Shown here in pieces: positions 1-64,000 of a stretch of DNA of 64,000 nt (positions within the stretch are counted from its first letter, which is position 1; the number at the start of each line of letters is the position of its first letter). The notes under the pieces are model-generated. The model had not been told where the DNA came from. It was given only the letters and a program-made list of their open reading frames with translations, and did not search any database. A program made the translations under genes and the position numbers. The stretch covers positions 95,526 to 159,525 of the forward strand of contig CAYYTK010000006.1 of assembly GCA_964474695.1 (NCBI GenBank). Direction: 5' to 3'. The DNA is from an uncultured Anaerolineales bacterium. Its GTDB lineage: Bacteria; Chloroflexota; Anaerolineae; CG2-30-64-16.

Positions 1-234
1 ATCGAGCAACTGCCCGACGCGCCCCAGCAAGTAGGTTACCTGGCCGCCGTGGCGATGCAGGTCGACAACAGGGAAAAGCAAGCGCTTCTGGACAACGCTT
101 CCCTCTCCAACGTTTTGCAGATGGAGTTGACGCTTTTGAACCGGGAGAATGCTTTGTTGAACTGGATGGTGGGCAGCAAATCGTGGCCCGAGCAGGCGCA
201 GTTTGGGGTCAGTGGGACGCTGCTTCCGAATTGA
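1..234 (+). CDS. 3' terminal fragment of a protein-coding gene (product unknown), truncated by window start
   Basis: Frame-1 reading frame is open from base 1 to TGA at 232-234 (...LLNRENALLNWMVGSKSWPEQAQFGVSGTLLPN*). No motif recognised. Confidence 0.35.
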   Translation: MEQLPDAPQQVGYLAAVAMQVDNREKQALLDNASLSNVLQMELTLLNRENALLNWMVGSKSWPEQAQFGVSGTLLPN

Positions 235-435
235 ATCGACTCAAAGGCGAAATTTTGACATTCCGGGCGCGTGATGGTAGAATCCGCTCTAGTCGTGAAT
301 GTCACGATGGATTGTCAGGGAGTTCGACAGTTACCAGCCACCGCTGCTGTACGTCTAGCCCGGTGGTTTTTTGTCACCCTGTCCTGAGTGATGGCTTTCA
401 CGACGATCAGTATCACTCCTAGGAGGCACTTTCGT

Positions 436-645
436 ATGGAGAGCACAGGCGTCGTTAAGTGGTTTAGCCGGAGCAAGGGCTATGGCTTCATCTCGCCCGA
501 TGGCGGGGAGAAGGATGTGTTTGTCCACTATTCTAATATCCTGGGCGATGGGTTCCGCAACCTGGATGCGGGCGAACGGGTGAGTTTTGTCATTGAGGAC
601 ACCCCCAAGGGACCTCAGGCAGTCAGTGTGACCCACCTGTCCTGA
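436..645 (+). CDS. cspA: cold-shock protein (CspA family)
   Basis: [33 protein letters not shown]... is a classic CSD with RNP motifs. ATG at 436 is preceded by AGGAGG at 421-426. The ORF-track start at 388 is an upstream in-frame extension. Confidence 0.9.
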
Positions 646-671
646 TCGCAGGACACACATCAAAACGATCC

Positions 672-704
672 AGCCCCCGGCCCTGCTGTCGGGGGCTTGT
701 ATTT
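672..704 (+). terminator. putative rho-independent terminator of the csp gene
   Basis: Stem AGCCCCCG (672-679) / CGGGGGCT (690-697) followed by TGTATTT. Confidence 0.4.
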
Positions 705-791
705 AAGGCACTTGCCAAGCCCTTAGATCGGGTGTAGAATGCCGCGTAGCCGGAAGCGAACGCAGCCGCGCAGGGCACGAAATGGTTATCT

Positions 792-1901
792 TTGGGAAAG
801 AGTGCGTATGGCGCGGGAGTGGGTGTGACGTCGATTCGTCCGTTTGGCCTCAACGATATCTGGTTGGTGCGTGATCTTCAGCGCAGCGGTGTGGTGTTGG
901 CGATTGAGCAAGCTCTGACCCATCCGCATCAGCCGCTTTGGACGGCGCTGACGGCCCCCTGGCCGTGGGCAGGCGTAGGTATTGCCACGTTTGTCCTGGA
1001 CCAAAAAGCTGGGGATCGTCCTCTGACCGGGTTCGTACAAATGATGAAGCGCGCAACTCGCCCGGAGGCAGATCTGCTTCACCTGGCGCCGGCCGCATCA
1101 GCGACGCCATCCGGCCAGGCAGGTTTCGAAGTTTGGCGCCAACTCCTGAGCCACTGTTCCTTGGCCGCGGCCAGCCATGGCCTCCAGCGCGTTTTTGCCA
1201 GTACGCCTGTTGGTTGCCCCGAAGAAGCATGCCTCAAGGATGTTAGCTTCAGCCTCTACACTCGGGAAACGGTCTATCGTCGAGCTGAGAGCCCTGCAGA
1301 GCTGCTCGCAACAAGCAGCCCGGCTGCAGGCTCTCGTGAACAACTGCCTCAGGATAGCTGGGCGCTGCAACGGCTTTATGTGCGCAGCACACCGAAGCTG
1401 GTTCAGCAAGCTGAAGGCGCCCTTACCGGCGAGGTGGGTTCGCCCATGCTCTCCGGGAGTTTGCTGCCCTGGTGGGAACCCGGCCATTGGCGGGGTGTCG
1501 TATGGGAGCCGGCCGGCGAAGTGCGCGGCGCAGTGCAAGTTCACATCGGTCGCGCCGGCCACTGGTTGCGTATGTGGGGCACCAACGAGATGGTCGCGCG
1601 CGATCTGCGCACGCTGGTGTCTCAAGGCCTGCGCCAGATCGACCTGTCGACGCAGGCGGCGTTCCGACGCGGCGGCCGGCCCGTGCCGGTCTATGCGACA
1701 GTCCGAGATTATGAGATCGGCTTGAGCGGCGCCCTGATTGGCTTTGGCTTTGCGCCGTTTATGGAGCGGTATCGCTTTGTCAGGCACGTGTTGGCGGCAG
1801 TCCGCGACCCGGCGCCTGTGCCGGCGTCTGCGCCGTTGGCCGCTCGCGAGGTGCGCCAGGAAGTGCCGGTCCGCATCGGTCGCGGTGTTCAAGGGAATTA
1901 G
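792..1901 (+). CDS. hypothetical protein (no recognisable motif)
   Basis: 369-aa ORF with coding-like composition. The annotated start is TTG, so the true start may be one of the in-frame GTGs at 825/831. The opposite-strand ORF 1098..1892 is Arg-rich low-complexity shadow. Confidence 0.4.
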   Translation: MGKSAYGAGVGVTSIRPFGLNDIWLVRDLQRSGVVLAIEQALTHPHQPLWTALTAPWPWAGVGIATFVLDQKAGDRPLTGFVQMMKRATRPEADLLHLAPAASATPSGQAGFEVWRQLLSHCSLAAASHGLQRVFASTPVGCPEEACLKDVSFSLYTRETVYRRAESPAELLATSSPAAGSREQLPQDSWALQRLYVRSTPKLVQQAEGALTGEVGSPMLSGSLLPWWEPGHWRGVVWEPAGEVRGAVQVHIGRAGHWLRMWGTNEMVARDLRTLVSQGLRQIDLSTQAAFRRGGRPVPVYATVRDYEIGLSGALIGFGFAPFMERYRFVRHVLAAVRDPAPVPASAPLAAREVRQEVPVRIGRGVQGN

Positions 1902-1912
1902 TTTCTTGAGGG

Positions 1913-3550
1913 TTGAATCGAATCAGTATGCAACAACGTAAGATCACAGATGATCTGGATGTCCTCCTGCAGGTCCTGCCGGCGCCCATCGAGCAGGCGC
2001 TGCGGGCTGCGAATCAAGGCGATAACCTGTTGGAAGTCGTCATGGACCTGGGGCGGGTGCCAGAAGCCAGGTTCGTGGATCATGAGGTGGTGCTGAGCCC
2101 ACGCGAGATCACGGAAGAGGATCTCAGCTATGTCATTGCGCGCATCGGCGAGTTCACCGGTGACAATCGCGCGGGCATCGAGCGAACCCTGCACCGCATC
2201 TCGTGCATCCGTAATCGCCAGGGCCGCGTGATCGGCTTGACGTGTCGCGTTGGCCGGGCCGTACACGGCGTGATCGATATCATCGAGGATATCGTCAAGT
2301 CGGGGCAGAGCATCCTTTTGCTGGGCCGGCCCGGGGTCGGCAAGACGACGCTGCTGCGAGAAGCCGCGCGCATCTTGAGCGAGAAGCAGCGCGTCATCGT
2401 GGTGGATACCTCCAATGAGATCGGAGGCGATGGTGATATCCCCCATCCGGCCATCGGCCGCGCGCGGCGGATGCAGGTGGCCGCGCCTGAGCAACAGCAT
2501 GAAGTGATGATCGAGGCCGTCGAGAACCACATGCCGCAGGTCATCGTTATCGACGAGATTGGCCGGGAACAGGAGGCCGCTGCCGCGCGCACCATCGCGG
2601 AGCGCGGCGTGCAGTTGGTGGGCACCGCGCACGGCAACACCCTGGAGAACTTGCTCATTAATCCGACGCTTGCGGACCTCGTGGGCGGCATTGAAAGCGT
2701 GACGCTGAGCGATGAAGAAGCGCGGCGTCGCGGCACCCAGAAAGCGGTCCTGGAGCGCCGCGCCCCGCCGACCTTCGACGTCTTGATCGAAATCCAGGAC
2801 CGTCAACGGATGGCTGTGCATCACAATGTTGCCGCATCGGTGGATGCCATCCTACGCGGGCGCGCCTTGCAGCCGGAAATCCGCTCGCGGGACGCGAGCG
2901 GGCAGGTGAGCATCGAGAAAGCGCCTGCTCTGCCGCTGGAGCCGCGAGTAAACACGCCTGCTCCGGCCAGAATGACTATGGGGCGGCTGCCGTTCGACAG
3001 GCATGGCAATGAGCGAGCCTACCCTTCGACCGAACAGCGTTCGGCCGAAGGGGCGGACCTGGCCCCAGGCGCCGCACGCCAGCAGATTCGGGTGTTGCGA
3101 GTGTATCCCTACGGCGTCGGCCGCGGCCGCCTGATTCAGGCAGCCCAGAATCTTGGGTTAGCCGTGACCCTTGTGGATGCCCTTGAGCAGGCCGACGTGG
3201 TTGTGACTTTGAAGAACTACTACCGCAAACATCCGCAGCCCATCGCCGATGCGGAGCGCCGGCGCGTCCCCGTCTACGTCTTGCGCGCCAATACGCTCAA
3301 TCAGGCCGAAGCCTGTCTGGGCGACATCTTTGGCGTGCCGGTGCAGGTGGAGGATCCGGTCGATAACGCGATGATCGAGACGCAGGAAGCCATCAGCCGC
3401 GTGCTGTCCGGCTCATCTTCGGAGGATTTGCACCCTGCCCCGGCGGATATCCGTCGGATGCAGCACGAGATGGCTCGCGCTGCCAATCTGATTTCGCACA
3501 GCTATGGCAATGAGCCGAGGCGTCGAGTGCGCATCTTTCGCGATTCGTGA
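1913..3550 (+). CDS. AAA+ ATPase of the Ycf45/SpoIIIAA-like family (R3H-domain protein type)
   Basis: Walker [14 protein letters not shown] and Walker B VIVIDEIG. Family resemblance to cyanobacterial/Chloroflexi ycf45 stand-alone ATPases. Confidence 0.75.
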
Positions 3551-3599
3551 AGCGCTGCCCGGCCAGGGGCAAGCACGGTTGGCGCGAGTTGGAGAGTGG

Positions 3600-4235
3600 A
3601 TGAAAGGGGTCTTCATCACCTTTGAGGGGCCGGAGGGCGGCGGCAAGACCACGCAGATTCGTTTGTTGGCGAGTTGGCTGCGCGAGCGCGGGCATGACGT
3701 CCTGGCTACGCGCGAACCGGGAGGAACGCGCATCGGAGATAAGGTGCGGGCCTTGCTGCTGGCTCCTGAGCACACTGAGATGCGGTCCGAGGCGGAGATT
3801 CTGCTGTTCTCCGCGGCGCGCGCCCAACTTGTGGGCGAGGTGATTCGTCCGTATCTGGCGCGCGGGGGAATCGTGCTCTGTGATCGGTTCGCCGACTCCA
3901 CGCTGGCCTATCAGGGTTACGGCCGGCAGCTTGATCTGGACACGCTGGCCGCGATTACGGCCTTTGCCACCGGCAACCTGGTGCCCGACCTGACGATCTG
4001 CCCTGACCTGCCGGTCTCAGAAGGTTTGCGGCGCAAGCAGGGCGGTGATCTGGCCGAATGGAATCGCATGGAGCGGGAGCAGCAGGCATTTCACCAGCGG
4101 GTGCGAGAGGGCTTTCTTGCGCTCGCCGCGGCCGAGCCATCGCGCTGGCTGGTGCTGGATGCACTGCAACCGGTGGATCAGTTACAGCAGTTGGTTCGGC
4201 GACGAGTTGAAACTTTGATATCGGGGGGCAAGTAA
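3600..4235 (+). CDS. tmk: thymidylate kinase
   Basis: MKGVFITFEGPEGGGKTTQ...DRF..S..AYQG is the canonical Tmk P-loop and DRY/F motif. ATG at 3600 gives the usual N-terminus. The ORF-track start at 3504 is an extension. Confidence 0.9.
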   Translation: MKGVFITFEGPEGGGKTTQIRLLASWLRERGHDVLATREPGGTRIGDKVRALLLAPEHTEMRSEAEILLFSAARAQLVGEVIRPYLARGGIVLCDRFADSTLAYQGYGRQLDLDTLAAITAFATGNLVPDLTICPDLPVSEGLRRKQGGDLAEWNRMEREQQAFHQRVREGFLALAAAEPSRWLVLDALQPVDQLQQLVRRRVETLISGGK

Positions 4236-4292
4236 CGGCGCCGCGCTTGCTACTTGCTGTGTCATCCTATCACAGGTCAGGAGGATCACTTC

Positions 4293-4619
4293 ATGAAACT
4301 CATCATGGCCATTGTCAGCAGCGACGACTCGCGCGAGGTGTTGGACCGCCTGACCAAGGCAGGTTTTCGGGCTACTGTGATCAGTACGACCGGCGGCTTT
4401 TTGCGCGAGGGGAACGCGACCATCTTTCTGGGCGTTGAAGATGAAAAGGTGCCTCAGGCCATCGAGACGGTGCGCGCCGTCTGTCGCAGACGCACGCAGT
4501 GGGTTTCACCGCTGCCCACCCTGGAAGGACCGGGACTGGAGATGGCAGAGCCGATCGAAGTCAGTGTTGGCGGCGGCGTGATGTTTTTGATGAACGTGGA
4601 GCAGTTCGTTCAGGTCTGA
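4293..4619 (+). CDS. darA: cyclic-di-AMP receptor protein DarA/PstA (YaaQ, DUF970, PII-like)
   Basis: MKLIMAIVSSDDSREVLDRLTKAGFRATVISTTGGFLREGNATIFLGVEDEKV... is strongly similar to B. subtilis YaaQ. AGGAGG lies 7 nt upstream of ATG 4293. It follows tmk as in Firmicutes. Confidence 0.85.
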   Translation: MKLIMAIVSSDDSREVLDRLTKAGFRATVISTTGGFLREGNATIFLGVEDEKVPQAIETVRAVCRRRTQWVSPLPTLEGPGLEMAEPIEVSVGGGVMFLMNVEQFVQV

Positions 4620-4621
4620 AA

Positions 4622-5032
4622 CTACATGACGCCGAAGTCATCGCTGCTAGGGGCGCCGCCAAGTTCCGGCAGCGATTTCTCGATAGTTTCAGGGTCTTCG
4701 CCCGCCTCAAGGCGGTTGACAACTTCATCGAACTCAGAGCCGAGGTCTTCACCCGTTTCGTTGGCCATCTTGCGCATGAAGTGCGCCAGCGACTTTGGAT
4801 CATTCGGCATGGCTGCCGCCTCGTCCAGCCCGGAGAGCGCGCCGGGACCGGCCAGGTCATCCAGCCGGCTCTCCTCCGAGCGCAGAACGGCAACGCGCGA
4901 GATCAGGCGGGTGAGATGGCTCCCCCCGCAGCGCGGGCAGACGGCGCTGCGGGACTGAGCGTCGTTGATGGAGCGCCAAAGCAAGCTCACGCGGCGTTGA
5001 CAATCGTGACACTGATACTCGTAAATCGGCAT
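4622..5032 (-). CDS. FmdB-family zinc-ribbon regulatory protein
   Basis: MPIYEYQCHDCQRR...CPRCGG shows the CxxC...CxxC FmdB signature with an acidic C-terminal tail. Start chosen at the MPIYEY methionine. Confidence 0.7.
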   Translation of the reverse strand: MPIYEYQCHDCQRRVSLLWRSINDAQSRSAVCPRCGGSHLTRLISRVAVLRSEESRLDDLAGPGALSGLDEAAAMPNDPKSLAHFMRKMANETGEDLGSEFDEVVNRLEAGEDPETIEKSLPELGGAPSSDDFGVM

Positions 5033-5053
5033 GGTGGCCTCAAAAGCCTTCAT

Positions 5054-5083
5054 TTGACCAGGATCGTATGTCGGTGATTATAA
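5054..5083 (+). promoter_or_regulatory. candidate sigma70-type promoter for gmk
   Basis: TTGACC (5054-5059), 17-nt spacer, ATTATA (5077-5082), about 45 nt upstream of the gmk ATG. Confidence 0.3.
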
Positions 5084-5127
5084 CCCAGGTATGAAGCACG
5101 TTCAAGTGCTGAACGGATTCTTGTGGG

Positions 5128-5802
5128 ATGCTCATGAGCTCAGTCAATTATCCCGATGTTCTAGATGCCCAGGCACAGGCCTCCCTTGCCTGGTACGAGG
5201 CTCTCCATCAGCCGCGGCCTTTGGTGGTGATCATCTCAGGGCCGTCTGGGGTGGGCAAAGACGTGACGATCCAGCAGATGCGGGATCGGGGGTACCCGTG
5301 CCACTTCGTGGTGACGGCCACTACTCGGCCGCAGCGGCCCGGTGAAGTCAACGGCGTCGACTACTACTTCCTGTCTGAGGCTGAATTTCTTGACCTGGAA
5401 GTCCGTGGCGAGCTATTGGAACACGCCCTGGTCTACGGCCAATACAAGGGGATTCCCAAGGCCGGTGTCCGCGCTGCGCTGGCTAGCGGCCAGGATGTAG
5501 TGATGCGAGTGGATGTACAGGGCGCAGCGACGGTTCGCCGGCTGCTGCCGCAGGCGGTGACCATCTTCTTGACTGCCGAATCGGAAGAGGCGCTGATCGA
5601 GCGCTTGCGGCGGCGCCGCACCGAAAACGAATTGCAACTGCGACGGCGCATCGAAACCGCACGGGCCGAGCTGCTGCGGGCTTCCGAGTTTAAATACCGG
5701 GTCGTGAACCGAGAGTGCGCATTGGATGAGACGGTGGACCAGGTGATCGCGATCATTCGAGCCGAGAAAGCGCGCCTGGATTGGCAGCCGGTGACGCTAT
5801 GA
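5128..5802 (+). CDS. gmk: guanylate kinase
   Basis: P-loop ISGPSGVGKDV and a full-length GMP-kinase domain with the TTRPQRPGEVNGVDYYF GMP-binding motif. Confidence 0.9.
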   Translation: MLMSSVNYPDVLDAQAQASLAWYEALHQPRPLVVIISGPSGVGKDVTIQQMRDRGYPCHFVVTATTRPQRPGEVNGVDYYFLSEAEFLDLEVRGELLEHALVYGQYKGIPKAGVRAALASGQDVVMRVDVQGAATVRRLLPQAVTIFLTAESEEALIERLRRRRTENELQLRRRIETARAELLRASEFKYRVVNRECALDETVDQVIAIIRAEKARLDWQPVTL

Positions 5803-6899
5803 CATCCGACCGGCCGGCGCCGCGCGTCCGGCTGCCGCTGGCGCAGCCGCGGCTCACTTACGTTTTTCTGGTCCTGGTGGCCGCAGTCTTCGTGTTGGAA
5901 ACCGTGTTGGGCGGTTCCACCAACTCGGCTACCCTGGAACGCCTGGGCGCGCAGCTCAATCTTCGCGTCGCTGACGGTGAGATTTGGCGCTTGCTCTCGG
6001 CGATGTTCCTGCACATCGGGCTGGCGCATATCGCCTTCAATGGCTGGGCGCTTTTCAGCCTCGGACGCGACATCGAGGCGTTCTATGGTTCCGTATGGTT
6101 CGCCGCGATTTTTCTGCTCGCGGGTCTGTTTGGAAACTTAGCTTATTATCTGTTGGGCGGGCCGGGTTTGTCCGCGGGCGCATCAGGCGGCGTGTTCGGG
6201 CTGATCGGCGCCGAGGTGGCGTATTTCCTGGTTAATCGTGAGCTCTTCGGAAAGTTCGGCCGGGAGCGCCTGAGTAACCTGGTGGTCTTGATCGGCATTA
6301 ACCTGGTCTTTGGCTTCACCGTCCAGGGCATCAACAATTACGCGCACCTTGGCGGACTGGTGAGCGGCTTTGCGTTAGGCCTGCTGTTGGCTCCATGCTA
6401 TGGGGTTGCCTGGGCCCTGACCGATACCGGGCCTGTGGGAACCCTGTCGGACCGTCGAGCCTTGAGCATTCGCTTGCTGGCGTTTGCTGCGGCGGTCATC
6501 TTGCTGGTTGGCGGCGTTCTGGCGGGCAATCAGCACTGGAGCGGCAGCACTGAGCTCTTGCGCCAGAGGGCTGAGATTGCCCTTGCCGCAGGTGATCTCG
6601 CCGAGGCCCAACGGTTGCTGGAACAGGCGCGTGAGGCGGACCCCGGCGATGCCGCTACGCTGTATGATCTTGGCATCGTGCATCTCCAGCAGGGTCAAGT
6701 GAGCCAGGGCGTTGCCGCGTTTGAGGCGGCCCTGAAGGCGCTCCCCGACAGCGTCGATGTCTGGTTTGGGCTGGGAATGGCGTACGCCATGGATGGGCGC
6801 GTGACGGATGCCACACAGTGGCTGGAGAAGTTTATAGCGCGCGAACCCTCAGGAGTGCGCGCTGACTATGTGCGCAGCCTGTTGAATACCCTGCAATGA
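5799..6899 (+). CDS. rhomboid-family intramembrane serine protease with C-terminal TPR repeats
   Basis: Multiple TM segments. Catalytic GASGGVFGL (Ser) and AHLGGLVSGF (His) rhomboid motifs. C-terminal TPR-like repeats. The start overlaps the gmk stop (ATGA at 5799-5802). Confidence 0.8.
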   Translation: MTSDRPAPRVRLPLAQPRLTYVFLVLVAAVFVLETVLGGSTNSATLERLGAQLNLRVADGEIWRLLSAMFLHIGLAHIAFNGWALFSLGRDIEAFYGSVWFAAIFLLAGLFGNLAYYLLGGPGLSAGASGGVFGLIGAEVAYFLVNRELFGKFGRERLSNLVVLIGINLVFGFTVQGINNYAHLGGLVSGFALGLLLAPCYGVAWALTDTGPVGTLSDRRALSIRLLAFAAAVILLVGGVLAGNQHWSGSTELLRQRAEIALAAGDLAEAQRLLEQAREADPGDAATLYDLGIVHLQQGQVSQGVAAFEAALKALPDSVDVWFGLGMAYAMDGRVTDATQWLEKFIAREPSGVRADYVRSLLNTLQ

Positions 6900-6948
6900 T
6901 CGATGTGGGCGCAAAGCGATTCTGGTTGAGCCTTGCCGGAGGTGTCGC

Positions 6949-7824
6949 ATGACTTCCTCTTCAACACAAACGCCTGCTGTTCGGCCTTCGGCGGTCGCAG
7001 GCACGTGGTATCCCGGCAGCGCGTCCGCGCTGCGGCGCACCGTCGAGGGGTACCTCGATCAAGTCCGCCCGCAGCAGTTGCCCGGACCGGTTGTTGCGCT
7101 GATCTCCCCGCATGCCGGCTACGCCTACTCCGGCGCCACGGCCGCACACGCCTATGCCCAGGTAGCCGGCGCTGATTTTTCGCGGGTCCTCCTGTTCGGC
7201 CCCCTGCACCGGCCCATTTGGGGCAGTCAGCTTGGCCCGTTCATGGTGCCCGCGGAAGCCTCCTATCGCACGCCCCTGGGTGACGTGCCGCTCGACCGGG
7301 AGTTCATCCTGGCGCTAGGGGAGAAGGTGGCTCTGACCGCAGTGCGGCGGGACGAGGAGCATTCACTGGAAATCGAGCTGCCCTTCCTGCAAGTTGTCTT
7401 GGGATCCTTCCAGCTCGTGCCGATCATGTTCGGTGAGCATGTCGGTGCGTCGGGCGCCTTGTCCAGGATCGAGCAGCTCGCGTCCGCTTTGGCAGCGCTG
7501 TGGGATGAGCGCACCTTGCTGGTGGCCAGCACTGACCTGACCCATCTGGATGATTACGGGACTGTCGTGCGGATCGACAAAAAACTGGTCGACCGGGTGG
7601 CGGCGTTTGATGTAGATGGCCTGACCGCAGCTTTGGCCGCCGAGGAGGTGCAGGCGTGTGGGGCAGCCGGCCTTGTGACGGCCCTGCGCATTGCTCGGCA
7701 GGTGGGGGCCAAGGGGGCTCAGGTGCTCGCCTATGCGGCATCAGGCGATGTCACCGGCGACAAGCGTCCAGGCACCTACACCGTCGGGTACCTGGCTGCT
7801 GCGATCTACAGGGGCGAGCACTAG
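6949..7824 (+). CDS. MEMO1-family protein (AmmeMemoRadiSam system protein B)
   Basis: AGTWYPGS...ISPHAGYAYSG is the Memo-type N-terminus. GGAGG is upstream of ATG 6949. Confidence 0.8.
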   Translation: MTSSSTQTPAVRPSAVAGTWYPGSASALRRTVEGYLDQVRPQQLPGPVVALISPHAGYAYSGATAAHAYAQVAGADFSRVLLFGPLHRPIWGSQLGPFMVPAEASYRTPLGDVPLDREFILALGEKVALTAVRRDEEHSLEIELPFLQVVLGSFQLVPIMFGEHVGASGALSRIEQLASALAALWDERTLLVASTDLTHLDDYGTVVRIDKKLVDRVAAFDVDGLTAALAAEEVQACGAAGLVTALRIARQVGAKGAQVLAYAASGDVTGDKRPGTYTVGYLAAAIYRGEH

Positions 7825-7869
7825 ATCGGCGATCACTGGGATCGGTGCGGTTGCGCTGCGGGCGGATCA

Positions 7870-10716
7870 ATGCGTTACGCTGAAGTTTGTGTCAATACGC
7901 CGCTGGGAACGCGGACGTCGCCTTCTGCATCGGCGGCAGCAGGCCGCGCGTCATCCACGCTGAGCGATGACCTCCCGGCCGGTGCGTTCACCTATGCTGT
8001 CCCCGAACGGCTGGCAGGCCGTTTGCAGCCCGGTCACCTGGTCTGGGCGCCTTTTCGCGGCCGCCGCCTGCAAGGTGTCGTGCTGAGTCTTTCCGATGCC
8101 GCCCCCGGTACCGCCGGGGGGTCTGCCCCGCAGTTCCTCATCCGTGAGATCATCTCGCTGGTCTGGGCGCAGCCGCTGCTGGCCCCCGCGCAACTGGCCC
8201 TGGCCTATTGGATCAGCAACACCTATCTGGCGCCGTTGATCGAGTCGCTGCGGCTGATGTTGCCGGCAGGCCTGACCCAGCGCGGCCGCACCGTGTTTGT
8301 CCGTGCGGGCGGCGTGGCGCCTGCCGGCCTCACATCCCGGCAGGCCGCGCTCTTGGCGCGCCTGGCCGCGCAGCCGGGCGATTGGTCGGAGATCAGCCAG
8401 GGGGTGCGGGGCGCCACGCAGAAGGATGACCTGGCGCCGCTGATTGAGCTGGGCCTGGTGGCCCAAGAGGTCGAGTTCCCGACCCCGCCGCCGCGCCCTA
8501 AGACTGATCGCCAGGTGCGGCTGTTGGCTGACGCGGCGACCATCGCCCGGGTTCTGCCCACCTTGGGCCATGCGCCGAAGCAGGCCCAGATTCTGGCCGT
8601 GTTGAGTGGGCCGGCAGGCGCTGGGCAGATGACGTTTGCTGCGCTGCGCGAGGCAGTTGGCTGCACGGCGGGACCTATCGAGGCTCTCGCGGCACGCGGC
8701 TGGCTCACCATCATGCCCGGCAGCGCGTCCAAAGCATCAGCAATGGTGGCGTTGGCCTTGAGCCCCGAGGCGCTAACCGATGCCATCGTTGAGCTGCGCG
8801 GCGTCCAGAAGCATCGCGCCGTGCTTGAGGCGCTGCTGACTCACGAGGGACCGGCCTGGATCGGTTGGATCTATGCCGAGACCGGCGCGACGCTGCAAAC
8901 TCTGCGCGACCTGGAAGCAGCGGGCCTGATCACGATCGCCGAGGAGATGATCTGGCGTGATCCCCTGGCCGGTCACGAGTTCAAGCTCGACCAGCCGCCT
9001 GTGCTGACGGAAGATCAGCAGGGGGTGTGGGAGCGGGTGCAGCAACGAATCAGCGAATGCGATCCGCAGGATCGTCCGAATCAGCGAATTGGTGAGAACA
9101 CGGATGCGTCATGCGTCATGCTCCTTCACGGCGTCACCGGGTCCGGGAAAACCGAGATCTACCTGCGCGCGATCGCCGAAGTTTTGGCGCGCGGCCAGCA
9201 GGCAGTCGTGCTGGTGCCCGAGATTGCGCTGACCCCTCAGACGATCCGCCGGTTTGCCGCACGTTTTCCGGGCAAGGTCACGGTGTGGCACAGCGAATTG
9301 GGCGAAGGGGAGCGCTTCGATGTATGGCGTCGGGTGCGCACCAATCATCCTGCCTCACAGATCGTCATCGGCTCCCGTTCTGCCCTCTTCCTGCCCTTTT
9401 CTGATCTGGGCGTGATCGTGTTGGACGAGGAGCATGAGACTTCGTACAAGCAGGAGCGCACGCCGCGCTACCATGCGCGCACCGTCGCCATCGAGTTGGG
9501 CCGGCTCTGCCGGGCGGTCGTCATCCTCGGCAGCGCGACGCCGGCTTTGGAGACCTACTACGCGGCCAGGCGCGGGGAAATCGAGCTGCTCACCCTGCCC
9601 CAGCGCATCCGGGCGGGCGAATGGCGGACGGGGAATGGCGAAGGCGCGGAGGCCGTGCCCCTACAGATGGCTCCGGTTGTTTCTCCTGACCTGCCCCCTG
9701 TGCGGATCGTGGACATGCGGCAAGAATTGCGCGTGGGCAATCGCAGCATGTTCAGCCGCGCCCTTTCCACGAGCCTACGGCACGTCTTGAATGCAGGCCA
9801 GCAGGCAATCCTATATCTGAACCGGCGCGGCACAGCCAGCTTTGTACTGTGTCGCGATTGCGGCCATGTGGAAGTCTGCCCGCGCTGCGCCGTTCCATTG
9901 ACACTGCACGGCGAAGGCGAGACGCTGATCTGCCACCACTGCAACCGGCGCTATCCGGCTCCGACTACCTGCCCCAACTGTGCGGGCCGGCGCATCCGCC
10001 ACTTCGGCGTTGGCACCGAGCGGGTGGAAGAGGCCGTTAAGTTGGAGTTCCCGGAGGCGCGCACTTTGCGGTGGGATCGGGATGTGACGGGCGCCAAGGG
10101 CAGCCATGACGCGATCCTTTCGAAGTTCGTGGCGCACGAGGCCGATGTACTGATCGGCACGCAGATGATCGCCAAGGGCCTGGACCTGCCGTTGGTGACC
10201 CTGGTTGGCGTGGTGGCGGCCGATACCGGCCTCTTCCTGCCCGACTTCCGTGCCGTCGAGCGCACTTTTCAGCTCCTGACTCAGGTGGCCGGCCGCGCCG
10301 GCCGGAGCACGCTCGGCGGTGAGGTAGTTGTGCAGACTTATCACCCCGACCACTACGCCATTGTCGCCGCGGGCAACCACGATTATGAAGGCTTCTATCG
10401 CCAGGAGATAGCGTTCCGTCGCGAGCAGGGTTATCCGCCCATCCGCCGCCTGGCCTCCTTGGTCTATTACCACAGCCAAAGGCCCAAGGCCCAGGCCGAG
10501 GCAGCGCGCCTGGCGCAGGAGCTGCAGGCCGCTATCGGGGGATTGGGGCTGGCAGACACCGACTTGATCGGCCCGGCCCCATGCTTCTTCGCGAAGCAGC
10601 GCAGCGAATACCGCTGGCAGATTGTGGTGCGCAGCCCGGACCCGGCCGCGTTGTTGCGCCAGGTGGCCGCGCCGCTGGGCTGGCGGCTCGATATCGACCC
10701 GACCGATCTGCTGTAG
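7870..10716 (+). CDS. priA: primosomal protein N' (replication restart helicase PriA)
   Basis: Helicase motif I LLHGVTGSGKTEIYL. Zn-binding cysteine cluster CRDCGHVEVCPRCAVPLTLH...CHHCNRRYPAPTTCPNCAG. C-terminal PriA domains. Confidence 0.9.
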   Translation: MRYAEVCVNTPLGTRTSPSASAAAGRASSTLSDDLPAGAFTYAVPERLAGRLQPGHLVWAPFRGRRLQGVVLSLSDAAPGTAGGSAPQFLIREIISLVWAQPLLAPAQLALAYWISNTYLAPLIESLRLMLPAGLTQRGRTVFVRAGGVAPAGLTSRQAALLARLAAQPGDWSEISQGVRGATQKDDLAPLIELGLVAQEVEFPTPPPRPKTDRQVRLLADAATIARVLPTLGHAPKQAQILAVLSGPAGAGQMTFAALREAVGCTAGPIEALAARGWLTIMPGSASKASAMVALALSPEALTDAIVELRGVQKHRAVLEALLTHEGPAWIGWIYAETGATLQTLRDLEAAGLITIAEEMIWRDPLAGHEFKLDQPPVLTEDQQGVWERVQQRISECDPQDRPNQRIGENTDASCVMLLHGVTGSGKTEIYLRAIAEVLARGQQAVVLVPEIALTPQTIRRFAARFPGKVTVWHSELGEGERFDVWRRVRTNHPASQIVIGSRSALFLPFSDLGVIVLDEEHETSYKQERTPRYHARTVAIELGRLCRAVVILGSATPALETYYAARRGEIELLTLPQRIRAGEWRTGNGEGAEAVPLQMAPVVSPDLPPVRIVDMRQELRVGNRSMFSRALSTSLRHVLNAGQQAILYLNRRGTASFVLCRDCGHVEVCPRCAVPLTLHGEGETLICHHCNRRYPAPTTCPNCAGRRIRHFGVGTERVEEAVKLEFPEARTLRWDRDVTGAKGSHDAILSKFVAHEADVLIGTQMIAKGLDLPLVTLVGVVAADTGLFLPDFRAVERTFQLLTQVAGRAGRSTLGGEVVVQTYHPDHYAIVAAGNHDYEGFYRQEIAFRREQGYPPIRRLASLVYYHSQRPKAQAEAARLAQELQAAIGGLGLADTDLIGPAPCFFAKQRSEYRWQIVVRSPDPAALLRQVAAPLGWRLDIDPTDLL
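9046..9092 (+). repeat. in-frame copy of the octamer/module repeat family A (GAATCAGCGAAT + GCGATCCGCAGGATCG + GAATCAGCGAAT) inside priA
   Basis: Encodes QRISECDPQDRPNQRI between a conserved segment and helicase motif I. The same units recur at 20680-20778, 22656-22695 and 23514-23562. Confidence 0.8.
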
Positions 10717-10757
10717 CTTTGGGTGCGGCGGATTGGCGCTCTCGGAACGGATGATAC

Positions 10758-11306
10758 ATGGCTCGTAATCGCTGGAACCTCTTGATCGCGTCCTTGTTGC
10801 TCGTCGGCCTGGCCTGGATCTGGGTCAACCGTGTGCCGGGCAACCAGGCTGCGGCAACCATGCCGGCGGCTGCCGCGCTGCCTCCCGCCCCGATCGTGGG
10901 CCATCCGGCGCCCGACTTCAGCCTGGAGACCCTCTTGGGCGAGGATTTGACCCTGTCCGGGTTGCGCGGGACGCCGGTGGTGTTGAATTTCTGGGCCACC
11001 TGGTGCCCGCCCTGTCGCGCCGAACTGCCGGAGCTGGCAGCAGCAAGCGCGCGCCTGGCCGGGCAGGTGGCGATCATCGGCGTGAATCAGGCGGAGGCGC
11101 GCGCCGACGTGCAAGCTTTTGCCGCTGGATTGAGTTTGCCGTTCCCGGTGCCGCTGGACGAAAGTGCCGATGTGAGCCGGACCTACCGGGTGCGCAGCCT
11201 GCCCACCACGTTCTTCATCGATCGCCAGGGCATCGTTCGTCAGGTGCAAATCGGTCCCGTCACCGAGGCAACGCTGGGGCAATTGTTGAAGACGATCTAT
11301 CCGTAA
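10758..11306 (+). CDS. TlpA/ResA-like thiol-disulfide oxidoreductase (thioredoxin fold)
   Basis: N-terminal TM anchor and an NFWATWCPPC redox motif. Confidence 0.85.
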   Translation: MARNRWNLLIASLLLVGLAWIWVNRVPGNQAAATMPAAAALPPAPIVGHPAPDFSLETLLGEDLTLSGLRGTPVVLNFWATWCPPCRAELPELAAASARLAGQVAIIGVNQAEARADVQAFAAGLSLPFPVPLDESADVSRTYRVRSLPTTFFIDRQGIVRQVQIGPVTEATLGQLLKTIYP

Positions 11307-11317
11307 CGGCATCCAAG

Positions 11318-11366
11318 CTCGGGTCACAAACCTGGTTTCTCGGAGAAACCAGGTTTGTGACCCGAG
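11318..11366. repeat. perfect 24-bp-arm palindrome (family C, core ACAAACCTGGTTTCTC)
   Basis: CTCGGGTCACAAACCTGGTTTCTC-G-GAGAAACCAGGTTTGTGACCCGAG. It ends 12 nt before the lgt ATG. Confidence 0.9.
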
Positions 11367-11377
11367 AAAGGCATTTC

Positions 11378-12121
11378 ATGCTTCCAATCATCCAGCTTGG
11401 TCCTGTCTCGCTTCCCACCTATCCGCTTGCGCTGGTGTTGGCCGCCTGGTTGGCGCTGGAAGTCAGCGCGCGGGTTGCGCGGCGGCTGGAACGGCAAGGC
11501 GCTCGCGCGATCGGGCCGGATCACGTTTACAACGCGGGTTTGTCTGCGTTGGTGGCGGGCTTTGTTGTAGCCCGCTTCGGCCATGTGATCGCCTATTGGC
11601 CCGCCTATCGTGCGCAGCCGTTGGAGATCTTCGGATTCAACACGCGGGCCTTTCTGCTCTGGCCGGGGATTGCCGGAGCGCTCCTTATGTTCGGCTGGTA
11701 TGTCTATCGGCATCGGCTGCCCCTGGCTGCCATGCTGGAGGCCTTGGCTCCGGGACTGTTAGTGGGTGTCGCGATCGCTCAGGCAGGCGCCTTCCTGGCC
11801 GGCCATAATCCCGGCGCGCCGGCCGACCTGCCCTGGGCGGTGAACTTCTGGGGTGTGGCGCGACATCCGGCTCTGCTCTACGAGGCGCTGGCCGCGCTCG
11901 CCGTGTTGTTAGTGATTGGGCTCTTGCTCCGCCGCCGCACGCCTGCCGGCATGATCGCCTGGACTGCACTGCTGGGCTATGGCCTGAGTCGTTGGCTCCT
12001 GGAGCCGTTCCGCGCCGAGAGCGCGGTGACCTTCGGCGGCTTGCGAGCGGCGCAGGTGTTGGGGTTGGCGGCGGCGTTGATCGCGCTTTGGGCGCTGCGG
12101 TCGCTGAGCAGGAAGCTGTGA
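11378..12121 (+). CDS. lgt: prolipoprotein diacylglyceryl transferase
   Basis: Polytopic membrane protein with the Lgt signature region ...RHPALLYEALAALAVL (compare E. coli RHPSQLYE). Start set at MLPIIQLGPVSL; the ORF-track upstream extension overlaps tlpA and is rejected. Confidence 0.75.
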   Translation: MLPIIQLGPVSLPTYPLALVLAAWLALEVSARVARRLERQGARAIGPDHVYNAGLSALVAGFVVARFGHVIAYWPAYRAQPLEIFGFNTRAFLLWPGIAGALLMFGWYVYRHRLPLAAMLEALAPGLLVGVAIAQAGAFLAGHNPGAPADLPWAVNFWGVARHPALLYEALAALAVLLVIGLLLRRRTPAGMIAWTALLGYGLSRWLLEPFRAESAVTFGGLRAAQVLGLAAALIALWALRSLSRKL

Positions 12122-12142
12122 GCACCGGCGAAACGCGCGGGC

Positions 12143-13537
12143 TCAGGCGGCCGGCAGGCTATCACGATATCTTTCAGGCGTGTCAATATCCTGGAGGATT
12201 TCGGGTGAGGGCCAATCCACCCAGGCGATCTCATCCGCATGGGCCTGGATGATGGGCCGCGCGCCGACGTCACCCTGGAGCCGCTCGAACTCCCTGAAAG
12301 TGGCAGCGTCGAAAAGGACGGGATTGCCGCGCTGGCCGTTCCAACGTGGGGCAACGACCGGCGCCAACGTCTCGCGATGGCGCTGGATTAGTGCCGAAAG
12401 CAGCTCAGGTGAGATCCCAGGCTGATCCGCCAGCAAAAAGAGGACGGTCTTGCATTCCCTCCCCCTCTCCTGAACCGATAGTTCAGGAGAGGGGGTCAGG
12501 GGGGTGAGGACCGTCCTGAGTCCCGCTTGCACGCTGCGGCTCTGCCCGGCCGCCCAATCGGGCGCCCGCACGATCTGCGCATTCAGGCCGGCAAGCGCCG
12601 CACACACCTGCTCCGCCCCGGCGCCTACCGTGACCACCACCCGTTCGACGTCCGGGCAGGCCAGCGCCTGTTCGGCGACGTGCGCCACCAGCTGCCGGCC
12701 GCGCCAGGGCAGCACCTGTTTCAGCGCGCCGAAACGCTTCGCCTCGCCCGCGGCCAGGACGACCGCGCCGGTCCGCCCCCAAACTTCGCGCACCGGATCG
12801 TCCGCTTGCGCCGCGCCGATCAGGACAGTATCAATCCGGTCGTGTTGCAGCAGCCGGCGGGAAATCTCGCGCGCGGCGACCAGGCTGGCTTCATCTTCGG
12901 CTTTGTTCAGGAATGGAATCAGCCGCGCGCCGGGGGGTGCGCCTTTCGCACCGCCCTCCGGGTGCGCCAACACCGCGGCAACCAGGCCGGGAGTCACGGG
13001 GTCGCCCAGGGCCGCGCCGGTCAGCGCCGCGATCCGTTCGGGGCGATGGACGTGTTCGGCGTCCAGCGGCCGCCCCAGCACATCCAGCCCCATCATCGGG
13101 ACGACGATGGTTGCGCTGGTCGGAATCACCGGTTCGTGTGCTGCGGGCGCCTTGAACGGCAGCCGCCGCGAGCCATCTGCTTCCATCAGCAAAGCATCGA
13201 CTGCAGGGTGCGCCGCGACGCGGTCCAGCAGCTCGGGCGGCACACCTTGCACCTTGTCCTGCTCCACAACGGTGCCGCCCGCGATCAGCACATGGCCGTG
13301 CTCGGCGAGCGTGCTTCCCAGTTGCGCCAGCAGTGCACCTTCCCCTTCCAGGATCAAACGCGCCGGCGCGCGGGCCATCTGCGTCACGAAGATCTTGGTG
13401 GTCATCGTCGTAACCACGCGTTGCCCCGCCGACCGCAATTCTTCGGCCAGCCGGAACATAGTCGTGGTCTTGCCGCCGCCGCCGGTGAAGGCGACGACTT
13501 CTTTGGGGCGGATACGCAAAGCAGTCACAAGCAGCAT
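12143..13537 (-). CDS. fusion protein: YqeC-like selenium-dependent molybdenum-hydroxylase accessory protein (N-terminal) + MocA/YgfJ-like molybdenum cofactor cytidylyltransferase (C-terminal)
   Basis: N-terminal VVAFTGGGGKTT P-loop typical of the YqeC family. C-terminal VVLAAGEAKRFG...K NTP-transferase domain as in MocA/YgfJ. Start chosen at MLLVTALRIRPKEVV (13537). Starting at 13660 would overlap the next gene. Confidence 0.7.
   Translation of the reverse strand: MLLVTALRIRPKEVVAFTGGGGKTTTMFRLAEELRSAGQRVVTTMTTKIFVTQMARAPARLILEGEGALLAQLGSTLAEHGHVLIAGGTVVEQDKVQGVPPELLDRVAAHPAVDALLMEADGSRRLPFKAPAAHEPVIPTSATIVVPMMGLDVLGRPLDAEHVHRPERIAALTGAALGDPVTPGLVAAVLAHPEGGAKGAPPGARLIPFLNKAEDEASLVAAREISRRLLQHDRIDTVLIGAAQADDPVREVWGRTGAVVLAAGEAKRFGALKQVLPWRGRQLVAHVAEQALACPDVERVVVTVGAGAEQVCAALAGLNAQIVRAPDWAAGQSRSVQAGLRTVLTPLTPSPELSVQERGRECKTVLFLLADQPGISPELLSALIQRHRETLAPVVAPRWNGQRGNPVLFDAATFREFERLQGDVGARPIIQAHADEIAWVDWPSPEILQDIDTPERYRDSLPAA
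12461..12495. repeat. perfect 15-bp inverted repeat (CCCCCTCTCCTGAAC-CGATA-GTTCAGGAGAGGGGG) inside the MocA-like domain coding sequence
   Basis: Read directly. On the minus strand it encodes a ...PSPELSVQERGRE... loop in frame. Confidence 0.85.
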
Positions 13538-13560
13538 GGTCTCACTCTTACCGGCGGCAA

Positions 13561-14997
13561 CTACATCCAGCGCAGCCCTTTCGGGTAATGGCTCTTCAGC
13601 CGGTCGCCCGTGCGCTTGCCCCAGCCGATAGGATAGCCATCCACGGCTATCAAGGTCCACCCCGCTTCCCCAGGGCTGGCCGGTGATTCTCCGCGCAAGT
13701 AGGCCGCCAGCTCCCGCACTTCCGCCGGCAGACTCGACACGCGGCGAGCATCACCCACGGATAGACCGAGCGCGAGCGCATGGCTTGGCTCAAAGCGGTG
13801 GCCTGCCTGCTGAGCACCCTTCACGGTCCCCAGCCACCAGCCGGGATGCAGGAAGCGCAGCCCGGTGAGATCGGGCAGTCCTTGCGGCAGCGCATAGAGA
13901 TAGGAGCCGACGAGGGCCAGCCGTTCCGCAGCGGGCAGGCTGTTCAAATTTGCTGCGCAAAACGCCGCGAAGGCCTCTGCAACGAGCTTCGGAGGTCCTG
14001 CCGGCTTCCAGGGCTTCACTGTTGACGTCGCGGCGTGCATGCCGGCGGTCGATGGATCCGGTGATCGGTCCAACACGGCGACAAAGTGGCCTTCCCCCGG
14101 TCCTACATGCGGCCACAGACGGACGGGGCGGGCCAGGGCAGGCGTAGAGTCTTCCCCTGACGGAATCCAATCGGGTCTGCCGGGCGAGAACCCGGGGTGA
14201 CGGGGTGGCGCGACCAACTGGAAGTCGGCATGGCGCGCCAGAAAGCGCGCCACCGTGACCTCGTTTTCTTCCGGGTTAAATGTGCACGTCGAATACACCA
14301 GCCGTCCGCCGGGGCGCACCATCCGGGCGGCTTGTTCCAGGATGCCGGACTGGCGCAGCGCGCAGCCGTGTATCAGTTCGGGCGCCCACTCGCGCCGCGC
14401 AGCCTCGCCCTTGCGCATCATTCCCTCGCCTGAGCAGGGCGCATCGACTAAAACGCGGTCAAAGAAGCCGGGGAAGCGTTGGGCAAGTCGCTCCGGCGTC
14501 TCATTGGTGATGGCCGCGTTGCGCGCGCCCCAGCGCTCCAAATTCCCGGCCAACTCCCAAGCGCGCTTGGGAATCACCTCGTTGGCAATCAGCAGGCCTT
14601 GCCCCTGCATCAACGCGGCGATGTGCGTCGCCTTGCCGCCGGGCGCGGCCGCCAGGTCCAAAACACGCTCACCGGGTCGCGGCGCCAGCAACTCCGCCAC
14701 GGCCATCGCGGATGGGTCCTGGAGATAGTAGAGTCCGGCGGCATGATAAGGATGCTTGCCCGGTGCGACTTCACCGGCAAGCACGAAGCCGGCCGGACAC
14801 CAGGACACGGGCGCAGCGGCATCCATGCCGAACGCCAGGCCTGCGAGGCCGCGGAAGTCATCCACGCCGATTTTCAGCGTATTGACGCGCAAACCAACGC
14901 TCGGCGGCGCGTCAAAACTGGCGCTGAACGAAGCGTACTCATCGCCCAAAAGATCGCGCATCCGTGCCAAAAAGCCCAACGGCAACTCAAGACTCAT
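13561..14997 (-). CDS. RsmB/RsmF-family 16S rRNA m5C methyltransferase (NOL1/NOP2/Sun)
   Basis: SAM-binding LDLAAAPGGKATHIA. Catalytic D-A-P-C-S-G (VLVDAPCSGEG) and TCTxNPEENE motifs. Start at MSLELPLGF. Confidence 0.8.
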   Translation of the reverse strand: MSLELPLGFLARMRDLLGDEYASFSASFDAPPSVGLRVNTLKIGVDDFRGLAGLAFGMDAAAPVSWCPAGFVLAGEVAPGKHPYHAAGLYYLQDPSAMAVAELLAPRPGERVLDLAAAPGGKATHIAALMQGQGLLIANEVIPKRAWELAGNLERWGARNAAITNETPERLAQRFPGFFDRVLVDAPCSGEGMMRKGEAARREWAPELIHGCALRQSGILEQAARMVRPGGRLVYSTCTFNPEENEVTVARFLARHADFQLVAPPRHPGFSPGRPDWIPSGEDSTPALARPVRLWPHVGPGEGHFVAVLDRSPDPSTAGMHAATSTVKPWKPAGPPKLVAEAFAAFCAANLNSLPAAERLALVGSYLYALPQGLPDLTGLRFLHPGWWLGTVKGAQQAGHRFEPSHALALGLSVGDARRVSSLPAEVRELAAYLRGESPASPGEAGWTLIAVDGYPIGWGKRTGDRLKSHYPKGLRWM

Positions 14998-15028
14998 GTG
15001 ATCACGCACCACGCACCACGCACCACAC

Positions 15029-16741
15029 CTACAACCCCATCGCGCACCCGTCCGCCCGCATATCACTCCCGCCGCACAGCACACCCGTCTCCGGGTCTCG
15101 TAGGATGATCTGTCCGCGGCCGAAAAGTGCGCGCTCGTGGCCGGCCACGACATCGACAGGATGTCCCATCTCGGCCAGGGCCGTCACCGTCGCGGCCGGG
15201 ATGCCCTCTTCCAGGCTCACGCGGCCCGCGGCTGTGCCGCTGTTGATACAAAAGCGCGGTCGGTCAAGCGCTGCCTGTGGATCAAGCCGGTCGTCAGCCA
15301 GCGCCAGCACCACCTGCGCGTGGCCCTGGGGCTGCATAAAGCCGCCCATGACACCGAAGGAGGCGATAAGTAGATTGGTAGATTGGGAATTGATGGAACC
15401 GTCCACCAATCTACCATCTACCACTCCACCGTCCCGGGTGATCATCGCTGGGATGATCGTGTGGTAGGGCCGCTTGCCGGGCGCGAGCGCGTTCGGGTGC
15501 CCCGGTTCCAGGCTGAAATTGTGACCGCGGTTCTGCAGGCTGAAGCCCCAGCCGGACGGCACGATGCCGGTGCCGAATCCCATATAGTTGCTGTTGATGA
15601 AGGAGCAGGCATTGCCTTGTTCGTCCACGACGCTGAAGTAGACCGTATCGGAGCCGGCGACCGGGGCGCCGCGACGTTGGTCGAGGGTGGTGTGTGCCGG
15701 ATCGATCAGCCCTCGACGTTCGGCGGCATACTCCTTCGAGAGTAACTGGTCGATTGGTATGTCGGCAAACTGGGGATCGGCGACATACCAGCGCGTATCG
15801 GCGAAGGCCAGGCGCATCGCCTCGATCTCAAGGTGTAGTCGTTCGGGTGCCAGGGGTTCGCGGCCGGCGAGGTCGAAGCCCTCCAGGATGTTCAGCGCCA
15901 ACAGCGCGGCCAACCCCTGGCCGTTCGGCGGGCATTCCCAGATGCGCAAGCCGCGGTAGGTTGTGCTGATCGGCTCGTCCCAGGTGCTGGTGTGCGCCGC
16001 CAGATCCTCGACCGTCAGGCAGCCGCCCGCGGCCTGTACGGCGGCTGCGATCGCTTCGGCGATGCGCCCCTGGTAATAGGCGGCCTTGCCGCCCTCGGCC
16101 ACGGCGCGCAGGGTGCGGGCCAGGCCGGGATTCCGAAACACCTCGCCGGGCTTGGGCGCGCGGCCATCGATCGTCAGTTCCCGGCCGCCGGCTGCCTGGC
16201 GCAACTGCCGTTCGGCCCCGCGCGCCCAGAAGTAAGCGGTGATGGGTGCGACCGGGAAGCCCTCCTCTGCCAGGCGAATGGCCGGCGCGAGGACGCGGCT
16301 CAGCGGCAGGCGGCCGTGGCGCTCGACCAGGTCGCACCAGCCCGCGCACGCACCGGGCACGGTGATCGTGTAAGGATGGTAGGGGGGCAGTTCCACGCCG
16401 CACCCGGCGGCGCCGAATCCCTCGCGTTGCAGCCGTTCCAATGTCAGCGCGGCCGGCGCGCGGCCCGATCCGTTCAGCGCGGTGATCTTCCCGTTGGCGG
16501 CCTCCGGCGTTACCGGCGGAGCAGCCTCGTAGAACAGCGCAAAGCAGTCGCCGCCGATGCCGGTGGAGGTGGGCTCGGTCACGTTCAGGGCCGCGGCGGT
16601 CGCGACCGCGGCATCGGCCGCGTTGCCGCCTGCGGCCAGGATCTCCAGCCCGGCAGCCGCAGCTAACGGCTGCGATGCCGCCACCATGCCGCGGCGGCCG
16701 TAGACGGGCGAGCGGCGGGACGCGAAAATCAGCTCAGACAT
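15029..16741 (-). CDS. ggt: gamma-glutamyltransferase
   Basis: Typical GGT large- and small-subunit motifs. Carries an extra ~20-codon in-frame segment (VVDGRLVDGSINSQSTNL) made of family-B octamers. Confidence 0.85.
   Translation of the reverse strand: MSELIFASRRSPVYGRRGMVAASQPLAAAAGLEILAAGGNAADAAVATAAALNVTEPTSTGIGGDCFALFYEAAPPVTPEAANGKITALNGSGRAPAALTLERLQREGFGAAGCGVELPPYHPYTITVPGACAGWCDLVERHGRLPLSRVLAPAIRLAEEGFPVAPITAYFWARGAERQLRQAAGGRELTIDGRAPKPGEVFRNPGLARTLRAVAEGGKAAYYQGRIAEAIAAAVQAAGGCLTVEDLAAHTSTWDEPISTTYRGLRIWECPPNGQGLAALLALNILEGFDLAGREPLAPERLHLEIEAMRLAFADTRWYVADPQFADIPIDQLLSKEYAAERRGLIDPAHTTLDQRRGAPVAGSDTVYFSVVDEQGNACSFINSNYMGFGTGIVPSGWGFSLQNRGHNFSLEPGHPNALAPGKRPYHTIIPAMITRDGGVVDGRLVDGSINSQSTNLLIASFGVMGGFMQPQGHAQVVLALADDRLDPQAALDRPRFCINSGTAAGRVSLEEGIPAATVTALAEMGHPVDVVAGHERALFGRGQIILRDPETGVLCGGSDMRADGCAMGL
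15371..15430. repeat. family-B (TAGATTGG / CCAATCTA) composite inverted repeat lying in frame inside ggt
   Basis: TAGATTGGTAGATTGG ... CCACCAATCTACCATCTACCA. The two halves are reverse complements of each other. Confidence 0.85.
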
Positions 16742-16750
16742 GTGAAAGCC

Positions 16751-18349
16751 TTACGGTTGAGGCACGTGGTAGATGCGTACTTCATATCCGCCATCGGTGA
16801 AGACCTTGACTTCCTCAAAGGTGCTGAAGAACGTTTCGTAACGTGCGATCGCAGGCGCGAACTGGACCGGGTCGGCATAGAAACGCCGGAACATGGTCTC
16901 GCTGAATACCAGGTAGTCGTACCCCTCGGTGACGTACCACTCTGCCGGGTGATCGTTCAGCTTGTAAAAGCCCTGGACCACGAATTTCTGCGGGTCGATC
17001 CAGGGGGAATACGACTCGATGCCAATGCGCGATCCCGCTGGCAGGTTGTGCTCGATCCACTCGCGAGCCGTGTCGAGGCTATCCGGCTGCATGAGGCGCA
17101 CCGTATCGCGGACGGTCCCGACCAGGGGAAAGATCAGTGCGACGACAAGAAGGGCAGCCGCGGCGTTTAGCTGGATGCCGGTGTAGCCAGAGGCCCGGGA
17201 CGGCAGAAGGCTCACAAGCCAGTAGGCAGCCAGGACCGCGAAAAGGGGCAGAAGCGGCAGCGCCGTGCGTTCGAAGTGGACGGCGAATGCGCTGATGAAG
17301 AGCAGATAACTCAGAGATGTTATGGCAATTAAGAGCGCGCCGCGCGAACGCCGGAAAATGCCCCAAATGATCCCGGCGGCTGCCAGCAGCAGCATCGGAC
17401 CTTCGGTCCGCCAGAAAAAACTCAGGTACCATGCCAAAGAGTTTCCGGCGTTCCCGGCATGGCCTCCGGTGTAATGGCGAACGTCGATCAGAGCGCCCTT
17501 GAGGAAGGTTTGGTAATCCAGTACGGCGAATGGTGTCGTCGCCACGAAGAGAATGAGGCTGACAACCCCGGCAGCGTACAGCCGCCAATCCTTGATCCCG
17601 CGCCAGCCCGAACGAAGAAAGTGCGCCAGGACGATTGCCAGGGCGAAGACCGCGGCGTTGTACTTGGTCCCTGCGGCCAGGCCGAGCGCCGCGCCAGCCA
17701 GGATGTAGTGGCGTGTTCGTCCCTCCTGGCAGACGCGCCACGCTGCCCAGGTGACAAGGGTTGTGAAAAAGGCGAGCGGTCCATCCGGGATCAGGAACCG
17801 GCTGTTGGCGACCAGGGTTGGCGACAAAGCTGCCCACAGACCCGCCAGCACGCCGCCAAAGGTAGAATGGGTGATCCGGCGTGCGAGATCGAAAGTCAGC
17901 GCCACCGTGGCGACGCCTAACACCGCGGAAAAGCAGCGTCCGCCGAGGAACAGCATCGGTAGGGTTGTCTTGCCGGACCCGCCGATGAGCAGCACGGGCT
18001 CCGCTAGATCGGCCAGGCTGCCGAATACGCCGAACAGCCGACCGATACCGTAGTACACCAGGTAGCCGAAGGCATTGATATAGTAGTAGAGCGATGGGTA
18101 AATGAAATCGTGTGGATTCGGATCGCCCGTCTTGACCATCTTTAAGACCTGGACGACCCAGAACGGCTCATCGGGATGCTCGACGTAAGGCAGCCCGAAA
18201 TTGATCCCCCACAGCCGCAGGCCAAGCGCAACGACCAGCACGCCCGCCAGGCACCACGACGCGCAGCGTGTCATGGGGTCGAGAAACGATCGAGCGACTG
18301 GCATCGCTGAAAAACGGTATCCGGTGTAGCCCCCAGCCCGGTCTGCCAT
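16751..18349 (-). CDS. glycosyltransferase family 39 (ArnT/PMT-like) polytopic membrane protein
   Basis: Many TM segments with the GT39/PMT-like N-terminal loop region. AAGGAGAT lies 5 nt upstream of ATG 18349. Confidence 0.65.
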   Translation of the reverse strand: MADRAGGYTGYRFSAMPVARSFLDPMTRCASWCLAGVLVVALGLRLWGINFGLPYVEHPDEPFWVVQVLKMVKTGDPNPHDFIYPSLYYYINAFGYLVYYGIGRLFGVFGSLADLAEPVLLIGGSGKTTLPMLFLGGRCFSAVLGVATVALTFDLARRITHSTFGGVLAGLWAALSPTLVANSRFLIPDGPLAFFTTLVTWAAWRVCQEGRTRHYILAGAALGLAAGTKYNAAVFALAIVLAHFLRSGWRGIKDWRLYAAGVVSLILFVATTPFAVLDYQTFLKGALIDVRHYTGGHAGNAGNSLAWYLSFFWRTEGPMLLLAAAGIIWGIFRRSRGALLIAITSLSYLLFISAFAVHFERTALPLLPLFAVLAAYWLVSLLPSRASGYTGIQLNAAAALLVVALIFPLVGTVRDTVRLMQPDSLDTAREWIEHNLPAGSRIGIESYSPWIDPQKFVVQGFYKLNDHPAEWYVTEGYDYLVFSETMFRRFYADPVQFAPAIARYETFFSTFEEVKVFTDGGYEVRIYHVPQP

Positions 18350-18367
18350 ATCTCCTTCCTTACTACA

Positions 18368-18967
18368 CTACTCGCTGAGAAGGTTGACCTGCCCTGTCTC
18401 CAGCTCATAGCGCGCGCCAACGACCAGCAGCTTCTCGTCTGCGATCAACCGTGTCAGGATGGGCTGTGCCGCGCGAAGCTCTGCCACGGCCAGCTTGACA
18501 TTGGCCGTAATTGCGCCGTCGATAACGGCGTCGACACTGCTTCTTCCGGAGGTTGCCGCTTGTTCAATGGCCGGCCGGATGCGCTCGATGATGCTGCCGA
18601 TGTGCCCGGGCGCATGGCCGCCCTGGACCGCAGCGGTCACTGCACCGCAACGGCTGTGTCCCAACACCATCACAACGCTCACGCCCAGGTGCTCGGCCGC
18701 GTATTCGACGCTCCCCAGCATCGCATCATCCAGCACATTGCCGGCATCGCGGATCACAAACAGGTCGCCCAGGCCGCAGTCAAAGATGATCTCCGGCGGC
18801 ACGCGCGAGTCGGAGCAGGTGATGATCGCGGCGAACGGCTCTTGCCCGTTGATGATTTCGGTCCGGCGATCGGTCGTCTGGTGCGGACGCGTCGGGTGTC
18901 CGTCCATAAAGCGCCGATTGCCTTCTAATAAGATTCCCAGAGCTTGGGCAGGATTCAGGGTTGTCAT
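18368..18967 (-). CDS. beta-class carbonic anhydrase
   Basis: CSDSRV...HSRCGA zinc-ligand motifs (Cys, His, Cys) with typical length. Confidence 0.85.
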   Translation of the reverse strand: MTTLNPAQALGILLEGNRRFMDGHPTRPHQTTDRRTEIINGQEPFAAIITCSDSRVPPEIIFDCGLGDLFVIRDAGNVLDDAMLGSVEYAAEHLGVSVVMVLGHSRCGAVTAAVQGGHAPGHIGSIIERIRPAIEQAATSGRSSVDAVIDGAITANVKLAVAELRAAQPILTRLIADEKLLVVGARYELETGQVNLLSE

Positions 18968-18972
18968 CGCCG

Positions 18973-19572
18973 CTACCCCTTTTCGCCGATGATGAGATCA
19001 GTCAGGCGCCGCTTCGGCACATGATGGACCCCCTCGGCGTCGCGCCAGTACTTGATGTCGCCGTCCGGGCCGATCTCTTCAACGACCACTGTCTCCTTCG
19101 GCTTGCCGAGCGCCAGCACCACCAGGATTTCGTAGCGTTCGGGGATGGCCAACGCCTGGCGCAGTTGGTCGCGCTTCACCGAGCCGATGATGCAGCCGCC
19201 CAACCCGCGTTCCACTGCGCCCAGCAGGATGTTCTGCACGGCCAGGCCATGATCGACGCCGACGTAGGCCGACAGGCTCAGCGCCGTATCGGCCAGGACA
19301 ACGATATAGGCTGCCGGCCGTTCGCCCTCTTCCGGCCCGGGCCAATCCTTCAGGTAGCCGGCCCAAGCCAGCGTGGGGAAGATTTCAGCGTTGGTCTCCC
19401 GGTCGGTGCTGAGGATGTAACGCAGCGGTTGGCGGTTAGCCGCCGACGCCGACAGCCGCGCCAGGTCGACCAGCTCGCGCAGGGTCGCAATGGCGATGGG
19501 CGCGTCCTCATAGAAACGGCGATAGGTGCGATTCCGCGTCACGAGTGACGGCAACACCAGGTCTTTCAGCAT
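18973..19572 (-). CDS. nitroreductase-family protein
   Basis: Nitroreductase fold signature (RRS.R.F....I....L..L) over about 200 aa. GGAGG RBS present. Confidence 0.75.
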   Translation of the reverse strand: MLKDLVLPSLVTRNRTYRRFYEDAPIAIATLRELVDLARLSASAANRQPLRYILSTDRETNAEIFPTLAWAGYLKDWPGPEEGERPAAYIVVLADTALSLSAYVGVDHGLAVQNILLGAVERGLGGCIIGSVKRDQLRQALAIPERYEILVVLALGKPKETVVVEEIGPDGDIKYWRDAEGVHHVPKRRLTDLIIGEKG

Positions 19573-19613
19573 ATGGCGCCTCCGGAGGTAAGTTTAGGTG
19601 GGCGTTATCATAA

Positions 19614-19651
19614 CATAGCCCCGTGAGCCTTCACAAGCTCACGGGGCTATG
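19614..19651. repeat. perfect 15-bp-arm hairpin (CATAGCCCCGTGAGC-N8-GCTCACGGGGCTATG) downstream of the XDH operon
   Basis: Read directly. Lies between the XDH Mo-subunit stop (19804) and the nitroreductase start. No T-tract follows, so if it terminates transcription it is not a classical terminator. Confidence 0.8.
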
Positions 19652-19803
19652 TAGAATGCGTTTAGCGTTGGAGGCAGAACTAAACGGATCATCCTGAGCG
19701 GAACGGAGCCGCCCAGTCGTGCGGGCGGCGGAGTGCAGTCGAAGGATGCGGCTCTGCCCGATGGCCGCTGCGCACCCTTCGACTGCGCACTGCGGTGCTC
19801 CGC

Positions 19804-22161
19804 TCAGGGTGCTTGTTTACCCTGCAGCCCGCGCCACACCCGCTCGGGCGTCAGCGGGAACTCGTCGAAGCGCACCCCGGTCGCGTCATAGACCGCGGCG
19901 CAGACGGCGGCTGCCGCGGGTAGGTAGGGCATCTCCCCCATGCCGCGCGCGCCGAACGGGCCGTTGGGATCGGGCACCTCGACGATCAGTGCATCCATCT
20001 GATCCGGCACATCCAGCACGGTCGGGATCAGGTAGGTGCTGAGTTTGTCGGTGAGCACCCGTCCCTCCCGCGTCTTCCACTCCTCCTGGATCGCGTACCC
20101 CAATGCCTGCACTGCCGCGCCCTCGATCTGGCCCGTCACCTGCTGTGGATTGATGGCCTGGCCCACGTCATCGGCGCTGATGAAGCGCTCCACCTTGACT
20201 TGCCCGGTTTCGGTGTCGACGGCCACGAACGCCACCTGGGCTACGTAGCCGTACGCGAAATTGGGCTTCCCCTGGCCGGTATCGTGATCCAGCGGCGTAG
20301 TCTTGGGGGCCAGGTAGACGTATTCACCGATGGCCGGCCGCTCTTCGTTCCGCCAGGCTGCCAGCGCCTTCTCGGCGGCCCCGCGCACCGCGTTGCCGCT
20401 CATGTAGGTGAGTCGCGAAGCGGATGCACTGCCTGAGCTGCCCATCTGCGCCGTGTCGGATGCGATCACCTTCACCCGCCCAAACGGCACCTCCAGCACC
20501 TCGGCAGCCACCTGCGCGATGATGGTATGATTGCCCTGGCCGCAGTCCGCCCCGGCAAAGTAAACCACCGCCTCTGCGATCTCGCTCCCGCCGCGCGCCT
20601 CCACGCGGGCGTAACTGTTCTCCTGGTAGCCGAACGAGAAGCCGACGTTCTTGAAGCCCGCCGCAAAGCCGATGCCGCGGGCGATCTGCGGATCGCTTGC
20701 GTGTTGCGCATTGCGTGTTGCGTGATTCGCTGATTCGCTGATTCGCTGATTCGTTGATTCGCCGTTTCGCTGATTCGCAGGCCTGTGCCAATGCCGCGGC
20801 ATGCATGCCGCTTCATCCTGTGTCCATCCGGCAGCTTTCGCGGCCGTGATGATGGTCTTGGTCAAGCCAACGCCGCCGGGGATAGGTGTGCCAACAATGA
20901 GCAGGCTCTCATCGGTCAGGATGTTCCGCAGCCGGATCTCAACCGGGTCGAGGCCTAAGGCTTCGGCCAGTTTATCCATCTGGCTTTCGGCCGCGAAGTG
21001 GCCCTGGGGTCCGCCGAAGCCGCGGAACGCCGCGCCTGGCACGTGGTTGGTGTAGACGGCGTAGGTGTCCACCGCAGCATTCGGGATGTCATACGGCCCC
21101 GTGCAGGTCAGGGTGGTGTTGCCCAACACCTTGTTGCTGGTGTACATGTAGGCCCCGCCATCGGCGATGACCTTGACCTCGACGGCGGTCAGCCTGCCAT
21201 CACGCTTCGCGCCCCAGCGGGTGTAGATCTTCATGGCGTGGCGTTTGCCGTGGCCGATGATCGATTCTTCGCGGCTCCAGATCGTCTTGATCGGTCGCCT
21301 GATGCCGCGCTGCGCCAGCCGCCAGACTGCCAGCGCCAGGGTGATCTGAACCGACATGTCCTCGCGGCCGCCGAACGCACCGCCGATGGCCGGATAGATC
21401 ACGCGCACCTGTTCCTTGGGGATGCCCAGCGCGTGCGCGATCTGTCCTTGATCCTCGTGGGTCCATTGGCCCGCAACCTCGACCGTGATGCGTCCTGCGT
21501 CATCCAGATAGGCCACACCGGCCTCGGGCTGGAGGTAAGCGTGTTCTTGCACCGGGGTCTGATAGACCCCCTCGATGATGACGCCGCCTTCGTCGGCAGC
21601 CTCCCGGAAGCCCGCCTCGACATCGCCCTTGCGGATGCGATACGCATAGCACACGTTATTCGCGCTGTGCGGATGGAGTTGATAGGGCACTGGCCGCGCA
21701 GGATCGGCCGCGCTTAATCCGCCGGCCAACGACGGCGCAGCTTCCTCGGGGTCGAGCACGACCGGCAGATCCTCCCACTCGATCCGGATCAGCTTGCAGG
21801 CCGCGCGTGCCTGTGTTTCGGTCTCTGCCACCACCAGCGCCACCTGGTCCCCCACAAAGCGGGCCACGTCGGCGCCAGGCTTGTCCGAGCCGGGGCCGCA
21901 GAGCACCGGCTGGTCCTTGATCTGCAGGCCATATTCGTTCACCGGCACATCTTTGGATGTGAACACCGCCACGACGCCAGGGGCGGTTTCGGCCGCAGCC
22001 GTCTCGATGCTGAGGACGCGCGCATGCGGCCGTCCGGCGAACAGCGTCGCCATATGCAACATGTCCGGGTAGACGATATCCCCGGGGTAAAGCGTCTTCC
22101 CGGTCACCTTGCCGGGCGCATCGATGCGGACAGCATTCTTGCCTACCATGTGGTAACTCAT
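19804..22161 (-). CDS. xanthine dehydrogenase family molybdopterin-binding large subunit
   Basis: MSYHMVGKNAVRIDAPGKVTGKTLY... N-terminus with Mo-binding domains (GGAFGG, GGGFGG-like motifs). Start ATG 22161 has a GGAGG RBS and an ATGA overlap with the upstream gene. The 114-codon N-terminal extension in the ORF track is rejected. Contains a ~33-codon low-complexity in-frame insert. Confidence 0.85.
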   Translation of the reverse strand: MSYHMVGKNAVRIDAPGKVTGKTLYPGDIVYPDMLHMATLFAGRPHARVLSIETAAAETAPGVVAVFTSKDVPVNEYGLQIKDQPVLCGPGSDKPGADVARFVGDQVALVVAETETQARAACKLIRIEWEDLPVVLDPEEAAPSLAGGLSAADPARPVPYQLHPHSANNVCYAYRIRKGDVEAGFREAADEGGVIIEGVYQTPVQEHAYLQPEAGVAYLDDAGRITVEVAGQWTHEDQGQIAHALGIPKEQVRVIYPAIGGAFGGREDMSVQITLALAVWRLAQRGIRRPIKTIWSREESIIGHGKRHAMKIYTRWGAKRDGRLTAVEVKVIADGGAYMYTSNKVLGNTTLTCTGPYDIPNAAVDTYAVYTNHVPGAAFRGFGGPQGHFAAESQMDKLAEALGLDPVEIRLRNILTDESLLIVGTPIPGGVGLTKTIITAAKAAGWTQDEAACMPRHWHRPANQRNGESTNQRISESANHATRNAQHASDPQIARGIGFAAGFKNVGFSFGYQENSYARVEARGGSEIAEAVVYFAGADCGQGNHTIIAQVAAEVLEVPFGRVKVIASDTAQMGSSGSASASRLTYMSGNAVRGAAEKALAAWRNEERPAIGEYVYLAPKTTPLDHDTGQGKPNFAYGYVAQVAFVAVDTETGQVKVERFISADDVGQAINPQQVTGQIEGAAVQALGYAIQEEWKTREGRVLTDKLSTYLIPTVLDVPDQMDALIVEVPDPNGPFGARGMGEMPYLPAAAAVCAAVYDATGVRFDEFPLTPERVWRGLQGKQAP
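20680..20778. repeat. family-A repeat cassette (GGCGATCTGCGGATCG + TTGCGTGTTGCG x2 + CTGATTCG x6) in frame inside the XDH Mo-subunit gene
   Basis: Tandem octamers read directly. Encodes ...ANQRNGESTNQRISESANHATRNAQHASDPQIA... Confidence 0.9.
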
Positions 22162-23615
22162 TGGTGTGCCTCCCTTCCCACTGTCGCGCGCTCGATCGCC
22201 TCCAGGATCTTGTAGTACCCCGTGCAGCGGCACAGGTTGCCGGTGAGCGCCTGTTTGATCTGGTCGGCGGTAGGCTGCGGGTATTCTTCGAGCAGATTTG
22301 CAGCCGACATCAGGATGCCGGGGGTGCAGTAGCCGCACTGGACGGCCGCAGCGTCGATGAAAGCCTGTTGAATCGGATGGAGTTGGCCTGCTGTCGCCGC
22401 CAATCCTTCCACCGTGACAACCTCGCAACCTTCGGCCCGCTCTGCCGGCACCAGGCAGCTCATCACCGCCACGCCATCCAGCCAGACCGTGCACGCGCCG
22501 CATTCGCCCTCGGCGCAGCCTTCTTTCGTCCCAGTCAGCCCGGCATCCTCCCGCAAGGCACGTAGCAGCGTCTTCCCGTGGGTGTTGGGTAGGCTGGTAG
22601 GCTTGCCGTTCAGGATCAGAGAGATCGGCGATTGGGGGTTGGAAACTGGTAGAGCTGCATTCGCTGATTCGTTGATTCGCTGATTCGCTTTCCCCTGCAA
22701 CAACACCGGCTGCTCCGGCCAGCCCTCCCGTTCCGTGCCGTCGCGCAGTTGGCGCAAGGCACGGGCCGTGAGCACCCGCACCATGTCGCGGCGATAGTCG
22801 GCGCTGCCTCGGATGTCGGAAATGGGGCGGGCTGCGGCTGCGGTCAATTCCGCCGCGCGGTCGATGACCTCATCGGTAAGCCCCTTGTCGGCCAGGAAGG
22901 CTTCTGCCTCCCCCGCGCGTACGATGGTCGGTGCGACGGAGCCGAGAGCGATGCGGGCGCGTGATATATGGTCTTCAGCAAAGTCTACGATCACCGCGAC
23001 ATTCACGACGCTGATCGCCTGCGCCTGTCGCAGGCCGAGCTTCAGGAACGTGCCGCGCTCGGTCGGCTTGAGGGCCGGGACATTGATGCGAACGAGCATC
23101 TCGTCGGCCTGGAGCGCGGTCTTTCGGACGCCGCGGAAGAACTCGGCGCAGCTCAGGGTGCGCTCTCCCCGCGCGCTGCTGGCCAGGGTAAAGGTGGCGT
23201 CCATGGCCCACAGCGGCGCGATGGTGTCGTTGGCCGGGCTGGCGGTGATGCAGTTGCCGGCCACGGTGCCGCGGTTGCGGATTTGCGGCGCACCTACCAG
23301 CCAGCAGGCCCGTGCCAGCGGAAATGCATCGGCCACCGCATCGGGCATGCCTACCACCTGATTGTGGGTGACATTCGCGCCCAGGTGGAAGGCGCCGTTA
23401 TTGCGTTCAATGGCGTCTAGCCCGGGGATGCGTGAGACATCGATAATCGTCTCCGGTGTCCGCACCCCGCGCTCGATCTCCAGGATCAGATCGGTGCCGC
23501 CCGCAATGAGACGGGCGGTCTGCGGATCGTTTGCGTGTTGCGGGCGATCTGCGGATCGCTTAAGCAGGTCCAACGCTTCAGCGATGCTGCCCGGCGCGTA
23601 ATAGGTATGCCACAT
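22158..23615 (-). CDS. fused FAD-binding (CoxM/XdhB-like) + [2Fe-2S] (CoxS/XdhC-like) subunit of the molybdenum hydroxylase
   Basis: N-terminal FAD-binding domain (AGGTDL...). C-terminal two [2Fe-2S] cysteine clusters (CAEGECGACTV; CGYCTPG...CRCTGY). The linker and N-terminus each carry family-A repeat-encoded segments. Confidence 0.8.
   Translation of the reverse strand: MWHTYYAPGSIAEALDLLKRSADRPQHANDPQTARLIAGGTDLILEIERGVRTPETIIDVSRIPGLDAIERNNGAFHLGANVTHNQVVGMPDAVADAFPLARACWLVGAPQIRNRGTVAGNCITASPANDTIAPLWAMDATFTLASSARGERTLSCAEFFRGVRKTALQADEMLVRINVPALKPTERGTFLKLGLRQAQAISVVNVAVIVDFAEDHISRARIALGSVAPTIVRAGEAEAFLADKGLTDEVIDRAAELTAAAARPISDIRGSADYRRDMVRVLTARALRQLRDGTEREGWPEQPVLLQGKANQRINESANAALPVSNPQSPISLILNGKPTSLPNTHGKTLLRALREDAGLTGTKEGCAEGECGACTVWLDGVAVMSCLVPAERAEGCEVVTVEGLAATAGQLHPIQQAFIDAAAVQCGYCTPGILMSAANLLEEYPQPTADQIKQALTGNLCRCTGYYKILEAIERATVGREAHQ
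22656..22695. repeat. family-A octamer run (CATTCGCTGATTCGTTGATTCGCTGATTCGC) inside the FAD-[Fe-S] linker
   Basis: Encodes KANQRINESANAA in frame. Confidence 0.85.
23514..23562. repeat. family-A module (GGCGGTCTGCGGATCGTTTGCGTGTTGCG + GGCGATCTGCGGATCGCT) inside the 5' end of the FAD-[Fe-S] gene
   Basis: Near-identical to 20681-20710. Encodes SADRPQHANDPQTA in frame. Confidence 0.85.
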
Positions 23616-23633
23616 AATCGTCCTCTTATTAAC

Positions 23634-24965
23634 TCATCCAACCCGCTTCCACACGTTCACCGCCAGTTCCCGGGCCTTCGCCATGATGGCCTCCTCATCC
23701 AGGGTGACGAGCTTTTTGTCGGCCATCAGCACCTTGCCGGAGGCAATGGTGTGCGTGACGTGCGCGCCGTCGACGCCGAAGAGGATCTGCCACGGCAGGT
23801 TGCCCGCGCTCAGCGGCGTGGGCGGAGCGTAGTCCAGCAGCATGATATCGGCGAACGCGCCGGGAGCCAACGCCCCCACCGGTTTCGGGAAGAACCGCTT
23901 TGCCAGGTTGGCGTTGTTGGGATAGGCCATTTGCAGCACGACGTCTCCCGGCATGGCCTGGGGGTTCTGAGTGTTGTGCTTGTGCACCAGGTACGCGGTC
24001 TTCATCTCATCGAACATGCAGTTGGAGAAGCCGTCGTTGCCCAGCGCCACCGGGATGCCGCGGGCCAGCATGCCGGCCACATCGGGCAGTCCGACGGCGT
24101 TGTTCATGTTGGAGCGCGGTTGATGCGTCACCAGCGTCCCGGTCTCGCGCAGGATATCCTTCTCGTATTCGTCCAGGTGCACGCAGTGCACGGCGATCGA
24201 CTTGGGGCCGAGGATGCCCAGCCGGTTCAGGCGCTCCACCACGCGCTGGTTGTGCTGGCGCAGGCTGAGGTCCTGGTCTGCTTTGCCCTCAGCGACATGG
24301 ATGTGGTAGCCGGTGTCCAGCCCTTCGGCTGCGGCAACGCTGGCCTCCAGCGTCTCGTCCGAGCAGGTGAACGCGGCGTGCAACCCAAAGGATGCGCTCA
24401 GTTGTGGATCTTTTTCCTTGCGGCAGCGCTTGAGGAAGCGGACGTTTTCCGCGATGCCGGCCCTGGCGCCATCCATCCCGTTGCGGTCGGTAACCTCGTA
24501 ACACAAGCTGGCGCGCAACCCTGTGTCCTTCACCGCATCCGCGATGATGTCCAGGCTGCCGTCGATCGCGTTGGGGCTGGCGTGATGGTCGATCAGCATC
24601 GTGCAGCCGTGGCGCACCGCATCCACCAGGCAGATCAGCGCGCTGTAGCGGATATCATCCCACAACAGGGCCAGATCCAGCTTCCACCACAGTTTCTCGA
24701 GGATTTCCATGAAGTTGGTGGCGGGCGTGCCGGGGATCGCCATGCCGCGCGAAAACGCGCCGTAGAAGTGCGTGTGCCCACAGAGCATTCCGGGCATCAC
24801 GATCTTGCCGCGCGCGTCCAGGCGTTGTGCCCCCGGATACTTGGCTGCCAGCTCCGCCGTCGTGCCGACCTCGACGATGGTGTCGCCTTCCCAGTAAACC
24901 GCACCGTCCGTGAACTCGCGATTCGTCTTGTCAAAGGTGAAAATGTGTCCGTTGGTGATGAGCAT
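23634..24965 (-). CDS. ssnA: SsnA-like metal-dependent aminohydrolase (chlorohydrolase/cytosine-deaminase superfamily)
   Basis: MLITNGHIFTFDK... with HTHFY, HHASP, HVAEG and SNMNN motifs matching E. coli SsnA along its length. ATG 24965 has an AGGAGA RBS. Confidence 0.8.
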   Translation of the reverse strand: MLITNGHIFTFDKTNREFTDGAVYWEGDTIVEVGTTAELAAKYPGAQRLDARGKIVMPGMLCGHTHFYGAFSRGMAIPGTPATNFMEILEKLWWKLDLALLWDDIRYSALICLVDAVRHGCTMLIDHHASPNAIDGSLDIIADAVKDTGLRASLCYEVTDRNGMDGARAGIAENVRFLKRCRKEKDPQLSASFGLHAAFTCSDETLEASVAAAEGLDTGYHIHVAEGKADQDLSLRQHNQRVVERLNRLGILGPKSIAVHCVHLDEYEKDILRETGTLVTHQPRSNMNNAVGLPDVAGMLARGIPVALGNDGFSNCMFDEMKTAYLVHKHNTQNPQAMPGDVVLQMAYPNNANLAKRFFPKPVGALAPGAFADIMLLDYAPPTPLSAGNLPWQILFGVDGAHVTHTIASGKVLMADKKLVTLDEEAIMAKARELAVNVWKRVG

Positions 24966-24988
24966 GGTTGTTCTCCTGATTTCTTTGC

Positions 24989-25039
24989 TCCACAAACCAG
25001 GTGGCGACCTTCGGTCGTCCGAAAAACCTGGTTTGTGGA
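24989..25039. repeat. family-C hairpin (TCCACAAACCAGGT ... ACCTGGTTTGTGGA) with a nested inner stem
   Basis: 14-bp arms. Sits between the ygfK-like stop (25050) and the ssnA RBS. Confidence 0.85.
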
Positions 25040-25049
25040 ACAAGTTTCC

Positions 25050-28000
25050 TTACAACACCAGATGCGGCAGCGTCTCGGTCACGCCCTTCAGCAGCACCGC
25101 CATCTCGGCGGCGTCGCGCAGGGAGAGGGAACCGGTGAACGGGCCCTGGGCCGCCATCGCCTTGACCTCGAACGCCGGGGTCAGGGTGACGCGCGCCTCC
25201 GGGCACTCGTAGACCAGGTGGCCGTTCTCGCGCGCCAGGCTCGATTCGCGGCCCATGTCGCGGTGACGTATGATGCCATCCGTGATCCTGTAGGCGTTGT
25301 GGTTCTCGGCCAGAAAGTCCTTCTCGTTGAGGAACAACCGTGGCTTATCCAGCCAGGGCTGGCCGTGGTGCACGCAGAAGGTGGTGCAGTCACCGCACGC
25401 GTTGCAGAAGTCGTTGATGTTGACGATCTGCCGCTCCTGCCCGATGACGAAGCGTTCATAGCCGACAACGCGTAACGCAGATGGTTCAAGGATGCCAACT
25501 TTGGCCACATAGGCCAGCCGCGGCAGCATCACGTCCACGGGCCGCATCAGGAAGGTCTGATTCGCGCGGTTCGGGCAGACCTCGACGCACTTATCGCAGA
25601 AGGAGGTGCATTGCACACAGCGGGCTGCTTCGGTTTCCGCTTGCTCCCTGGTGAAGCTCAGGTCGATCAGGTCGAAGCTTTGGCGCAGCTCGATGGGCAG
25701 CATCTGGGTCTTCACCTGCGGCGCCTTGCGTGCCCGCACGTGCTTGGTCTTCACGATCTCTTCGGCGGAAAGCCTCGGCTTACCGGCCAGCGGTTGGCTG
25801 AACGGGAGGCCGAACTGCCAGCAGATCGACTCGGCCGCGCGGCGGCCGCCGGCGCATGCCGCGATGATGCTCTCCGGGCCGGCCTCGGCCGCGTCGCCGC
25901 CCGCATACACGCCGGGCACTCCGGTGCCGCCGCTGGCATGCTCGATCGCGATGCCGCCATCGCTGCACACCGTCACCAGGCTGCCGTCCAGGAGCCGGAA
26001 GTCGGGGTTTTGCCCCACGGCCACGATGACGGTGTCACACGGGATCTGGAACTCGCTGCCGGGGATAACCACCGGCTTGCGGCGGCCATCTGGCCCGGGC
26101 TCGCCCAGTTTATTGCGGGTGCACTCCAGCGCCACGACTTTGCCAGTCTCATCCCGCACCACGCGGGCCGGCGAAGTGAGTTCCAGCAACTCGTTGCCCT
26201 CTTCCAGCGCACCTTCGATCTCCTCCAGGCTGGCCGGCATCTCCTGGCGGGTGCGGCGATAGACGATCGTGGTGGGGTTCCCGGTGAGACGCTGCGAGGT
26301 GCGCACCGCGTCCATAGCGGTGTCGCCGCCTCCGATCACCAGCGCCTTCTTGCCCAGGTCGGGCCGCTCCCCGCGGCGGGCGCGATCGAGCAGGTTAAGC
26401 GCCGCGTACACGCCCGGGCCTTCGACGCCGGGGACGCGCAGCGGGGTGTCGCGTTGGAAACCCACCGCCACGTATACCGCATCGAAGCCCTGCTCGAGCA
26501 GCTTCTCCGGCGCCCCGGTGATGGGATGGTTCAGTTCGAGCTTCACACCCATCTTCAGGATGCGGTCGACGTCGCGCTGGATCGTGTCCCACGGCAGCCG
26601 GAACACCGGCACCATGCGCATCATGCCGGCGATGACGTCCTTGGCCTCGAAGATGGTCACATCGACGCCGTTCAGCGCCAGGTAGAACGCGGCCGACCAG
26701 CCGGATGGCCCGGAGCCGATCACCGCCACCTTCTTGCCCACCTTGTCTTGGGGGATCAGTGGCGCGACCGTGCCGTTCTCCTCGGCGTAGCGCTTCAACG
26801 CGCGGATCGCGACCGTTTCCTCGTAATCGTTGCGCACGCAGCGGGTCTGGCACAGGTGGTTGCACACGTAGCCGGTGACGCCGGGCAGCGGATTGCGGGC
26901 CAGGATGACCTCCAGCGCCTTGTCCGGGTCGCCTTCCTTGATCCACCAGTTGTACTCCGGCACATCCTGGCACACCGCGCACTGCTCCATACACGGCGCG
27001 GTGATGCAGTCCCACAGCCCCAGCCCCGACTTCACCTTGGGCAAGCCGTAGGGCACGTATTCTTTTTTCCACCGGTGATCAGTCAACGCGGCCGCGGCGG
27101 CTGCCTTGACATTATCGAGTTTGTTGGCGGAAAACTCAGCCAGGTCCTTTGCGCCTGCGGCTGCCATTGCGGCGCCCAGGTTCTCCAGCCACTGGCCGAA
27201 CCGGGCGTAGCCGCCGGGTTTCAGCAGGTCAGAGCAGGCGGTGATAGGCACCGGGCCGCACGATGCGATCGTGGCGATGTTCAACGCATCCGCGCCGGCC
27301 GAGTAGGAAACGCGCAGGTTTCCGTTGAACTCGTGGGCCAGTTTGTTGAACAGGTTCATGGTGACGGGGTAGAGCGCGCGGCCCGACATATACATCTCAT
27401 CGCCCGGCATCACCTGTTTGTGGTTGTGCATGGCCAGGGTGTTGCTCAGCTTCACGCCGAAGGCCAGCCCCTCCTGCGCCGCGACCTTCTGCATCCGGCC
27501 GATCAGCCCGACTGCCTTATCGTAGGCAATGTCGTGCTCGAACACCGAATCAGGGATGTAAATCTCATGGAAACCGAGCGCGTTATGCAGGATGTCGAGC
27601 ACCCGGTCTTTGCCCAAGAGCGTCGGGTTCATCTTAACAATAGTGTGCAGCCTGCGCTCGGTCAGCAGATACTCCGCGATGCGCTCGATCTCGTCAGGCG
27701 GGCAGCCGTGCATGGTGGAGAGGGTGATGCTGTTGGCGATTTGGTCGGGAATCTCGATATCGGAAAACTGTGGGAAGTCGCGGCGCAGGATGGCCTTGAT
27801 CTGGGCTACTTCCTCAGTCGCGTCCTCCATCTTTCTCATGAAGGTCTGCACCCGCGGGCTCTGAATCCCCTCCAGGTTATAGCCAACGCTCATATCGAAG
27901 ATGGTGCCCACCGGCGCGACGCCCTCCCAGCCTAACAGCCGGGGCAGGATATGCACCAGGGCCCACGCCACCACATATTCGTGCGCGGACTCTTCCAGCT

Positions 28001-28349
28001 TCAGCTCTTGCGACCACTCGACGTTGTACCCCTCGTCCTCCATGTCGATGCACGGCCGGGGGATTTCCAGCTCGTCGAGGATCTGCACCGTCTTCAGCTC
28101 GATGAAGCGGCCGCCACAGAGCCAGGCAGAGATGATGTTTTGGCTGAGCTGCGTGTGCGGGCCGGCCGACGGACCGATGGGCGTGGCCAGGTGCTTGCCA
28201 TAAACGTCAGGAACCGCGACGGGGGCGTCGGCCTTGGGGGTGTAGAAGAGCGACTTGTGGATTCCGAAGATGGATTGCGTCGCCTCAAATTCCTTCAGAA
28301 TCCGACGCAATTGGACGGCGAAAGGTTGGATCATCAAGTAGTCGGACAT
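25050..28349 (-). CDS. ygfK: YgfK-like Fe-S flavoprotein (glutamate-synthase-small-chain / dihydropyrimidine-dehydrogenase-like)
   Basis: 1099 aa. FAD/NAD(P) dinucleotide folds (VAVIGSGPSGWSAAFYLA; ALVIGGGDTAMD). DPD-like TIM barrel region. C-terminal 4Fe-4S clusters (CVQCTSFCDKCVEVCP; CNACGDCTTFCV). AGGAGA RBS. Confidence 0.8.
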   Translation of the reverse strand: MSDYLMIQPFAVQLRRILKEFEATQSIFGIHKSLFYTPKADAPVAVPDVYGKHLATPIGPSAGPHTQLSQNIISAWLCGGRFIELKTVQILDELEIPRPCIDMEDEGYNVEWSQELKLEESAHEYVVAWALVHILPRLLGWEGVAPVGTIFDMSVGYNLEGIQSPRVQTFMRKMEDATEEVAQIKAILRRDFPQFSDIEIPDQIANSITLSTMHGCPPDEIERIAEYLLTERRLHTIVKMNPTLLGKDRVLDILHNALGFHEIYIPDSVFEHDIAYDKAVGLIGRMQKVAAQEGLAFGVKLSNTLAMHNHKQVMPGDEMYMSGRALYPVTMNLFNKLAHEFNGNLRVSYSAGADALNIATIASCGPVPITACSDLLKPGGYARFGQWLENLGAAMAAAGAKDLAEFSANKLDNVKAAAAAALTDHRWKKEYVPYGLPKVKSGLGLWDCITAPCMEQCAVCQDVPEYNWWIKEGDPDKALEVILARNPLPGVTGYVCNHLCQTRCVRNDYEETVAIRALKRYAEENGTVAPLIPQDKVGKKVAVIGSGPSGWSAAFYLALNGVDVTIFEAKDVIAGMMRMVPVFRLPWDTIQRDVDRILKMGVKLELNHPITGAPEKLLEQGFDAVYVAVGFQRDTPLRVPGVEGPGVYAALNLLDRARRGERPDLGKKALVIGGGDTAMDAVRTSQRLTGNPTTIVYRRTRQEMPASLEEIEGALEEGNELLELTSPARVVRDETGKVVALECTRNKLGEPGPDGRRKPVVIPGSEFQIPCDTVIVAVGQNPDFRLLDGSLVTVCSDGGIAIEHASGGTGVPGVYAGGDAAEAGPESIIAACAGGRRAAESICWQFGLPFSQPLAGKPRLSAEEIVKTKHVRARKAPQVKTQMLPIELRQSFDLIDLSFTREQAETEAARCVQCTSFCDKCVEVCPNRANQTFLMRPVDVMLPRLAYVAKVGILEPSALRVVGYERFVIGQERQIVNINDFCNACGDCTTFCVHHGQPWLDKPRLFLNEKDFLAENHNAYRITDGIIRHRDMGRESSLARENGHLVYECPEARVTLTPAFEVKAMAAQGPFTGSLSLRDAAEMAVLLKGVTETLPHLVL

Positions 28350-28359
28350 GGGCTATCTC

Positions 28360-29220
28360 CTAAATAGCGTTCAGCCAGTTCACCATATAGGCCAATACCT
28401 CAGCCTTCTCGGGCTCATTGTGCGTCTCGTGGTAGAACCCCTCCCACAGCTTGAGTGTACACTTGTCGCCCGGCGCCTTGGCGGCGAATTCCTCCGAAGC
28501 CTTGGCTGATGTGAGTGCATCTTTAGTGCCGTGGACCAGTAAGAGCGGCAAGGTAAACTCGGGGGCGTGTGCTATCGCCCACTCGCCGGCATCCAGCATG
28601 CCGGTCGCCAGGCGCACTGAGATCCTGTCGTGGACGAGCGGATCGCTGGTGTAAGCGCGAATTACCTCTGGATCGCGTGCCAGCCCGTCGAGCGCCAGGC
28701 CGTTCGCCATCTGCACGCCAGGATAAAGCCGGTTCATTATCTTTGCCAGGGCCACCTGTAGCGGCGGCAGTGGATTCGTTACGCGCAGGCCAGGGCTGGT
28801 GGCGACCACGCCGGCGATCGTTGGCTTTCGGCGGAGGGCATAATTCAGAACCAGGTTGCCGCCCAGGCTGTGCCCATACAGGAAACGCGGCAGGCCGGGG
28901 TAGCGCGCTGCCGCCTCATCCAGTAAGCGGCCGATATCATCCATGAGCGCGTCATACGTCGGCGTATGGCCGCGCGGCCCGCCCGATTTGCCGTGCCCGC
29001 GCAAATCGAAACCCAGCAGCGCGTAGCCGGCGTCGTTCAGCGTCGCGGCAACGTGTGCATAACGCCCCGTGTGCTCACCCAGGCCATGCACCAGGCAGAC
29101 CACTGCCCTCGGCGAAGCATCCGGCTCCCAACCTTGAAAATAGAACGTGTGATTATCCGGGGATTGCGACGCTGGCGATTGCGCCAACGGCGATGCCTTG
29201 CTGAATTCGATGCGCTGCAT
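28360..29220 (-). CDS. alpha/beta hydrolase (lysophospholipase/monoacylglycerol-lipase-like)
   Basis: HGLGEH oxyanion region and GHSLGG nucleophile elbow. AAGGAG RBS. Confidence 0.75.
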   Translation of the reverse strand: MQRIEFSKASPLAQSPASQSPDNHTFYFQGWEPDASPRAVVCLVHGLGEHTGRYAHVAATLNDAGYALLGFDLRGHGKSGGPRGHTPTYDALMDDIGRLLDEAAARYPGLPRFLYGHSLGGNLVLNYALRRKPTIAGVVATSPGLRVTNPLPPLQVALAKIMNRLYPGVQMANGLALDGLARDPEVIRAYTSDPLVHDRISVRLATGMLDAGEWAIAHAPEFTLPLLLVHGTKDALTSAKASEEFAAKAPGDKCTLKLWEGFYHETHNEPEKAEVLAYMVNWLNAI

Positions 29221-29243
29221 CGGACAGCTCCTTGTTTGGAGGG

Positions 29244-29386
29244 TGGTAGACTGGTAACTTGGTACGTTGGTAGATTGGTGCTTGGTAGATTGGTAGGTGG
29301 TGTATTAGTTGCAGGTTCTCCGAGGCCCAGTTTCCCAACCTACCAATCTACCAATTTGCCAGTTCACCAGGTTACCAATCTACCAG
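29244..29386. repeat. family-B array: GGTAGATTGG-type units (left) facing CTACCAATC-type units (right) in a composite inverted repeat
   Basis: Read directly. Intergenic between the PLP-enzyme stop and the hydrolase start. The ORF-track entry 29153..29338 merely translates it. Confidence 0.85.
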
Positions 29387-29389
29387 TGC

Positions 29390-30850
29390 CTACAGCAGCC
29401 CAACCTTTGCGTTGAACTCCTCGATCAGTGCATCGATTTCGTCAACCTGGCCGTGCACGCCGGTCCAGTAATCCTTCTTGTACCACTGATCCTGGATCTC
29501 GGCATAGGTTCTGCCCTGCTGTTCCACCCAGGTGTAGTACTTCAGGTTGTGGACGCGTTTGCGAGCCGGATAGCTCAGCTCTTCAACGTAGTCGGTGCTG
29601 AGGCCCAGGATGTGCTGGTGGTAGGCGGCGGCCGCGTCGCGAGCCGTAAACTCGCCGCGTTCCGCAGTCAGTTCGGCCAGTCGCGAGCCGTACAGCTCCA
29701 TCGAGTCGGTCAGCAGCGTAACGACGACATCCCCCTCGCCCCACTCGTACCACTTCGCCATCTTGATGGCCGATGCGATATTCGCTGCGCCGGAGATGCC
29801 GATCAGGTCGAGTTGCTCGACCAAGGCTTCGGGCACACCCTGCTCGACCAGGTACTTGCGGCCTTCCGGCTCGTTGAACAGGCGAATCATCTGCATCGGT
29901 ACTTCGTCGTCGATGGCCATCACCATGTCGGTGTTCTTGACGTTATGGATCCACGGCACGTGCTTGTCGCCGATGCCCTCGATGCGGTGCGCGCCGAAGC
30001 CGTTGCTGAGCAGGGTGGGACACTGTAACGCCTCGCTGGCCGCGATCTTGCTCTGCGGGAACAGCTCCTTGAGGCGATCCCCTGCATTGATCGTGCCCGC
30101 CGAACCGGTAGTGAAGACCGAGCCGCGCAGGGTCTCGCCGGGCCGCAGCTCCTTCTCCAACACCTCGGCAAACGCGTTGCCGGTGATGGCGTGATGCCAC
30201 AGGACGTTGCCGAACTCCTCGAACTGGTTGAAGATCATCAGGTCTTGGCCCGAGCGCCGCAGCTCCCAGCACTTGTCGAAGATCTCCTTGACGTTGCTCT
30301 CGGTGCCGGGCGTGGCGATGACCTCGCCCGCGACCTTGCTCAACCACTCGAAGCGTTCCTTGCTCATCCCTTCAGGCAGGATCGCGATGGACTGGCAGGC
30401 CAGCAGCGCAGAGTCGTATGCGCCACCGCGGCAGTAGTTGCCGGTGGAGGGCCATACGGCTTTCTGGGTGGTCGGGTCGAACTGGCCGGTCACCAGACGG
30501 GGGACCAGGCAGCCGAACGCCGCCCCGACCTTGTGCGCGCCGGTGGGGAACCACTTGCCCACCAGCACCAGGATGCGTGCGTCCACACCGGTGAGCGCCT
30601 TTGGCAGCTCCAGGTAGTTGACGCCGCCGAACCCACCGCCCTTAGCCACCGGTTCATTTTTCCAGGTGATGCGGAACAGGTTCAATGGGTTGAGGTCCCA
30701 CAGGCCGACGTTCTTCAGGCCCGCATTGATCTTGGCGGGAGCCGAAGCCGGGTTTTGCATCTGCTTGAAGGTCGGCACGATGATATTGCGCTCGCGCGCC
30801 CGCTTAACGGTGCGTTCGAGGCGGTCAGGATGGATGGTGAGGTCGATCAT
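29390..30850 (-). CDS. fold-type-II PLP-dependent enzyme, tryptophan-synthase-beta-like (possible C-N lyase; YgeX-analogous?)
   Basis: TGAHKVGAAFG lysine motif (compare TrpB HTGAHKINN; DAP ammonia-lyase NAFKMLGGAYA). 486 aa from MIDLTIHPDR. RBS GGAGAT. Confidence 0.65.
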   Translation of the reverse strand: MIDLTIHPDRLERTVKRARERNIIVPTFKQMQNPASAPAKINAGLKNVGLWDLNPLNLFRITWKNEPVAKGGGFGGVNYLELPKALTGVDARILVLVGKWFPTGAHKVGAAFGCLVPRLVTGQFDPTTQKAVWPSTGNYCRGGAYDSALLACQSIAILPEGMSKERFEWLSKVAGEVIATPGTESNVKEIFDKCWELRRSGQDLMIFNQFEEFGNVLWHHAITGNAFAEVLEKELRPGETLRGSVFTTGSAGTINAGDRLKELFPQSKIAASEALQCPTLLSNGFGAHRIEGIGDKHVPWIHNVKNTDMVMAIDDEVPMQMIRLFNEPEGRKYLVEQGVPEALVEQLDLIGISGAANIASAIKMAKWYEWGEGDVVVTLLTDSMELYGSRLAELTAERGEFTARDAAAAYHQHILGLSTDYVEELSYPARKRVHNLKYYTWVEQQGRTYAEIQDQWYKKDYWTGVHGQVDEIDALIEEFNAKVGLL

Positions 30851-30948
30851 GTTTATATCTCCGTAGAAGGATGGCCAGCAGTGAGTGCTCAGTGACGAGT
30901 AACCGAGCACTCATCTGACTTTTCTGTGTATCTAGATGCGCGACGCGG

Positions 30949-32277
30949 CTATTTGCCGAGTACGCGCTTCACATCAGCCAGGTCTTTGTCCACGATCGCC
31001 GGCTCGCCCACGCTCTTGCGGGCCGAGGCGATATCCTTGAGCCCGTTGCCGGTGGAGAGGACAACGATGCGCTCTTCGGGATCTACCAGGCCGTCTGCTA
31101 CTGCCTTGACCAACCCGGCATAGGCGGCCGCTCCGGCCGGCTCGGCAAAGACGCCGCTGCCGCGGGCCAGGGTTGGGATTGCGGCCAGGATTTCCTCGTC
31201 GGTCACCTTGATGTAGGCGCCGTTTGTCTCGCGCACCGCTGCCAGCCCCTTGATGCGGTCCGCAGGCAGGCCGGCCGAGATGCTGTCTGCGATCGTGTGG
31301 GCGTCGATGGGCTTCATCTCCGTGGCGCGGATGCCCGTCCGCCACGCGTCATATAGCGCGGCTGATCCCGCGGCCTGCACGCCCATGAGCTTCGGCATCT
31401 TTTTGATCCAGCCCAAGGCCATGAGGTCTCTCAGGCCTTTGTGCAGCCCGCCGATGATGCAGCCGTCGCCCACGCTCACGAAGATGCGGTCCGGCGCATC
31501 CCACTGTAGGGGCGGGTTTTGAGACACATCGCGCTGCGGCTTTTCGGCGCCGATCAAACCCACCCCTACCTGCGCGGATTGCGATCCGATCGAAATCTGT
31601 TCGCAAATCTCATATGCGGCAGTCTTCTTCCCCTCGCTCATGTAGGGGTTATAGCCGGTGTTGCGGTTGTACCAGCCGAACTCCTTGGCCGCCTCGGCGC
31701 AGAGCTCGAAGGCATCGTCGTAGGTGCCGCGCACCAGGATCACGGTGCTGCCGTACACCAGCAGTTGGGCGACCTTGGCCGGCGGCGCCGATTCGGGTAC
31801 GAAGATGACGTTCTTTTGGCCCACGCTGGCGCACTGCACCGAGAGCGCAGCCCCGGCATTTCCCGTGCTGGAGGTGGTGATGATCTCGGCCCCGCGTTCT
31901 TGCGCCTTGACTACTGCAATCACGCTGGCGCGATCCTTGAACGATGCGCTGGGCTGCCGGCCTTCATCCTTGACCCAGACGTTTTGCAGGCCCAGGCCGG
32001 CCGCTAAACGATCGGCGCGGTACATCGGCGTCCACCCAACCGTCAGCGGCGGCGTCGGGCTGTCAGCCTTGACCGGCAGCAAGGGCTTGTAGCGCCAGAT
32101 GGTGGCATCGCGATCCTGGGCCAATGAGGCGGGGCTGATGCGCTGCCGGATCCGCTCGTAATCGTACTGCACATCTACGATGCCATCGTCGCCGTGATGG
32201 GGGCAAACATATTCGATCTCATCCGGCCGATACTCCGCGCCGCAGATGAGGCACTTGAGGGATTTTACGTGATCCAT
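30949..32277 (-). CDS. threonine-synthase-like PLP enzyme with N-terminal zinc ribbon
   Basis: CLICGAEY...CPHHGD Zn ribbon. SFKDRASV PLP-lysine motif. Gly-rich TSSTGNAG loop. AGGAGG RBS upstream of ATG 32277. Confidence 0.75.
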   Translation of the reverse strand: MDHVKSLKCLICGAEYRPDEIEYVCPHHGDDGIVDVQYDYERIRQRISPASLAQDRDATIWRYKPLLPVKADSPTPPLTVGWTPMYRADRLAAGLGLQNVWVKDEGRQPSASFKDRASVIAVVKAQERGAEIITTSSTGNAGAALSVQCASVGQKNVIFVPESAPPAKVAQLLVYGSTVILVRGTYDDAFELCAEAAKEFGWYNRNTGYNPYMSEGKKTAAYEICEQISIGSQSAQVGVGLIGAEKPQRDVSQNPPLQWDAPDRIFVSVGDGCIIGGLHKGLRDLMALGWIKKMPKLMGVQAAGSAALYDAWRTGIRATEMKPIDAHTIADSISAGLPADRIKGLAAVRETNGAYIKVTDEEILAAIPTLARGSGVFAEPAGAAAYAGLVKAVADGLVDPEERIVVLSTGNGLKDIASARKSVGEPAIVDKDLADVKRVLGK

Positions 32278-32278
32278 G

Positions 32279-32950
32279 CTACCTGTCTCCCTCCTCCTTT
32301 CGATATCGTTCCGCGATCTCCCGGATTTGCACCAGGTGCTCGCGCTCGTGCTCCAGCGCGCGTCGGGCAACCTTGCGAGGGGTCCACTCCTCGCCAGAGT
32401 GCACCGTCACCCGGCCCCGAGTGTCGTCGCTCAGGGCGCGCAAGCTGTCGGTGAGCAGGCTGCGTGTGGCGGTCAGGCGTTCAAAGAGGTCACCGGGCCA
32501 CTGCTTCAGGCGCTGGACGTACCACCAGTCTGCGTTGCCGATATGGCTCAGGATCTCGCGGATCGAATAAATATTCGGGTTGGGTTTCCAATCCAGCGCG
32601 GCCGGCGGCAGCTTCGAGACAGCCTCCAGCAGCTCATCCCGGCTGATCTCGAGCCACTGCGCCAACTGCTCAGCTTCGTTGGGCATCAGGGGATTGGTGT
32701 CGGATGGGAAGATCGAGCCGGCGCATTCTCGGACATCCAACTCGATCTTATCAGTCTCGCGCGGCACGCCGCTCACGCCTGCGTGGATCAGGAGCGCAAG
32801 GTAGGCCCTCAACGTCTCCTGACAGCGCGCGACTGCCTCTTTCTTGGTGATCCCTCTGCCGACGCACCCCGGAATGGCCGGGATGTGCGCCAGATAACCG
32901 CCCTCTTGGAGGGTCTCGGCGTCGCATTCCAGGTAGACGACATATTTCAT
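32279..32950 (-). CDS. HicB-like (UPF0150) N-terminal domain fused to a DinB/YfiT-like C-terminal domain
   Basis: MKYVVYLECDAETLQEGGYLAHIPAIPGCVGRGITKKEA is the HicB antitoxin fold. C-terminal W/H-rich DinB_2-like segment (HIGNADWWY...HEREH). GGAGGTG RBS. Confidence 0.5.
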   Translation of the reverse strand: MKYVVYLECDAETLQEGGYLAHIPAIPGCVGRGITKKEAVARCQETLRAYLALLIHAGVSGVPRETDKIELDVRECAGSIFPSDTNPLMPNEAEQLAQWLEISRDELLEAVSKLPPAALDWKPNPNIYSIREILSHIGNADWWYVQRLKQWPGDLFERLTATRSLLTDSLRALSDDTRGRVTVHSGEEWTPRKVARRALEHEREHLVQIREIAERYRKEEGDR

Positions 32951-32987
32951 GTCTGCACCTCCGCGCTGAGGACGCAAAAGCGGAGCT

Positions 32988-33014
32988 GCCGGCCGCTAGA
33001 ACCTAGCGGCCGGC
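32988..33014 (-). terminator. 12-bp perfect stem (GCCGGCCGCTAG-AAC-CTAGCGGCCGGC) downstream of the carbamate kinase gene
   Basis: On the minus strand it is followed by AGCTCCGCTTTTG. Possible attenuating terminator between arcC and the next gene. Confidence 0.35.
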
Positions 33015-33029
33015 CTGCCATTTCTAACT

Positions 33030-33998
33030 TCAATCGGGCACGATGTGCGTGCCGGTCTCCCCGCGCAGCGCGCGGCCGATGTTCTCCGGGTTGGTGATGA
33101 TCGCGTGTTTGCCGCCGTTCTCCAGATACCAGATGATCGCCTGGATCTTCGGCGCCATTGAGCCTTTAGCGAAGTGCTTGCCCTCGGCCAGATATTGCTT
33201 CGCCTCGGCGAGGGTCAGGCGATCCAGCCATTGCTGATCCGGCTTGCCGAAATTGATCGCGACCTTCTCGACGGCGGTGGAGATCAGGAACAAGTCGGCA
33301 TTGACGCTCTGCGCCAGCAGGCTGGACGCGTAGTCCTTGTCGATCACCGCGGCCGTGCCCTGGTAGTTGCCGGTGCCGGGATCGATGACCGGGATGCCGC
33401 CGCCGCCGACCGTAATGACCACGACGCCCGCCTTCAGCAGCGCCTTCACGGTGTCTAGCTCAACCACCTCTTTCGGCAGCGGGGATGCCACCACGCGGCG
33501 CCAACCGCGGCCTGCATCCTCGACCACCGACCAGTTCATCTCTGCCTCGCGGCGTTTGGCTTCCGCTTCGCCCATGAAGCCGCCAATCGGTTTCGTGGGA
33601 TTCTTGAACGCCGGATCGTTGCGATCCACCAATACCTGGGTGATGACCGTCGCGACGTTCTTGTTGATCTTGCGCTCGAACAGCCAGTTCTGCAGGGTCT
33701 GTTGGAGCGCATAACCGATGGCGCCCTGGCTGTCCGCACCGCAGACGTCCAGCGGCACCTCGTGCATTCCTTCAACCTTGGCCGCGATCTCGGAGCGGCG
33801 CAGGATGAAGCCGACCTGCGGCCCATTGCCGTGGCCGATGGCGACATCCCACCCCGCTTCGATCATGTCGGCGATGTGGAATGTGGTCTCCTTTGAGGCA
33901 TTATACTGGTCTTCGACCGATTGATGCTTGGCGTCCGAAATCAGTGAATTGCCGCCGATAGCGACGACTGCGACTTTACGGGAAGTGGTTTGGGTCAT
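33030..33998 (-). CDS. arcC: carbamate kinase
   Basis: VVAIGGNSL...HGNGPQVG carbamate-kinase N-terminal signature. ATG 33998 has an AAGGAG RBS. The ORF-track N-terminal extension is translated family-B repeat. Confidence 0.85.
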   Translation of the reverse strand: MTQTTSRKVAVVAIGGNSLISDAKHQSVEDQYNASKETTFHIADMIEAGWDVAIGHGNGPQVGFILRRSEIAAKVEGMHEVPLDVCGADSQGAIGYALQQTLQNWLFERKINKNVATVITQVLVDRNDPAFKNPTKPIGGFMGEAEAKRREAEMNWSVVEDAGRGWRRVVASPLPKEVVELDTVKALLKAGVVVITVGGGGIPVIDPGTGNYQGTAAVIDKDYASSLLAQSVNADLFLISTAVEKVAINFGKPDQQWLDRLTLAEAKQYLAEGKHFAKGSMAPKIQAIIWYLENGGKHAIITNPENIGRALRGETGTHIVPD

Positions 33999-34017
33999 AT
34001 ATGTGCTCCTTCGGAAG

Positions 34018-34052
34018 GGTAGATTGGTAGATTGGTAAGTTGGCAAATTGGG
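34018..34052. repeat. family-B units (GGTAGATTGGTAGATTGGTAAGTTGG)
   Basis: Lies between the arcC start and the four-helix-bundle gene stop. Confidence 0.85.
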
Positions 34053-34059
34053 ATATGGG

Positions 34060-34524
34060 TCATGTCTCATCAGCGCCGATTGGGAAAGGCGTGATTTCGT
34101 AGAGTGGCCCTTCTTCATGCACGGCGACACGGTCACCATATTCCTGGCGGCCCTGTTGCTGGCCGCGCACATAGCGAATGTAGCCATTCAGTGACCGCAA
34201 GGCGCTATGGCAGAGCTGGCGTTGGGCAGGCAGCTCGCCCTTGGTGTAACCGAGAACATCACAAGCGATGAACTGGCTCAGCGTTTCCTCGAGCGATCCG
34301 CGGGCGATATAAAAGAAACGGAGGCAGTCGAGGTAGTGATAACGTCCGTAACCTTCAGCGATGTTGAATCCTACGCTGGTGGATGCCTTCCGCATCTGCA
34401 GCCCCAGGTTGTACTTCTCCTCAGGCGGCAACGTCTGTATCACCCGATAGGCCGCGCGCATCACCTGGAGCGCCAACTGATAGCACTCCAGATCCTCGAA
34501 CCCCCGCTGCTCCTTTTGTTCCAT
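34060..34524 (-). CDS. four-helix-bundle protein of the '23S rRNA intervening-sequence protein' family
   Basis: ECYQLALQV...FNIAEGYGR...ARGSL.E motif pattern typical of that family; about 150 aa. Confidence 0.65.
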   Translation of the reverse strand: MEQKEQRGFEDLECYQLALQVMRAAYRVIQTLPPEEKYNLGLQMRKASTSVGFNIAEGYGRYHYLDCLRFFYIARGSLEETLSQFIACDVLGYTKGELPAQRQLCHSALRSLNGYIRYVRGQQQGRQEYGDRVAVHEEGPLYEITPFPIGADET

Positions 34525-34546
34525 TGACGCCCCAATCCACCACTCG

Positions 34547-34735
34547 GGATTTGGTAGAATGATGACGAGGTAAATTGGTAACTTGGGAGCTGATACTGGC
34601 CCCCCAATTCACCAGGCCACCAATCTACCAATTACCAATCTACCAATCTACCAATCTACCAATTACCAATCTACCAATCTACCAATTACCAATCTACCAA
34701 TTTACCAATTACCAATCTACCAATTACCAATCTAC
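34547..34735. repeat. largest family-B array: about 15 tandem CCAATCTA / CCAATTA units preceded by inverted GGTA-ATTGG units
   Basis: Read directly. Sits between the carbamoyltransferase stop (34732) and the four-helix-bundle gene start. The ORF-track entry 34583..34792 merely translates it. Confidence 0.9.
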
Positions 34736-35718
34736 ATCGTGAGTGCCATCACGGCCTTCTGCGCGTGCAGTCGGTTCTCTGCTTCGTCGTAGACCACTGA
34801 GTTCGGCCCATCGATGACGCCATCGGTGACTTCGATGTTGCGGTCGGCGGGCAGCGGGTGCATGTAGATGGCATCGGGCTGCGCCAGCGCCATCTTGCGC
34901 TCGTCGGTGATCCAGTTCTTGTAGGTGTCCTGGAGCTTCTTGCCCTCGACCTTGTCGGCGGTGGTGAGCAGCGGGCCCCACGACTTGGCATAAATGACGT
35001 CCGCGTCCTTGAACGCGATGTCCATGCCGTTTACGTCTTCGACGATTTCGAAGCTGGTCTTGTACTTGCGCGCCTGTTCCTCGGCCATTCCCACGATCTC
35101 AGGCATCAGTTGGAAGCCGGGCGGATAGGCGAGGGTCACGTCCATGCCGAAGCGCGGCATCTGCACGATCAGCGACTGCGGCACCGAGATCGGCTTGAGA
35201 TACGACGCCGCGTACGCCCATGAGACGACGATCTTCTTCTTGCGCAGATCGCGGCCCTTCTTCTCCATGATGGTCATCAGGTCGGCCAGGCACTGGAAGG
35301 GGTGGTAGATGTCGCACTGCATGTTGAGCACGGGCACGCGCGACGCCTTGGCAACTGCGTTGATGTACTTGTTGCCGTCCAGCCAGTCGCAGTGGCGGAT
35401 GGCGATCCCGTCGAAGTAGCGGCCGAAAATCTCGCCGATCTCTTTCGGCGTGTCGCCGTGTGAGATCTGGGTGGTGTTGGAGTCAATGAATGCGCCGTGC
35501 CCGCCGAGCTGCGCCATGCCTGCTTCGAACGAGCCGCGGGTGCGGGTGCTGCTGAAGAAAAACAGCATCGCCAACACCTTGTCGCGCAGATACGCATGGG
35601 GTTCGTTCAGCGCGCGCTTGCGCTTCAGATCGAACGCCACGTCCAGTACAGTCTCGACCTCCTCCTTCGAGAAGTCAAGATCACCGATAAGGTCACGACC
35701 GTGAAGATAGGTTTGCAT
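34732..35718 (-). CDS. aspartate/ornithine carbamoyltransferase family protein (specificity unassigned)
   Basis: SSTRTR carbamoyl-phosphate motif, HPFQCLAD and MHPLPA motifs. 328 aa. Confidence 0.75.
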   Translation of the reverse strand: MQTYLHGRDLIGDLDFSKEEVETVLDVAFDLKRKRALNEPHAYLRDKVLAMLFFFSSTRTRGSFEAGMAQLGGHGAFIDSNTTQISHGDTPKEIGEIFGRYFDGIAIRHCDWLDGNKYINAVAKASRVPVLNMQCDIYHPFQCLADLMTIMEKKGRDLRKKKIVVSWAYAASYLKPISVPQSLIVQMPRFGMDVTLAYPPGFQLMPEIVGMAEEQARKYKTSFEIVEDVNGMDIAFKDADVIYAKSWGPLLTTADKVEGKKLQDTYKNWITDERKMALAQPDAIYMHPLPADRNIEVTDGVIDGPNSVVYDEAENRLHAQKAVMALTM

Positions 35719-35730
35719 AGGATTCTCCTT

Positions 35731-36759
35731 TCATCGATTTGCGATTTCGTCCGTGCGACCCAAGACAAGCGCCAGCAGCGCCATACGCATCACGACGCCG
35801 TGGTACGCCTCCTGCCAGTAGCGGGACCATTTCGTGATATCCACGTCAAGGGGGATTTCATCCATGCGCGGCAGCGAGTGCAGCAGGATGGCATCCGACT
35901 TGGCCTTGTTCGCCAGCAGATCGCGTGTGATCTTATAGGCGGCCGGGGTCAGGCTGTGGTCCTTGCTGGCTTCCTGGCGCGCCTGGGTGTAGTCAGGCTG
36001 GATCACCGGCTCGACCAGGATCACATCCGCGTCCGCAATGACCTGCTCGACGTGTTCGGCCTCTTTGAAGTCCAGCGAATAGCGCTGGAAGTCGGCCTTG
36101 TACTCTTCCGGCATGCGCATATCCGGCGAGCCGGGGAACAGCGCGTCCGGCGTCGGACCGACAAACGTGATGGGGCAGTCGAACTGGGTGAGCGCATACC
36201 CCAGCGAGTGCATGGTGCGCATACGCATGTCGCCGACGGCCACCCACTTGAGACCGTCAATGCGGCCCCTGGTGCGCAAAACGGTGTAGAGATCGGTCAG
36301 GATTTGGGTTGGATGCTCGCCCCAGCCGTCACCGCCGTTGATGATCGGCACCGACGACCAATATGCCGCCTCCTGCGGCGCGCCCTTTTGATAGTGGCGC
36401 ATCACGATCACGTCCCCGTAAAACTCCAGCATCTTGACGGTGTCTTTGATCGATTCTTGATACCAATCGCCCGCACGGGTCATCTTGGCATCGGAGAAGC
36501 CGGTGACATGCCCGCCCAGGCGGTGCATCGCGGCCTCGTGCGCCAGGCGCGTGCGGGTGGACGGCTGATAGAATGCCGTCACCAGCGTCTTGTCTTTCAG
36601 CAGATCTCCGTTGTGCCGGTTGCGCGCAAACGGTTCCATTTGTTCCGCGACATCGAAGACGCGGAAGAACTCTTGACGTTCGAAATCTTTGAGCGAGAGG
36701 ATGTCACGACCTTCAAAGCTACGCATAGGAGTTTCCTTTCCAGGTTGATTTACCACCAA
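35731..36759 (-). CDS. second, divergent aspartate/ornithine carbamoyltransferase family protein
   Basis: PSTRTR, EHPTQILTD and LHSLP motifs. 342 aa. Confidence 0.7.
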   Translation of the reverse strand: MVVNQPGKETPMRSFEGRDILSLKDFERQEFFRVFDVAEQMEPFARNRHNGDLLKDKTLVTAFYQPSTRTRLAHEAAMHRLGGHVTGFSDAKMTRAGDWYQESIKDTVKMLEFYGDVIVMRHYQKGAPQEAAYWSSVPIINGGDGWGEHPTQILTDLYTVLRTRGRIDGLKWVAVGDMRMRTMHSLGYALTQFDCPITFVGPTPDALFPGSPDMRMPEEYKADFQRYSLDFKEAEHVEQVIADADVILVEPVIQPDYTQARQEASKDHSLTPAAYKITRDLLANKAKSDAILLHSLPRMDEIPLDVDITKWSRYWQEAYHGVVMRMALLALVLGRTDEIANR

Positions 36760-36790
36760 GCCACAAAGGTTTTGTGATCACTGTAGGGGC

Positions 36791-36882
36791 AGGTCTTGCA
36801 CCTGCCCCCACAGATGCGGCATGTATGTCGGCGGCATACGCGCCATTGGGCCTTTGTGTCTTTGTGTCTCTGTGTTTTTGTG
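36791..36882. repeat. 9-bp-stem hairpin (GGGGCAGGT-CTTGC-ACCTGCCCC) followed by CTTTGTGT tandem octamers (x4, imperfect)
   Basis: Read directly. Intergenic between the ygeY stop and the carbamoyltransferase start. Confidence 0.8.
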
Positions 36883-36883
36883 G

Positions 36884-38104
36884 TTAGAGCAGTTCCTTAA
36901 GCATCACCGGCAGCGCCGCATACCACTCAGCGGCTTGAACCACCTCATCGAGGGGTACGTTTTCGTTTCGCATGTGGGCTGTTTTCTCGTCGCCAGGTCC
37001 AAGCCCGATGGATGGGATGCCCGCCTTGCCCGCCCAATAGGTGCCATTCGTGGAGAAGTCCCACGTGCCGAGCGGCCGTGCTTCGCCCCACAGCGCCTCG
37101 ATGGCGCGCTGCCCTGCTGCTGCCAGCGGATGAGTGTCCTCGAGCAGCCAGGCAGGATAGTATTTGCTTACAGGGAAGACGAACCCCGTGTAAGACGGCT
37201 CATCGTAGAAAAGCTCCTCGACGGTGATCTCATCCTGCAGGTAATCAGGGATGAGCCCCTTGATCTGCGCGATGACCTCATCATGTGGCTCATTCGACGT
37301 GATGCGCCGATCGATGTAGATCGTGAACTCATCCGGCACAGCATTGAGGGAAGCCGTGCGAACGTGAACATCGGTGACCGCGATGGAAGGCACCCCCTGC
37401 ACCGGATGGCCGCCCATGCCGAAATGGAAACGACGATCCAGCTCGCGAATTTGCGTGATGATCGCCGCCATCTTGTACACCGCGTTGTCGCCCAGGTAGT
37501 GCGAGGCTGCATGGGCTGAGCGGCCGGAAGCGGTGATTTTCAGTTCGATGCGGCCCTTATGTCCCCGATAAACCTGCATCTTTGTCGGTTCACCGATGAC
37601 CGCGAAATCAGGCCGGACTTTTGGGTCCACCTCTACGAATGTATTGGGCGCGATGCCGTCGCACCACTCCTCCATGTTGCCGAAGTAGTAGACGGTGTAG
37701 CCGTCCAGCAGGCCCAGGTCGCGGGCGATTGCCAGCCCGTGCACCATACCGGGCGTGCTGCCTTTCTCGTCGCATGCCCCGCGCGCGTACAGGCGGCCAT
37801 CTTCAATCTTGCCGATGAAGGGATCCCATTCCCATTCCGCCGGGTCGCCGACGCCCACCGTGTCGATGTGCGAATCGTAGACGATCACCTTTGGCCCGTC
37901 TCCGATGCGCCCAACCGTGTTGCCCATCTTGTCGAAGCGCGCCTCATCCCAACCGAGCTTACGCATCTCGGCCTGGATGCGTTCGCCGACGGGGCCAATT
38001 TGCGAATTCATCGAGGGAATCGCGCAGATGTCGCGCATGAATTGGATGATGTCATCGCGACGCTGTTGAACACGCTGTTGGATCTCTTTGATCTGGTCCA
38101 TCAA
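36884..38104 (-). CDS. ygeY: YgeY-like M20-family metallo-hydrolase
   Basis: M20 peptidase metal-ligand motifs (HIDTV; GACDEKG; EE...) with an ArgE/DapE-like fold over 406 aa. Confidence 0.8.
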   Translation of the reverse strand: MMDQIKEIQQRVQQRRDDIIQFMRDICAIPSMNSQIGPVGERIQAEMRKLGWDEARFDKMGNTVGRIGDGPKVIVYDSHIDTVGVGDPAEWEWDPFIGKIEDGRLYARGACDEKGSTPGMVHGLAIARDLGLLDGYTVYYFGNMEEWCDGIAPNTFVEVDPKVRPDFAVIGEPTKMQVYRGHKGRIELKITASGRSAHAASHYLGDNAVYKMAAIITQIRELDRRFHFGMGGHPVQGVPSIAVTDVHVRTASLNAVPDEFTIYIDRRITSNEPHDEVIAQIKGLIPDYLQDEITVEELFYDEPSYTGFVFPVSKYYPAWLLEDTHPLAAAGQRAIEALWGEARPLGTWDFSTNGTYWAGKAGIPSIGLGPGDEKTAHMRNENVPLDEVVQAAEWYAALPVMLKELL

Positions 38105-38167
38105 TCTTCCTCCCTGTGATTCTGACCTGGATGGTGTCAGTAGAACGAAATGAGTGTCGCTGCGCCT

Positions 38168-38935
38168 TTACGCACCTGCAACGCGTCTCACAACATGGAA
38201 TCGGAAACAGCCGGGGACAAAATGGCTGATGGCATAGTCGACGACTTGTCCATCGATCGCGTACAACTGCGCCTCGAGCCGCATCAGCGCCTCGCCGCGG
38301 CGGACGTTCAGCGCGCGCGCCAGGTTGGCATCAGCGGCCTCCGCAAGCAGCTCTGTCCATGAGTGGGACAGCGCCGGCCAGCCGCGTGCCAGCAAGATAT
38401 CCAACACCGAACCGTGGAAGGCCGAGCCGAGCTCGGCCTGGTTCAAAAACCGCTTGGGCAGCACATCGGCCAAATACGCCACCGGCTTGCTTTCAGCCGA
38501 AATCACGCGCTGGACGCACGTGGCCGGCTCGGGGGTTGCCAACGCCAGCCCCTTTGCCTCTGTGGCGGTCGTCATCCGTTCGAAAATGTTCACTTCGCCC
38601 ATCTGCATGTGCAGGCCGCAGCGCGCAGCCATCTGCTCGATGCTTTCCAGCACCTCCAGGCCTGTCTCCAGCAGCGGCAACTGCTCCGCCACAAAGGTGC
38701 CCACGCCGTGCCGGCGGACAATGGCGCCTTCCTCTTCTAGCTGATGCAATGCCTCGCGCAGCGTCGGCCGGGAGATGCCGAGTTGCTCGGAAAGCACGTG
38801 CTCCGAGGGCAGCCGCGCGCCGGGCGCATAACCGCCCTTTTGCACCAGTTCTTTCAGCGCTTCACTGGCCTGGACGTATAGCGGACGATGGTCGGCCCGC
38901 AGACGAACATCATTGTTGACCGGGTACATAATCAA
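38168..38935 (-). CDS. GntR-family transcriptional regulator (FadR/FCD-type C-terminal domain)
   Basis: N-terminal wHTH LPSEHVLSEQLGISRPTLREAL. Start overlaps the upstream XDH stop (ATGA). Confidence 0.8.
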   Translation of the reverse strand: MIMYPVNNDVRLRADHRPLYVQASEALKELVQKGGYAPGARLPSEHVLSEQLGISRPTLREALHQLEEEGAIVRRHGVGTFVAEQLPLLETGLEVLESIEQMAARCGLHMQMGEVNIFERMTTATEAKGLALATPEPATCVQRVISAESKPVAYLADVLPKRFLNQAELGSAFHGSVLDILLARGWPALSHSWTELLAEAADANLARALNVRRGEALMRLEAQLYAIDGQVVDYAISHFVPGCFRFHVVRRVAGA

Positions 38936-41295
38936 CCGGCTTTCAGTCCCAGCTTGCAGGCGCGATCTGAGCCCCTCTGGTGCAGATCGTGGCCCAGCAG
39001 CACGCGTTCCAGATTGGCCGGCAGGTCTTGCACCCGGCGGCCCGTAGCATGGGTGATGGCGTTCAGGATGGCCGGCGCCGTGGGCACCATGGCGGGTTCG
39101 CCGATGTTCTTGGCGCCGAAAGGCCCCGGGCTGAACGGTTTCTGCACGAAGTGGCCCGAGATATCAGGTACGTCGACCGCGGTCGGAATCAGATACTCGT
39201 CGAAGTTCGTGGCCTGCATGTAGCCCTGGTCGTAGTCTACTCGTTCCATCAGCGCGTAGCCCACTCCCTGGGTGATGCCGCCGTAGAGCTGGCCCAGGAT
39301 CCCCTGGGGGAAGATCACCGTGCCGGTGTTGTGCGCCGCCCAGATGTTCGCCACGCTCACCTTGCCCGTCCCGGTATCCACAATCACCTCGGCCACCTGT
39401 GCGCCGTAGTGATAGGCAAAATAGGGCTTGCCGGTGCCATCCTCCATCGACCAATGGATCTTGGGCGCATCCCAGCGGCCGTGCGCCGAAAGCATCAGCC
39501 CCATCTCGCGCGCATGGTCTACGACATCTTCGAAGCTGGCCGGCTCCTCTTGCGGCCCGATGAAGGTCTCCCCATCGCGCAGCACCTGCACCAGGCTGCA
39601 TCCGAAGAGGTTGGCTGCCGCATGATGCAGCAGGCTGTTGAGGCGTTCGGCTGTGACGCGCACGGCGTTGCCCCCCAACACGGTCGCGCGTGAAGCGACC
39701 GTGGGACCACCGGCGATGGCCGTATCGGTGTCAGGCCGATCCATGTGGATGCGGTCCGGCCGCAGGCCCAATACCTCTGCGGCGATCAGGGTGAAGGTGG
39801 TGCGCGAGCCGGTGCCGTAGTCGGTCAGGCCCGAGGTCAGGGTGAGCGAGGCATCGTCATTGACGCGCAGCGTGCTGACCGCGAAGTCATCCCCCTCGGC
39901 TCCCAACGACAGGCCGTGGAAGAAGCAGGCCACGCCGATGCCATGACGGAGTTCACCGGCCGCGGTCGGCCGCGTTCCTCCCCGCTGCCCATATTCGCGT
40001 CGTTTGCGATCCCAGTCGGAGGCCCGGCGCACGTGCTCCAGGCATTCGACCAGCGCGACGTCGTCGCCCAGACGTTGGCCGTGTGCCGTCTCGTCGCCCG
40101 GCCGCAGGCAGTTCTTCAGGCGCAGTTCGATGGGATCGATCTGCAAGCGATCGGCCAGCATATCGATGGCCTGCTCGATACAGGCCGTCGTCTCTGTGTT
40201 GCCGAAGCCGCGGAACGCCCCCGTGTAGCCGTTGTTCGTGTACGCGACGTAGGTGTCGACATGGCACGCGTCATAGCGATACGCGCCCATGGCGTGGATA
40301 TTGCCGCGCCAGGCCACGAACGGCGTGATGGCGGAATACGCGCCGCTGTCCACCAGGAGATCGACCTTGCTGGCTTTCAACTGGCCGGAGATGTTCGCGC
40401 CCAGCCGGATGTGCACCCGCATGGGGTTGCGCTTGTAGGAGAAGATCATCGACTCTTCGCGGCCGAACGACATCCGCACGGGGCAGCCTGTCAGCAGCGC
40501 CAGCTTGGCCACCTGGCCGGATGTCTGGTAGATCTGGTCGTCCTTGCCGCCAAACGCGCCGCCTACCGGCGGCTGGATTACGCGCACGTTCTCCTCGCCC
40601 AGGCCCAGGACGCGACACAGGTTATTCCGGTCGTTGAACGGGCTCTGGCTGGGTGAGTAGACCGTGACGCCGGTGCTGCCTGGCCAGGGAACTGCCACCG
40701 CGGCCTCGGTCTCGATGTAGGCGTGCTCTTGATGGGCGGTGCTGAACTGCTCGTCCAGCAGGATCTCGGATTCCTGTAGAATCGGATCCGGATCGCCTTT
40801 GCGGACGATATGTTTGACCAACAGATTGCCGCGCGGCTCAGTCGGTGAATCCCACGGCTGCTGGCCGACGAGCGGCGCGTCCGGTTTCAGCGCCTCGGCC
40901 GGGTCGAACACGCCCGGCAAAGGCTCCAGTTCAACCTCGATGGCCGCTAGCCCGGCCGCCAATGCTTCCAGGGTTTCGGCCGCCACAGCCGCAATCGCAT
41001 CCCCTACATAGCGCACATGCTCGTGCGCCAGCATGTACATATCCTGGACCGGGTAGCCGAAGTTTCCATGACTGACGAAATCCTCACCCGTGATGGCTGC
41101 CTTCACGCCGGGCACCCGCAGGGCCGGGGTCACATCCAGGCGGACGATCCGCGCATGGGGCAGGTCGCTGCGCAGGCAGCGGGCATGCAGCATCCCCGGC
41201 ACCTTGTAGTCTCCTGCGTATTTGGCCGTGCCGAGGACCTTCTCCAGGGCGTCGACGCGTTTGGCCGGTTTGCCGACGTACTTGAGCTCAGCCAT
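38932..41295 (-). CDS. xanthine dehydrogenase / CoxL-family molybdopterin-binding large subunit (second system)
   Basis: 787 aa. Mo-hydroxylase large-subunit motifs (PVGGAFGGK; GFGNTE...). Confidence 0.85.
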   Translation of the reverse strand: MAELKYVGKPAKRVDALEKVLGTAKYAGDYKVPGMLHARCLRSDLPHARIVRLDVTPALRVPGVKAAITGEDFVSHGNFGYPVQDMYMLAHEHVRYVGDAIAAVAAETLEALAAGLAAIEVELEPLPGVFDPAEALKPDAPLVGQQPWDSPTEPRGNLLVKHIVRKGDPDPILQESEILLDEQFSTAHQEHAYIETEAAVAVPWPGSTGVTVYSPSQSPFNDRNNLCRVLGLGEENVRVIQPPVGGAFGGKDDQIYQTSGQVAKLALLTGCPVRMSFGREESMIFSYKRNPMRVHIRLGANISGQLKASKVDLLVDSGAYSAITPFVAWRGNIHAMGAYRYDACHVDTYVAYTNNGYTGAFRGFGNTETTACIEQAIDMLADRLQIDPIELRLKNCLRPGDETAHGQRLGDDVALVECLEHVRRASDWDRKRREYGQRGGTRPTAAGELRHGIGVACFFHGLSLGAEGDDFAVSTLRVNDDASLTLTSGLTDYGTGSRTTFTLIAAEVLGLRPDRIHMDRPDTDTAIAGGPTVASRATVLGGNAVRVTAERLNSLLHHAAANLFGCSLVQVLRDGETFIGPQEEPASFEDVVDHAREMGLMLSAHGRWDAPKIHWSMEDGTGKPYFAYHYGAQVAEVIVDTGTGKVSVANIWAAHNTGTVIFPQGILGQLYGGITQGVGYALMERVDYDQGYMQATNFDEYLIPTAVDVPDISGHFVQKPFSPGPFGAKNIGEPAMVPTAPAILNAITHATGRRVQDLPANLERVLLGHDLHQRGSDRACKLGLKAG

Positions 41296-41785
41296 GTGTC
41301 ACCCCCTCTGCTGCCTCTGTGTTTCGGCGCTCGCGAGCCGTGACCTCGATCGCATCTACGATCTGTTGATAGCCCGTGCAGCGGCACAGGTTGCCGGCGA
41401 TTGCCTCGCGAATCTCTGTCCGATCGGGCGCGAGGGTGCGCGCCAGCAGCGCCTCACCCGCCAACACCATGCCGGGGATGCAATAACCGCATTGCACCGC
41501 GCCGTACTCGATGAAGTTTCGCTGCAAGTCATTGGGCCCGCCGTCTGCGCCCCGAATCCCCTCGATCGTCGTGACGTTGCGGCCGTGCGCCTGCGGCGCC
41601 AGCACCAGGCACGAGTTCACGAGCCGGCCGTCCAGGATCACCGAGCACGCGCCGCATTCGCCGACGCCACACCCTTCCTTGGTGCCAGTCAGATTCAGAT
41701 AGTCGCGCAGCAGATGGAGCAGGTTGATGTCGGTCGGCGCTTCCACGCTCACCGGGCTGCCGTTCAGCATAAACGAGATTTTCAT
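41288..41785 (-). CDS. [2Fe-2S]-binding small subunit (CoxS/XdhC-like)
   Basis: CGVGECGACSV and CGYCIPG...CRCTGY cysteine clusters. ATGA overlap with the FAD subunit stop. Confidence 0.85.
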   Translation of the reverse strand: MKISFMLNGSPVSVEAPTDINLLHLLRDYLNLTGTKEGCGVGECGACSVILDGRLVNSCLVLAPQAHGRNVTTIEGIRGADGGPNDLQRNFIEYGAVQCGYCIPGMVLAGEALLARTLAPDRTEIREAIAGNLCRCTGYQQIVDAIEVTARERRNTEAAEGVTHG

Positions 41786-42675
41786 GCCTCTTCTCCTTCT
41801 GTCCACGGCAAGCCGAACACCTGCAGCAACGCACGCGTCACCATCGCCAGCAGGGCCGGTTCCTTGAATTCGCTGGACCAGCGCTTCCCTGTCACCTTTG
41901 TCATTTCACTCACGGCCAGTTGCCCGGCGGCCTCGCACAGTGTGATGCTGGGCGTCTCGCCTACCAGGAGTTGTTCCACCGCCGTGAAGCGCCGGATTTG
42001 TGGTGTGGCCGAGCCTGGTGCCAGCCGCGCCTCGGCGATGCGCCCATCCGGGCCGACCCGGCCCAGCGCAGCCACGGTGAGGCGGGAGATGGCCATCGCG
42101 TTGCGCCGGCCCAGCTTGACAAAAACGCTGCGGCTGCCGGGCGCAGGAACACCATAGCTCAATGAGACCAGCAAGCCGCCCGGCGGGATTTGTGTCCGAT
42201 TGGGCCGGATGATCATCTCGGCCACTGGCCAGGTCAGCTCTCCGTTCGGCGTGAGGACCCGCGCTGCAGCATCGAGGCAGACCAGCGCCGGCAGCGAGTC
42301 CGCGCACGCGGCCGCATTCGCTACGTTGCCGCCCAAAGTACCCATATTGCGGATTTGGGTCGCGCCTACCGAGCGACACGCCTGCGCCAGCACCGGCGCT
42401 GTCTCGCAGACGACTGCGCTTTCGATGATCTCGCTGAAGGTGGCCGCCGCACCGATCACGACAGCACCATCCGAGCGCGCAATATGATGCAGCTCAGGAA
42501 TCTGCGTGATATCCACTACTCTATCCAAACCTGGTTTGGATAGAGTGCGCTCTTCTCGCAGCAGCAGCACCAGGTCGGTGCCGCCTGCCAACGGCCGGCT
42601 GCGCACCCCCGGTGCATTCAGCAGGGCGACCGCTTGCGGAATACTTTCTGCCCTCACGTAGCTAAATCGTTCCAT
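41782..42675 (-). CDS. FAD-binding medium subunit (CoxM/XdhB-like)
   Basis: PLAGGTDL FAD motif with the CO-dehydrogenase-flavoprotein C-terminal domain. Confidence 0.85.
   Translation of the reverse strand: MERFSYVRAESIPQAVALLNAPGVRSRPLAGGTDLVLLLREERTLSKPGLDRVVDITQIPELHHIARSDGAVVIGAAATFSEIIESAVVCETAPVLAQACRSVGATQIRNMGTLGGNVANAAACADSLPALVCLDAAARVLTPNGELTWPVAEMIIRPNRTQIPPGGLLVSLSYGVPAPGSRSVFVKLGRRNAMAISRLTVAALGRVGPDGRIAEARLAPGSATPQIRRFTAVEQLLVGETPSITLCEAAGQLAVSEMTKVTGKRWSSEFKEPALLAMVTRALLQVFGLPWTEGEEA
42517..42545. repeat. family-C-related 14-bp-arm palindrome (ACTCTATCCAAACC-T-GGTTTGGATAGAGT) inside the FAD-subunit CDS
   Basis: Read directly. Encodes KPGLDRV in frame. Shares the AAACCWGGTTT core with the intergenic copies. 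Confidence 0.8.
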
Positions 42676-43489
42676 CTAGGTTTCCCCCTTTGGTCCCCCC
42701 TGCCCCAATGGCCCCCCGGAGCGATCTGAAGGATTGCACGATCCGGCGGACGACTGTGTAGTTGTAGTCGCCGGTGACAAAATGATTGCGAAAAAGGGCG
42801 ATCGGCATGTCTGTTTCGGAAAACACGGTCTCGATCAGGTGCAGCACCGCCCCGCCTTCATCGATGCGCAAGCGTTCGGCCAGATCTCGATCGGCCGCAA
42901 TCGCATAGATGGCTGTGCGTGAGTAGGCGATCGGTAGGTTCGCCTGCCGGTAGAGGTGCTCCAACAGCGACCCTTCGTCGGCTGCCAGCAGCTCTGAATC
43001 TACCCGCTCTCGCGCAATCAACCCTTCGAGATAAGCCAACCGGCGGCCCTCGATGGCCTCAATCACACGTACTTGCACGACTTGCGAGCCCGTCGGTAGA
43101 TGGAGCGCAGCGGCTGTTGTTGCGTCGGCTTCAATCAGCTCCACTGAGCGCAGAACAACCTGCACCGTCGCGCCGGCCAGCTCCGCCACTGACCGAAAGC
43201 TGGCCAGCCGCTCCAGGCCGCCGGAGATGGTTCGGGATCGGGGTGTCACCAGGGTGCCCACCCCCTGCTTGCGGACGATAAGCCCGTCTTTTTCGAGGTG
43301 GCTCAGCGCTTCACGGATCGTTGACCGCGAGACACCCAACAGCGTGGCGAGGTCCGTCTCTGCGGGCAAGGGCTGGCCCGGCTCGTAGGCTCCATGTTCA
43401 AGCAATTCGTACAGCGCGTCGACAGCCTGGACGTAGAGGGGCCGCGTGTCCGCGCGTAACAAGCGCAGGCTATGCTCGGCTTGGGACAT
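42662..43489 (-). CDS. GntR-family regulator, HutC/UTRA-type effector domain
   Basis: LPAETDLATLLGVSRSTIREAL wHTH with an UTRA-like C-terminus. Confidence 0.8.
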   Translation of the reverse strand: MSQAEHSLRLLRADTRPLYVQAVDALYELLEHGAYEPGQPLPAETDLATLLGVSRSTIREALSHLEKDGLIVRKQGVGTLVTPRSRTISGGLERLASFRSVAELAGATVQVVLRSVELIEADATTAAALHLPTGSQVVQVRVIEAIEGRRLAYLEGLIARERVDSELLAADEGSLLEHLYRQANLPIAYSRTAIYAIAADRDLAERLRIDEGGAVLHLIETVFSETDMPIALFRNHFVTGDYNYTVVRRIVQSFRSLRGAIGAGGTKGGNLDGTI

Positions 43490-45131
43490 CGGCGGCTGCC
43501 TCGTTTTTGTTGGCGGGCGCGGCAGCTACGGTTTCGGCGGCATCCGTCGTTGCCGCGACAGTCCCCAATGCTTCGTGCATGGGCACACCGGCCATCATCA
43601 GACCGAGTTGCTCGATCGTAGCCTCATCCCGCTTGACGATGCCGATGATCTGCCCTTCATAAATAACCGCAATCCGATCGGAGAGCGCCCGCACCTCATC
43701 CAGGTCCTCGGAGATCAGCAGCACGGCTTTACCCTCCGCTCGCTGCTGGAGCAGGCGCTGGTGGATATACTCCGTGGCGCCGATATCCACCCCGCGCGAG
43801 GGTTGGGCCGCAATCAGCACCTTGGGCTTCCGTGAAAGCTCGCGGGCCATGATGGCCTTCTGAATATTGCCGCCGGAAAGGTTCTTAATGGGGGTTTCCA
43901 GGCTTGGCGTTTTCACGGCGAATTCGCTGATCAGCGATTTGGCATGCGCGGCCATTTTCGCGAAATCCAAAAAGACCCCGCGTGTGAACTGGGGCGCGGC
44001 ATGGTCCAGCAGGAAGAGATTCTCCTGCACTGAAAACTCCTTAATGGCGCCGTCGCGCATGCGCTCCTCAGGAATAAAGGCTTGTCCGGCCTTCAAGCGC
44101 CCTTGCACTGAGGCGTGCGTCAGGTCCTTGCCATCTACTGAAATGACGCCGGCCGTTACCTTGCGCATACCGCCCAGGCAGCCCGCTAACTCGCGTTGCC
44201 CATTGCCTGATACGCCCGCCATGCCCAGGATCTCACCGGCGTGAATCTCCAGGTCGATGCCGCGCAGCGCCTCTACGCCGCGATCGCCCATCGCGTGCAG
44301 CCCCTTAATCTGCAGCAGCGGGCGGCCCATTTCTTGCGGGGGCGGCGCAAAGCGTTTGATCTCGCGACCGACCATCATGGTTGCCAACTGATCGCGCGTG
44401 ACATCCTTGGTCGCGACCTCGCCGCTGTACCTGCCGTCGCGCAACACCGTGATGCGATCGCTGATCGCCAGGACTTCGTAAAGCTTGTGCGAGATGAAGA
44501 CCAGCCCATGCCCTTCTGCCACCATGCGTCTGAACGTCGCAAACAGGTCCTTGACTTCTTGCGGGGTCAGCACGGCGGTCGGTTCATCCAGGATAATCAT
44601 CCCTGCCCCGCGGTAAAGCGCCTTAAGGATTTCCACGCGTTGTTGCTCACCAACTGAAAGCTGCCAGATGTAGGCGTTCGGTTCAACCTTGAGGCCATAC
44701 TCTTCGGCGAGCTGGCGCACGCGCTTCCCCACCCGGTCGAGGTCCAACAGCGGCTCGCGCGAGGAGGGCAATCCCAGCGCCACATTTTCCGTCACTGTCA
44801 GCGTGGGCACGAGCATGAAGTGCTGGTGGATCATGCCGATGCCGGCGCGGATCGCGTCGGCCGGCGAATTGAACTCAACGGACTTGCCATCGATGAGGAT
44901 TTGGCCCTCATCGGGCTTGTAGAGGCCAAAGAGCTGGCGCATCAGGGTGCTTTTGCCCGCGCCGTTTTCGCCCAGCAGGGCATGCACTTCGCCGGCGTTG
45001 ACGTCGAAACAGACCTTATCATTCGCGAGGACGCCCGGGAAGCGCTTGACAATGTTGCACATCTCAATGCGCTGGATGCGGCGGTAACCGTGGCTATCGT
45101 TGAGCGTCTCAGGTTGAGATAACTTCGCCAT
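43470..45131 (-). CDS. ABC transporter ATP-binding protein with duplicated ATPase domains (BMP/nucleoside-type)
   Basis: Two sets of Walker A (GENGAGKST), LSGG/LSVGEQQ signature and Walker B motifs. ATG 45131 has an AGGAGAG RBS. The ORF-track TTG extension is rejected. Confidence 0.85.
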   Translation of the reverse strand: MAKLSQPETLNDSHGYRRIQRIEMCNIVKRFPGVLANDKVCFDVNAGEVHALLGENGAGKSTLMRQLFGLYKPDEGQILIDGKSVEFNSPADAIRAGIGMIHQHFMLVPTLTVTENVALGLPSSREPLLDLDRVGKRVRQLAEEYGLKVEPNAYIWQLSVGEQQRVEILKALYRGAGMIILDEPTAVLTPQEVKDLFATFRRMVAEGHGLVFISHKLYEVLAISDRITVLRDGRYSGEVATKDVTRDQLATMMVGREIKRFAPPPQEMGRPLLQIKGLHAMGDRGVEALRGIDLEIHAGEILGMAGVSGNGQRELAGCLGGMRKVTAGVISVDGKDLTHASVQGRLKAGQAFIPEERMRDGAIKEFSVQENLFLLDHAAPQFTRGVFLDFAKMAAHAKSLISEFAVKTPSLETPIKNLSGGNIQKAIMARELSRKPKVLIAAQPSRGVDIGATEYIHQRLLQQRAEGKAVLLISEDLDEVRALSDRIAVIYEGQIIGIVKRDEATIEQLGLMMAGVPMHEALGTVAATTDAAETVAAAPANKNEAAADVPSRA

Positions 45132-45150
45132 CTTTCTCTCCTGGCCTTTG

Positions 45151-45197
45151 TGTTGCGACAAACCAGGTTTCGCGGAGAAACCTGGTTTGTCGCAACA
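45151..45197. repeat. family-C perfect 21-bp-arm hairpin (TGTTGCGACAAACCAGGTTTC-GCGGA-GAAACCTGGTTTGTCGCAACA)
   Basis: Read directly. Lies between the SBP stop (45213) and the ATPase RBS. Confidence 0.9.
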
Positions 45198-45212
45198 ACT
45201 TCAGTCGAAACG

Positions 45213-46208
45213 TTACGGATTGACGACGATGCTGCCGTCCGTGATGCCCTTGATGGCCGCCTCGGCAGCCTGCTTGACATCATCCGGGAGCTTGTAAGCC
45301 GGGTTGAAGACGACCTTCAAGCCGCCGTTCTTGAGCTGCAGGGTGAATGTTTCGCCGCCCAGCTTGTTGGCCTTGCGATTCTCGATGATCTGCTTCAAGA
45401 TGCCGACCCAGTCATACTGCTGGCTGGCGACCACGATCTCGGGAGCCAGCGAGGCCTGGTCCTGTTGCGTGCCGAACCACAGCACATTACCCTTCTCTTT
45501 CGCCGCGCCGATCGATCCCACCACCGACTGCGAGGAGCCGGTCAACACGTCCGCGCCTGCGGCGATGTGCGTCTTGGCCGCCTCGGTCATCAGCGCAACA
45601 TCGGAGAAGGAGTTGGTCCATGTCTTGTTGACTTTGATGTTCGGATCAACGGAGGCTACGCCCTGTACAAAGCCGTCAATGTAGGTCTTCGCGTCACCCA
45701 CTTCGACAGGCCCCGTGACGCCGATGACCTTGCTCTTGCTCAGCTTCGCGGCCATCACGCCGTTGACGTAACCGCCCTCGTGCGCTGCCGGCGTATAGGC
45801 GTAAACATTCGTCAGGCCGAAGGTGTTAACGTCAGTGCCCCAGGCGAAGATCGTCTTGGGGAAATCCGGGGCGATCTCCTGGATCAAGGGGCCGTATTGC
45901 GAACCATGGCCGATCACGATGTCGAAGCCCTGGCTGGCATAGTCGCGCAGCGCGTTCCCGGCATCCGCCACCTTGAACATGTTTTCCGAGTACTTCAGCT
46001 CCACGGCCGACTCGCCGCCCATTTCGGCTTGGATCGCCTTGAGGGCTGACCACATCGACTGGCTGAAGGCCAGGTCGGTCGTCGCGCTGGGCATCACCAC
46101 GGCGATACGCAGCGCCTTGGCGGCCTGCGGCGCAGGGGTAGCCGCGCCGCCGCAACCAGCCAGCAGCGCGATCACCATGACAACAACAAACAACGTGCGA
46201 ACCTTCAT
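45213..46208 (-). CDS. BMP-family (Med/PnrA-like) ABC substrate-binding lipoprotein
   Basis: MKVRTLFVVVMVIALLAGCGG signal peptide with a lipobox. AAGGAGAAGG RBS upstream of ATG 46208. The long N-terminal ORF-track extension is rejected. Confidence 0.85.
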   Translation of the reverse strand: MKVRTLFVVVMVIALLAGCGGAATPAPQAAKALRIAVVMPSATTDLAFSQSMWSALKAIQAEMGGESAVELKYSENMFKVADAGNALRDYASQGFDIVIGHGSQYGPLIQEIAPDFPKTIFAWGTDVNTFGLTNVYAYTPAAHEGGYVNGVMAAKLSKSKVIGVTGPVEVGDAKTYIDGFVQGVASVDPNIKVNKTWTNSFSDVALMTEAAKTHIAAGADVLTGSSQSVVGSIGAAKEKGNVLWFGTQQDQASLAPEIVVASQQYDWVGILKQIIENRKANKLGGETFTLQLKNGGLKVVFNPAYKLPDDVKQAAEAAIKGITDGSIVVNP

Positions 46209-46240
46209 GCTACCTTCTCCTTTGTGATGGTAAGATTGGA

Positions 46241-47188
46241 TTAGTGTGCCCCTCGCTCGAAGGGCTTGTTGAGCGCCGCCGGCCCGCGCACCCGGCTCAC
46301 GGTGAGGGCCAACGCCACGATGGTCAATAGGTAGGGGAGCATCACCATGACATCGGGTGGAATATCTACCCCCAATACCTCTTTTCCCAGTACTTGCATC
46401 CACAACTGGAACGCATTAACCGTGCTGAAGAGCAGCGCGCCCAGCATGATGCCCAGCGGCCGCCAGCCGCCGAAGTAGACCAACGCCACGGCAATAAAGC
46501 CCATGCCCGCAGTCAGGTTCTCTTGGAACAGGTTGACCAATGCCAGGGAGAGCGATGCGCCCGCCAGCCCGGCCAACATCGAGCCGATGCATGTCGCGAT
46601 GTAACGCGTCCGGTCGACGTTCACGCCCAGCGAGTCGGCGGCGGCAGGGGTTTGTCCCACCGCCTTGAGCCGTAAGCCCCACGTGGTCTTGTCCAGAATG
46701 AACCATGCCAACGGCACGAGGAGGAACGCGCCATACACCGGCAGGCTTTGGTCGAAGAGGATCTCACCGATGTAGGGGATGTCACCCAGCAACGGGATCT
46801 TGACGGCCTGAAACCCTGTGACGGTCTTGACCGTGCCGATAGTCGTCTTGAACAGCAGGGTGGAGAGGCCCAACCCGAACATGTAGAGGCCGATGCCGCT
46901 GATGCCTTGCTCAGCCTTCAGGGTGACGCTGATGAATGCCATCAACAAGCCCATCAACGCACCGATCAGGATGCCGGCCAGCAAACCCAGCCAGAGGTTG
47001 CCCGTGTTCAGCGCCACGAAGAAAGCCCCGTACGCGCCCAGCAGCATGATGCCGTCGACGCCCAGGTTGACTACGCCGGCGAGCTCCGTAATCGCTTCGC
47101 CGATAGCGCCATACAGGTACGGCGTCGCCAGGCGAATGGCCGAAGTGAGGATGCCGATGATGATGGCAGCGGTAGTAAGCTCGTTCAT
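46241..47188 (-). CDS. ABC transporter permease (BMP-system, second permease)
   Basis: Polytopic membrane protein starting MNELTTAAIIIG. ATGA overlap with the upstream permease. Confidence 0.8.
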   Translation of the reverse strand: MNELTTAAIIIGILTSAIRLATPYLYGAIGEAITELAGVVNLGVDGIMLLGAYGAFFVALNTGNLWLGLLAGILIGALMGLLMAFISVTLKAEQGISGIGLYMFGLGLSTLLFKTTIGTVKTVTGFQAVKIPLLGDIPYIGEILFDQSLPVYGAFLLVPLAWFILDKTTWGLRLKAVGQTPAAADSLGVNVDRTRYIATCIGSMLAGLAGASLSLALVNLFQENLTAGMGFIAVALVYFGGWRPLGIMLGALLFSTVNAFQLWMQVLGKEVLGVDIPPDVMVMLPYLLTIVALALTVSRVRGPAALNKPFERGAH

Positions 47189-48321
47189 GACGCGGCCTCC
47201 GTCTTCCTTTTTGCCAGCGCGATGGCCCGGCGGGTTGCCAGGCGCCGCGACCACATCTGTGAGCCGATGACCAACAGCACGATCAAGCCCAACAGGGTGT
47301 CGATCAGCGCCGAAGGCACCTGGACCGCCCGCTGCATCATGTCTCCACCCACCAGCAGACTACCGAAGAGCCAGGAGGCAGGGATCAGGCCCAGCGGATG
47401 CAGGCCGCCGAACAGCGCGGCTACGATGCCCGTGAAGCCGTAACCGCTGGTGACCCCCTCCAGCAGGCGGTGCTGCACGCCGATGACCTCGATTACGCCG
47501 GCCAGTCCTGCGAACCCGCCGGCCAGCGTCAGCGACAGCATCTGGTAGAATGGCACCGGGATGCCGGCGTATTTGGAGGCTTCAGGGCTGAGACCCACCG
47601 CGCGGATGCGATAGCCGATCGTCGTGCGCCATAGGAAGATGTACACCACCACTGCCAGCAGCACCGCGACGATAGCGCCGGTATGAAGGAGGGTTTGCGG
47701 GATCAGGCGCCCCAGCCAGACCGCTTGGGGCAATCGTTCGGACTGCGGCAGGAACGTGCCTGCCGCCACGCCCGCCGGATCGATGAGCGGGCCGCGGATC
47801 AGGAGGTTCATCAACTGGAGGGCGATGGCGTTCATCATGACCGTGCTCAGGATCTCGTTGACATTGAGCCTGGCCTTGAGGATGCCGGGAATGAAGCCCC
47901 ACAAGCAGCCGGCGATGAACCCCATGACCATCGTGGCCGGGATCAGCAGCGCGCTGGGCCAGGTGCGGAACTGCAGGGAAAACCAGGTGGCCATCAACGC
48001 GCCGGCGATGATCTGCCCTTCGCCGCCGATGTTGAGCACGCTGGCGCGAAATGCGATGCAGATGCCCAGGCCCACCAGCAGCAGCGGCGTTGCCTTGACC
48101 AGCGATTGCGTGAAGCCGGACATGGTGCCGAACACGCCCTTGACCATCGTGCCGTATGCAGTCAGGGGATTGGCTTTCAGCAGCAGAAGCATGACTGCTC
48201 CCACCAGCAGCGCGATCAGGATCGCCAGGACCGGCATTGCTGCTCTGAGCAGGAGTCCCTGCAAGTCGAATGCCGGCTTGCGAACTGAGTTTCGGGTGTC
48301 AATGGCCGTATCTGGCGGCAT
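47185..48321 (-). CDS. ABC transporter permease (BMP-system, first permease)
   Basis: Polytopic membrane protein. GGAGG RBS. Confidence 0.8.
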   Translation of the reverse strand: MPPDTAIDTRNSVRKPAFDLQGLLLRAAMPVLAILIALLVGAVMLLLLKANPLTAYGTMVKGVFGTMSGFTQSLVKATPLLLVGLGICIAFRASVLNIGGEGQIIAGALMATWFSLQFRTWPSALLIPATMVMGFIAGCLWGFIPGILKARLNVNEILSTVMMNAIALQLMNLLIRGPLIDPAGVAAGTFLPQSERLPQAVWLGRLIPQTLLHTGAIVAVLLAVVVYIFLWRTTIGYRIRAVGLSPEASKYAGIPVPFYQMLSLTLAGGFAGLAGVIEVIGVQHRLLEGVTSGYGFTGIVAALFGGLHPLGLIPASWLFGSLLVGGDMMQRAVQVPSALIDTLLGLIVLLVIGSQMWSRRLATRRAIALAKRKTEAAS

Positions 48322-48517
48322 GGCTTACCTCCGAGGGTAGATGTGATGAACAAGGGAGTGCATCAGCAGTGGTACGGTGGTGTGGATGGTGAAGGCGAAA
48401 AGCAGGCGGTGGCTGGCAGGACGCACAGCCACTCAGGGGGGAAACGCTATTCGGGTTGTGGTTCTGCATAGGCGATTCGCTCCAAGCAGCAGCCATTGCT
48501 TGTTGGATCGGACCTGG

Positions 48518-48546
48518 AATCCTCAGACGTCTGACGTCTGAGGATT
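48518..48546. promoter_or_regulatory. 29-bp perfect palindrome (AATCCTCAGACGTC-T-GACGTCTGAGGATT); candidate operator
   Basis: Read directly. Abuts the -10 element of the promoter below. Candidate binding site for one of the two GntR regulators in the operon. Confidence 0.4.
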
Positions 48547-48575
48547 AGATTATCACGGATTTCACGAGTTGTCAA
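48547..48575 (-). promoter_or_regulatory. near-consensus sigma70-type promoter of the nucleoside-ABC / XDH operon
   Basis: On the minus strand: TTGACA (48575-48570), 17-nt spacer, TAATCT (48552-48547). About 225 nt upstream of the first permease ATG. Confidence 0.4.
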
Positions 48576-48708
48576 GAGGGTAAAAGAATGAGTTTACGAA
48601 GCTGGTCCGGCGGCACGCCCTCCGATGCCTGCGGGCACGCGACTTCGGAGGGCGTGTTGGGGCGCTGGGAAACCGGTCTCACCGCGGCGGGTGAAGTGCC
48701 CACCCGGC

Positions 48709-49704
48709 CTATGTCCAGCTACCCAGCACCTTCATGTAGTTGGCCCGCTCGAAAGCGGTGGCATCGGCCACATTGCGCTGGCTGAGTGCGCCTTTCATCT
48801 GGCCGACCGACTCGTACTCGTGGAGTTCCATCCATTGCTGCAGGCCGGCCACCATATCACCGATTTTGCCGACGCCTTGGCCCAGCAGCACCGAGGCCAT
48901 GGTCGCGATATCTGCGCCGGCCATGATGGCCTTGACGACATCTTCCGCCGTGTCGACGCCGGTGCTGAGGGCCAGGGATGCGTTGATGCGGCCGTAAAGG
49001 ATGGCGATCCAACGCAGCGGCAGGCGCATCTCCCACGACGTGCTCAGCACCAGGTGCGGCGTGACGGCCAACTCCTCCAGGTCAAAGTCAGGCTGGTAGA
49101 AGCGGTTGAACAACACCAGGCCATCGGCGCCCGCACGATCGAGCCGAGCAGCCATATTGGGCAGCGCGCTGAAGAACGGGCTCAGCTTCATCGCTACCGG
49201 GATTTTCACCTGCGCCTTGACTTCGCGCAGGATCTCCAGATAGGTGTTTTCCACGCCCTCGCTTGTTAGCTCTGGCCGCGTAGGGATCAGGTAGACATTC
49301 AATTCCAGCGCATCCGCGCCAGCCTGCTCGATCAGCTTGGCGTAACGCGTCCAGCCGCCGGTGGTGACGCCGTTCAGGCTGCCGATAACAGGGATGTCTA
49401 TGGCAGCCTTGGCCTTGCGGATCAGTTCCAGATAGTCGTCCGGGCCGCCCTGGTAGTCTTTCGCCTTGGGGAAGTAGGACGTTGCTTCAGCCGACATGAA
49501 AGCTTCCTGCTCAACGGCAAGATGTTGAGTCATAGCTTCAATGTCGATTTGTTCCTCAAACAGCGAATACATCGTGACCGCCGCTGCACCGGCATCTTCC
49601 ATGGCTTTGATACCGCTGAGGCGCCGCGACAGCGGCGATGCTGACGGCACAATGGGGTTCTTGAGCTTAAGGCCCATATAGCGAGTCGTGAGATCTAGCA
49701 CCAT
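48709..49704 (-). CDS. dihydroorotate-dehydrogenase-like / dihydropyrimidine-dehydrogenase PreA-like TIM-barrel flavoprotein
   Basis: FMN-binding barrel of the DHOD/DHPD family (...PVIGSLNG...GADALELN...) over about 330 aa. Confidence 0.7.
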
Positions 49705-49729
49705 TAGATCGCTCCTCTCTTGATGGAAG

Positions 49730-49875
49730 GTGACAAATCGGCAGATTGGTGAACCAATGCATCAATCCATCGGCGTCCTGCTATTAGAAACTGGTGGATC
49801 GGCAACTTGCCATCAAGAATGCCGGATCCACCAGTTCACGCATCTACCAGTTTACCACTCTACCGGTCTACCAGT
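49730..49875. repeat. diverged family-B-like region: 14-bp-arm hairpin (CTGGTGGATCGGCA...TGCCGGATCCACCAG, 49791-49834) plus CTACCAGT-type units
   Basis: Read directly. Intergenic between the PFOR stop and the DHOD-like start. Confidence 0.75.
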
Positions 49876-52800
49876 TCACTCTTTCGCGAAGCTCAGCGCC
49901 GCCATCTGCTCCAACTGGCGCCAGCGTGCCAAGACATCCTCTTGGGCCAGGTTGAGCAGCATCTCGGCATGTTCCTCGTCGCGCTTGGCCAACGAGCTGT
50001 AGCGGGTCTCCCGGTAGACGTAATCTTTCAGCGGGATTTTCGGCGCCTTGGAATCCAACGACAGCGGGTTCTTGCCTGCGGCCGCGCTGGTCGGATTATA
50101 GCGGTAGAGCGGCCAGGCGGCGCTGTCCACGGCCAGCTTTTGTTGGCCCATGCCCAAGGTCATGTTGATGCCATGCGCGATGCAGTGGCTGTAGGCGATA
50201 ATCAGGCTGGGGCCAGGGTATGCCTCAGCTTCCAGAAACGCTTTGACAGTCTGGGCATCGTTGGCGCCCATGGCCACCTGGGCGACGTAAATCGTCCCCT
50301 GGCTCATGGCGATGGCGCCCAGGTCTTTCTTGGAAATCGGCTTGCCGCCGGCTGCGAAGCGGGCCACCGCAGCGCGCGGGGTTGCCTTCGACGCCTGGCC
50401 GCCGGTGTTGGAGTAGACCTGCGTATCGAGCACCAGGACATTGATATCCAGCCCTGATGCCAACACATGATCCAGGCCGCCGTAGCCGATATCATAGGCC
50501 CAGCCGTCGCCGCCCATGATCCACACGCTGCGCTTCACCAGCATGTCGGCGATGCTGTTGAGCTGCGCGGCCCACGAGTCGGTCAGGCCCGCGAGCTTCG
50601 TCTTGAGCTCGACAACGCGGGCGCGCTGTTCGGCGATGCCTTTCTCACTGCTCTGATCGGCGGACAGCAGCCCGTCGACGAGCGCATCCCCTAACTCAGC
50701 GCGGTGTGTTTGGGCAAGCTCGCGCGCGAACTCATTGTGCTTGTCGACGGTCAAACGGAAGCCCATGCCGAACTCGGCATTATCTTCGAAGAGGCTGTTG
50801 GACCACGCCGGGCCGCGGCCTTCCTTATCCTGCGCCCAAGGCGTCGTCGGCAGGTTGCCGCCGTAGATGGAAGAGCAGCCGGTTGCATTGGCGACGATAG
50901 CGCGATCGCCGAAGAGTTGGCTGACCAGCTTGACATAGGGGGTCTCGCCGCAGCCTGAGCATGCGCCGGAGAACTCAAAGAGCGGTTGGAGCAATTGCGA
51001 ATTCTTGACGCTGTTCAGCGGGATCACCGTGCGGTCCAGCTCAGGCAGATCCAGGAAGAACTTGAAGTTGGCGCGCTCGGCGAAGCGGAGCGGCAGTTGG
51101 GGCTCCATGTTGATCGCCTTGTGCTTGGGTTCGCTCTTGCTCTTGGCCGGGCAGTTCTCAACACACAGGGCGCAGCCGGTGCAGTCTTCCGGCGCGACCT
51201 GGACGGTGTACTTCATGCCGGGCAGATCGCGGCTCTTGTAATCCACCGCCTTATAGGTCTCGGGCGCGCCGGCCAGGCTCTCCGGCGGGTAGACCTTGGT
51301 GCGGATGGCCGCGTGCGGGCACACCAGCGCGCACTTGCCGCACTGGATGCAGATCGAGGGATCCCAAACCGGAATTTCCAGCGCCAGGTTGCGTTTTTCC
51401 CACTGCGTGGTCGCCGTGGGCCAGGTGCCATCCACCGGGAACGCCGAAACAGGCAAGTTCTCGCCCTCGCCGAAGATGATCCGCGCCGTGACATCCTTGA
51501 CGAACGCCGGCGCCTCGTCGGAGACCGGCGACTCCCTCTTGAGCTTGCTGGTGACCTCGTTCGGGTACTTTACCTCGTACAGGTGCGTCAGCGTGTGATC
51601 TACGGCCGCGAAGTTCTGCTGCACCACCACCTCGCCGCGCTTGCCGTACGTATGGCGGATCGACTCCTTGATCTTCGCGATCGCCTCATCCTTGGGCAGC
51701 ACGCCGGAGATGGCGAAGAAGCAGGTCTGCATGATGGTGTTGATGCGGCCGCCCATGCCGGTCGCCTGCGCAACGCCGACCGCGTCGATGACGTAGAACT
51801 TCAGCTTCTTTTCGATGATCTGCGCCTGCACTTCCTGCGGGATACGATCCCAGACCTCATCCGGGCCGTAGGGGCTGGCGAGCAGGAAGGTCGCGCCCAC
51901 CTCCGCCTTGGCCAGCACGTTGACGCGCTCCAGGAAGGTCCACTGATGGCAGGCGATGAAGTTGGCGGACTCGATCAGGTTGGACAGGCGGATCGGCTCC
52001 GGGCCGAAGCGCAGGTGCGAGGTTGTGACCGTGCCGGCCTTCTTCGAGTCATAGTAGAAGTAGCCCTGGGCGTAGTTGTCGGTTTCCTGGCCGATGATGC
52101 GGATGGAGTTGTGGTTTGCGCCCACCGTGCCATCCGATCCCAGGCCGTAGAACAGCGCGCGCACGGCCCGCTTCGACTCGATGCTGTAGGTGGGGTCGTA
52201 GGCCAGGCTGGTGTGAGTGACATCGTCGTTGATACCGACGGTGAAGTGGTTCTTCGGAGTGCCTGCCGCCATGTTGTCGAACACGCCCTTGACCATCGCC
52301 GGCGTGAATTCCTTGCTGGCCAACCCGTAGCGCCCGCCCAGCACCTTGAATGTGCGGCCCATCTCGGCCGCGGCGGTCACGACGTCCTGGTAGAGCGGTT
52401 CGCCCGCGCTGCCCGGTTCCTTGCAGCGATCGAGCGCCGTCACGATCTTCGCGCTCGCCGGGATCGCGGCCATCAGGAGCTCGGCGCTGAACGGCCGGAA
52501 GAGATGCACCTTCACCACGCCGACCTTCTCGCCGCAGCAGCCGGCCAGGTCATCCACTGTACCGTGTGCAATATCCGCCGCGGAGCCCATCAGGACCAAA
52601 ACGCGCTCTGCATCGGGTGCGCCGACGTAATCGAAAAGCTGATACTGGCGGCCGGTCAGCTTGGCGAACTTATCCATCTCGTCCTGGACGATGGTCGGAA
52701 CGGCCAGGTAATACGAATTGGCCGCCTCACGCGCCTGGAAGTAGACGTCGGGGTTCTGGGCCGTGCCGCGGATGATCGGGCGTTCGGGATTCAGCGCACG

Positions 52801-53418
52801 TTGGCGGTGGGCGAACACCAGGTCATCGTCGATCATCGCGCTGATGTCCTCGTCGCTCAGCTCTTCGATCTTGCGGATCTCATGGCTGGTGCGGAAGCCA
52901 TCGAAGAAATGGATGAAGGGCACGCGCGACCGCAGCGTGGCAGCCTGGGCGATCAGCGCGATATCCATGACCTCTTGGGGATTGTTCGAGCAGAGCATGG
53001 CCCAGCCGGTGGACCGCGCGGCCATCACGTCGCTATGATCACCGAAGATCGAGAGGGCATGCGCTGCCAGTGCGCGGGCCGCGACGTGGAAAACCGTCGA
53101 GGTCAGCTCGCCCGAGATCTTGAACATGTTGGGGATCATGAGCAAGAGGCCTTGTGATGCGGTGAAGGTGGTGCTCAGGGCGCCGGTTTGCAGTGCACCG
53201 TGCACTGCGCCGGCCGCGCCGCCTTCCGATTGCATCTCAACCACAGTCGGCACCGTGCCCCAGATGTTCTTGCGCCCTTCAGCGCTCCACGCATCGGCCC
53301 ATTCGCCCATGTTGCTGGACGGCGTAATGGGGTAGATGGCGATGACTTCGTTGGTCTTGTGCGCAACGTAGGCGGCTGCCTCGTTGCCGTCAATGGTGAC
53401 GATTTCACGTCCTGACAT
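49876..53418 (-). CDS. pyruvate:ferredoxin (flavodoxin) oxidoreductase, single-polypeptide NifJ/PFOR type
   Basis: About 1180 aa with the PFOR domain order. Two 4Fe-4S motifs (CIQCGKCALVCP; CTGCALCVENCP), TPP-binding region and GGDGW motif. GGAGGG RBS at ATG 53418. Confidence 0.9.
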   Translation of the reverse strand: MSGREIVTIDGNEAAAYVAHKTNEVIAIYPITPSSNMGEWADAWSAEGRKNIWGTVPTVVEMQSEGGAAGAVHGALQTGALSTTFTASQGLLLMIPNMFKISGELTSTVFHVAARALAAHALSIFGDHSDVMAARSTGWAMLCSNNPQEVMDIALIAQAATLRSRVPFIHFFDGFRTSHEIRKIEELSDEDISAMIDDDLVFAHRQRALNPERPIIRGTAQNPDVYFQAREAANSYYLAVPTIVQDEMDKFAKLTGRQYQLFDYVGAPDAERVLVLMGSAADIAHGTVDDLAGCCGEKVGVVKVHLFRPFSAELLMAAIPASAKIVTALDRCKEPGSAGEPLYQDVVTAAAEMGRTFKVLGGRYGLASKEFTPAMVKGVFDNMAAGTPKNHFTVGINDDVTHTSLAYDPTYSIESKRAVRALFYGLGSDGTVGANHNSIRIIGQETDNYAQGYFYYDSKKAGTVTTSHLRFGPEPIRLSNLIESANFIACHQWTFLERVNVLAKAEVGATFLLASPYGPDEVWDRIPQEVQAQIIEKKLKFYVIDAVGVAQATGMGGRINTIMQTCFFAISGVLPKDEAIAKIKESIRHTYGKRGEVVVQQNFAAVDHTLTHLYEVKYPNEVTSKLKRESPVSDEAPAFVKDVTARIIFGEGENLPVSAFPVDGTWPTATTQWEKRNLALEIPVWDPSICIQCGKCALVCPHAAIRTKVYPPESLAGAPETYKAVDYKSRDLPGMKYTVQVAPEDCTGCALCVENCPAKSKSEPKHKAINMEPQLPLRFAERANFKFFLDLPELDRTVIPLNSVKNSQLLQPLFEFSGACSGCGETPYVKLVSQLFGDRAIVANATGCSSIYGGNLPTTPWAQDKEGRGPAWSNSLFEDNAEFGMGFRLTVDKHNEFARELAQTHRAELGDALVDGLLSADQSSEKGIAEQRARVVELKTKLAGLTDSWAAQLNSIADMLVKRSVWIMGGDGWAYDIGYGGLDHVLASGLDINVLVLDTQVYSNTGGQASKATPRAAVARFAAGGKPISKKDLGAIAMSQGTIYVAQVAMGANDAQTVKAFLEAEAYPGPSLIIAYSHCIAHGINMTLGMGQQKLAVDSAAWPLYRYNPTSAAAGKNPLSLDSKAPKIPLKDYVYRETRYSSLAKRDEEHAEMLLNLAQEDVLARWRQLEQMAALSFAKE

Positions 53419-53462
53419 CTCTTTCCCTCCGAACGGTTGTGAATGATGCGCGCTAAATACGT

Positions 53463-53493
53463 GCGAACTGCGCGGCAAAAACGGACCCCCTGT
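53463..53493 (-). terminator. rho-independent terminator of the upstream minus-strand ABC-transporter operon
   Basis: On the minus strand: GCGGACCCGACAGGGGGTCCG followed by TTTTTG. Confidence 0.5.
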
Positions 53494-53599
53494 CGGGTCC
53501 GCAACTAGCAGCGTTGCTGGTGTGCTAATACAAGCTAGGATAACACTGCCTGCGTGCCAAGGCTATGACAGACGTCATACGATAGGGAGTCCATACGGG

Positions 53600-54571
53600 T
53601 CAGCGCCCGCGTTCCCCGCGCACATACGGCAACCCCAGCGCGGCCGGCGCACCGATGCGTTTTTTCATCGCCTCGCGCGAGCCGATCACCAGGATGATGA
53701 TCACCAGGGCGTAAGGCACCATTTGCAGAAAGAACCCTAGTTTCGGCGCATAGAAGAACGGATTCTTGAACCCCAGCAGCATCTGCGGCCCCTGAAGGTC
53801 AAGGATCAGCCGGCGCAGCGCGCCGAACATGTACCCCCCTGCGGCCGCCCGCCAGGGGTTCCATTGAGCGAAAATCACCAGGCCAACCGCGATCCACCCT
53901 TGCCCCCCTGTTGTCAGCTCGCTGAACCAGCCGGGCGACACCGCCAGGCTGATCGTCGCACCGGCTAACCCGGCAAGCAGGCCGCCGATGAAGACATACA
54001 GATAGCGCAGTCCATAGACGTTGATCCCCAATGCATCGGCGGCCGAGGGATACTCACCCACCGCGCGCAGGTGCAGGCCCGGCCGCGTGCGGTTGATGTA
54101 CAACCAGACCGCCGGCGTCAACAGATAGCCCAGATACACCATGGGGCTGTGATTGGTGAACATGACCGGGCCGAGGAGGGGAATCTTCGACAGGACGGGG
54201 ATGGTCCACATGGGCAGCAGTGATACCGCGCCCGCCTTGCTCAGCCCCTCGCCCAGCACCATGCTCAAGCCGATGCCCACGAAGTTGATGGCGAGGCCGC
54301 TGACCACCTGGTCGGCCTGGAAATTGATAGTTACCACCGCGTGAAGCAGCGCCAGGATGCCGGCCGCCAGCATGGCGTAGAGCACCCCCTGCCACGGGTG
54401 GCCGGTCTTGACCGCGGTGCTGTAGGCGGTCATCGCGCCGATCAGCATCATGCCCTCGACGCCGAGGTTCATCACGCCTGATCGCTCGGCCAGGATCTCG
54501 CCGATTGCCGCGAACAGAAGCACCGTTCCGCTCGCAATGCCTGCTTGGAGGATGATGATCCAGTCAATCAT
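53600..54571 (-). CDS. ABC transporter permease (second BMP-type system)
   Basis: Polytopic membrane protein homologous to 46241..47188. Confidence 0.8.
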   Translation of the reverse strand: MIDWIIILQAGIASGTVLLFAAIGEILAERSGVMNLGVEGMMLIGAMTAYSTAVKTGHPWQGVLYAMLAAGILALLHAVVTINFQADQVVSGLAINFVGIGLSMVLGEGLSKAGAVSLLPMWTIPVLSKIPLLGPVMFTNHSPMVYLGYLLTPAVWLYINRTRPGLHLRAVGEYPSAADALGINVYGLRYLYVFIGGLLAGLAGATISLAVSPGWFSELTTGGQGWIAVGLVIFAQWNPWRAAAGGYMFGALRRLILDLQGPQMLLGFKNPFFYAPKLGFFLQMVPYALVIIILVIGSREAMKKRIGAPAALGLPYVRGERGR

Positions 54572-54580
54572 GGGACCTTC

Positions 54581-55696
54581 CTACTTCCGCACCAAACGCA
54601 CTCGATACCGCAGCAGCACATCGCTGGCGATCACGCAGAACAGAATAATGCCCTGGAGCATGCGCGGGACGCCGGACGGCTGGATTTCGCGGCCTGCCTG
54701 GATCAGGCCGCCGAACAGGATGGCGACCAGGATCACCGCGTAGGGGTTGAGCTTGGCCAGCCAGGCGATGATGATCGCTGTGAAGCCGTAGTTCGATGAA
54801 ATCGCGCCCTGCAACCGGTGCACGACGCCGGAAACCTCGGACATACCGGCTAACCCCGCCAGCCCGCCCGAAACCAGCATCACCATTACGGTGTTCTTGA
54901 CGATATCGACGCCCGCGTAATGCGCCGCGCGGCTGTTGTCGCCGATCAAGCGGATCTCATAGCCCCAGCGGCTGCGGGAAATGATGAACCACACCACCAC
55001 CACAGCAACGAGACCTAGAACGATGCCGAAGTGCAGCGTCAGGCCGCTGAAGATCTTGACCTGCTTGGCATAATCGAGCAGCCGCGGCATCCACGCGCTC
55101 TTGGGGAACTGCGGCGACATCTGGAAGCCTGCCTCGCTCCAGGCGCCGAAGACCCAGAACAACACCCACGACGTCGCAATGTAGTTCATCATCAGCGTTG
55201 TGATGATCTCATTGACTTTGAACTTGGCTTTTAGATAGCCGGGAACAAAGCCCCACAGCGCACCGCAGACAAAGCCGGCCAGCGCCATCGCGGTCAGCAT
55301 GATGGGGCGCGGCGTGCTGGCAGGCAGGATCGGGACCAGCACGACCGCGCTTGCCCCCCAGGCTCCCAGGAAGAACTGCCCCTCAGCGCCGATGTTCCAG
55401 AGCTTCATGCGGAAGGCCAGCGTACACGCCAGCCCCAACAGGATCAGTGGAATGGCCTTGATCAGGGTGTCGTTGAACACCCCCAGGTTGCCGAAGGCGG
55501 CTTCGACGATGTGCTTGTAAGCGGCGAACGGGTGCCCGCCCGCCGCCTGGATCACAATCCCGCCGATGATGAACGCCACGATCAGCGCGCCGATCGACGT
55601 AGCGAACGGCAGCCAGCCCGGCGTCGTCAGCCGCCGCTCGGTGCGGATGGCATACGGGAAGCGAAATCCCCTCGTAGCGTTTTCACTTATGGCCAT
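54581..55696 (-). CDS. ABC transporter permease (second BMP-type system)
   Basis: Polytopic membrane protein homologous to 47185..48321. Confidence 0.8.
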   Translation of the reverse strand: MAISENATRGFRFPYAIRTERRLTTPGWLPFATSIGALIVAFIIGGIVIQAAGGHPFAAYKHIVEAAFGNLGVFNDTLIKAIPLILLGLACTLAFRMKLWNIGAEGQFFLGAWGASAVVLVPILPASTPRPIMLTAMALAGFVCGALWGFVPGYLKAKFKVNEIITTLMMNYIATSWVLFWVFGAWSEAGFQMSPQFPKSAWMPRLLDYAKQVKIFSGLTLHFGIVLGLVAVVVVWFIISRSRWGYEIRLIGDNSRAAHYAGVDIVKNTVMVMLVSGGLAGLAGMSEVSGVVHRLQGAISSNYGFTAIIIAWLAKLNPYAVILVAILFGGLIQAGREIQPSGVPRMLQGIILFCVIASDVLLRYRVRLVRK

Positions 55697-57239
55697 AGCC
55701 TGCCCCCTGCTGTGCGCTTTCGCCGCGCGCTGTGCCGGCCATCATCAAGCCGATCTCGGTCAGTGTAGCCTCTTCGGCCTTCAACTCGCCCATATTCCGG
55801 CCCTCGTAGATGCCTACGATGCGATCGGACAGGGACATGATCTCCTCGAGCTCCTCGGAGATCAACAGGATGGCGGTGCCGTTCTCGCGTTCGCGCAGCA
55901 GCACGCGCTGCACCGCTTCGATCGCGCCTACATCCAGCCCGCGGGTGGGTTGCACCGCAATAATCAACTTCGGCCCGGCGGTCATCTCGCGCGCCAGGAT
56001 CGCCTTTTGCAGGTTGCCGCCTGAGAGCAGGCGCACTTGCACATCCACGTTGGGCGCCGCGATATCGTACTCCTTCTTCAGCGTGCTGGCTTGTTGGCGG
56101 ATCACGGGGCGGTTGAGGATCCATCCGCGTGAGATGGGCGATGTGCGATAACTCTTCATGATCAAGTTGTCCGCCATGCTCAGGCCCGGCGAGCTGCCGA
56201 CATGGTGGCGGTCTTCAGGGATATGCGCGACGCGGCGTTTGATGGCCGCATTCGGTTCTTTGTTGGCGATATCTTCTCCGTTGACGATCACACGACCACA
56301 AGAACACTGGCGCAATCCGGTGATGACCTGCGCTAACTCACTCTGCCCGTTGCCCGCCACGCCTGCAATGCCTACGATTTCGCCGGCATGCACCTGGATG
56401 CCAAATTCACGCAAAGCGGGCACGCCGCGATCGTTCTCGGCGCAGACATTCTCGACTGAGAGCACGACATCGCCGGCCGGAAGCGGTTTCTTGTCGACCG
56501 CAAAGACAACCTCGCGACCGACCATGAGTTGCGCCAATTGGGCTTTGGTCACGCCCTCCGTGCTGAGCCCGGCCGCCGTGACCTTGCCGCCGCGCAACAC
56601 GGTCACGCGGTTGGCGATGGAGAGCACCTCATGTAGTTTATGGCTGATGAAGACGATGGAATGGCCCTCGGCGACCATCGAGCGCAGGGTGACGAACAGT
56701 TCGTCGATTTCCTGTGGGGTTAGAACCGCGGTCGGCTCATCCATGATGAGGACCTTGGCGCCCCGGTAGAGCATTTTCAAAATCTCGACGCGTTGCTGCT
56801 CGCCGACCGAAAGCTGCCAAATCTTCGCTTTGGGATCGACCTTGAGGCCGTACTGCTCCTGAAGGGAGAGGATTTTCTTGTCCAACGCGTCCAACGCCAG
56901 GACAAATCGTGGCTCTGACAAGCCGAGGATGATGTTCTCTGTCACCGTTTGAGACGGGACCAGCATGAAGTGCTGGTGGATCATGCCGATGCCGGCCGTG
57001 ATAGCATCGCGTGGCGAGCCAAAATTAACGCGCCTGCCATCGACAAAGATCGTACCCTCTTCCGCCTTGTACATGCCGGCCAGCACATTCATCAAGGTGC
57101 TTTTGCCTGCGCCGTTTTCGCCCAAAAGCGCGTGCACTTCACCCTGGCGGAGGTCGAAATCTACATGATCATTGGCGAGGACACCAGGAAAACGTTTGAC
57201 GATGCCCCGCATCTCGACAGCATTGACGATCTCGGGCAT
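55683..57239 (-). CDS. ABC transporter ATP-binding protein, duplicated ATPase domains (second system)
   Basis: Walker A GENGAGKSTLM, signature motif and Walker B, each twice. Start at MPEIVNAVEMRGIVKRF. The upstream ORF-track extension is translated repeat. Confidence 0.85.
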   Translation of the reverse strand: MPEIVNAVEMRGIVKRFPGVLANDHVDFDLRQGEVHALLGENGAGKSTLMNVLAGMYKAEEGTIFVDGRRVNFGSPRDAITAGIGMIHQHFMLVPSQTVTENIILGLSEPRFVLALDALDKKILSLQEQYGLKVDPKAKIWQLSVGEQQRVEILKMLYRGAKVLIMDEPTAVLTPQEIDELFVTLRSMVAEGHSIVFISHKLHEVLSIANRVTVLRGGKVTAAGLSTEGVTKAQLAQLMVGREVVFAVDKKPLPAGDVVLSVENVCAENDRGVPALREFGIQVHAGEIVGIAGVAGNGQSELAQVITGLRQCSCGRVIVNGEDIANKEPNAAIKRRVAHIPEDRHHVGSSPGLSMADNLIMKSYRTSPISRGWILNRPVIRQQASTLKKEYDIAAPNVDVQVRLLSGGNLQKAILAREMTAGPKLIIAVQPTRGLDVGAIEAVQRVLLRERENGTAILLISEELEEIMSLSDRIVGIYEGRNMGELKAEEATLTEIGLMMAGTARGESAQQGAGYGHK

Positions 57240-57260
57240 GGGGTACCTCACGGGGAGTCG

Positions 57261-57353
57261 GTGAATTGGTAAATTGGTAGATGGTAAATTGGTAGATTGG
57301 TGCCCCATGAGCCAGATTGAATGGCCCGGCCTACCAATCTACCAATCTACCAG
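57261..57353. repeat. family-B composite inverted repeat (GTGAATTGGTAAATTGGTAGATGGTAAATTGGTAGATTGG ... CTACCAATCTACCAATCTACC)
   Basis: Read directly. Lies between the SBP stop and the ATPase start. Confidence 0.85.
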
Positions 57354-57362
57354 GATACTAAC

Positions 57363-58631
57363 TTACTGTTTCGGCAGCTCTGCGATGACGCCGTCAGCCC
57401 ACCAGTACATGCAGTACTTGCACGCCAGACCTTCGGCGCCGGGCGGGAACTGATCCAGGTCGGCCTGCACCATCTTCTCACCGGCCGGCACGACGATGTT
57501 GCCCTTGTTGTCCTTGATTGGGCCTGTGAAGACGTCGAAGCGGGTGAATTCGCCCTTCAACATCTTGGCCAGGGTGTCCTTCACCATCTGAATGTCTTCC
57601 GCGGGCAGGTCGGCCATGCCCTTGGTGGGCTGTTGCCCCTCCATGAAGCCATAGAGGCCCAGGCCGCCGCTCTCAGCGTCGAAGTAGTGCCAGCCAGGCT
57701 TATAGGACTTGTCCTGCACACCCTTTGCGATCTGGGTATAGACGGGACCCCAGTTCCAGTACGGGGTGGTCAAGCAGCCATCCACCTTGCAGGAGCCTAC
57801 ATAATCGTAAGTGATGCCCCACTTACCCTTCGCAGTCGCAACGTCGGCCGGGGCCGGGGTGTCCGCACCGGTGAAGACCACCTGCGAGCCGGCGTCAAAC
57901 AGAGAGGCCGCCGCTTCTTTTTCGATCACCGGATCGTGCCACGTGTTGAGCCAGCGCACGTCCATGGTGCATTCGGGGCAGGTTTTCTTCGCGCCCAGCA
58001 TGAACGCATTGCCCAGGCGCAACTCTTCCGGAATCGGGAAGGTCGCCATGTAGCCGATCTTCGGATTACCATCCTTCTTGGCGCGGGAGCCTGCCACCAT
58101 GCCGGCCAGGTACTTCATGTCCTCCATCGCACCCATGAGGTTGCCGAAGTTCGCGTTGTTGGACTTGTAGCCGCTGACATGGATGAACGTTTGATCGGGG
58201 AACTCCTCAGCCACCGTGCCGGTCGCATCCATGTAGCCGAACGAAGTGGTCAGGATCAGTTGAAAGCCCTTGCGCGCCAGCGAGCGGATAACCTGCTCGG
58301 CCTCGGCGCCTTCCGGGACGTTTTCGACGTAGGCCACATGTGCATCGGCCATGTTCTTCTCAAGGTAGGTCAGGCCTTCGTAGTGCGCCTGGCTCCAGCC
58401 GCCATCGTCGTGCGGGCCGATCAGCACGGCGGCAACGTTGAACTTGCCGGCGACGACCTCAGGGATCTGCAGGGCGGGTGCTTCGGCCGGCGCCTGGGCC
58501 GGCGCGGTGGTTGCTTCCGCCGGTGCAGCAGTCGCCGGTGCGGCCGTCGGGGCGGCCCCCGGTGTACAGGCGCCGACGAGCATGGTGATGACTGCCAGCA
58601 GGGCAATCACGCTCCAAAGCTGCTTACGCAT
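57363..58631 (-). CDS. BMP-family ABC substrate-binding lipoprotein (second system)
   Basis: Signal peptide with lipobox (LLAVITMLVGAC) and an Ala/Pro-rich linker. Homologous to 45213..46208. Confidence 0.85.
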   Translation of the reverse strand: MRKQLWSVIALLAVITMLVGACTPGAAPTAAPATAAPAEATTAPAQAPAEAPALQIPEVVAGKFNVAAVLIGPHDDGGWSQAHYEGLTYLEKNMADAHVAYVENVPEGAEAEQVIRSLARKGFQLILTTSFGYMDATGTVAEEFPDQTFIHVSGYKSNNANFGNLMGAMEDMKYLAGMVAGSRAKKDGNPKIGYMATFPIPEELRLGNAFMLGAKKTCPECTMDVRWLNTWHDPVIEKEAAASLFDAGSQVVFTGADTPAPADVATAKGKWGITYDYVGSCKVDGCLTTPYWNWGPVYTQIAKGVQDKSYKPGWHYFDAESGGLGLYGFMEGQQPTKGMADLPAEDIQMVKDTLAKMLKGEFTRFDVFTGPIKDNKGNIVVPAGEKMVQADLDQFPPGAEGLACKYCMYWWADGVIAELPKQ

Positions 58632-58760
58632 ACGACTCTCCTCCTATGGAAATGGGTAGAATGGTGCACAGAATGCGCTCACGGGCGAAGATTCAGCCTT
58701 GCGGCATCTGTACATCTATTTTAGCTCAGAGTGCTACAGCGCGCAAATGATCCGTGTCAT

Positions 58761-58789
58761 GTCACACATCGCCGGCCGTATGGTATAAT
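58761..58789 (+). promoter_or_regulatory. candidate promoter of ade with extended -10 (TGgTATAAT)
   Basis: GTCACA (58761-58766), 17-nt spacer, TGG-TATAAT (58781-58789). 43 nt upstream of the ade ATG. Confidence 0.4.
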
Positions 58790-58831
58790 CGTACAATTCG
58801 CAGAACGATTCTGTTCAAGGAGGGTCGCGCA

Positions 58832-60544
58832 ATGGCAGAGATAAACGCAATGGTGCGGGTCGCGCGCGGCGATGCGCCGGCAGATCTGGTGCTGCGCAAT
58901 GCCAACCTGGTAAATGTTTACTCCGGCGACATCTACCCTACCGATGTTGCCGTGTTGAATGATCGGATCGTTGGCGTTGGGCCGGGCTATACGGCGGCTA
59001 AGGAAATCGACTTGAAGGGCAGTTACCTGGCCCCGGGCCTCATCGATGGGCATGTGCACATCGAGAGCGCGATGGTGGGCGTGCGCCAGTTCGCGGCTGC
59101 CGTGGTGCCGCGCGGCGTCACCGCCGTCGTAGCCGACCCGCATGAGATCACCAACGTGCTGGGCCTCGATGGCATCCGCTACATGTTCGATCAGGCGAAG
59201 TATGGCCAGTTGAGCATGTACGTTATGGTGCCTTCGTGTGTGCCGGCTACTCACATGGCCACGGCCGGCGCCTATCTGGAAGCGAAGGATATCGCCTCGC
59301 TGCAAAACGACCGATGGGTGTTGGGCCTGGCGGAAATGATGAACTACGTGGGCGTGGTGAACGAAGATCCGGGCGTAATCGAAAAGATCGAAGCTTTCAA
59401 AACGCGCGTCTTGGATGGCCACGCACCGGGCTTCAGCGGCAAAGCATTGAACGCCTATATAGCCGCAGGAATCGGATCGGATCACGAATGCACCACGGTG
59501 GCCGAGGCCCAGGAGAAACTGCGCCTGGGCATGTATATCTTGATGCGCGAGGCAACCAATGCCCACGATCTGGCCAACCTGTTGCCGCTGATCACGCCCG
59601 ATAATGCGCGACGTATTTGCTTCTGCACCGATGATCGGCACCCAGGCGACTTGTTGGATCAGGGCGGCGTGGATTATCTTGTGCGCACCGCCGTTCGTTC
59701 GGGTGTTGACCTGGTGACCGCCATCCGCATGGCGACGCTCAACACTGCCGAGTGGTTCCGCATGTATGATCGTGGAGGCATCCGGCCCGGCAATCGCGCG
59801 GACCTGATCGTGTTTGATGATCCGCAGGAGTTCGCCGTCCGGCTGGTGGTGCGCGCAGGCCAGATCGTGGCCGAGAACGGAAAGATGCTGCCATTCGATG
59901 TGCGCGAGCGGCCTTCCTATCTGCGCGGTTCCATGAACATCAATTGGCACACGGTCAATTTCACCATCCCCGCTGAAGGCCGGCATGCCCACGTCATCGG
60001 CGTTTTGCCGGATCAGCTCATCACCGAGGATCGCGTGCTGGCGATCCCCTCTACTTCAGGGGTGGCTCGGCCCGATCCTGAGCGCGATATCATCAAGATT
60101 GCCGTTATCGAGCGGCACATGGCCACCGGCAACATGGGCAAAGGCTTCGTGCAGGGGCTCGGGCTGAGCCGAGGCGCGATTGCATCCACGATCGCCCATG
60201 ACCATCACAACCTGATCGTAGCCGGCGCCGACAACATCTCGCTGACGACTGCAGCAGCGGCGGTGTCCGACATGGGCGGCGGCTTGGCGGTGGCCGACGG
60301 CATCCGCATCCTGGCGCGCCTGCCGTTGCCTGTGGCCGGACTGATGTCCAACAAGCCGATCCAGGAGGTCAGGCGGCAGTTGGACGAGGTCATCGGCGCC
60401 GCGCACAGCCTCGGCTCCGAGCTGCACGATCCTTTCATGGCGCTTGGCTTCCTGGCCCTGGAGGTGATCCCCCATCTGAAACTGACCGATCAGGGGTTGG
60501 TGGATGTGGATAAGTTCGAGTTTGTGCCGCTGTGGGCTGATTGA
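58832..60544 (+). CDS. ade: adenine deaminase
   Basis: HVHIES metal-binding motif and amidohydrolase fold. Full-length Ade pattern (...VLDGHAPG...DHECT...). AAGGAGGG RBS at ATG 58832. The ORF-track start at 58754 is an extension. Confidence 0.85.
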   Translation: MAEINAMVRVARGDAPADLVLRNANLVNVYSGDIYPTDVAVLNDRIVGVGPGYTAAKEIDLKGSYLAPGLIDGHVHIESAMVGVRQFAAAVVPRGVTAVVADPHEITNVLGLDGIRYMFDQAKYGQLSMYVMVPSCVPATHMATAGAYLEAKDIASLQNDRWVLGLAEMMNYVGVVNEDPGVIEKIEAFKTRVLDGHAPGFSGKALNAYIAAGIGSDHECTTVAEAQEKLRLGMYILMREATNAHDLANLLPLITPDNARRICFCTDDRHPGDLLDQGGVDYLVRTAVRSGVDLVTAIRMATLNTAEWFRMYDRGGIRPGNRADLIVFDDPQEFAVRLVVRAGQIVAENGKMLPFDVRERPSYLRGSMNINWHTVNFTIPAEGRHAHVIGVLPDQLITEDRVLAIPSTSGVARPDPERDIIKIAVIERHMATGNMGKGFVQGLGLSRGAIASTIAHDHHNLIVAGADNISLTTAAAAVSDMGGGLAVADGIRILARLPLPVAGLMSNKPIQEVRRQLDEVIGAAHSLGSELHDPFMALGFLALEVIPHLKLTDQGLVDVDKFEFVPLWAD

Positions 60545-60566
60545 AATAGGGAATAGCAGCTGAATT

Positions 60567-60604
60567 GGAACGGCTTCCGCGCACTTGCAGCGCGTTCCTT
60601 TCTC
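60567..60604 (+). terminator. putative terminator of ade (imperfect GC stem followed by TTTCTC)
   Basis: GGAACG..GCGC-ACTTGCA-GCGC-GTTCC then TTTCTC. Confidence 0.35.
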
Positions 60605-60613
60605 ATGTACAAT
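60585..60613 (+). promoter_or_regulatory. candidate promoter of the nuo operon
   Basis: TTGCAG, 17-nt spacer, TACAAT. Overlaps the ade terminator hairpin. Confidence 0.3.
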
Positions 60614-60759
60614 GCGCCCCTAGGCGCGGGCCGGGTCTTTGCATCCGGTGAGTGGTCGCGCCTGCTCCATGCGCGCCACACAGGCGCGCTGCGCGCACGA
60701 TCGACACCCTACTCTGGACGGTGAAACCAAAGGGGGCTTCCGGCCCCGAGGACGTGCTC

Positions 60760-61371
60760 ATGAAAATCGACGAACCGGATCTCTCCGAAGAGCTCAAGAA
60801 GAACGTTTTTTTGACCACGGTCGACAACGTCTATAACTGGGGCCGGGCACGGTCGATGTGGCCGATGGCGTTCGGCCTGGCCTGTTGCGCCATCGAGTTC
60901 ATGGCGATGATGGCCTCGCGTTTCGACCTGGCTCGTTTCGGCATGGAGATCATCCGCGCCTCGCCGCGTCAAGCTGACTTGATGTTCGTTTCCGGCACGG
61001 TCACCAAGAAGATGATGCCTAACATCGTGCGGCTCTACAATCAGATGGCGGAGCCGAAATACGTGTTGGCCGTGGGTGCATGCGCTGTATCGGGCGGCCC
61101 CTTCAAGGAAGGTTACAGCGTCGTTTCGGGCGTTGACAAATACATCCCGGTCGACGTCTACGTCCCCGGATGTCCTCCTACCCCGGAGGCGATTCTGCAC
61201 GGGGTGATGAAGGTTCACGAAAAGGTCTTCACGCAGTCAGTGCGTACTGCGCCCTGGTATCGTAAAGACCAACTCAACGAACCGTTGCCAGTGCCCGTCC
61301 TCGGCCCTGACCTCTATAACCCAAAGGATCATGAGGCGCTGAAGAAGATCGCGGAGGCTGCAGAATCATGA
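60760..61371 (+). CDS. nuoB: NADH-quinone oxidoreductase subunit B
   Basis: CC..E.....SR.D..R.G and G.C...GGP cysteine motifs ([10 protein letters not shown]; [10 protein letters not shown]). ATG 60760. Confidence 0.9.
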
Positions 61372-63092
61372 TTGACCCAACGATACAAATGCTCTCCCTC
61401 AATGAAGCAGTTCCGGGGGCCGTGTCGGAGATCACCAAGAGTGGGCTGGTGGTGGCGGCCGACAAGCTGCCCGAGCTGGCGCGCTATCTGCGCGACCAGC
61501 AGGGTTACGACTATCTCAGCATGGTCACCAGCGTCGATTGGCCGGGATATTTCGAGGTTGTCTACCACCTCTATAGCGTGACGCAACCCAAGGATGGGCT
61601 GGTATTGAAGGTGCGCCTGCCCGATAAGGCCAAGCCGGTCGTTCCTTCCCTGACCCCTGTTTGGCCTGGCGCCGACTTCCAAGAGCGCGAAGTCTACGAT
61701 ATGATGGGCATTCGCTTTACGGGACACCCCAATTTGCGGCGCATCCTGCTCTGGGAGGGGTTTGAGGGCTGGCCGCTGCGCAAGGATTTCAAGGAGTCCT
61801 ACTACGAGGAAGATGCTAAGCCCTTCAAGAGCCGCCACCCCGATGGCAGCCATCTTTGGGCCGAGGACCGCGCGCCGTGGAAGGACAACATCACTTACCC
61901 GGTCGGCTGCGATCCCGATCTCTGGACTTCACCCGAGGTGCAGTACCGGCGCATCATGGGGGTGGACCAGGGCGGCAACGGTTCCGACCTTAAGACCGAG
62001 CGCATCTTAATCAACATCGGCCCGCAGCACCCCAGTACGCACGGCGTGTTCCGCATGGTGCTTGCCATCGAGGGCGAGAACGTGGTCGGGCTTGAGCCGG
62101 AGATCGGCTACCTGCACCGCTGCCATGAGAAGATCGGCGAGCGCAACACCTACCTGATGAACATGCCCTACACCGACAGGTTGGATTACCTCGCCTCGAT
62201 GTCCAATAACCTGAGCTATGCTCTGGCGGTGGAGAAGCTGATGGGCCTGCAGGTGCCGGAGCGCGCGGAGTACATCCGGGTGATCATGGCGGAGTTGACT
62301 CGTGTGATGAGTCACTTCATCGCCGTGGGCTTTCTGTTCAACGACCTGGGCGCCTACTTCACGCCCGCGCTGTATGGGTTACGCGAGCGTGAGATGATCT
62401 TGGACCTCTTCGAAGCTGCTGCCGGCTCGCGTATGATGTGTAACTACATGCGGTTTGGCGGCGTCTTTGCGGATCTGCCGGCGGGCTGGCTCGAGCGCGC
62501 GCGCGACCTGGTGGTGAACCGCCTGCCGCGCATCATGGAGAACTTCGAAAACCTCATGTCCGGCAACGAGATCTTCACGACGCGCACGAAGGGCGTGGGA
62601 GTTTTGACCGCCCAAGAAGCTGCCGCTTATAGCATGGCTGGCCCGATGCTGCGGGCGTCCGGCGTGCCCTATGATCTGCGCAAGGCTGCGCCCTACTCGG
62701 TCTATGATCGCTTCGATTTCGATATCTGCACTCGGCCCGAGGGTGACGTGTGGGCGCGTTTCCGCGTCCGGATGGACGAAATCTACCAAAGCCTGCGCAT
62801 CTTGAAGCAGGCGCTCGACGGCATTCCCGAGGGACCGATTCAGACCGGCAAAAAGCAATACCAGGTGCGCGTTCCGGCAGGTGAGGCGTATTCTCGCGTC
62901 GAAGGCCCGAAAGGCGAGCTGGGCTTCTACGTCGTCAGCGATGGCAAGGCCAACCCATATCGCTATCACGTGCGCGCCCCAACTTTCATCAACCTGACCA
63001 GCCTGGAGAAGATGTGCATCGGCAACAAGATAGCCGATGCGGTGGTGATTCTGGGCGCGATTGACATCGTGTTGGGCGAAGTGGATCGGTAG
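61368..63092 (+). CDS. nuoCD: NADH-quinone oxidoreductase fused subunit C/D
   Basis: N-terminal NuoC (30-kDa) region and C-terminal NuoD (49-kDa) region with [18 protein letters not shown] overlap with nuoB. Confidence 0.9.
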
Positions 63093-63106
63093 TTCCTGGA
63101 GGCAAC

Positions 63107-64000
63107 ATGTTCGGATCCGGTGTTCTCAAAGGCCTCGGCGTCACGCTCAAAGAGTTTGTCGCCACCTACATCGATGACATCAAGAAGATCCCCAGCCGAT
63201 ATGCGGGCGGGCGCGAAGAGATCGATCAGAGCAAGGTGTCGGAGCAGGCTGGGCTGTTCACGGTGCAGTATCCGGAGGAACGGCGCAAGCTTTCTGAGCG
63301 GTTCCGCTACATCCCGATGCTGGTCTACGATGCGGAAACCGGCGAAGATCGCTGCACCGCGTGCGGCATCTGCGCTAAGGTGTGCCCGCCGCAATGCATC
63401 TGGATCGTGCGCGCCAAGGATGAAAACGGCAAGCCGCTTACGCGGCCGCTTGAGTTCTACATCGATGCTTCCATTTGTATGAACTGCGGCCTGTGCGCGG
63501 AATTCTGCCCGTTTGACTCGATCAAGATGAACCACGACTACGAGGTCGCCGCATTTAAGCGCATGCCGCACCTGGTGTTCGATCTGCAGAAACTGCGCGT
63601 GCCCACCACCTATTACGCCAGTATCCGGCCCACCGACTGGGAAGAAGAAGAGGCCGCGCGCAAGGCCAAAGAGGCCGAAAAGGCCGCCAAGCCCGCGCCC
63701 GCGCCCAAAGTAGGGGCAGGGCTGGCCCCTGCCCCGGCCGTGCAGCCCCCCGCGGCCGCGCCGGCGACCGCCGCACCGGCGCCCTCCCGCACGCCTGAGG
63801 AGATCGAGCGCCTGAAGGCCGAAGCCGCGGCCCGCCGCGCCGCCAGGGCTGCCGGCGAAGCGACGGGGACCGCCGCTGCTGCGCCTGCTGCCGAGGCCCC
63901 TGCGGCCGCAACGCCATCCGGAACCGGCTCACAGCGCACGCCCGAAGAGATCGAGCGCCTGAAGGCCGAAGCCGCGGCCCGCCGCGCCGCCAAGGCCGCC
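63107..64000 (+). CDS. nuoI: NADH-quinone oxidoreductase subunit I with a long repetitive C-terminal extension (3' end beyond the window)
   Basis: My own translation from ATG 63107; the ORF is not in the track because no stop is reached. Two 4Fe-4S motifs (CTACGICAKVCP; CMNCGLCAEFCP). From about codon 170 onward an Ala/Pro/Glu/Lys-rich tail continues to the window end. GGAGG RBS. Confidence 0.8.
   Translation, partial: MFGSGVLKGLGVTLKEFVATYIDDIKKIPSRYAGGREEIDQSKVSEQAGLFTVQYPEERRKLSERFRYIPMLVYDAETGEDRCTACGICAKVCPPQCIWIVRAKDENGKPLTRPLEFYIDASICMNCGLCAEFCPFDSIKMNHDYEVAAFKRMPHLVFDLQKLRVPTTYYASIRPTDWEEEEAARKAKEAEKAAKPAPAPKVGAGLAPAPAVQPPAAAPATAAPAPSRTPEEIERLKAEAAARRAARAAGEATGTAAAAPAAEAPAAATPSGTGSQRTPEEIERLKAEAAARRAAKAA
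63788..64000 (+). repeat. ~147-bp direct repeat within the nuoI tail (RTPEEIERLKAEAAARRAA[R/K]AA encoded twice)
   Basis: 63788-63853 and 63935-64000 are nearly identical (a few mismatches). Confidence 0.85.

Follow-up and report, generated by a model that had tools for sequence, protein, structure and literature searches.

How the same short, non-triplet DNA repeats came to be read in frame within conserved genes is the question raised by this locus, a 64-kb stretch of an Anaerolineae-type Chloroflexota genome (the window, to which all in-window counts below are limited). Three modules, the CGAATCAG octamer, the CACGCAA heptamer and a 16-nt hairpin (GCGATC-CGCA-GATCGC), recur in priA, in the molybdopterin (Mo) subunit of an XDH-family enzyme and at two places in its FAD/Fe-S subunit. 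An earlier note on this DNA described them as a composite family inserted into four unrelated genes, and all of the modules were found in the sequence where it had placed them. The four sites stand, but they belong to three genes, two of which encode adjacent subunits of one XDH-family enzyme. The genes and their modules are:

7870..10716, + strand: priA host gene, 948 aa (Pfam PriA_3primeBD, DEAD, Zn_ribbon_PriA and PriA_C)
9046..9092, + strand: priA composite of CGAATCAG, CGAAT, an 18-nt hairpin segment, CGAATCAG and CGAATTGG
9059..9076, + strand: hairpin module copy in priA, GCGATCCGCAGGATCGTC (RNA fold −8.7 kcal/mol, z −2.1)
19804..22161, − strand: XDH-family molybdopterin (Mo) subunit, 785 aa (Pfam Ald_Xan_dh_C, MoCoBD_1 and MoCoBD_2)
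20681..20696, − strand: Mo subunit hairpin GCGATC-CGCA-GATCGC, peptide SDPQIA, within a 31-nt repeat (−10.7 kcal/mol, z −3.2)
20697..20724, − strand: Mo subunit heptamer array, four units, CACGCAA on the coding strand (TTGCGTG on the + strand)
20723..20778, − strand: Mo subunit octamer array, seven units of (CGAATCAG), peptide ANQRNGESTNQRISESAN
22158..23615, − strand: FAD-binding and 2Fe-2S fusion subunit, 485 aa (Pfam FAD_binding_5, CO_deh_flav_C, Fer2 and Fer2_2)
22654..22689, − strand: octamer array of 4.4 units in the FAD-to-Fe-S linker, peptide KANQRINESANA
23512..23560, − strand: at the FAD N-terminus, a 29-nt unit composed of the hairpin and two heptamers, in about 1.6 tandem copies, KRSADRPQHANDPQTA

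Compared with shuffled sequences, the motifs are more frequent in the window than expected. CGAATCAG occurs 11 times against 2.7 expected, a count reached in none of 100 shuffles; GATCCGCAGATCG, allowing up to two mismatches, occurs 13 times (3.6 expected), and CGCAACACGCAA three times (0.6 expected; three reached in 2 of 100 shuffles). TRF reports arrays of period 8 with 7.0 and 4.4 units and of period 7 with 4.0 and 2.6 units. The near-identity claimed for 20681-20710 and 23514-23562 amounts to 94% over a 31-nt block (20678-20708 in the Mo loop, 23512-23542 at the FAD N-terminus, followed 29 nt later by part of a third copy), and the octamer stretches at 22659-22689 in the FAD/Fe-S linker and 20741-20771 in the Mo loop are also 94% identical. 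The recent spread of a whole composite element, which had been read into this resemblance, does not follow from it, as the comparison with relatives will make clear.

The orientation of the copies is indeed uniform, the coding strand holding every one of them in the window. The common reading frame attributed to them tells a different story in each module. For the octamer arrays it is uninformative: because 8 and 3 are coprime, any frame yields the cyclic peptide RISESANQ. For the hairpin it is false, one copy at the FAD N-terminus being read as CGA TCC GCA GAT CGC (RSADR) and the next as GAT CCG CAG ACC GCC (DPQTA); the peptide "D(R)PQ" of the earlier note is a fusion of two separate DNA stretches.

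The inserts lie in loops and linkers, as had been proposed, and distant homologues are shorter at these positions or have no insert. The peptide of the priA composite at 9046..9092, QRISECDPQDRPNQRIG, stands immediately ahead of Walker A, at a site that is hypervariable in the orthologue alignment (0 to >70 aa); relatives such as P0198 have zero extra residues there, and homology to the solved E. coli PriA picks up again at TDASCVMLL after the insert. The Mo insert falls where nicotinate dehydrogenase 3HRD is naturally divided into separate chains, and the XDH paralogue within the window has a Mo loop that is 29 aa shorter and without the insert. Every orthologue examined carries a different repeat-built segment in the Mo loop, the octamer array there ranging from about 5 units (L004) through 7 (window) to no fewer than 9 (L005), and NQRISESA-type repeats occupy the FAD/Fe-S linker in many orthologues too. 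Array counts for the orthologous loci L001-L005 are not independent, since these loci share hosts. The PriA, Mo and FAD/Fe-S sites are all hypervariable across the clade, with inserts of 0 to >70 aa that differ in every orthologue. Among orthologues, the repeat peptides at these three sites include NQRISESA, RVSEYGSVG, PNPQSPI, GEWQMAD and IRNPKSA, and array lengths vary at the Mo loop, the FAD/Fe-S linker, the PriA site and a site in gamma-glutamyltranspeptidase (GGT). Insertion in frame at structurally tolerated sites was found for PriA, Mo, FAD/Fe-S, GGT and about 15 further Pfam-identified hosts in other metagenome-assembled genomes.

The hairpin is distributed differently. At the priA site, the relative L125 (94.7% identical) has three clean octamers, and the hairpin represents a net gain of 15 nt in the window. 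This gain is one of only two coding indels over 7.8 kb between the two, which around the arrays are otherwise identical base for base. In priA the hairpin lies directly within octamers; in the Mo loop it is set apart from them by four heptamers. Simple conversion from the Mo site thus does not account for the priA copy. The 29-nt-unit module at the FAD N-terminus is absent in all five orthologous loci and, within the orthologue alignment, is present in the window protein only, P0004 having a shorter, unrelated insert there. The corresponding site in orthologues reads GCGCAACACGGCGA, similar to the module's CGCAACACGCAAGCGA, and this resemblance between sequences is a possible homology anchor for the insertion. 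Among 125 loci the hairpin family was found only in the window and in L002, where the 29-nt unit is tandem in the Mo loop and a 15-nt unit is present in 2.8 copies in a methyltransferase; a metagenome scan with the hairpin 18-mer returned chance matches only. Copying of a block within one genome is seen in L003 as well, where a (GATTGCG)n+(AATCCGA)n pair is present in the FAD gene and again in the Mo gene. Lineage-specific insertion is thus borne out by the alignments for the FAD N-terminal module, but not for the octamer sites, which are shared class-wide with varying length and units. Recent spread likewise fits only the hairpin, gained in priA relative to L125, and not the octamer arrays. 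The hairpin module alone looks young.

The window holds further arrays beyond these four sites. Three in-frame ones, in priA (9104-9121 and ~9613-9645) and in the GGT gene (15368-15430), had been overlooked by the earlier note; the others are intergenic or lie just ahead of a likely gene start.

9104..9121, + strand: heptamer ATGCGTC, 2.6 units in priA, peptide DASCVM (TRF)
9613..9645, + strand: second priA site, degenerate GGCGAAT heptamers, peptide GEWRTGNGEG, in a variable block of the PriA orthologue alignment (another variable loop)
15029..16741, − strand: GGT host gene (Pfam G_glu_transpept, E 6e-143)
15368..15430, − strand: in-frame inverted pair of ACCAATCT-family units (GGTAGATGGTAGATTGGT ... 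CCAATCTACCAATCTAC) in the GGT gene, peptide GVVDGRLVDGSINSQSTNL
29244..29385, no strand assigned: TGGTAGAT and ATCTACCA arrays forming an intergenic inverted pair, of the family that also supplies the GGT insert
34018-34051: array related to ACCAATCT/ACCAATT, directly upstream of the likely start of a carbamate-kinase-like gene
34570..34741, no strand assigned: intergenic ACCAATCT/ACCAATT array, about 15 units
49822..49887, no strand assigned: intergenic array, TCTACCAG family
57252..57366, no strand assigned: intergenic inverted arrays, GGTAAATT/TGGTAGA and CTACCAAT

The inverted pairs fold strongly as RNA (−32.1 kcal/mol, z −5.4 for the GGT insert; −65.1 kcal/mol, z −6.4 for the pair at 29244..29385). 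The GGT tract is 20 aa long in the window and 65 aa at the same site in L005, and true in-frame palindromes are formed by the GGT insert of the window and by inserts in L003 and L005.

A scan with CGAATCAGCGAATCAG matched at least 119 loci, of which at least 67 are in Chloroflexota/Anaerolineae metagenome-assembled genomes (MAGs), with several contigs per genome. Among the matches listed, arrays of at least four units numbered 53 of 71 in Chloroflexota/Anaerolineae compared with 9 of 52 elsewhere, and CGAATCAG arrays were present in dozens of Anaerolineae MAGs with up to 39 units. By a rough gene caller based on open reading frames and GC3, 30 of 71 arrays (~42%) among the matches listed are genic, 29 in sense and 1 in antisense orientation, and the 41 intergenic or gene-edge arrays have no orientation bias. 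Read off the sequence, three units in reverse orientation (CTGATTCG) carry TGA in all frames, and the contrast between genic and intergenic copies supports the proposal that orientation within genes is strict because the opposite one carries stop codons. If the scanned loci are close to the estimated ~90% coding density of the window, the arrays are depleted in genes. Their hosts include AnmK-SIS, PurD, PKS, GlnA, GT2, MutS, CobQ, HypF and RACo, and the arrays often lie at domain boundaries by Pfam (both among the matches listed).

A second tandem array was found within 80 nt of 26 of 55 CGAATCAG arrays. In a TRF census of the window and six relatives' loci, chosen via protein orthology, there were 19.6 period-7/8 arrays per 100 kb; for loci of other phyla the figure was 6.1, or about 3 when seeded CGAATCAG-type arrays are left out. 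Periods 7 and 8 outnumber all other periods, and AATC/GATT is contained in 18 of 35 repeat units (4.3% expected). A single composite element that spread recently in one genome was rejected as an explanation, the octamer sites being common to many orthologues throughout the class. A private CGAATCAG element was rejected as well: this unit is one among dozens of 7/8-nt units throughout Anaerolineae MAGs, and these are intergenic more often than genic.

We consider it probable that the four sites give us local examples from a class-wide population of Anaerolineae repeats which is driven by slippage, copied between loci and filtered by selection, with a young hairpin on top. Tandem arrays of 7- and 8-nt units are numerous and varied in Anaerolineae genomes; an AATC core is common to about half of the units, and the arrays are often grouped in composite blocks and sometimes in inverted pairs. 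Replication slippage may lengthen and shorten arrays and switch their unit type, and template switching or ectopic gene conversion on short homology could copy arrays and small blocks to new places. Purifying selection would then clear the gene-breaking copies. The survivors themselves are seen in the sense, stop-free orientation, with net length divisible by three, in what appear to be surface loops or interdomain linkers, where they would be translated as hydrophilic low-complexity peptides such as NQRISESA. A repeat tract apparently outlives speciation at a given site as its length and content turn over fast, which would make the loops hypervariable. Over this old background, a young, lineage-restricted mini-hairpin of 15-16 nt, which together with two CACGCAA heptamers makes the 29-nt unit, may have been copied recently to repeat tracts or look-alike sequences in priA, the Mo loop and the FAD N-terminus. 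As for the inserts themselves, near-neutral passengers are what we most likely have before us, rather than functional domains.

The hairpin and its 29-nt unit, and possibly whole arrays, could also be non-autonomous mobile elements, akin perhaps to REPINs or to the very small Nostoc SDR elements that nest in heptamer arrays, and mobilized by a dedicated enzyme encoded elsewhere in the genome, for which a RAYT/Y1 transposase and a process mediated by RNA or RT are candidates. Presence and absence of the hairpin between 94.7%-identical genomes, unlinked near-identical copies inside a single genome, the fold of the module itself, the scatter of the same unit over many contigs of single MAGs, and the restriction of the family to two of 125 loci, which suggests a young burst, would all fit such mobility. 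However, Pfam annotation of the called window genes revealed no transposase or reverse transcriptase, the copies end variously and are fused to different neighbors with no visible target-site duplication or conserved termini, the 15-, 29- and 8-nt units are also simple tandem duplications that slippage can explain, and the 18-mer found only chance matches in metagenomes. We regard this explanation as rather unlikely.

Retention of the repeats for a function, either as flexible hydrophilic linkers that tune enzyme assembly or as protein-binding sites in DNA or RNA, intercistronic terminators or mRNA stabilizers (in which case the genic copies would be by-products), seems to us improbable. Such a role would agree with the persistence of tracts at the same protein sites across long divergence, the very stable folding of intergenic inverted array pairs (z −6.4), the arrays held by nearly every spacer of the operon cluster, and the strongly non-random units with their AATC core. 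Yet peptide, unit type and length at each site vary among orthologues; the distant relatives P0074 (FAD/Fe-S) and P0198 (PriA) are apparently intact without repeat inserts; the XDH paralogue of the window has no insert; identical DNA is translated in different frames; and the structure of the CGAATCAG-plus-heptamer tract is at chance level (z +0.18). That the arrays are assembly or binning artefacts is scarcely credible. Both the window and almost all of the sequences compared with it come from MAG contigs, and frameshift errors are suggested in L002, where an amidohydrolase is split and the Mo subunit truncated, but in-frame tracts are present at the same sites in many independent assemblies from different projects, including some chromosome-level records, open reading frames run through them, and the window agrees with L125 around the arrays apart from the 15-nt gain.

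In our best reading, the closest analogues of the Anaerolineae repeats are the cyanobacterial STRR/SDR elements and the Geobacter repeats, and not the Rickettsia-type RPEs with which the earlier note had compared them. Elhai and coworkers (2008, Genome Res 18:1484, cited in PMC5861425) reportedly described the STRR heptamer arrays of cyanobacteria, in which "very small mobile" SDR elements are nested. Dispersed tandem arrays of the 7-nt class with several unit families side by side, a tiny nested hairpin that is present or absent between close relatives (in priA, window versus L125), and the absence of an encoded transposase are common to both systems. The differences are the host, which is not cyanobacterial, octamers as common as heptamers, a hairpin of 15-18 nt rather than the 21-27 nt of an SDR, and the large share of arrays translated within housekeeping genes; the units seem unlike STRR1-3 and are presumably distinct from SDRs. 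HIP1 is not enriched. REPs, extragenic by definition, do not consist of tandem 7/8-mers and require a RAYT gene. The present repeats resemble REP/BIME/REPIN elements in their short hairpins, inverted pairs in intercistronic operon spacers, dispersal and high copy number, but 100% of the hairpin copies in the window are intragenic, and no RAYT was found among the Pfam-scanned genes of the 64-kb window.

The Geobacter metallireducens elements are multicopy tandem hepta- and octanucleotides of four to five units at tens of sites, interpreted as regulator binding sites or RNA elements (PMC2700814). Tandem 7- or 8-nt units, some of them paired on opposite strands, are shared; the unit sequences are unrelated, and the fixed 4-5 units there contrast with 2 to 39 here, differing among orthologues. 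RPEs are single-copy, palindromic, MITE-like elements of ~100-150 bp (PMC10969869). The likeness lies in the occurrence of in-frame repeats in unrelated metabolic and housekeeping genes at fold-compatible positions, each family adding its own peptide, and the GGT, L003 and L005 inserts are truly palindromic in frame. The analogy breaks down in size and palindromy for the octamer and heptamer parts: the repeats here are 7/8-nt tandem units plus a 15-29-nt module of variable copy number, most copies are intergenic, the fold of the whole Mo insert has z +0.18, and palindromic structure is limited to the 16-nt hairpin (z −2 to −3) and to the separate GGT insert (z −5.4). No terminal inverted repeats or target-site duplications are visible at the priA or FAD N-terminal gains, and copy boundaries vary by site. 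Contingency-locus SSRs, which confer phase variation, and intragenic VNTRs (PMC3315296, PMC4692102) share the slippage-prone, head-to-tail short units and the copy number that varies among relatives. They differ from the present repeats, whose identical units are dispersed genome-wide and class-wide; contingency loci differ further in that the hosts here are essential or housekeeping genes (PriA, XDH-family, GGT, PurD, MutS) rather than surface or R-M genes, with tracts mid-protein in loops and in frame in all relatives examined.

The same octamer is present in very divergent genomes at many unlinked loci, which is poorly explained by passive processes alone. A dedicated mobilizing activity, or selection on the octamer sequence, may lie behind its wide recurrence. 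This leads us to speculate, tentatively and against somewhat long odds, that Anaerolineae have an active, sequence-specific process by which defined 7/8-nt arrays and mini-hairpins are seeded and amplified; the sites might number in the hundreds or more in each genome and would extend to essential genes. An unrecognized mobilizing enzyme and a templated repeat-synthesis mechanism are candidates. If so, a noticeable part of the proteome (roughly one gene in fourteen, the window figure) would carry translated, fast-evolving repeat linkers, and Anaerolineae would offer a bacterial case of non-triplet microsatellites that keep reshaping housekeeping proteins in their loops.

Translated in-frame 7/8-nt repeats are unusual here in their scale and otherwise a variant of known repeat behavior. 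Bacterial coding sequence is normally purged of non-triplet tandem repeats, because a single slipped unit ruins the reading frame; here such arrays lie inside PriA, MutS, PurD, GlnA and XDH-family enzymes throughout a whole class, at roughly 20 per 100 kb overall. If confirmed genome-wide, they would show how heavily housekeeping proteins can be burdened by a repeat process, mutational or mobile, until selection halts it, and would provide natural maps of the insertion-tolerant loops of conserved enzymes. They would also explain in large part why Anaerolineae protein families are heterogeneous in length and seem to contain low-complexity inserts, and would caution annotators that such segments derive from repeats. 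The little-studied STRR/SDR phenomenon would then reach past the cyanobacteria, and with a comparable system outside that group, the question of how such tiny elements move would become more tractable through comparison.

The window contains 11 copies of the octamer CGAATCAG where 2.7 would be expected, and none of 100 shuffles reached this count. Eight of the 11 copies lie in three clusters, at 9046 and 9077 (+) in priA, at 20730-20777 (-) and at 22664-22687 (-). The module GATCCGCAGATCG is exact at 20682 and 23545 and has one mismatch at 23516, while CGCAACACGCAA is found at 20697, 20711 and 23531. The host genes, assigned by Pfam, are as follows.

Host genes of the repeat modules in the window
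7870-10716, + strand: PriA
19804-22161, - strand: XDH-family molybdopterin (Mo) subunit, true start MSYHMV
22158-23615, - strand: FAD_binding_5 / CO_deh_flav_C / Fer2 / Fer2_2 fusion (FAD/Fe-S subunit)

The module positions reported earlier for these genes are correct. The earlier note also spoke of four unrelated host genes; there are four sites, but only three genes, two of which encode neighbouring subunits of one enzyme. Further in-frame arrays had been overlooked in priA, at 9104-9121 and about 9613-9645. The near-identity noted between the Mo-loop and FAD N-terminal modules was recovered by an independent repeat finder, which matched the 31-nt block at 20678-20708 to a 94% identical copy at 23512-23542, with a partial copy 29 nt beyond; 22659-22689 and 20741-20771 are likewise 94% identical.

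Read on its coding strand, the insert in the Mo subunit consists of (CGAATCAG)x7, then (CACGCAA)x4, then GCGATC-CGCA-GATCGC. The last element is a mini-hairpin with a perfect 6-bp stem and a 4-nt loop (-10.7 kcal/mol, z -3.2), and the tract as a whole, octamers, heptamers and hairpin together, folds no better than its shuffles (z +0.18). The hairpin and two heptamers make up a 29-nt unit. The window has one copy of it in the Mo loop and about 1.6 at the FAD N-terminus; in L002, a syntenic locus of a relative, the Mo loop holds two tandem copies. A 15-nt core, GATCCGCAGATCGCC, is repeated 2.8 times in tandem and in frame (PQIAD) in an L002 methyltransferase. Rfam gave no family match anywhere within the window. 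Each of the hairpins at 20681-20696 and 23544-23559 includes two GATC sites. The hairpin can also be read as GCGATCGC, the cyanobacterial HIP1 octamer, with 8 inserted nt; we rejected a link to HIP1, whose 8 copies in the window are no enrichment over the 5.5 expected.

The constant reading frame claimed for these modules does not survive closer inspection. For the octamer arrays it is uninformative, because 8 and 3 are coprime and every frame gives the cyclic peptide RISESANQ. For the hairpin it is untrue: the copies at the FAD N-terminus read RSADR and then DPQTA, and the tandem 29-nt units in the L002 Mo loop are translated as ASDPQIARNTQ and then AIRRSPATR. In L002 (8650-9980 and 11584-13743) the amidohydrolase gene is in two ORFs and the Mo subunit is cut at both ends with a divergent C-terminus, apparent signs of frameshift errors or pseudogenisation in this assembly, and the locus should therefore be used with caution in frame arguments.

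Comparison with orthologues places the repeats at sites of exceptional variability. The named best matches are MAG proteins labelled Anaerolineae or Chloroflexota. The FAD/Fe-S orthologues are 464 to 584 aa long, and inserts set them apart at about six hot-spots. In many relatives the linker between the FAD and Fe-S domains carries NQRISESA-type repeats of varying length (e.g. QRISEWTNQRISESANRRIGESAN), in others RVSEYGSVG or unrelated tracts, and the repeats are absent from the more distant aligned relatives P0074, P0080, P0082 and P0089. The N-terminal DRPQHANDPQT is confined to the window protein among the aligned FAD/Fe-S orthologues, the insert of P0004 at this position being shorter and unrelated. 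Five syntenic loci, L001-L005, were obtained via the FAD/Fe-S orthologues, and the Mo loop (HWHRP to IRRGIGFAAG) differs in each of them.

Mo loop in the five syntenic loci
L001: QTHDERRTTDDE...
L002: ...HHASDPQIARNTQAIRRSPA
L003: IADGGWRIADSGSPIRNPNSA
L004: NQRIGESANGES...
L005: NQRMDESANQRSSESANQRISESANQRISESANHES

In a more distant Mo orthologue this loop is occupied by about 45 aa without repeats. The PriA segment ahead of GVTGSGKT varies from 0 aa (P0198, P0199) to more than 70 aa (P0143: ESASQRISESANQRVGESTNGEWQMADGEWQMA...IRNPKSAIRNPQSA), and in sequence alignment with the solved E. coli PriA homology picks up again at TDASCVMLL. In similar alignments the Mo site coincides with the break between the two chains that make up the Mo subunit of nicotinate dehydrogenase (3HRD), and it falls between aligned blocks of 4-hydroxybenzoyl-CoA reductase. 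An internal control is provided by a second XDH-family operon at 38932-42675 (-), with separate Mo, Fe-S and FAD subunits, no repeat inserts and a Mo-domain loop 29 aa shorter. The orthologue variation, the PDB sequence alignments and the repeat-free paralogue thus indicate that the inserts occupy permissive loops or linkers, as the earlier note proposed. The placement relies on these alignments since an AlphaFold2 model of the FAD/Fe-S protein (alignment A1) had a mean pLDDT of 55.7, too poor for mapping the inserts. The segments had also been suspected to be lineage-specific insertions; distant FAD/Fe-S and PriA relatives do lack them, but the tracts at the PriA, Mo and FAD/Fe-S sites are old and common across the class, and are not recent arrivals in this genome.

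Recent spread applies to the hairpin and not to the octamer tracts. L125, a contig 94.7% identical to window positions 4104-11888, differs from it over 7.8 kb by four indels: two intergenic single bases, 9 nt in priA and 15 nt gained by the window inside the priA octamer array. This array reads CGAATCAG CGAATCAG CGAATCAG CGAATTGA in L125 and CGAATCAG CGAAT-GCGATCCGCAGGATCGTC-CGAATCAG CGAATTGG in the window; therefore, the hairpin module entered an existing array after the two lineages split. Among 125 comparison loci the exact module was found only in L002, and the window has two exact copies, so that the hairpin would represent a young, lineage-restricted family. At the FAD N-terminal site orthologues have GCGCAACACGGCGA, similar to CGCAACACGCAAGCGA of the module, a similarity that may point to copying from the Mo site, 2.8 kb away, anchored by homology. 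A metagenome scan with the 18-nt hairpin AGCGATCCGCAGATCGCC returned at least 120 loci, and none of those listed had either an octamer close by or another copy of the module; the sole adjacent heptamer-like match among them (L232) looks like chance. We regard the metagenome matches as chance occurrences in GC-rich DNA.

The octamer is far more widely distributed. A scan for CGAATCAGCGAATCAG with one genome per species returned at least 119 loci, 67 of them from Chloroflexota among the matches listed. Those Chloroflexota loci among the matches listed that are labelled below phylum are all Anaerolineae-type (Anaerolineales, Thermoflexales, Caldilineaceae and others), and several individual MAGs are represented by as many as five contigs. 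Among the matches listed, 53 of 71 Chloroflexota arrays have at least four units (maximum 39), compared with 9 of 52 arrays from elsewhere, mostly Burkholderiales. Several Burkholderiales genomes (L021, L042, L073, L092) have CGAATCAG arrays of 5-7 units, and in E. coli such an array is translated and annotated as a 60-aa hypothetical protein, P0241; outside Chloroflexota the unit may reflect convergence or some shared property. By a rough ORF-based gene call, 30 of the 71 Chloroflexota arrays among the matches listed are genic, 29 of them in the sense orientation, while the 41 intergenic or gene-edge arrays favour neither orientation with respect to their neighbours. Filtering of the genic survivors by stop codons would produce such a pattern, which upholds the explanation offered earlier for the strict orientation. 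If the coding density of the scan loci is near that of the window (estimated at roughly 90%), the arrays are about ten-fold depleted in genes. Hosts in other MAGs, identified by ORF extraction and Pfam scans of the contig loci, include AnmK-SIS, PurD, a PKS, GlnA, a GT2, MutS, CobQ, HypF and RACo, and the arrays often lie between domains. A protein-database search with (NQRISESA)n gave 7 short matches, a result whose reading for host range is limited by composition filtering and database size.

The octamer is one member of a larger array population. In TRF analysis, periods 7 and 8 are commoner than any other, with 19.6 arrays per 100 kb in the window and the orthology-fetched relatives. Among the matches listed, the corresponding densities are 30.2 in the Chloroflexota scan loci and 6.1 in loci of other phyla (about 3 if seeded CGAATCAG-type arrays are excluded). 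AATC/GATT is present in 18 of 35 diverse period-7/8 units from the window, L001-L005 and L125, compared with 4.3% expected, an excess that may mean either that the units share an ancestry or that the process generating them prefers certain sequences; CGAATCAG itself includes GAATC, a GANTC site. Composite blocks are the rule: for 26 of 55 CGAATCAG arrays, a further array lies no more than 80 nt away. In L003 an identical (GATTGCG)n+(AATCCGA)n pair is found in both the FAD and the Mo gene. Very long intergenic arrays, (TTGGGAGA)x26 and (TACCAGCC)x17, separate two genes of the syntenic cluster at 3362-3838 of L005.

In the window, many intergenic spacers of the purine/pyrimidine-catabolism cluster hold 7/8-nt arrays, the majority belonging to the ACCAATCT/TGGTAGAT family. 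The region 12143-36759, which we take to resemble a selenium-dependent molybdenum hydroxylase purine-catabolism cluster, encodes YqeC, a MobA-like NTP transferase, XDH-family subunits, an amidohydrolase, a dihydropyrimidine-dehydrogenase-like protein, PALP enzymes, a carbamate-kinase-like protein and OTCases.

Intergenic arrays in the window
29244-29385, 34018-34051, 34570-34741, 49822-49887 and 57252-57366: ACCAATCT family
36852-36882: unit CTTTGTGT

Some inverted pairs form very stable predicted RNA hairpins, such as that of 29244-29385 (-65 kcal/mol, z -6.4 over 29240-29389), and may be intercistronic terminators or stabilisers. Within 63788-64000, where the C-terminus of a NuoI-like 4Fe-4S protein is encoded, a 66-nt segment (RTPEEIERLKAEAAARRAA...) is repeated 147 nt downstream with 94% identity, and its second copy overruns the window end.

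A palindromic pair of the ACCAATCT family, also overlooked earlier, lies in frame (20 aa) at 15368-15430 in the gamma-glutamyltranspeptidase (GGT) gene (15029-16741, -) and folds as a hairpin (z -5.4). The GGT gene of L005 has (AGATGGTAGATTGGT)x7 followed by (TCCCAATCTACCAAT)x5 at 16708-16903, in frame and 65 aa long. The GGT insert is the case most like a Rickettsia palindromic element (RPE) that we saw. The earlier comparison with RPEs holds for the in-frame colonisation of unrelated genes, common to RPEs and the Anaerolineae repeats (PMC10969869), but identity with them fails on size, on palindromy of the modules noted earlier and on transposon hallmarks. REP elements are ruled out by the intragenic location, and a phase-variation locus by the housekeeping hosts and tracts that are always in frame in the relatives examined. 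In how the array system works, the closest counterpart is the cyanobacterial STRR heptamer arrays with very small nested SDR elements, reportedly described by Elhai in 2008, a study cited in PMC5861425. The tandem hepta- and octanucleotide families of Geobacter metallireducens, reported within genes as well as between them (PMC2700814), are also close.

Anaerolineae-type genomes thus contain diverse, class-wide 7/8-nt tandem arrays whose length and unit content differ between orthologues, blocks duplicated between loci of one genome, and one dated gain; the survivors are sense-only in genes, unbiased outside and situated in loops and linkers, a distribution consistent with selection. We consider it reasonably probable that three layers together account for the repeats, namely the array population, its turnover by slippage and dispersal by template switching or conversion, and near-neutral peptides. 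Replication slippage would expand, contract and switch units, with changes of 7+8 = 15 nt and 3x8 = 24 nt preserving the frame, and they would be dispersed where short stretches of homology allow template switching or ectopic conversion. The repeat peptides would be near-neutral passengers, because their sequence is not conserved, identical DNA is translated in more than one frame, and neither the in-window paralogue nor the examined distant FAD/Fe-S and PriA relatives carry them; that the repeats are kept for a function is less likely.

The main rival, a dedicated mobilising activity of the kind proposed for REPINs or Nostoc SDRs, would better account for one octamer common to such divergent genomes, but no such enzyme was seen among the Pfam-scanned window genes, and neither termini nor target duplications were visible at the examined gains; we think this rival rather unlikely. 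An assembly or binning artefact is less likely still, and we consider the feature real, with the earlier finding partly reinterpreted.

According to reviews, bacterial SSRs of 6-9 nt are little studied (PMC4692102), and our literature search found no account of such repeats in Anaerolineae or Chloroflexi. The repeats are a variant of known repeat systems and not a new class. Their interest is moderate and lies in the scale at which essential genes tolerate non-triplet repeats, and the hairpin gain offers a handle on the spread of very small repeats.

Follow-up and report, generated by a model that had tools for sequence, protein, structure and literature searches.

Hairpins in operon spacers of an Anaerolineae-like bacterium are probably copies of a short REP/RPE-like palindromic repeat

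Results

The window, the 64,000-nt stretch of DNA analyzed here, contains three long intergenic hairpins and a fourth palindrome inside a coding sequence. The gene assignments were checked by Pfam, and the three hairpins lie between consecutive co-directional genes, as in a first-pass annotation. Each hairpin begins 6 to 15 nt after the preceding stop codon and ends 11 to 19 nt before the next ATG. The features are listed by position.

11307 to 11317, plus strand: CGGCATCCAAG (11 nt), which is missing, like copy 1, at empty sites.
11318 to 11366, plus strand: copy 1, a 49-nt perfect hairpin (-47.9 kcal/mol, z -7.7) of the rarer T..A form, built of outer stem CTCGGGTCA, core CAAACCTGGTTTC-TCGGA-GAAACCAGGTTTG, and outer stem TGACCCGAG. 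Setting: AhpC/TSA redoxin stop at 11304 to 11306, 11 nt, hairpin, 11 nt, lgt ATG at 11378.
24985 to 25043, minus strand: copy 2 (-39.0 kcal/mol, z -5.1), with arms ACAAACCAGGT... and ...AAACCTGGTTTGT and outer stem TTGCTCC/GGAACAA; one arm is truncated and the loop expanded. Setting: ygfK-like stop at 25050 to 25052, 6 nt, hairpin, 19 nt, ssnA ATG at 24965 (minus strand).
25003 to 25021, minus strand: mini-hairpin within the copy 2 loop, in mRNA sense GG-CGACC-GAA-GGUCG-CC.
42518 to 42546, minus strand: solo-core palindrome inside the coding sequence of a CoxM-like FAD subunit, with flanks ACTCTATCC and GGATAGAGT.
45151 to 45197, minus strand: copy 3, a 47-nt perfect hairpin (-45.9 kcal/mol, z -7.4) of the common A..T form, built of outer stem TGTTGCGA, core CAAACCAGGTTTC-GCGGA-GAAACCTGGTTTG, and outer stem TCGCAACA. 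Setting: Bmp-type binding-protein stop at 45213 to 45215, 15 nt, hairpin, 19 nt, ABC ATPase ATG at 45131 (minus strand).

Copies 1 and 3 were confirmed with the bounds first assigned to them, and their arms (24 and 21 nt, respectively) are 100% complementary. Copy 2 had been placed at 24989 to 25039 with 14-bp arms; the palindrome is present, and its bounds are corrected to those listed, with 18-nt arms that are 94% complementary. Likewise, the fourth palindrome lies within the coding sequence as described, with coordinates shifted by one and 14-nt arms that are 100% complementary. The 15-mer ACAAACCWGGTTTGT, taken at first for a contiguous common core, is not one. Each hairpin instead carries two AAACCWGGTTT sequences, one in each arm, and the loop between these 11-nt sub-palindromes is the center of symmetry. 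The window holds six AAACCWGGTTT sites against 0.01 expected, and none of 100 dinucleotide shuffles reached six, which places the motif well above its composition-based expectation. Allowing one mismatch added no further site, and a profile search detected no decayed copies in the window.

The predicted RNA folds of the four palindromes are very stable (z-scores from -5.1 to -7.7, with -30.6 kcal/mol for the fourth), and the Shine-Dalgarno sequences remain unpaired in the folds of the window hairpins. The position of the hairpins 6 to 15 nt past stop codons would suit an ordinary intrinsic (Rho-independent) terminator or attenuator. However, none of the three is followed by a T-run (tails AAAGGCATTTC, AGAAATCAGG, and CACAAAGGCC), copy 1 was not flagged by a terminator scan, the next gene in the same direction begins 11 to 19 nt on, and further copies lie inside essential genes, all of which makes termination a highly improbable function. 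Rfam 15 returned no window matches at gathering thresholds; at E-values up to 10, it returned only generic long-hairpin (miRNA precursor) models, far below their thresholds.

Comparison with related loci indicates that the intergenic hairpins of the window are inserted DNA. The AhpC/TSA-lgt spacer measures 71 nt in the window versus 12 nt in four syntenic relatives (L196-L199), which lack a hairpin and read TAA-ATAAGGAAATCC-ATG at this junction. Copy 1 together with CGGCATCCAAG thus represents a 59-nt net insertion, located upstream of a retained Shine-Dalgarno sequence (AAAGGCATTTC-ATG). No direct duplication was found when the filled and empty AhpC/TSA-lgt sites were compared. Because the insert is 59 nt rather than 33 nt and its outer stem is unrelated to the target, the exact bounds of the mobile unit are not fixed; we count this against a selfish-repeat reading. 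At the second junction, the orthologous ygfK-ssnA spacers of L204 and L205 are without copy 2 and carry other hairpins instead. At the third, the closest relative (L109/L110, 91% ATPase identity) has a different repeat hairpin at the position of copy 3, and nearly all orthologous binding-protein/ATPase spacers have an unrelated hairpin that follows the stop codon directly. A hairpin at this junction therefore appears to be under selection, and "purely selfish" would be too strong a description there.

A genome scan that required exact arms located the repeat at no fewer than 107 loci. The family consensus is A-CAAACCAGGTTTCT-NNN-AGAAACCTGGTTTG-T, a conserved unit of about 33 nt made of two inverted arms, each holding AAACCWGGTTT. 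The family is abundant in some Chloroflexota MAGs. The names of Lgt and SsnA homologs indicate that the host of the window also belongs to Chloroflexota. At least 15 to 25 loci per MAG were located in H66_683 and GFS_4015. By MAG record titles, the family also occurs in KSB1, Moduliflexota, Ignavibacteriota, and Cyanobacteria, the last with few matches (Okeania L055 and Calothrix L103). Copy density is patchy, with one copy in 415 kb of relatives versus three in the 64 kb of the window. The REP-like element that the first-pass annotation had listed among its options is thus supported by a palindrome dispersed in multiple copies over many genomes. Neither Rfam nor the literature yielded a match, and the repeat is apparently previously undescribed. 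In one Caldilineaceae genome, the core is contained in a repeat of about 95 nt. Octamer arrays were found in the same genome as the element.

The copies share several features. The 31-nt spacing and the TTCT..AGAA positions, which pairing does not force, are conserved. The A..T polarity, found in 91 of 101 copies, points to common descent, by copying rather than convergence. When 79 copies were aligned together with 12 nt of sequence to either side, conservation in the flanks was confined to A(-1) and T(+1). The unit has no stop codon in any of its six frames. The mini-hairpin nested in copy 2 has counterparts of 15 nt inside the loops of L054, L064, and L086.

Among the approximately 109 copies listed, 52 lie between tandem genes, 18 between convergent genes, and 4 between divergent genes, where the family is depleted, and about 27 lie inside coding sequences; these counts are approximate because gene calls in the fetched loci were heuristic (GC-phase scoring). 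Among the matches listed, the distance from the upstream stop codon to the hairpin is tight (median 19 nt, IQR 11-34, n = 74), and that from the hairpin to the next start, which the first-pass annotation had singled out for checking across genomes, is loose (median 75 nt, IQR 26-145, n = 44). Placement directly 5' of a ribosome-binding site (RBS) is consequently not a family trait: copies track the upstream stop, and the 18 convergent copies have no downstream RBS at all. The window hairpins look RBS-proximal only because the operon spacers that received them were very short.

These distributions bear on whether the hairpins are dedicated cis-regulatory RNA structures that evolved where they now stand to regulate translational coupling, access to the RBS, or processing of genes internal to operons. 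The three window copies do sit between co-directional genes 11 to 19 nt from the next ATG, their predicted folds are very stable, and the hairpin that directly follows the binding-protein stop in nearly all orthologous spacers suggests selection at that junction. However, copies of this sequence are also found between convergent genes and within pheT, priA, and smc, their distance to the following start codon shows no conservation, and four syntenic relatives have a 12-nt spacer without a hairpin at the AhpC/TSA-lgt junction. Moreover, the Shine-Dalgarno sequence is unpaired in the predicted folds, the stems are essentially without G·U pairs, and the loop has no preferred orientation. We regard such in situ regulators as unlikely, and the proposed translational coupling or RBS control is at odds with the convergent and in-gene copies and with the free Shine-Dalgarno sequences.

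Still less probable, to the point of being extremely unlikely, is that the palindromes are operators of a dimeric transcription factor reading the dyad AAACCWGGTTT. The 11-mer is a perfect dyad, and three of the four sites lie in a xanthine-dehydrogenase-like, ssnA/ygfK, and nucleoside-transporter neighborhood with a GntR/UTRA gene; the candidate GntR/HutC regulator (42662 to 43489) adjoins these purine-catabolism and transport genes. However, copy 1 is in an unrelated operon, the sites fall between stop and start codons within operons rather than in promoter regions, and the family is depleted between divergent genes. Across many phyla, the element is also found within pheT, priA, and smc; the motif is missing from close relatives that share the operons of the window; and factor binding would need neither the A..T polarity nor perfectly paired variable outer stems.

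In related genomes, in-frame copies were found in pheT, smc, priA, and genes for a Wzy_C and a CHAT protein; they are flanked on both sides by Pfam domains, and orthologs without the in-gene insert exist. Among related pheT genes, three separate insertion sites were seen, in intact, decayed, and empty states. Peptides encoded by the element include KPGFSEKPGL, TNQVSRRNLVC, and QTRFLGETWF. The only in-gene case in the window is the 12-nt solo core at 42518 to 42546, an in-frame insertion of AAA CCA GGT TTG (KPGL) with both flanks rewritten to pair. The orthologs L109, L118, and L117 read GAT TTG TGC/GAC CGG GTG at this site (the slash marks the junction) and have no insert, and PDB homologs show a gap at this position. 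On this sequence comparison, the fourth palindrome is best read as a four-codon solo-core insertion of the same kind that probably underwent the same palindromization. Another single AAACCWGGTTT core lies at the center of a long perfect palindrome in L152.

The outer stems differ between copies and yet pair perfectly. At least six perfect extra pairs are present in 38 of 101 copies, compared with about 0.2 expected, and the covariation score is 0.247 versus 0.101 in shuffles, none of 500 reaching 0.247. At the first variable position, the four Watson-Crick pair types are about equally frequent. Changes on one side alone are not seen in the inner stem, and the outer stems of oriented copies comprise 156 Watson-Crick pairs and a single G·U. 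In orthologous pheT copies, the outer stems measure 10 bp, 9 bp with 3 extra nt, 2 bp, and 2 bp. As they differ between orthologous copies, we infer that outer stems grow after insertion, and the pairing pattern suggests that they do so by DNA-templated copying. In the GFS_4015 MAG (record title Roseobacter sp.), a variable, compensated N5 in the outer stem is bounded by conserved GC...GC ends, a pattern that neutral drift with correction fits only loosely.

Evident growth after insertion, together with the solo cores at 42518 to 42546 and in L152 that sit centrally in long perfect palindromes, could suggest that nothing mobile is involved and that palindromes arise independently at CCWGG seeds through local errors of repair or replication such as template switching close to Dcm/Vsr-type sites. 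However, about 100 loci across several phyla share an identical 31-33-nt unit, the A..T polarity, and TTCT..AGAA, and net insertions of 59 and 12 nt relative to empty orthologous sites would be left unexplained. An independent origin of this kind is thus very unlikely.

Discussion

Our analysis makes it highly probable that a short palindromic repeat of the REP/RPE type, selfish and non-autonomous, gave rise to all three intergenic hairpins and that the fourth palindrome is a solo-core insertion. The repeat would have proliferated in particular Chloroflexota lineages, including that of the Anaerolineae-like MAG that contains the window, and it is found sporadically in other phyla. It survives at sites that tolerate it, namely shortly after stop codons where the neighboring genes are unidirectional or convergent, and in frame within genes; few copies lie between divergent genes, and the distribution among close relatives is patchy. 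After insertion, the hairpin would extend outward and be kept perfect by intrastrand template switching, or quasipalindrome correction, which copies one arm onto the other and would give each copy its own perfectly complementary outer stem. Spread to new sites would require a trans-acting function that recognizes the AAACCWGGTTT arms. The search for a mobilizing enzyme found none: genes between paired copies are housekeeping genes, and a crude regular expression for HUH/Y1 open reading frames (HUH...YxxxNP) had no match over 1.32 Mb of fetched DNA.

When transcribed, a hairpin of -39 to -48 kcal/mol would leave the downstream Shine-Dalgarno sequence free. Within an operon, it would most likely act as a barrier to 3'-to-5' exonucleases or as a partial decoupler and would favor the cistron that precedes it, as is reported for the REP hairpins of malE-malF. 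Of the roles first proposed, mRNA stabilization is plausible as a side effect or as a co-opted function, given the unrelated hairpins in nearly all orthologous binding-protein/ATPase spacers. Such a stabilizer role may be a by-product at the AhpC/TSA-lgt junction, and it may have been co-opted between the binding-protein and ATPase genes, where copy 3 may fill the role that unrelated hairpins serve in relatives. The window hairpins should not be taken for evolved RBS regulators.

Annotators of Chloroflexota MAGs would gain a named repeat that accounts for odd long open reading frames reading through spacers, for loops of variable length in conserved proteins (PheT, for instance), and for hairpins within operons. 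The orthologous copies show arm growth after insertion that even recodes neighboring residues via synonymous rare codons, so the element is a natural system for the study of template-switch palindromization. If the near-identical core truly spans Chloroflexota, KSB1, Moduliflexota, Ignavibacteriota, and Cyanobacteria, horizontal transfer of the mobilizing machinery would be indicated, and identifying that machinery would define a new mobilization mechanism for elements far smaller than MITEs. A bolder version, which we offer tentatively and hold at less than an even chance, is that a 33-nt palindromic element and its 12-nt solo form spread horizontally through a putative arm-recognizing enzyme, placing stop-free 11-codon loops into essential genes across phyla, and that self-templated palindromization then rewrites the neighboring codons. 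If true, the element would belong to a new class of very small mobile DNA that repeatedly supplies new protein sequence.

Among known systems, the REP/REPIN elements (BIMEs) of Proteobacteria are likewise short (20-40 nt), palindromic, and multi-copy; the core here is 31-33 nt. REP families are usually confined to a species or genus, and a REP hairpin reportedly protects the upstream cistron of malE-malF, the RNA effect also expected here. REPs are found mostly downstream of genes between unidirectional or convergent open reading frames and occasionally inside them (PMC3733652, which also mentions RPEs), and REP doublets (REPINs) form a larger hairpin (PMC3116915). The present family shares the extragenic preference (52 tandem, 18 convergent, and 4 divergent), but about 27 of its approximately 109 copies lie in coding sequences. 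Its outer stems are, unlike those of REPs, copy-specific and perfectly complementary.

A more specific version of our explanation is a strict REP/REPIN element moved by a RAYT (HUH-Y1) enzyme that recognizes the single-stranded hairpin. Size, palindromic form, multi-copy dispersal, and position downstream of genes between unidirectional or convergent open reading frames agree with it, the nested layout of two inverted, self-palindromic arms mirrors REP doublets (PMC3116915), and published REPs too are occasionally inside genes (PMC3733652). However, the GTAG/CGTC tag is missing from the 79-copy alignment, in which the conserved flank positions are A and T only, and no RAYT-like open reading frame was found in the 1.32 Mb of fetched loci (by crude regular expression) or between paired copies. 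In addition, the core is identical across phyla rather than kept within a genus (in a scan that required exact arms, with phyla assigned by record titles), and the share of copies in frame inside genes, about a quarter, is much above that reported for REPs. A strict REP is therefore possible but rather doubtful, and the broader REP/RPE-like repeat is preferred.

MITEs were considered and rejected: the whole unit is an inverted repeat, not terminal repeats around a 70-300-bp body, and the filled and empty AhpC/TSA-lgt sites show no direct target-site duplication. The Rickettsia palindromic elements (RPEs), whose original description reportedly dates from 2000, resemble the present element in their in-frame insertion into functional genes, translation as an extra peptide, and later decay. 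They differ in length (100-150 nt versus a unit of about 33 nt, or 11 codons, or a 12-nt solo core) and in being restricted to Rickettsia, whereas the present element is mostly intergenic and is hosted by Chloroflexota and other phyla. The cyanobacterial small dispersed repeats (SDRs) are 21-27-nt hairpin-forming mobile repeats that are not known to have a transposase, reportedly nested inside one another and located beside short tandem heptamer arrays. They are matched here by the mini-hairpins nested in the loop of the element and by the octamer arrays in the same genome, and they differ in sequence, size, and main host phylum. Finally, quasipalindrome correction by intrastrand template switching resembles what is seen here and would account for the perfect complementarity of the arms, the missing G·U intermediates, and the lineage-specific outward growth of arms in orthologous copies. 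It is a mutational process rather than an element family, and it would explain how copies mature, not how they spread.

Palindromes of the window

All four palindromes reported by the first-pass annotation exist and lie where it had placed them.

Palindromic features of the window (genes flanking copies 1 to 3 identified by Pfam)
Copy 1, 11318-11366: 24-nt arms, perfect; between an AhpC/TSA redoxin gene and lgt
Copy 2, 24985-25043: 18-nt arms, 94% complementary; between genes for a YgfK-like oxidoreductase and an SsnA-like amidohydrolase
Copy 3, 45151-45197: 21-nt arms, perfect; between genes for a Bmp-type binding protein and an ABC ATPase
Fourth palindrome, 42518-42546: 14-nt arms, perfect; within the gene for a CoxM-like FAD subunit

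What had been described as one shared 15-nt palindrome is instead a pair of 11-nt sub-palindromes, AAACCWGGTTT, one in each arm, flanking a 5-nt loop. This motif occurs six times in the window versus 0.01 expected, a count above the composition-based expectation; allowing one mismatch added no further sites in the window, and a profile search of the window returned no decayed copies. The hairpins of copies 1, 2, and 3 are separated from the upstream stop codon by 11, 6, and 15 nt and from the next ATG by 11, 19, and 19 nt, respectively. Their RNA folding energies are -47.9, -39.0, and -45.9 kcal/mol (z = -7.7, -5.1, and -7.4), and the Shine-Dalgarno sequences are unpaired in the predicted folds. 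Intrinsic terminators were ruled out because the hairpins have no U-tract. Copy 1 is of the rare T..A form, named for the central W base of the 5' and 3' arms, and copy 2 has one truncated arm and a small additional hairpin nested within its loop.

A dispersed family of common descent

Scanning one genome per species with the pattern CAAACCWGGT-N(2-32)-AAACCWGGTTTG returned at least 107 loci. Approximately 90 canonical copies with an identical 31-nt span are found among the 107 matches listed, and the family consensus, A-CAAACCAGGTTTCT-NNN-AGAAACCTGGTTTG-T, is conserved in these matches at positions outside the search pattern as well. The REP-like option raised in the first-pass annotation was thus correct, in that a dispersed palindrome family spanning many genomes was found. 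At the central W, 91 of 101 copies among the matches listed combine a 5'-arm A with a 3'-arm T. Neither a hairpin nor a dyad binding site requires this polarity, which thus favors descent by copying from a common source; the element is inserted, dispersed DNA of common descent. The loop shows no orientation bias in the matches listed (CGG versus CCG, 10 versus 9).

Judged by record title, most hosts among the matches listed are Chloroflexota (Anaerolineae, Caldilineae, and Chloroflexia), and several MAGs hold at least 6-25 loci apiece among these matches; GCA_034433275.1 (H66_683), GCA_964513075.1, and JAYTNY01 are rich in the element. The window stems from an Anaerolineae-like Chloroflexota MAG, with Chloroflexi or Anaerolineae as the named relatives of its Lgt and SsnA. 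Canonical copies also occur, again by record title, in candidate division KSB1, Candidatus Vecturithrix (Moduliflexota), a Melioribacteraceae MAG (Ignavibacteriota), Okeania (Cyanobacteria), and a MAG titled Roseobacter sp. GFS_4015. Moreover, the element is present on seven IMG/VR viral contigs, on which no autonomous version of it is obvious.

In the 14-Mb MAG Caldilineaceae BC1.69, the core lies in the middle of an imperfect-hairpin repeat of about 95 nt whose copies are about 95% identical (loci L065, 912-1006, L087, L090, and L093). This repeat is a longer derivative of the element family; a coding element was ruled out, as it is merely a longer imperfect hairpin. At three further loci (L054, 2399-2443; L064, 5469-5512; L086, 7011-7054), the element loop harbors a nested 15-nt mini-hairpin, GCGCCTNAGAAGGCG, in both orientations, which suggests a second, still smaller insertion element targeting hairpin loops. 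The nested hairpin of copy 2 is analogous to it and differs in sequence.

Comparison of the window sites with relatives

The AhpC/TSA-lgt site is empty in four loci that share the gene order PriA-AhpC/TSA-Lgt-YqeC at 74-76% Lgt identity; one of these loci is from an element-rich MAG. The empty spacer measures 12 nt (TAA-ATAAGGAAATCC-ATG) and that of the window 71 nt; the window keeps the Shine-Dalgarno part (AAAGGCATTTC) and has 59 nt added upstream of it, a block made up of 11 nt and the 49-nt hairpin. No direct target duplication is seen between filled and empty sites. The empty site, TAA-ATAAGGAAATCC-ATG, contains no palindrome and shows no resemblance to the outer stem of copy 1; a remnant hairpin or an inverted target duplication was therefore ruled out as the source of that stem.

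In relatives whose SsnA is 88-89% identical, the ygfK-ssnA spacers hold other hairpins and lack AAACCWGGTTT. At the third site, a hairpin of unrelated sequence directly follows the binding-protein stop codon in almost all of 65 orthologous junctions taken from metagenomes, and the spacer of the closest relative (91% ATPase identity) is occupied by an inverted heptamer array instead. These comparisons indicate that the window copies are insertions. The window holds three copies in 64 kb, whereas one double-arm copy and a single solo core were all that 415 kb of relatives contained; this is the pattern of a lineage-specific expansion. An operator for the neighbouring GntR/HutC regulator was ruled out on distribution.

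Position relative to genes

All six frames of the element are free of stop codons, and naive ORF lists consequently read through it; for this reason, genes were called by GC-phase scoring. With these calls, about 27 of about 109 copies in the matches listed lie within coding sequences, and the intergenic contexts comprise 52 co-directional, 18 convergent, and 4 divergent gene pairs. In the same matches, the distance from the upstream stop codon to the hairpin base has a median of 19 nt (interquartile range 11-34, n = 74), whereas that from the hairpin base to the next same-strand start has a median of 75 nt (interquartile range 26-145, n = 44). The tight stop distance and the loose start distance identify the gene 3' end, not the RBS, as the consistent landmark. 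A positional bias thus exists, but it differs from the one put forward in the first-pass annotation, being directed toward the upstream stop codon rather than the RBS, and control of the RBS as the reason for these sequences is unsupported. The window copies are typical of the family in their stop-to-hairpin distance and approach the next start solely because their spacers are short.

Copies inside genes

Pfam domains lie on both sides of the element in pheT (L006), smc (L018), a CHAT protein gene (L041), priA of Okeania (L055), and the gene for a PTPS-related membrane protein (L104), and they also flank the two copies within a Wzy_C protein (L047). The element is thus tolerated in frame within genes as well as 3' of stop codons. 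The PheT insert falls opposite a gap of 11 residues in Thermus thermophilus PheT, and among 60 close homologs the same loop holds an intact KPGFSEKPGL, a decayed relic (such as VPGTSEVPGT or AEIPGL), or nothing; two other PheT sites carry independent insertions in different frames. Of the frames in which in-gene copies are read, the one giving KPGFSEKPGL predominates (about 15 of 27 copies in the matches listed), which fits selection for a tolerated loop rich in Pro and Gly. The outer-stem lengths of in-gene copies (6, 7, 7, 7, 9, and 11) show no three-base periodicity, a feature that would have helped to tell insertion models apart.

Some close homologs of Chloroflexota PheT and Lgt (proteins P0062 and P0223) carry the source label 'Nitrososphaerales archaeon', which probably reflects contigs placed in the wrong genome bin. 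The window ORF at 7870-10716 is PriA by synteny and has 948 residues versus 889 in the ortholog at locus L198; profile and peptide scans recognized no element relic in it.

Growth of the outer stems

Among the matches listed, 38 of 101 copies have at least six further perfect pairs beyond the core, with a peak at 7-9, whereas shuffling of the flank pairings leads one to expect about 0.2 such copies. In an alignment of 79 copies, 81% form the first variable pair, with AU, CG, GC, and UA similarly frequent, and pairing fades to the background level at a distance of about 7-8 bp. The covariation score of this alignment is 0.247 versus 0.101 after shuffling, a value attained by none of 500 shuffles, and its inner stem shows two-sided changes only (C-G to U-A in 12 copies; no one-sided change). 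Outer stems of copies with known orientation contain 156 Watson-Crick pairs, one G·U, and two A·C; the pairing is DNA-perfect, and 1 versus 2 mismatches are too few to reveal a G·U or A·C bias relative to transcription. Stems this perfect, devoid of wobble intermediates, point to templating by DNA and not to selection at the RNA level.

A single orthologous insertion in pheT carries an outer stem of 10 bp at L006 (GGCGTCTGAC / GTCAGACGCC), of 9 bp plus three extra nucleotides at L202 (ACGGCTGAC / GTCAGCCGT), and of only 2 bp at L200 and L201. The arms therefore grew after insertion, independently in separate lineages; together with the PheT relics, the element is seen to decay or grow in place. 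We infer that growth proceeds by intrastrand template switching, or quasipalindrome correction, which is established as a mutational process (Ripley 1982; Dutra and Lovett 2006). The outer stem in the GFS_4015 MAG has conserved GC...GC(GGG) ends and a variable, always compensated N5 between them, a pattern that such correction explains only in part.

The fourth palindrome is a single-core case. Where orthologs with 64-73% identity read GAT TTG TGC|GAC CGG GTG (D L C D R V), the window sequence is ACT CTA TCC AAA CCA GGT TTG GAT AGA GTA, which contains a 12-nt in-frame insertion of one core encoding KPGL. Both flanks have been rewritten to perfect pairing, and Asp-Arg-Val is preserved through GAT, AGA, and GTA in place of the GC-rich codons of the orthologs. 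No other solo core in 0.8 Mb of family loci has long perfect arms; a similar solo core lies at the center of a hairpin 3' of a binding-protein gene at L152.

Other repeats and palindromes

A second repeat family in the window consists of intergenic tandem arrays of the octamer TGGTAGAT/ACCAATCT, with up to 15 copies and at times in inverted pairs.

Octamer arrays of the window
29244-29301, inverted partner 29338-29377
34018-34051
34619-34735
49826-49875
57260-57301, inverted partner 57331-57363

Analogous inverted GGTTGAA-type arrays occupy the binding-protein/ATPase spacer of the closest relative (L109, about 2790-2960). Hairpins of the CCCCTCTCC...GGAGAGGGG type, with a Shine-Dalgarno-like 3' arm, directly follow stop codons; one lies 3' of the window lgt (12461-12495), and many are found in the binding-protein/ATPase spacers of relatives (L121-L137). 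The hairpin repeat GGCTTTAGCCGG...CCGGCTGAAGCC is common to intercistronic spacers of two related genomes (L205, about 95-145, and the L119 spacer). In addition, a perfect 29-bp palindrome, AATCCTCAGACGTC-N-GACGTCTGAGGATT, at 48518-48546 lies in an apparent divergent intergenic region between ORFs at 47185-48321 (-) and 48625-49269 (+) and could be an operator.

Mechanism, role, and relation to known elements

New copies would require a function acting in trans that recognizes the arms, after which the hairpin would mature by self-templating. Between paired copies (L074, L059, L021, and L192) there is no transposase; the genes there are housekeeping genes, encoding ABC exporters, YceG, response regulators, prepilin peptidase, and glycosyltransferase. 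A crude regular expression run over all retrieved loci gave no match to an HUH-Y1 motif, the type expected of the RAYT transposases that accompany REP elements. In operon transcripts, by analogy with REP elements, the very stable hairpin probably blocks 3'-to-5' exonucleases, which would favor the upstream cistron and leave the downstream RBS unoccluded. Some hairpin is present at the binding-protein/ATPase junctions of nearly all relatives, and the element therefore probably serves a selected role at this junction. At AhpC/TSA-lgt, where the spacer of relatives is 12 nt, the element is most simply a tolerated insertion.

No Rfam family matched the element at gathering thresholds or at permissive E-values. 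Full-text literature searches, beyond whose reach many subscription papers lie, returned no description of it, yielding only primers and general papers on REP, RPE, and mitochondrial palindromes.

The closest kinds of known repeat are REP/REPIN elements and Rickettsia palindromic elements (RPEs), and we take cyanobacterial small dispersed repeats to be close as well. The element lacks the defining traits of MITEs. It resembles REPs in size, copy number, and location bias but has no GTAG/CGTC tag, and it shares with RPEs their defining behavior, in-frame and translated insertion, while differing from them in size and sequence. Among small palindromic mobile repeats, this family appears to represent a variant not yet described, unusual in a core shared across phyla by MAG taxonomy, its frequent in-frame residence in essential genes, its nested mini-hairpins, and the growth of its palindrome after insertion.

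Follow-up and report, generated by a model that had tools for sequence, protein, structure and literature searches.

A reductive route of uric-acid breakdown via 2,8-dioxopurine was worked out in gut bacteria in 2025, including in vitro reconstitution of the E. coli enzyme activities (10.1101/2025.05.19.654654; 10.1101/2025.04.24.650524). The E. coli K-12 cluster is arranged as ygeW-ygeX-ygeY-hyuA-yqeA ... ygfK-ssnA-ygfM-xdhD (Li et al. 2025, Liu et al. 2025); its YgfK and SsnA act on 2,8-dioxopurine, with selenate being dispensable (10.1101/2025.05.19.654654; 10.1101/2025.04.24.650524), and SsnA opens the reduced pyrimidine ring (10.1101/2025.05.19.654654). In the Clostridioides difficile variant, UacX takes the place of YgfK and UacY that of YgeW/YqeA. 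SsnA neighbourhoods of Chloroflexota were described by Li et al. (2025) as having a luciferase-type F420-dependent reductase and no YgfK/UacX.

The locus analyzed here, located within a 64-kb stretch of an environmental Chloroflexota genome (the window), quite probably represents a purine/uric-acid fermentation cluster using a variant of this reductive (2,8-dioxopurine) pathway, and is most plausibly understood as an Anaerolineae-type version of the E. coli/Clostridium pathway of 2025. Two steps have different or missing enzymes, which makes it a variant form of an already known pathway rather than a novel type of system. NCBIfam profile scores (in bits) were compared gene by gene with curated cut-offs (given below as score vs. 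cut-off), which were passed by SsnA, YgfK, YgeY, carbamate kinase, YqeC, PFOR and adenine deaminase; the first five of these, judged by cut-offs of equivalog or subfamily rank, are orthologous family members sharing 35–57% identity with their E. coli counterparts. A purine-degradation signature had already been recognized in a preliminary description of this DNA, and the SsnA, YgfK, YgeY and YqeC cut-offs support it. Among the profiles nominated there, TIGR03172, TIGR03314, TIGR03315 and TIGR03526 pass, so that the searches do not assign the proteins to unrelated families, and TIGR03310, TIGR03313 and TIGR03316 fail.

All genes named in that description were found on the minus strand by ORF and profile checks, as part of a run of 34 co-directional genes from 58631 to 12143 (coordinates below refer to this strand unless stated otherwise). 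The core of the proposed supercluster of about 40 kb is thus real; its limits required revision at both ends. Five unrelated genes between yqeC-mocA and XDH1 (13561-19572; RsmF-like, gamma-glutamyltransferase, PMT-type membrane glycosyltransferase, beta-carbonic anhydrase and nitroreductase), outside the earlier account, intervene, and the block is therefore not contiguous, about 6 kb parting the distant accessory gene yqeC-mocA from the core. Beyond 53418 the purine locus continues with a second BMP ABC transporter and then ade, up to 60544. A Chloroflexota-like genome had been considered probable, in agreement with the nearest relatives of the CysK-like gene described below, which belong to Anaerolineae/Chloroflexota MAGs (70–92% identity). 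The closest of them, L005, has the order XDH2 - YgeY - ATC-like - YgeW-like - CK - ThrC-like - CysK-like - YgfK - SsnA - XDH1, as in the window.

The enzymes of ring reduction and opening both pass their cut-offs. SsnA amidohydrolase (23634-24965; NF005540 558 vs. 444, TIGR03314 529 vs. 455) is 36% identical to E. coli SsnA, and the Fe-S flavoenzyme YgfK (25050-28349; TIGR03315 915 vs. 835; Fer4_20 and Pyr_redox_2 domains) is 37% identical to its E. coli counterpart across 1062 aa, from which a role in reductive dearomatization of 2,8-dioxopurine may be transferred. The retention of YgfK distinguishes the window from C. difficile. It also differs from the Chloroflexota neighbourhoods of Li et al., despite the same phylum and the same SsnA marker: full-length YgfK occurs in the window and in eight further loci, mostly Chloroflexota MAGs, which, for this lineage, contradicts the described lack of YgfK in Chloroflexota. 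The window lacks F420 genes; in one related locus (L038) an F420-dependent NADP oxidoreductase and an F420-glutamyl ligase adjoin SsnA.

As in E. coli, an XDH-family enzyme lies beside ssnA-ygfK. The molybdopterin subunit of this XDH1 (19804-22161; Ald_Xan_dh_C, MoCoBD_1 and MoCoBD_2 domains) scores under every cut-off (top model pucD, 526 vs. 784) and keeps the motifs with catalytic Glu (GEMP) and Arg (KRH), as well as GGRED; an XDH1-type Mo subunit adjoins YgfK in L005, L007, L024 and L043. The start of its gene is overlapped (ATGA) by the stop of the gene for a fused FAD-binding and 2x[2Fe-2S] subunit (22158-23615; FAD_binding_5, CO_deh_flav_C, Fer2 and Fer2_2, FAD domain first), in contrast to the E. 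coli arrangement of YgfM with an FeS-Mo XdhD. XDH2 (38932-42675) consists of three separate subunits (Mo 38932-41295, [2Fe-2S] 41288-41785, FAD 41782-42675), all below cut-off (pucD 524 vs. 784, XdhC 180 vs. 217, XdhB 178 vs. 310); XDH2 has active-site motifs, and the arrangement is the same in L005. From its context, XDH1 is a candidate urate-to-2,8-dioxopurine reductase (the XdhD/DOPDH role), and XDH2 a candidate hypoxanthine/xanthine dehydrogenase. The earlier label "xdhD-like" holds as a resemblance, with the xdhD-type models falling below cut-off (TIGR03313 286 vs. 1102; TIGR03311 430 vs. 830). Since neither enzyme reaches a curated cut-off and the proposed XdhD-specific Glu606 cannot be aligned unambiguously, the division of steps between them, taken from gene position, is a guess.

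Genes for the removal of ureido groups follow. Carbamate kinase (33030-33998; NF009007 416 vs. 266, TIGR00746 378 vs. 358), 57% identical to E. coli YqeA, would fulfil the YqeA role of forming ATP from carbamoyl phosphate and ADP. Near it, as in E. coli, lies a YgeW-related carbamoyltransferase (34732-35718), a shortened protein ("mini-YgeW") that is 36% identical to E. coli YgeW, shares the YgeW motifs LNMQCDIYHPFQ, WAYAASYLKPISVPQS and YMHPLPAD without the YgeW insertions, and occurs in 35 of the 80 related loci found with the CysK-like protein (flanks up to 10 kb). Its scores with YgeW models (198 vs. 453; TIGR03316 185 vs. 500), and likewise with OTC models, are below cut-off, which leaves the earlier "ygeW-like" label as a resemblance. 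An additional, ATCase-like carbamoyltransferase (35731-36726; TIGR00670 239.4 vs. 236.95), another departure from E. coli, conserves the carbamoyl-phosphate residues and R167 and has an altered second-substrate site: in place of R229 and Q231 (TRVQKER), the residues that bind the aspartate side chain at its beta-carboxylate, the window and 8 of 9 orthologues have EPVIQPDYT. Neither carbamoyltransferase reaches the NCBIfam cut-off for YgeW. The M20 amidohydrolase YgeY (36884-38101; TIGR03526 444 vs. 321; 38% identical to E. coli YgeY) would hydrolyze a ureido group.

The presence of two carbamoyltransferases with carbamate kinase suggests that ATP could be obtained from both ureido groups. C. 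difficile shares with the window the non-orthologous replacement of single pathway steps, including ureido-group removal; it hydrolyzes both groups without gaining ATP thereby, whereas the window has two transferases and a carbamate kinase, so that a gain of two ATP is possible. An analogy is the arginine deiminase pathway (catabolic ornithine carbamoyltransferase with carbamate kinase), where ureido phosphorolysis to carbamoyl phosphate is likewise followed by substrate-level phosphorylation; arginine deiminase is not present at the locus, and the substrates here would be 2,3-diureidopropionate and mono-ureido products.

A distinctive feature is a pair of fold-type-II PLP enzymes in place of YgeX, which is absent from the window and without a homologue in any of the 80 related loci. 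One is a CysK/O-acetylserine-sulfhydrylase-like protein of 486 aa (29390-30850) with weak CysK/PALP matches (CysK model 94 vs. 351) and about 80–100 extra residues at either end; its PLP lysine (AHK), Asn loop (STGNY), phosphate loop and pyridine-N serine align with those of cysteine synthases. The lysine, the carboxylate (Asn) loop and the serine are as in beta-eliminating/beta-replacing enzymes. Pathway intermediates are beta-substituted alanines. The protein belongs to a highly conserved, uncharacterized family of at least 8000 homologues, all lacking informative names; the reaction proposed for it is cleavage of a beta-substituted alanine with release of pyruvate. Its usual partner, encoded directly upstream in 45 of 66 loci, is a threonine-synthase-like (ThrC-like) enzyme (30949-32277; PRK08197 301.5 vs. 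303, just below cut-off) with threonine synthases as its top solved-structure relatives, an N-terminal Cys-rich zinc-ribbon-like motif and a 27-aa insertion unique to the window. The PLP lysine, Asn loop and phosphate loop of CysK and ThrC are kept in the pair, whose genomic context is catabolic rather than biosynthetic.

The pair is linked to pathway genes across phyla: three further phyla have it inside clusters that are canonical in other respects, in no case with YgeX, as in L007 (Terriglobia; YgeW 69% and YgeY 54% identical to E. coli), L067 (Desulfobacterales; YgeW 65%, YgeY 70%) and L069 (XdhD 58%, with YgfM). The TrpB/ThrC-like enzymes, regarded earlier as additions to the canonical cluster, look like YgeX replacements. 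With neither YgeX nor HyuA present, the earlier suspicion of a chemistry unlike the canonical one is confirmed.

Import and regulation also differ from E. coli, which has UacT/XanQ permeases and the sigma-54 activator YgeV. The window encodes two BMP/PnrA-type ABC transporters, one (43470-48321; ATPase, binding protein, two permeases; Bmp domain 143 bits) probably importing a purine or nucleoside, the other at 53600-58631 (binding protein, ATPase, two permeases; Bmp domain 133 bits), and, by profile match, two GntR/HutC-type regulators (38168-38929, absent from L005, and 42662-43489). The flanking adenine deaminase gene is present as described, divergent on the plus strand (58832-60544, ATG start 58832; TIGR01178 587 vs. 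472). PFOR (49876-53418; TIGR02176 1823 vs. 911), adjacent here unlike in E. coli, and the DHOD-like protein (48709-49704; NF005741 469 vs. 303) had been placed outside the canonical cluster. Of 54 metagenome loci, 49 have PFOR immediately upstream of the DHOD-like gene, and none has SsnA or full-length YgfK. They are a general, independent conserved gene pair, widespread without purine genes, which would oxidize the pyruvate of the pathway. Being a member of the PFOR-linked PRK07565 family, the PF01180 protein of the window is unlikely to be a UacX.

From gene content, the basis of all substrate assignments, both XDH roles and the hydantoinase source, we infer the following flow. Purines or nucleosides would enter via the two BMP-type importers, and adenine deaminase would provide hypoxanthine. 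One XDH, probably XDH2, would convert hypoxanthine and xanthine to urate, and the other would reduce urate to 2,8-dioxopurine, probably XDH1 because it adjoins ssnA-ygfK. The ring would then be reduced by YgfK and opened by SsnA, yielding a ureido-hydantoin. After ring opening, both ureido groups would be removed, the alpha-ureido group by the ATCase-like and the side-chain group by the YgeW-like transferase, with YgeY as a hydrolytic alternative, and carbamate kinase would turn carbamoyl phosphate into ATP (a predicted two ATP per urate). The ThrC-like/CysK-like pair, substituting for YgeX, would convert the leftover beta-substituted alanine (2,3-diaminopropionate or albizziin) to pyruvate and ammonia, the pyruvate being oxidized by the adjacent PFOR.

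Several observations count against this scheme. YgeX alone suffices in E. coli vs. two PLP enzymes here, the CysK-like gene stands alone in about 10 related loci, and in most of them the module of carbamoyltransferase, carbamate kinase and PLP genes has no SsnA, YgfK or XDH within 10 kb. The last point bears on the possibility, improbable in our estimate, that two systems are merely adjacent: an upper purine module (XDHs, YgfK, SsnA) and a self-standing one (two carbamoyltransferases, carbamate kinase and the PLP pair, with or without YgeY) that ferments another imported ureido compound or hydantoin instead of a urate-derived intermediate. Indeed, SsnA (10/80) and YgfK (9/80) are within reach less often than the ThrC-like enzyme (54/80), carbamate kinase (37/80) or the YgeW-like transferase (35/80), and about 20 loci combine the module with a BMP ABC transporter of its own and a homologue of HyuA, with no XDH, SsnA or YgfK within 10 kb. 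Nevertheless, the flanks span only 10 kb and many contigs end early; the module forms an unbroken block with YgfK, SsnA or XDH in the window and in L004, L005, L007, L024, L028, L038, L043, L067 and L069, clusters that offer no other candidate for the YgeX step; and the carbamoyltransferase is YgeW-related and YgeY a true family member.

Other readings concern the purine chemistry itself. It is very unlikely that the purine reading is an annotation artefact and that the substrate of the XDH-family enzymes and YgfK is a non-purine N-heterocycle, an aldehyde or, after the old "putative selenate reductase" annotation, selenate. Both Mo subunits are under every curated XDH cut-off and score alike on 4-hydroxybenzoyl-CoA reductase and aldehyde oxidoreductase models, and selenium persists in the NCBIfam names of the YgfK and YgeY models; this reading is countered by the demonstrated activity of E. 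coli YgfK and SsnA, by the flanking adenine deaminase and two PnrA-type importers, and by the Glu and Arg positions of purine hydroxylases in both Mo subunits. We give hardly any credence to classical clostridial ("xanthinase") fermentation after Rabinowitz, in which, driven by a selenium-dependent XDH, xanthine is degraded via imidazole intermediates to formiminoglycine and glycine. It would accommodate two XDH-family enzymes with YqeC, and clostridial purine loci had been named in the preliminary description; but NCBIfam scans of every candidate gene from 12143 to 63571 and of larger left-flank ORFs revealed no formiminotransferase, cyclodeaminase, glycine reductase or extra ring amidohydrolase, and both markers of the reductive route, SsnA and YgfK, pass their cut-offs.

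YqeC, a marker of the selenium-cofactor trait, is fused to a MocA-like Mo-cofactor cytidylyltransferase domain (12143-13537; Pfam YqeC and NTP_transf_3), and a MocA-like domain is linked to YqeC in E. coli as well. The YqeC part (ORF residues 55-272; 35% identical to E. coli YqeC) scores 194 vs. 73 with TIGR03172, and the MocA-like part (residues 299-499) is below cut-off with TIGR03310 (143 vs. 186). YqeC is the one feature of the locus pointing to selenium dependence; the gene signature as a whole, formerly just linked to selenium, has since 2025 been known to encode the reductive uric-acid pathway. As stated earlier, tblastn with E. coli proteins detects no selD, yqeB or hydantoinase (hyuA) in the 64-kb window; the lack of yqeB and selD counts against the pathway reading. 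HyuA has no clear replacement in the window and, among the 22 related loci that belong to the same ThrC-like class, occurs in only one, leaving one required step without an assigned enzyme, a further argument against the pathway reading. An alpha/beta hydrolase (28360-29220; Hydrolase_4, PF12146 265 bits) is a weak candidate for this ring-opening step; it is an accessory gene, at a matching position in just 2 of 71 related loci (L003, L004) and missing from L005.

Two other genes are accessory insertions. The protein described as a HicB-DinB fusion (32279-32950) has a DinB_2 domain (48.8 bits) and occurs in none of the 80 related loci; its HicB/UPF0150-like N-terminus is weak, below cut-off (HicB_lk_antitox 17.9 vs. 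27). A four-helix-bundle protein of the 23S rRNA-intervening-sequence family (34060-34524; TIGR02436 87.6 bits, PF05635 85 bits) has a counterpart immediately upstream of carbamate kinase in L014 and L068.

The gene signature of this locus was solved biochemically only in 2025, in gut bacteria (Li et al., 10.1101/2025.05.19.654654, PMC12507026; Liu et al., 10.1101/2025.04.24.650524; commentary in PMC12990295), and the reach of this reductive urate pathway into environmental anaerobes is known from a similarity network alone. In the published scheme (10.1101/2025.05.19.654654; 10.1101/2025.04.24.650524), XdhD-YgfM (DOPDH) converts urate to 2,8-dioxopurine by reduction, YgfK reduces 2,8-dioxopurine, SsnA opens the product to ureidomethyl-hydantoin, HyuA yields 2,3-diureidopropionate, two ureido groups are removed by YgeW phosphorolysis (with carbamate kinase YqeA yielding ATP) and by YgeY hydrolysis, and YgeX converts 2,3-diaminopropionate to pyruvate; the two studies disagree on the order in which the ureido groups are cleaved. 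The window encodes genuine members of the YgfK, SsnA, YgeY and carbamate kinase families, an XDH-family enzyme (XDH1, 19804-23615) adjoins ssnA-ygfK, a second one (XDH2, 38932-42675) stands under its own GntR regulator, and nucleoside/purine-type importers as well as an adenine deaminase are also encoded, which together argues for reading this region as a purine-to-pyruvate fermentation locus of the reductive uric-acid type. As a locus for purine/urate fermentation it is genuine and coherent in function, a variant of the recently described pathway rather than a new kind of system. In redox terms the pathway would be balanced, with two oxidation steps from hypoxanthine via xanthine to urate matched by a pair of reduction steps from urate via 2,8-dioxopurine to the dihydro form. 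A complete-looking version of the pathway in Anaerolineae-type Chloroflexota, abundant in sludge, sediment and soil, bears on anaerobic purine-nitrogen turnover; of more specialist interest are the putative replacement of YgeX by a pair of PLP enzymes, the steady absence of HyuA from this class of clusters and the paired carbamoyltransferases. None of the papers searched describes this PLP pair or a Chloroflexota cluster with this composition.

Gene calls were based on an ORF listing combined with NCBIfam and Pfam scans, applying the NCBIfam curated cut-offs, and confirmed all genes named in the preliminary description on the minus strand of the window (G+C ~63%). The curated cut-offs are passed by SsnA (NF005540, 558 vs. 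444 bits; TIGR03314, 529 vs. 455), the marker enzyme of the reductive uric-acid cluster in Li et al., as well as by YgfK (TIGR03315, 915 vs. 835; domains Fer4_20 and Pyr_redox_2), the M20 amidohydrolase YgeY (TIGR03526, 444 vs. 321), the carbamate kinase providing ATP coupling (YqeA; 416 vs. 266 and 378 vs. 358), YqeC (TIGR03172, 194 vs. 73), the DHOD-like protein (PRK07565, 469 vs. 303), PFOR (1823 vs. 911) and adenine deaminase (587 vs. 472). The MocA-like domain fused to YqeC falls below (143 vs. 186). Among the profile searches proposed at the outset, those for YqeC, SsnA, YgfK and YgeY succeeded, whereas the MocA-like domain, TIGR03313 and YgeW (TIGR03316) stayed under their cut-offs. The reported lack of selD, yqeB and hydantoinase was borne out by tblastn with E. 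coli K-12 proteins (from NC_000913.3), which returned no HyuA, YqeB, SelD or true YgeX over the 64-kb window. The survey of Liu et al. called a carrier when at least four of seven proteins exceeded fixed identity thresholds against their C. sporogenes counterparts; with identities of 36-38% to the E. coli proteins (YgfK, SsnA, YgeW, YgeY), this locus might fall under several of those thresholds. An Rfam search at gathering thresholds and a tRNA search of the window found nothing, hence no purine or Moco riboswitch at that threshold. A scan of 19000-38900 for sigma-70 promoters and terminators gave counts no higher than expected from shuffling, which makes it uninformative on transcription units.

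The single-strand block of about 40 kb delimited in the preliminary description (12143-53418) holds as to strand, but five co-directional genes without an evident purine link (13561-19572: RsmF-like methyltransferase, gamma-glutamyltransferase, PMT-type (PMT_2) membrane glycosyltransferase, beta-carbonic anhydrase and nitroreductase) part yqeC-mocA from the first XDH. Nor does the block end at 53418, as the co-directional run goes on through a second PnrA/BMP-type ABC transporter (53600-58631), for a minus-strand length of 46.5 kb; the adenine deaminase gene (ATG at 58832) is divergent from it. The closest related locus, L005, retains the gene order of the window except for four genes, which are considered accessory since they are missing there: a small DinB_2 ORF with a sub-threshold HicB-like N-terminus (32279-32950), a small four-helix-bundle ORF of the 23S-IVS (23S rRNA-intervening-sequence protein) family (34060-34524), the GntR gene at 38168-38929 and an alpha/beta hydrolase. 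The latter was rejected as a core component, being absent from L005 and from 69 of 71 loci. The four-helix-bundle ORF is inserted immediately upstream of carbamate kinase, with homologues (49-58% identity) at the corresponding site of L014 and L068; the nitroreductase also follows XDH1 in L005 (76% identity). The first ABC transporter (43470-48321) has the unusual transcribed order permease, permease, binding protein, ATPase, with overlapping and uncertain start codons of its binding protein and permease, vs. binding protein, ATPase, permease, permease in the second.

The most informative feature of the locus is the two "extra" PLP enzymes, a CysK-like (29390-30850, minus strand) and a ThrC-like protein (30949-32277, minus strand). 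These had been regarded as additions to the canonical cluster; their genomic linkage fits a replacement of YgeX instead. The CysK-like protein (486 aa) has at least 8000 homologues at E<=1e-10, named just "cysteine synthase" or "PLP-dependent enzyme", and its placement would tie this large, generically annotated family to a defined pathway step. As in O-acetylserine sulfhydrylases, it has the PLP lysine, an Asn loop for carboxylate binding, the phosphate loop and a serine pointing at the pyridine nitrogen, and therefore seems built to turn a beta-substituted alanine into aminoacrylate; beta-substituted alanines are exactly what occurs late in the pathway. Across 80 related loci found with this protein, carbamate kinase occurs in 37, a YgeW-like transferase in 35 and YgeX in none, and of the 66 loci with enough sequence, 45 have the ThrC-like gene immediately upstream of the CysK-like one. 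In the window, the sole tblastn match to YgeX is to the ThrC-like gene (26% over 173 aa), and NF006058, the model for DAP ammonia-lyase, reaches 59 vs. 276. The same pair is found in canonical-type clusters of other phyla, namely in L007 (Terriglobia; YgeW and YgeY at 69% and 54% identity to the E. coli proteins, with YgfK and SsnA), L067 (Desulfobacterales; YgeW 65%, YgeY 70%) and L069 (XdhD 58% identical to E. coli, with YgfM). Being embedded in otherwise canonical clusters and never accompanied by YgeX, it shows the pattern expected of a non-orthologous replacement. The need for two PLP enzymes may lie in D/L handling, in two distinct beta-substituents or in complex formation between the ThrC-like and CysK-like proteins. 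An AlphaFold2 model of the CysK-like protein, built from a 29-sequence alignment in which all alignable homologues are at least 76% identical, reached a mean pLDDT of 61.7, with the PLP subdomain below 50, and was rejected for its low quality. The ThrC-like protein carries a ~27-aa insertion (ISIGSQSAQVGVGLIGAEKPQRDVSQNPPLQ) that is absent from the consensus of 53 relatives and splits its HMM match in two.

The two carbamoyltransferases may divide the removal of the ureido groups between them. The "OTC-like" protein (34732-35718; 36% identical to E. coli YgeW) aligns to YgeW via the YgeW-specific motifs LNMQCDIYHPFQ, WAYAASYLKPISVPQS, RFGMDVTLAYP and YMHPLPAD, and its sub-threshold scores (TIGR03316, 185 vs. 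500; NF005538, 198 vs. 453) are explained by its lack of the insertions and tails of YgeW. The adjacent ATCase-like protein (35731-36726) barely passes TIGR00670 (239.4 vs. 236.95). The roles of R167, R229 and Q231 in aspartate binding are textbook ATCase enzymology; aligned to E. coli PyrB, the ATCase-like protein keeps all carbamoyl-phosphate ligands and R167, and the binders of the aspartate beta-carboxylate, R229 and Q231 (TRVQKER), are replaced by EPVIQPDYT (R229 to P, Q231 to T, with a 5-aa insertion). This change is common to eight of nine cluster-linked orthologues; a genuine PyrB-like gene in one related locus (L008) retains TRVQKER. We infer that the ATCase-like enzyme would act on an N-alpha-carbamoyl amino acid with a non-carboxylate side chain, a description that 2,3-diureidopropionate fits. 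The YgeW-like enzyme would act on a ureido group of the side chain, albizziin being a shorter homologue of citrulline. Together with carbamate kinase, the two transferases could yield two ATP per urate, with YgeY as a hydrolytic alternative; the published yields are one ATP for E. coli and zero for C. difficile. Such separate enzymes are natural tools to settle which ureido group is cleaved first, and a two-ATP version and a YgeX replacement would bear on the declared goal of building uricolytic probiotics. The carbamoyltransferase and YgeY genes lie in a region (34001-38000) where G+C falls to 0.57-0.60 vs. 0.62-0.68 over most of the window.

The hydantoinase HyuA of E. coli has no tblastn match at E<1e-3 in the 64-kb window, and profile scans of the window for other cyclic amidohydrolases showed SsnA and adenine deaminase only. 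Most likely, HyuA is encoded elsewhere in the genome; alternatively, the chemistry may differ, which would make the missing gene the more interesting. When related loci are sorted by identity of the ThrC-like protein to that of the window, a HyuA homologue is within reach in one of 22 loci of the >=57% class, which includes the window and the canonical-looking L007 and L067 (both also without HyuA). In the 44-51% class, 14 of 21 loci have a HyuA homologue (36-42% identity to the E. coli protein) that follows closely on the CysK-like gene, usually along with a GT2 gene and a BMP ABC transporter within the module, and this tie supports the place of the PLP pair in the lower pathway. Unmatched ORFs of related loci offered no conserved substitute by Pfam: all finds were lineage-specific (GT2 glycosyltransferase, VanZ-like protein, metallo-beta-lactamase-fold protein in L017, transporters, kinase) and not conserved with the cluster, and the alpha/beta hydrolase occurs in too few loci (two of 71) for a general answer.

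A more far-reaching and, in our estimate, rather doubtful reading takes the PLP pair beyond a like-for-like YgeX swap, as the mark of a distinct lower branch in anaerobic urate breakdown; it is prompted by clusters with this class of pair lacking both YgeX and HyuA across four phyla. The hydantoinase might, for instance, be bypassed through PLP-dependent beta-elimination acting on an intermediate of ureido or cyclic type, with both ureido groups phosphorolysed by the alpha-type (ATCase-like) and side-chain-type (YgeW-like) transferases for two ATP per urate; the same module, given a transporter of its own, might also act alone in ureide/hydantoin scavenging in many environmental Anaerolineae. 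YgeX replacement combined with a HyuA gene elsewhere in the genome is the reading we favor. A second module layout was observed in ~20 Anaerolineae loci (L034, L037, L039, L049, L063 and similar), in the order ATC-like and YgeW-like carbamoyltransferases, carbamate kinase, BMP ABC transporter, ThrC-like protein, GT2 glycosyltransferase and CysK-like protein, followed by a conserved ~185-aa protein without a Pfam match, HyuA, membrane proteins and a SelB-like elongation factor, with no XDH, SsnA or YgfK within 10 kb. This layout may represent a stand-alone ureide or hydantoin scavenging operon.

The classification as a selenium-dependent molybdenum-hydroxylase type, put forward in the preliminary description, finds support in YqeC, a true family member (194 vs. 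73 bits) fused to a MocA-like domain, but not in the other expected elements. Gut strains with the pathway invariably encode YqeBC as well as SelD, the latter being required by XDH and DOPDH alike (10.1101/2025.04.24.650524), whereas here YqeC is present without YqeB or SelD within 64 kb (tblastn). Both Mo enzymes score below every XDH model (best pucD, ~525 vs. 784), including the Se-dependent XDH equivalog TIGR03311 (430 and 416 bits vs. 830) and TIGR03313 (XDH1 286 and XDH2 249 vs. 1102), and both are 28-30% identical to E. coli XdhD. Selenium dependence of the locus is, on this gene content, plausible. Assigning roles to XDH1 and XDH2 by the XdhD-specific Glu606 (Li et al.) was abandoned, as this residue sits in a gapped, unalignable segment. 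The XDH1 small subunit (22158-23615) has the domain order FAD then 2x[2Fe-2S], reverse of the Rhodobacter-type XdhA model (TIGR02963), and this fused form recurs beside YgfK in four related loci (L005, L007, L024, L043). The XDH1 Mo subunit (19804-22161) contains, at about residues 540-590, a low-complexity Q/N/S/H-rich insertion (…HWHRPANQRNGESTNQRISESANHATRNAQHASDPQ…) with no counterpart in XDH2 or in the XdhA and XdhD proteins of E. coli.

PFOR and the DHOD-like gene (48709-53418) had rightly been set apart as additions to the canonical cluster. A metagenome scan with the DHOD-like protein yielded 80 loci (L084-L163), of which 54 have enough upstream sequence; in 49 of these, PFOR ends <=600 nt upstream on the same strand, and none of the 54 contains SsnA or full-length YgfK. 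The two genes are a general two-gene unit rather than a cluster component, and a role of the DHOD-like protein as a UacX-type purine reductase was rejected in favor of that of a conserved downstream partner of PFOR in unrelated loci. PFOR beside a pyruvate-producing pathway makes physiological sense. DHOD-like proteins of the paired loci are 55-69% identical to that of the window, and the gene also stands beside the cluster in L004, a locus found with the CysK-like protein.

The Chloroflexota affiliation first guessed is corroborated by the best CysK-like matches in one-genome-per-species contigs, almost all from Anaerolineae or other Chloroflexota MAGs (70-92% identity); protein-database matches reach 96%, and the exact SsnA sequence was found in two short metagenome contigs. 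Chloroflexota SsnA neighborhoods were described as lacking YgfK/UacX and carrying an F420-dependent reductase (Li et al., 10.1101/2025.05.19.654654, PMC12507026). Full-length YgfK is present in the window and in eight further loci, mostly from Chloroflexota MAGs, and F420 genes stand beside SsnA in L038, so that both versions exist in Chloroflexota and the published generalization is to be corrected. Genes for an F420-dependent NADP oxidoreductase and F420-0:gamma-glutamyl ligase adjoin SsnA or XDH in L038 (11505-12964) and L031 (11854-12633), in agreement with the F420-type variant of Li et al. Outside the cluster, a homologue of AmmeMemoRadiSam system protein B lies at 6949-7824 without the other two system genes nearby, and on the right flank (61368-63092) nuoC and nuoD are fused in one 574-aa ORF that follows nuoB.
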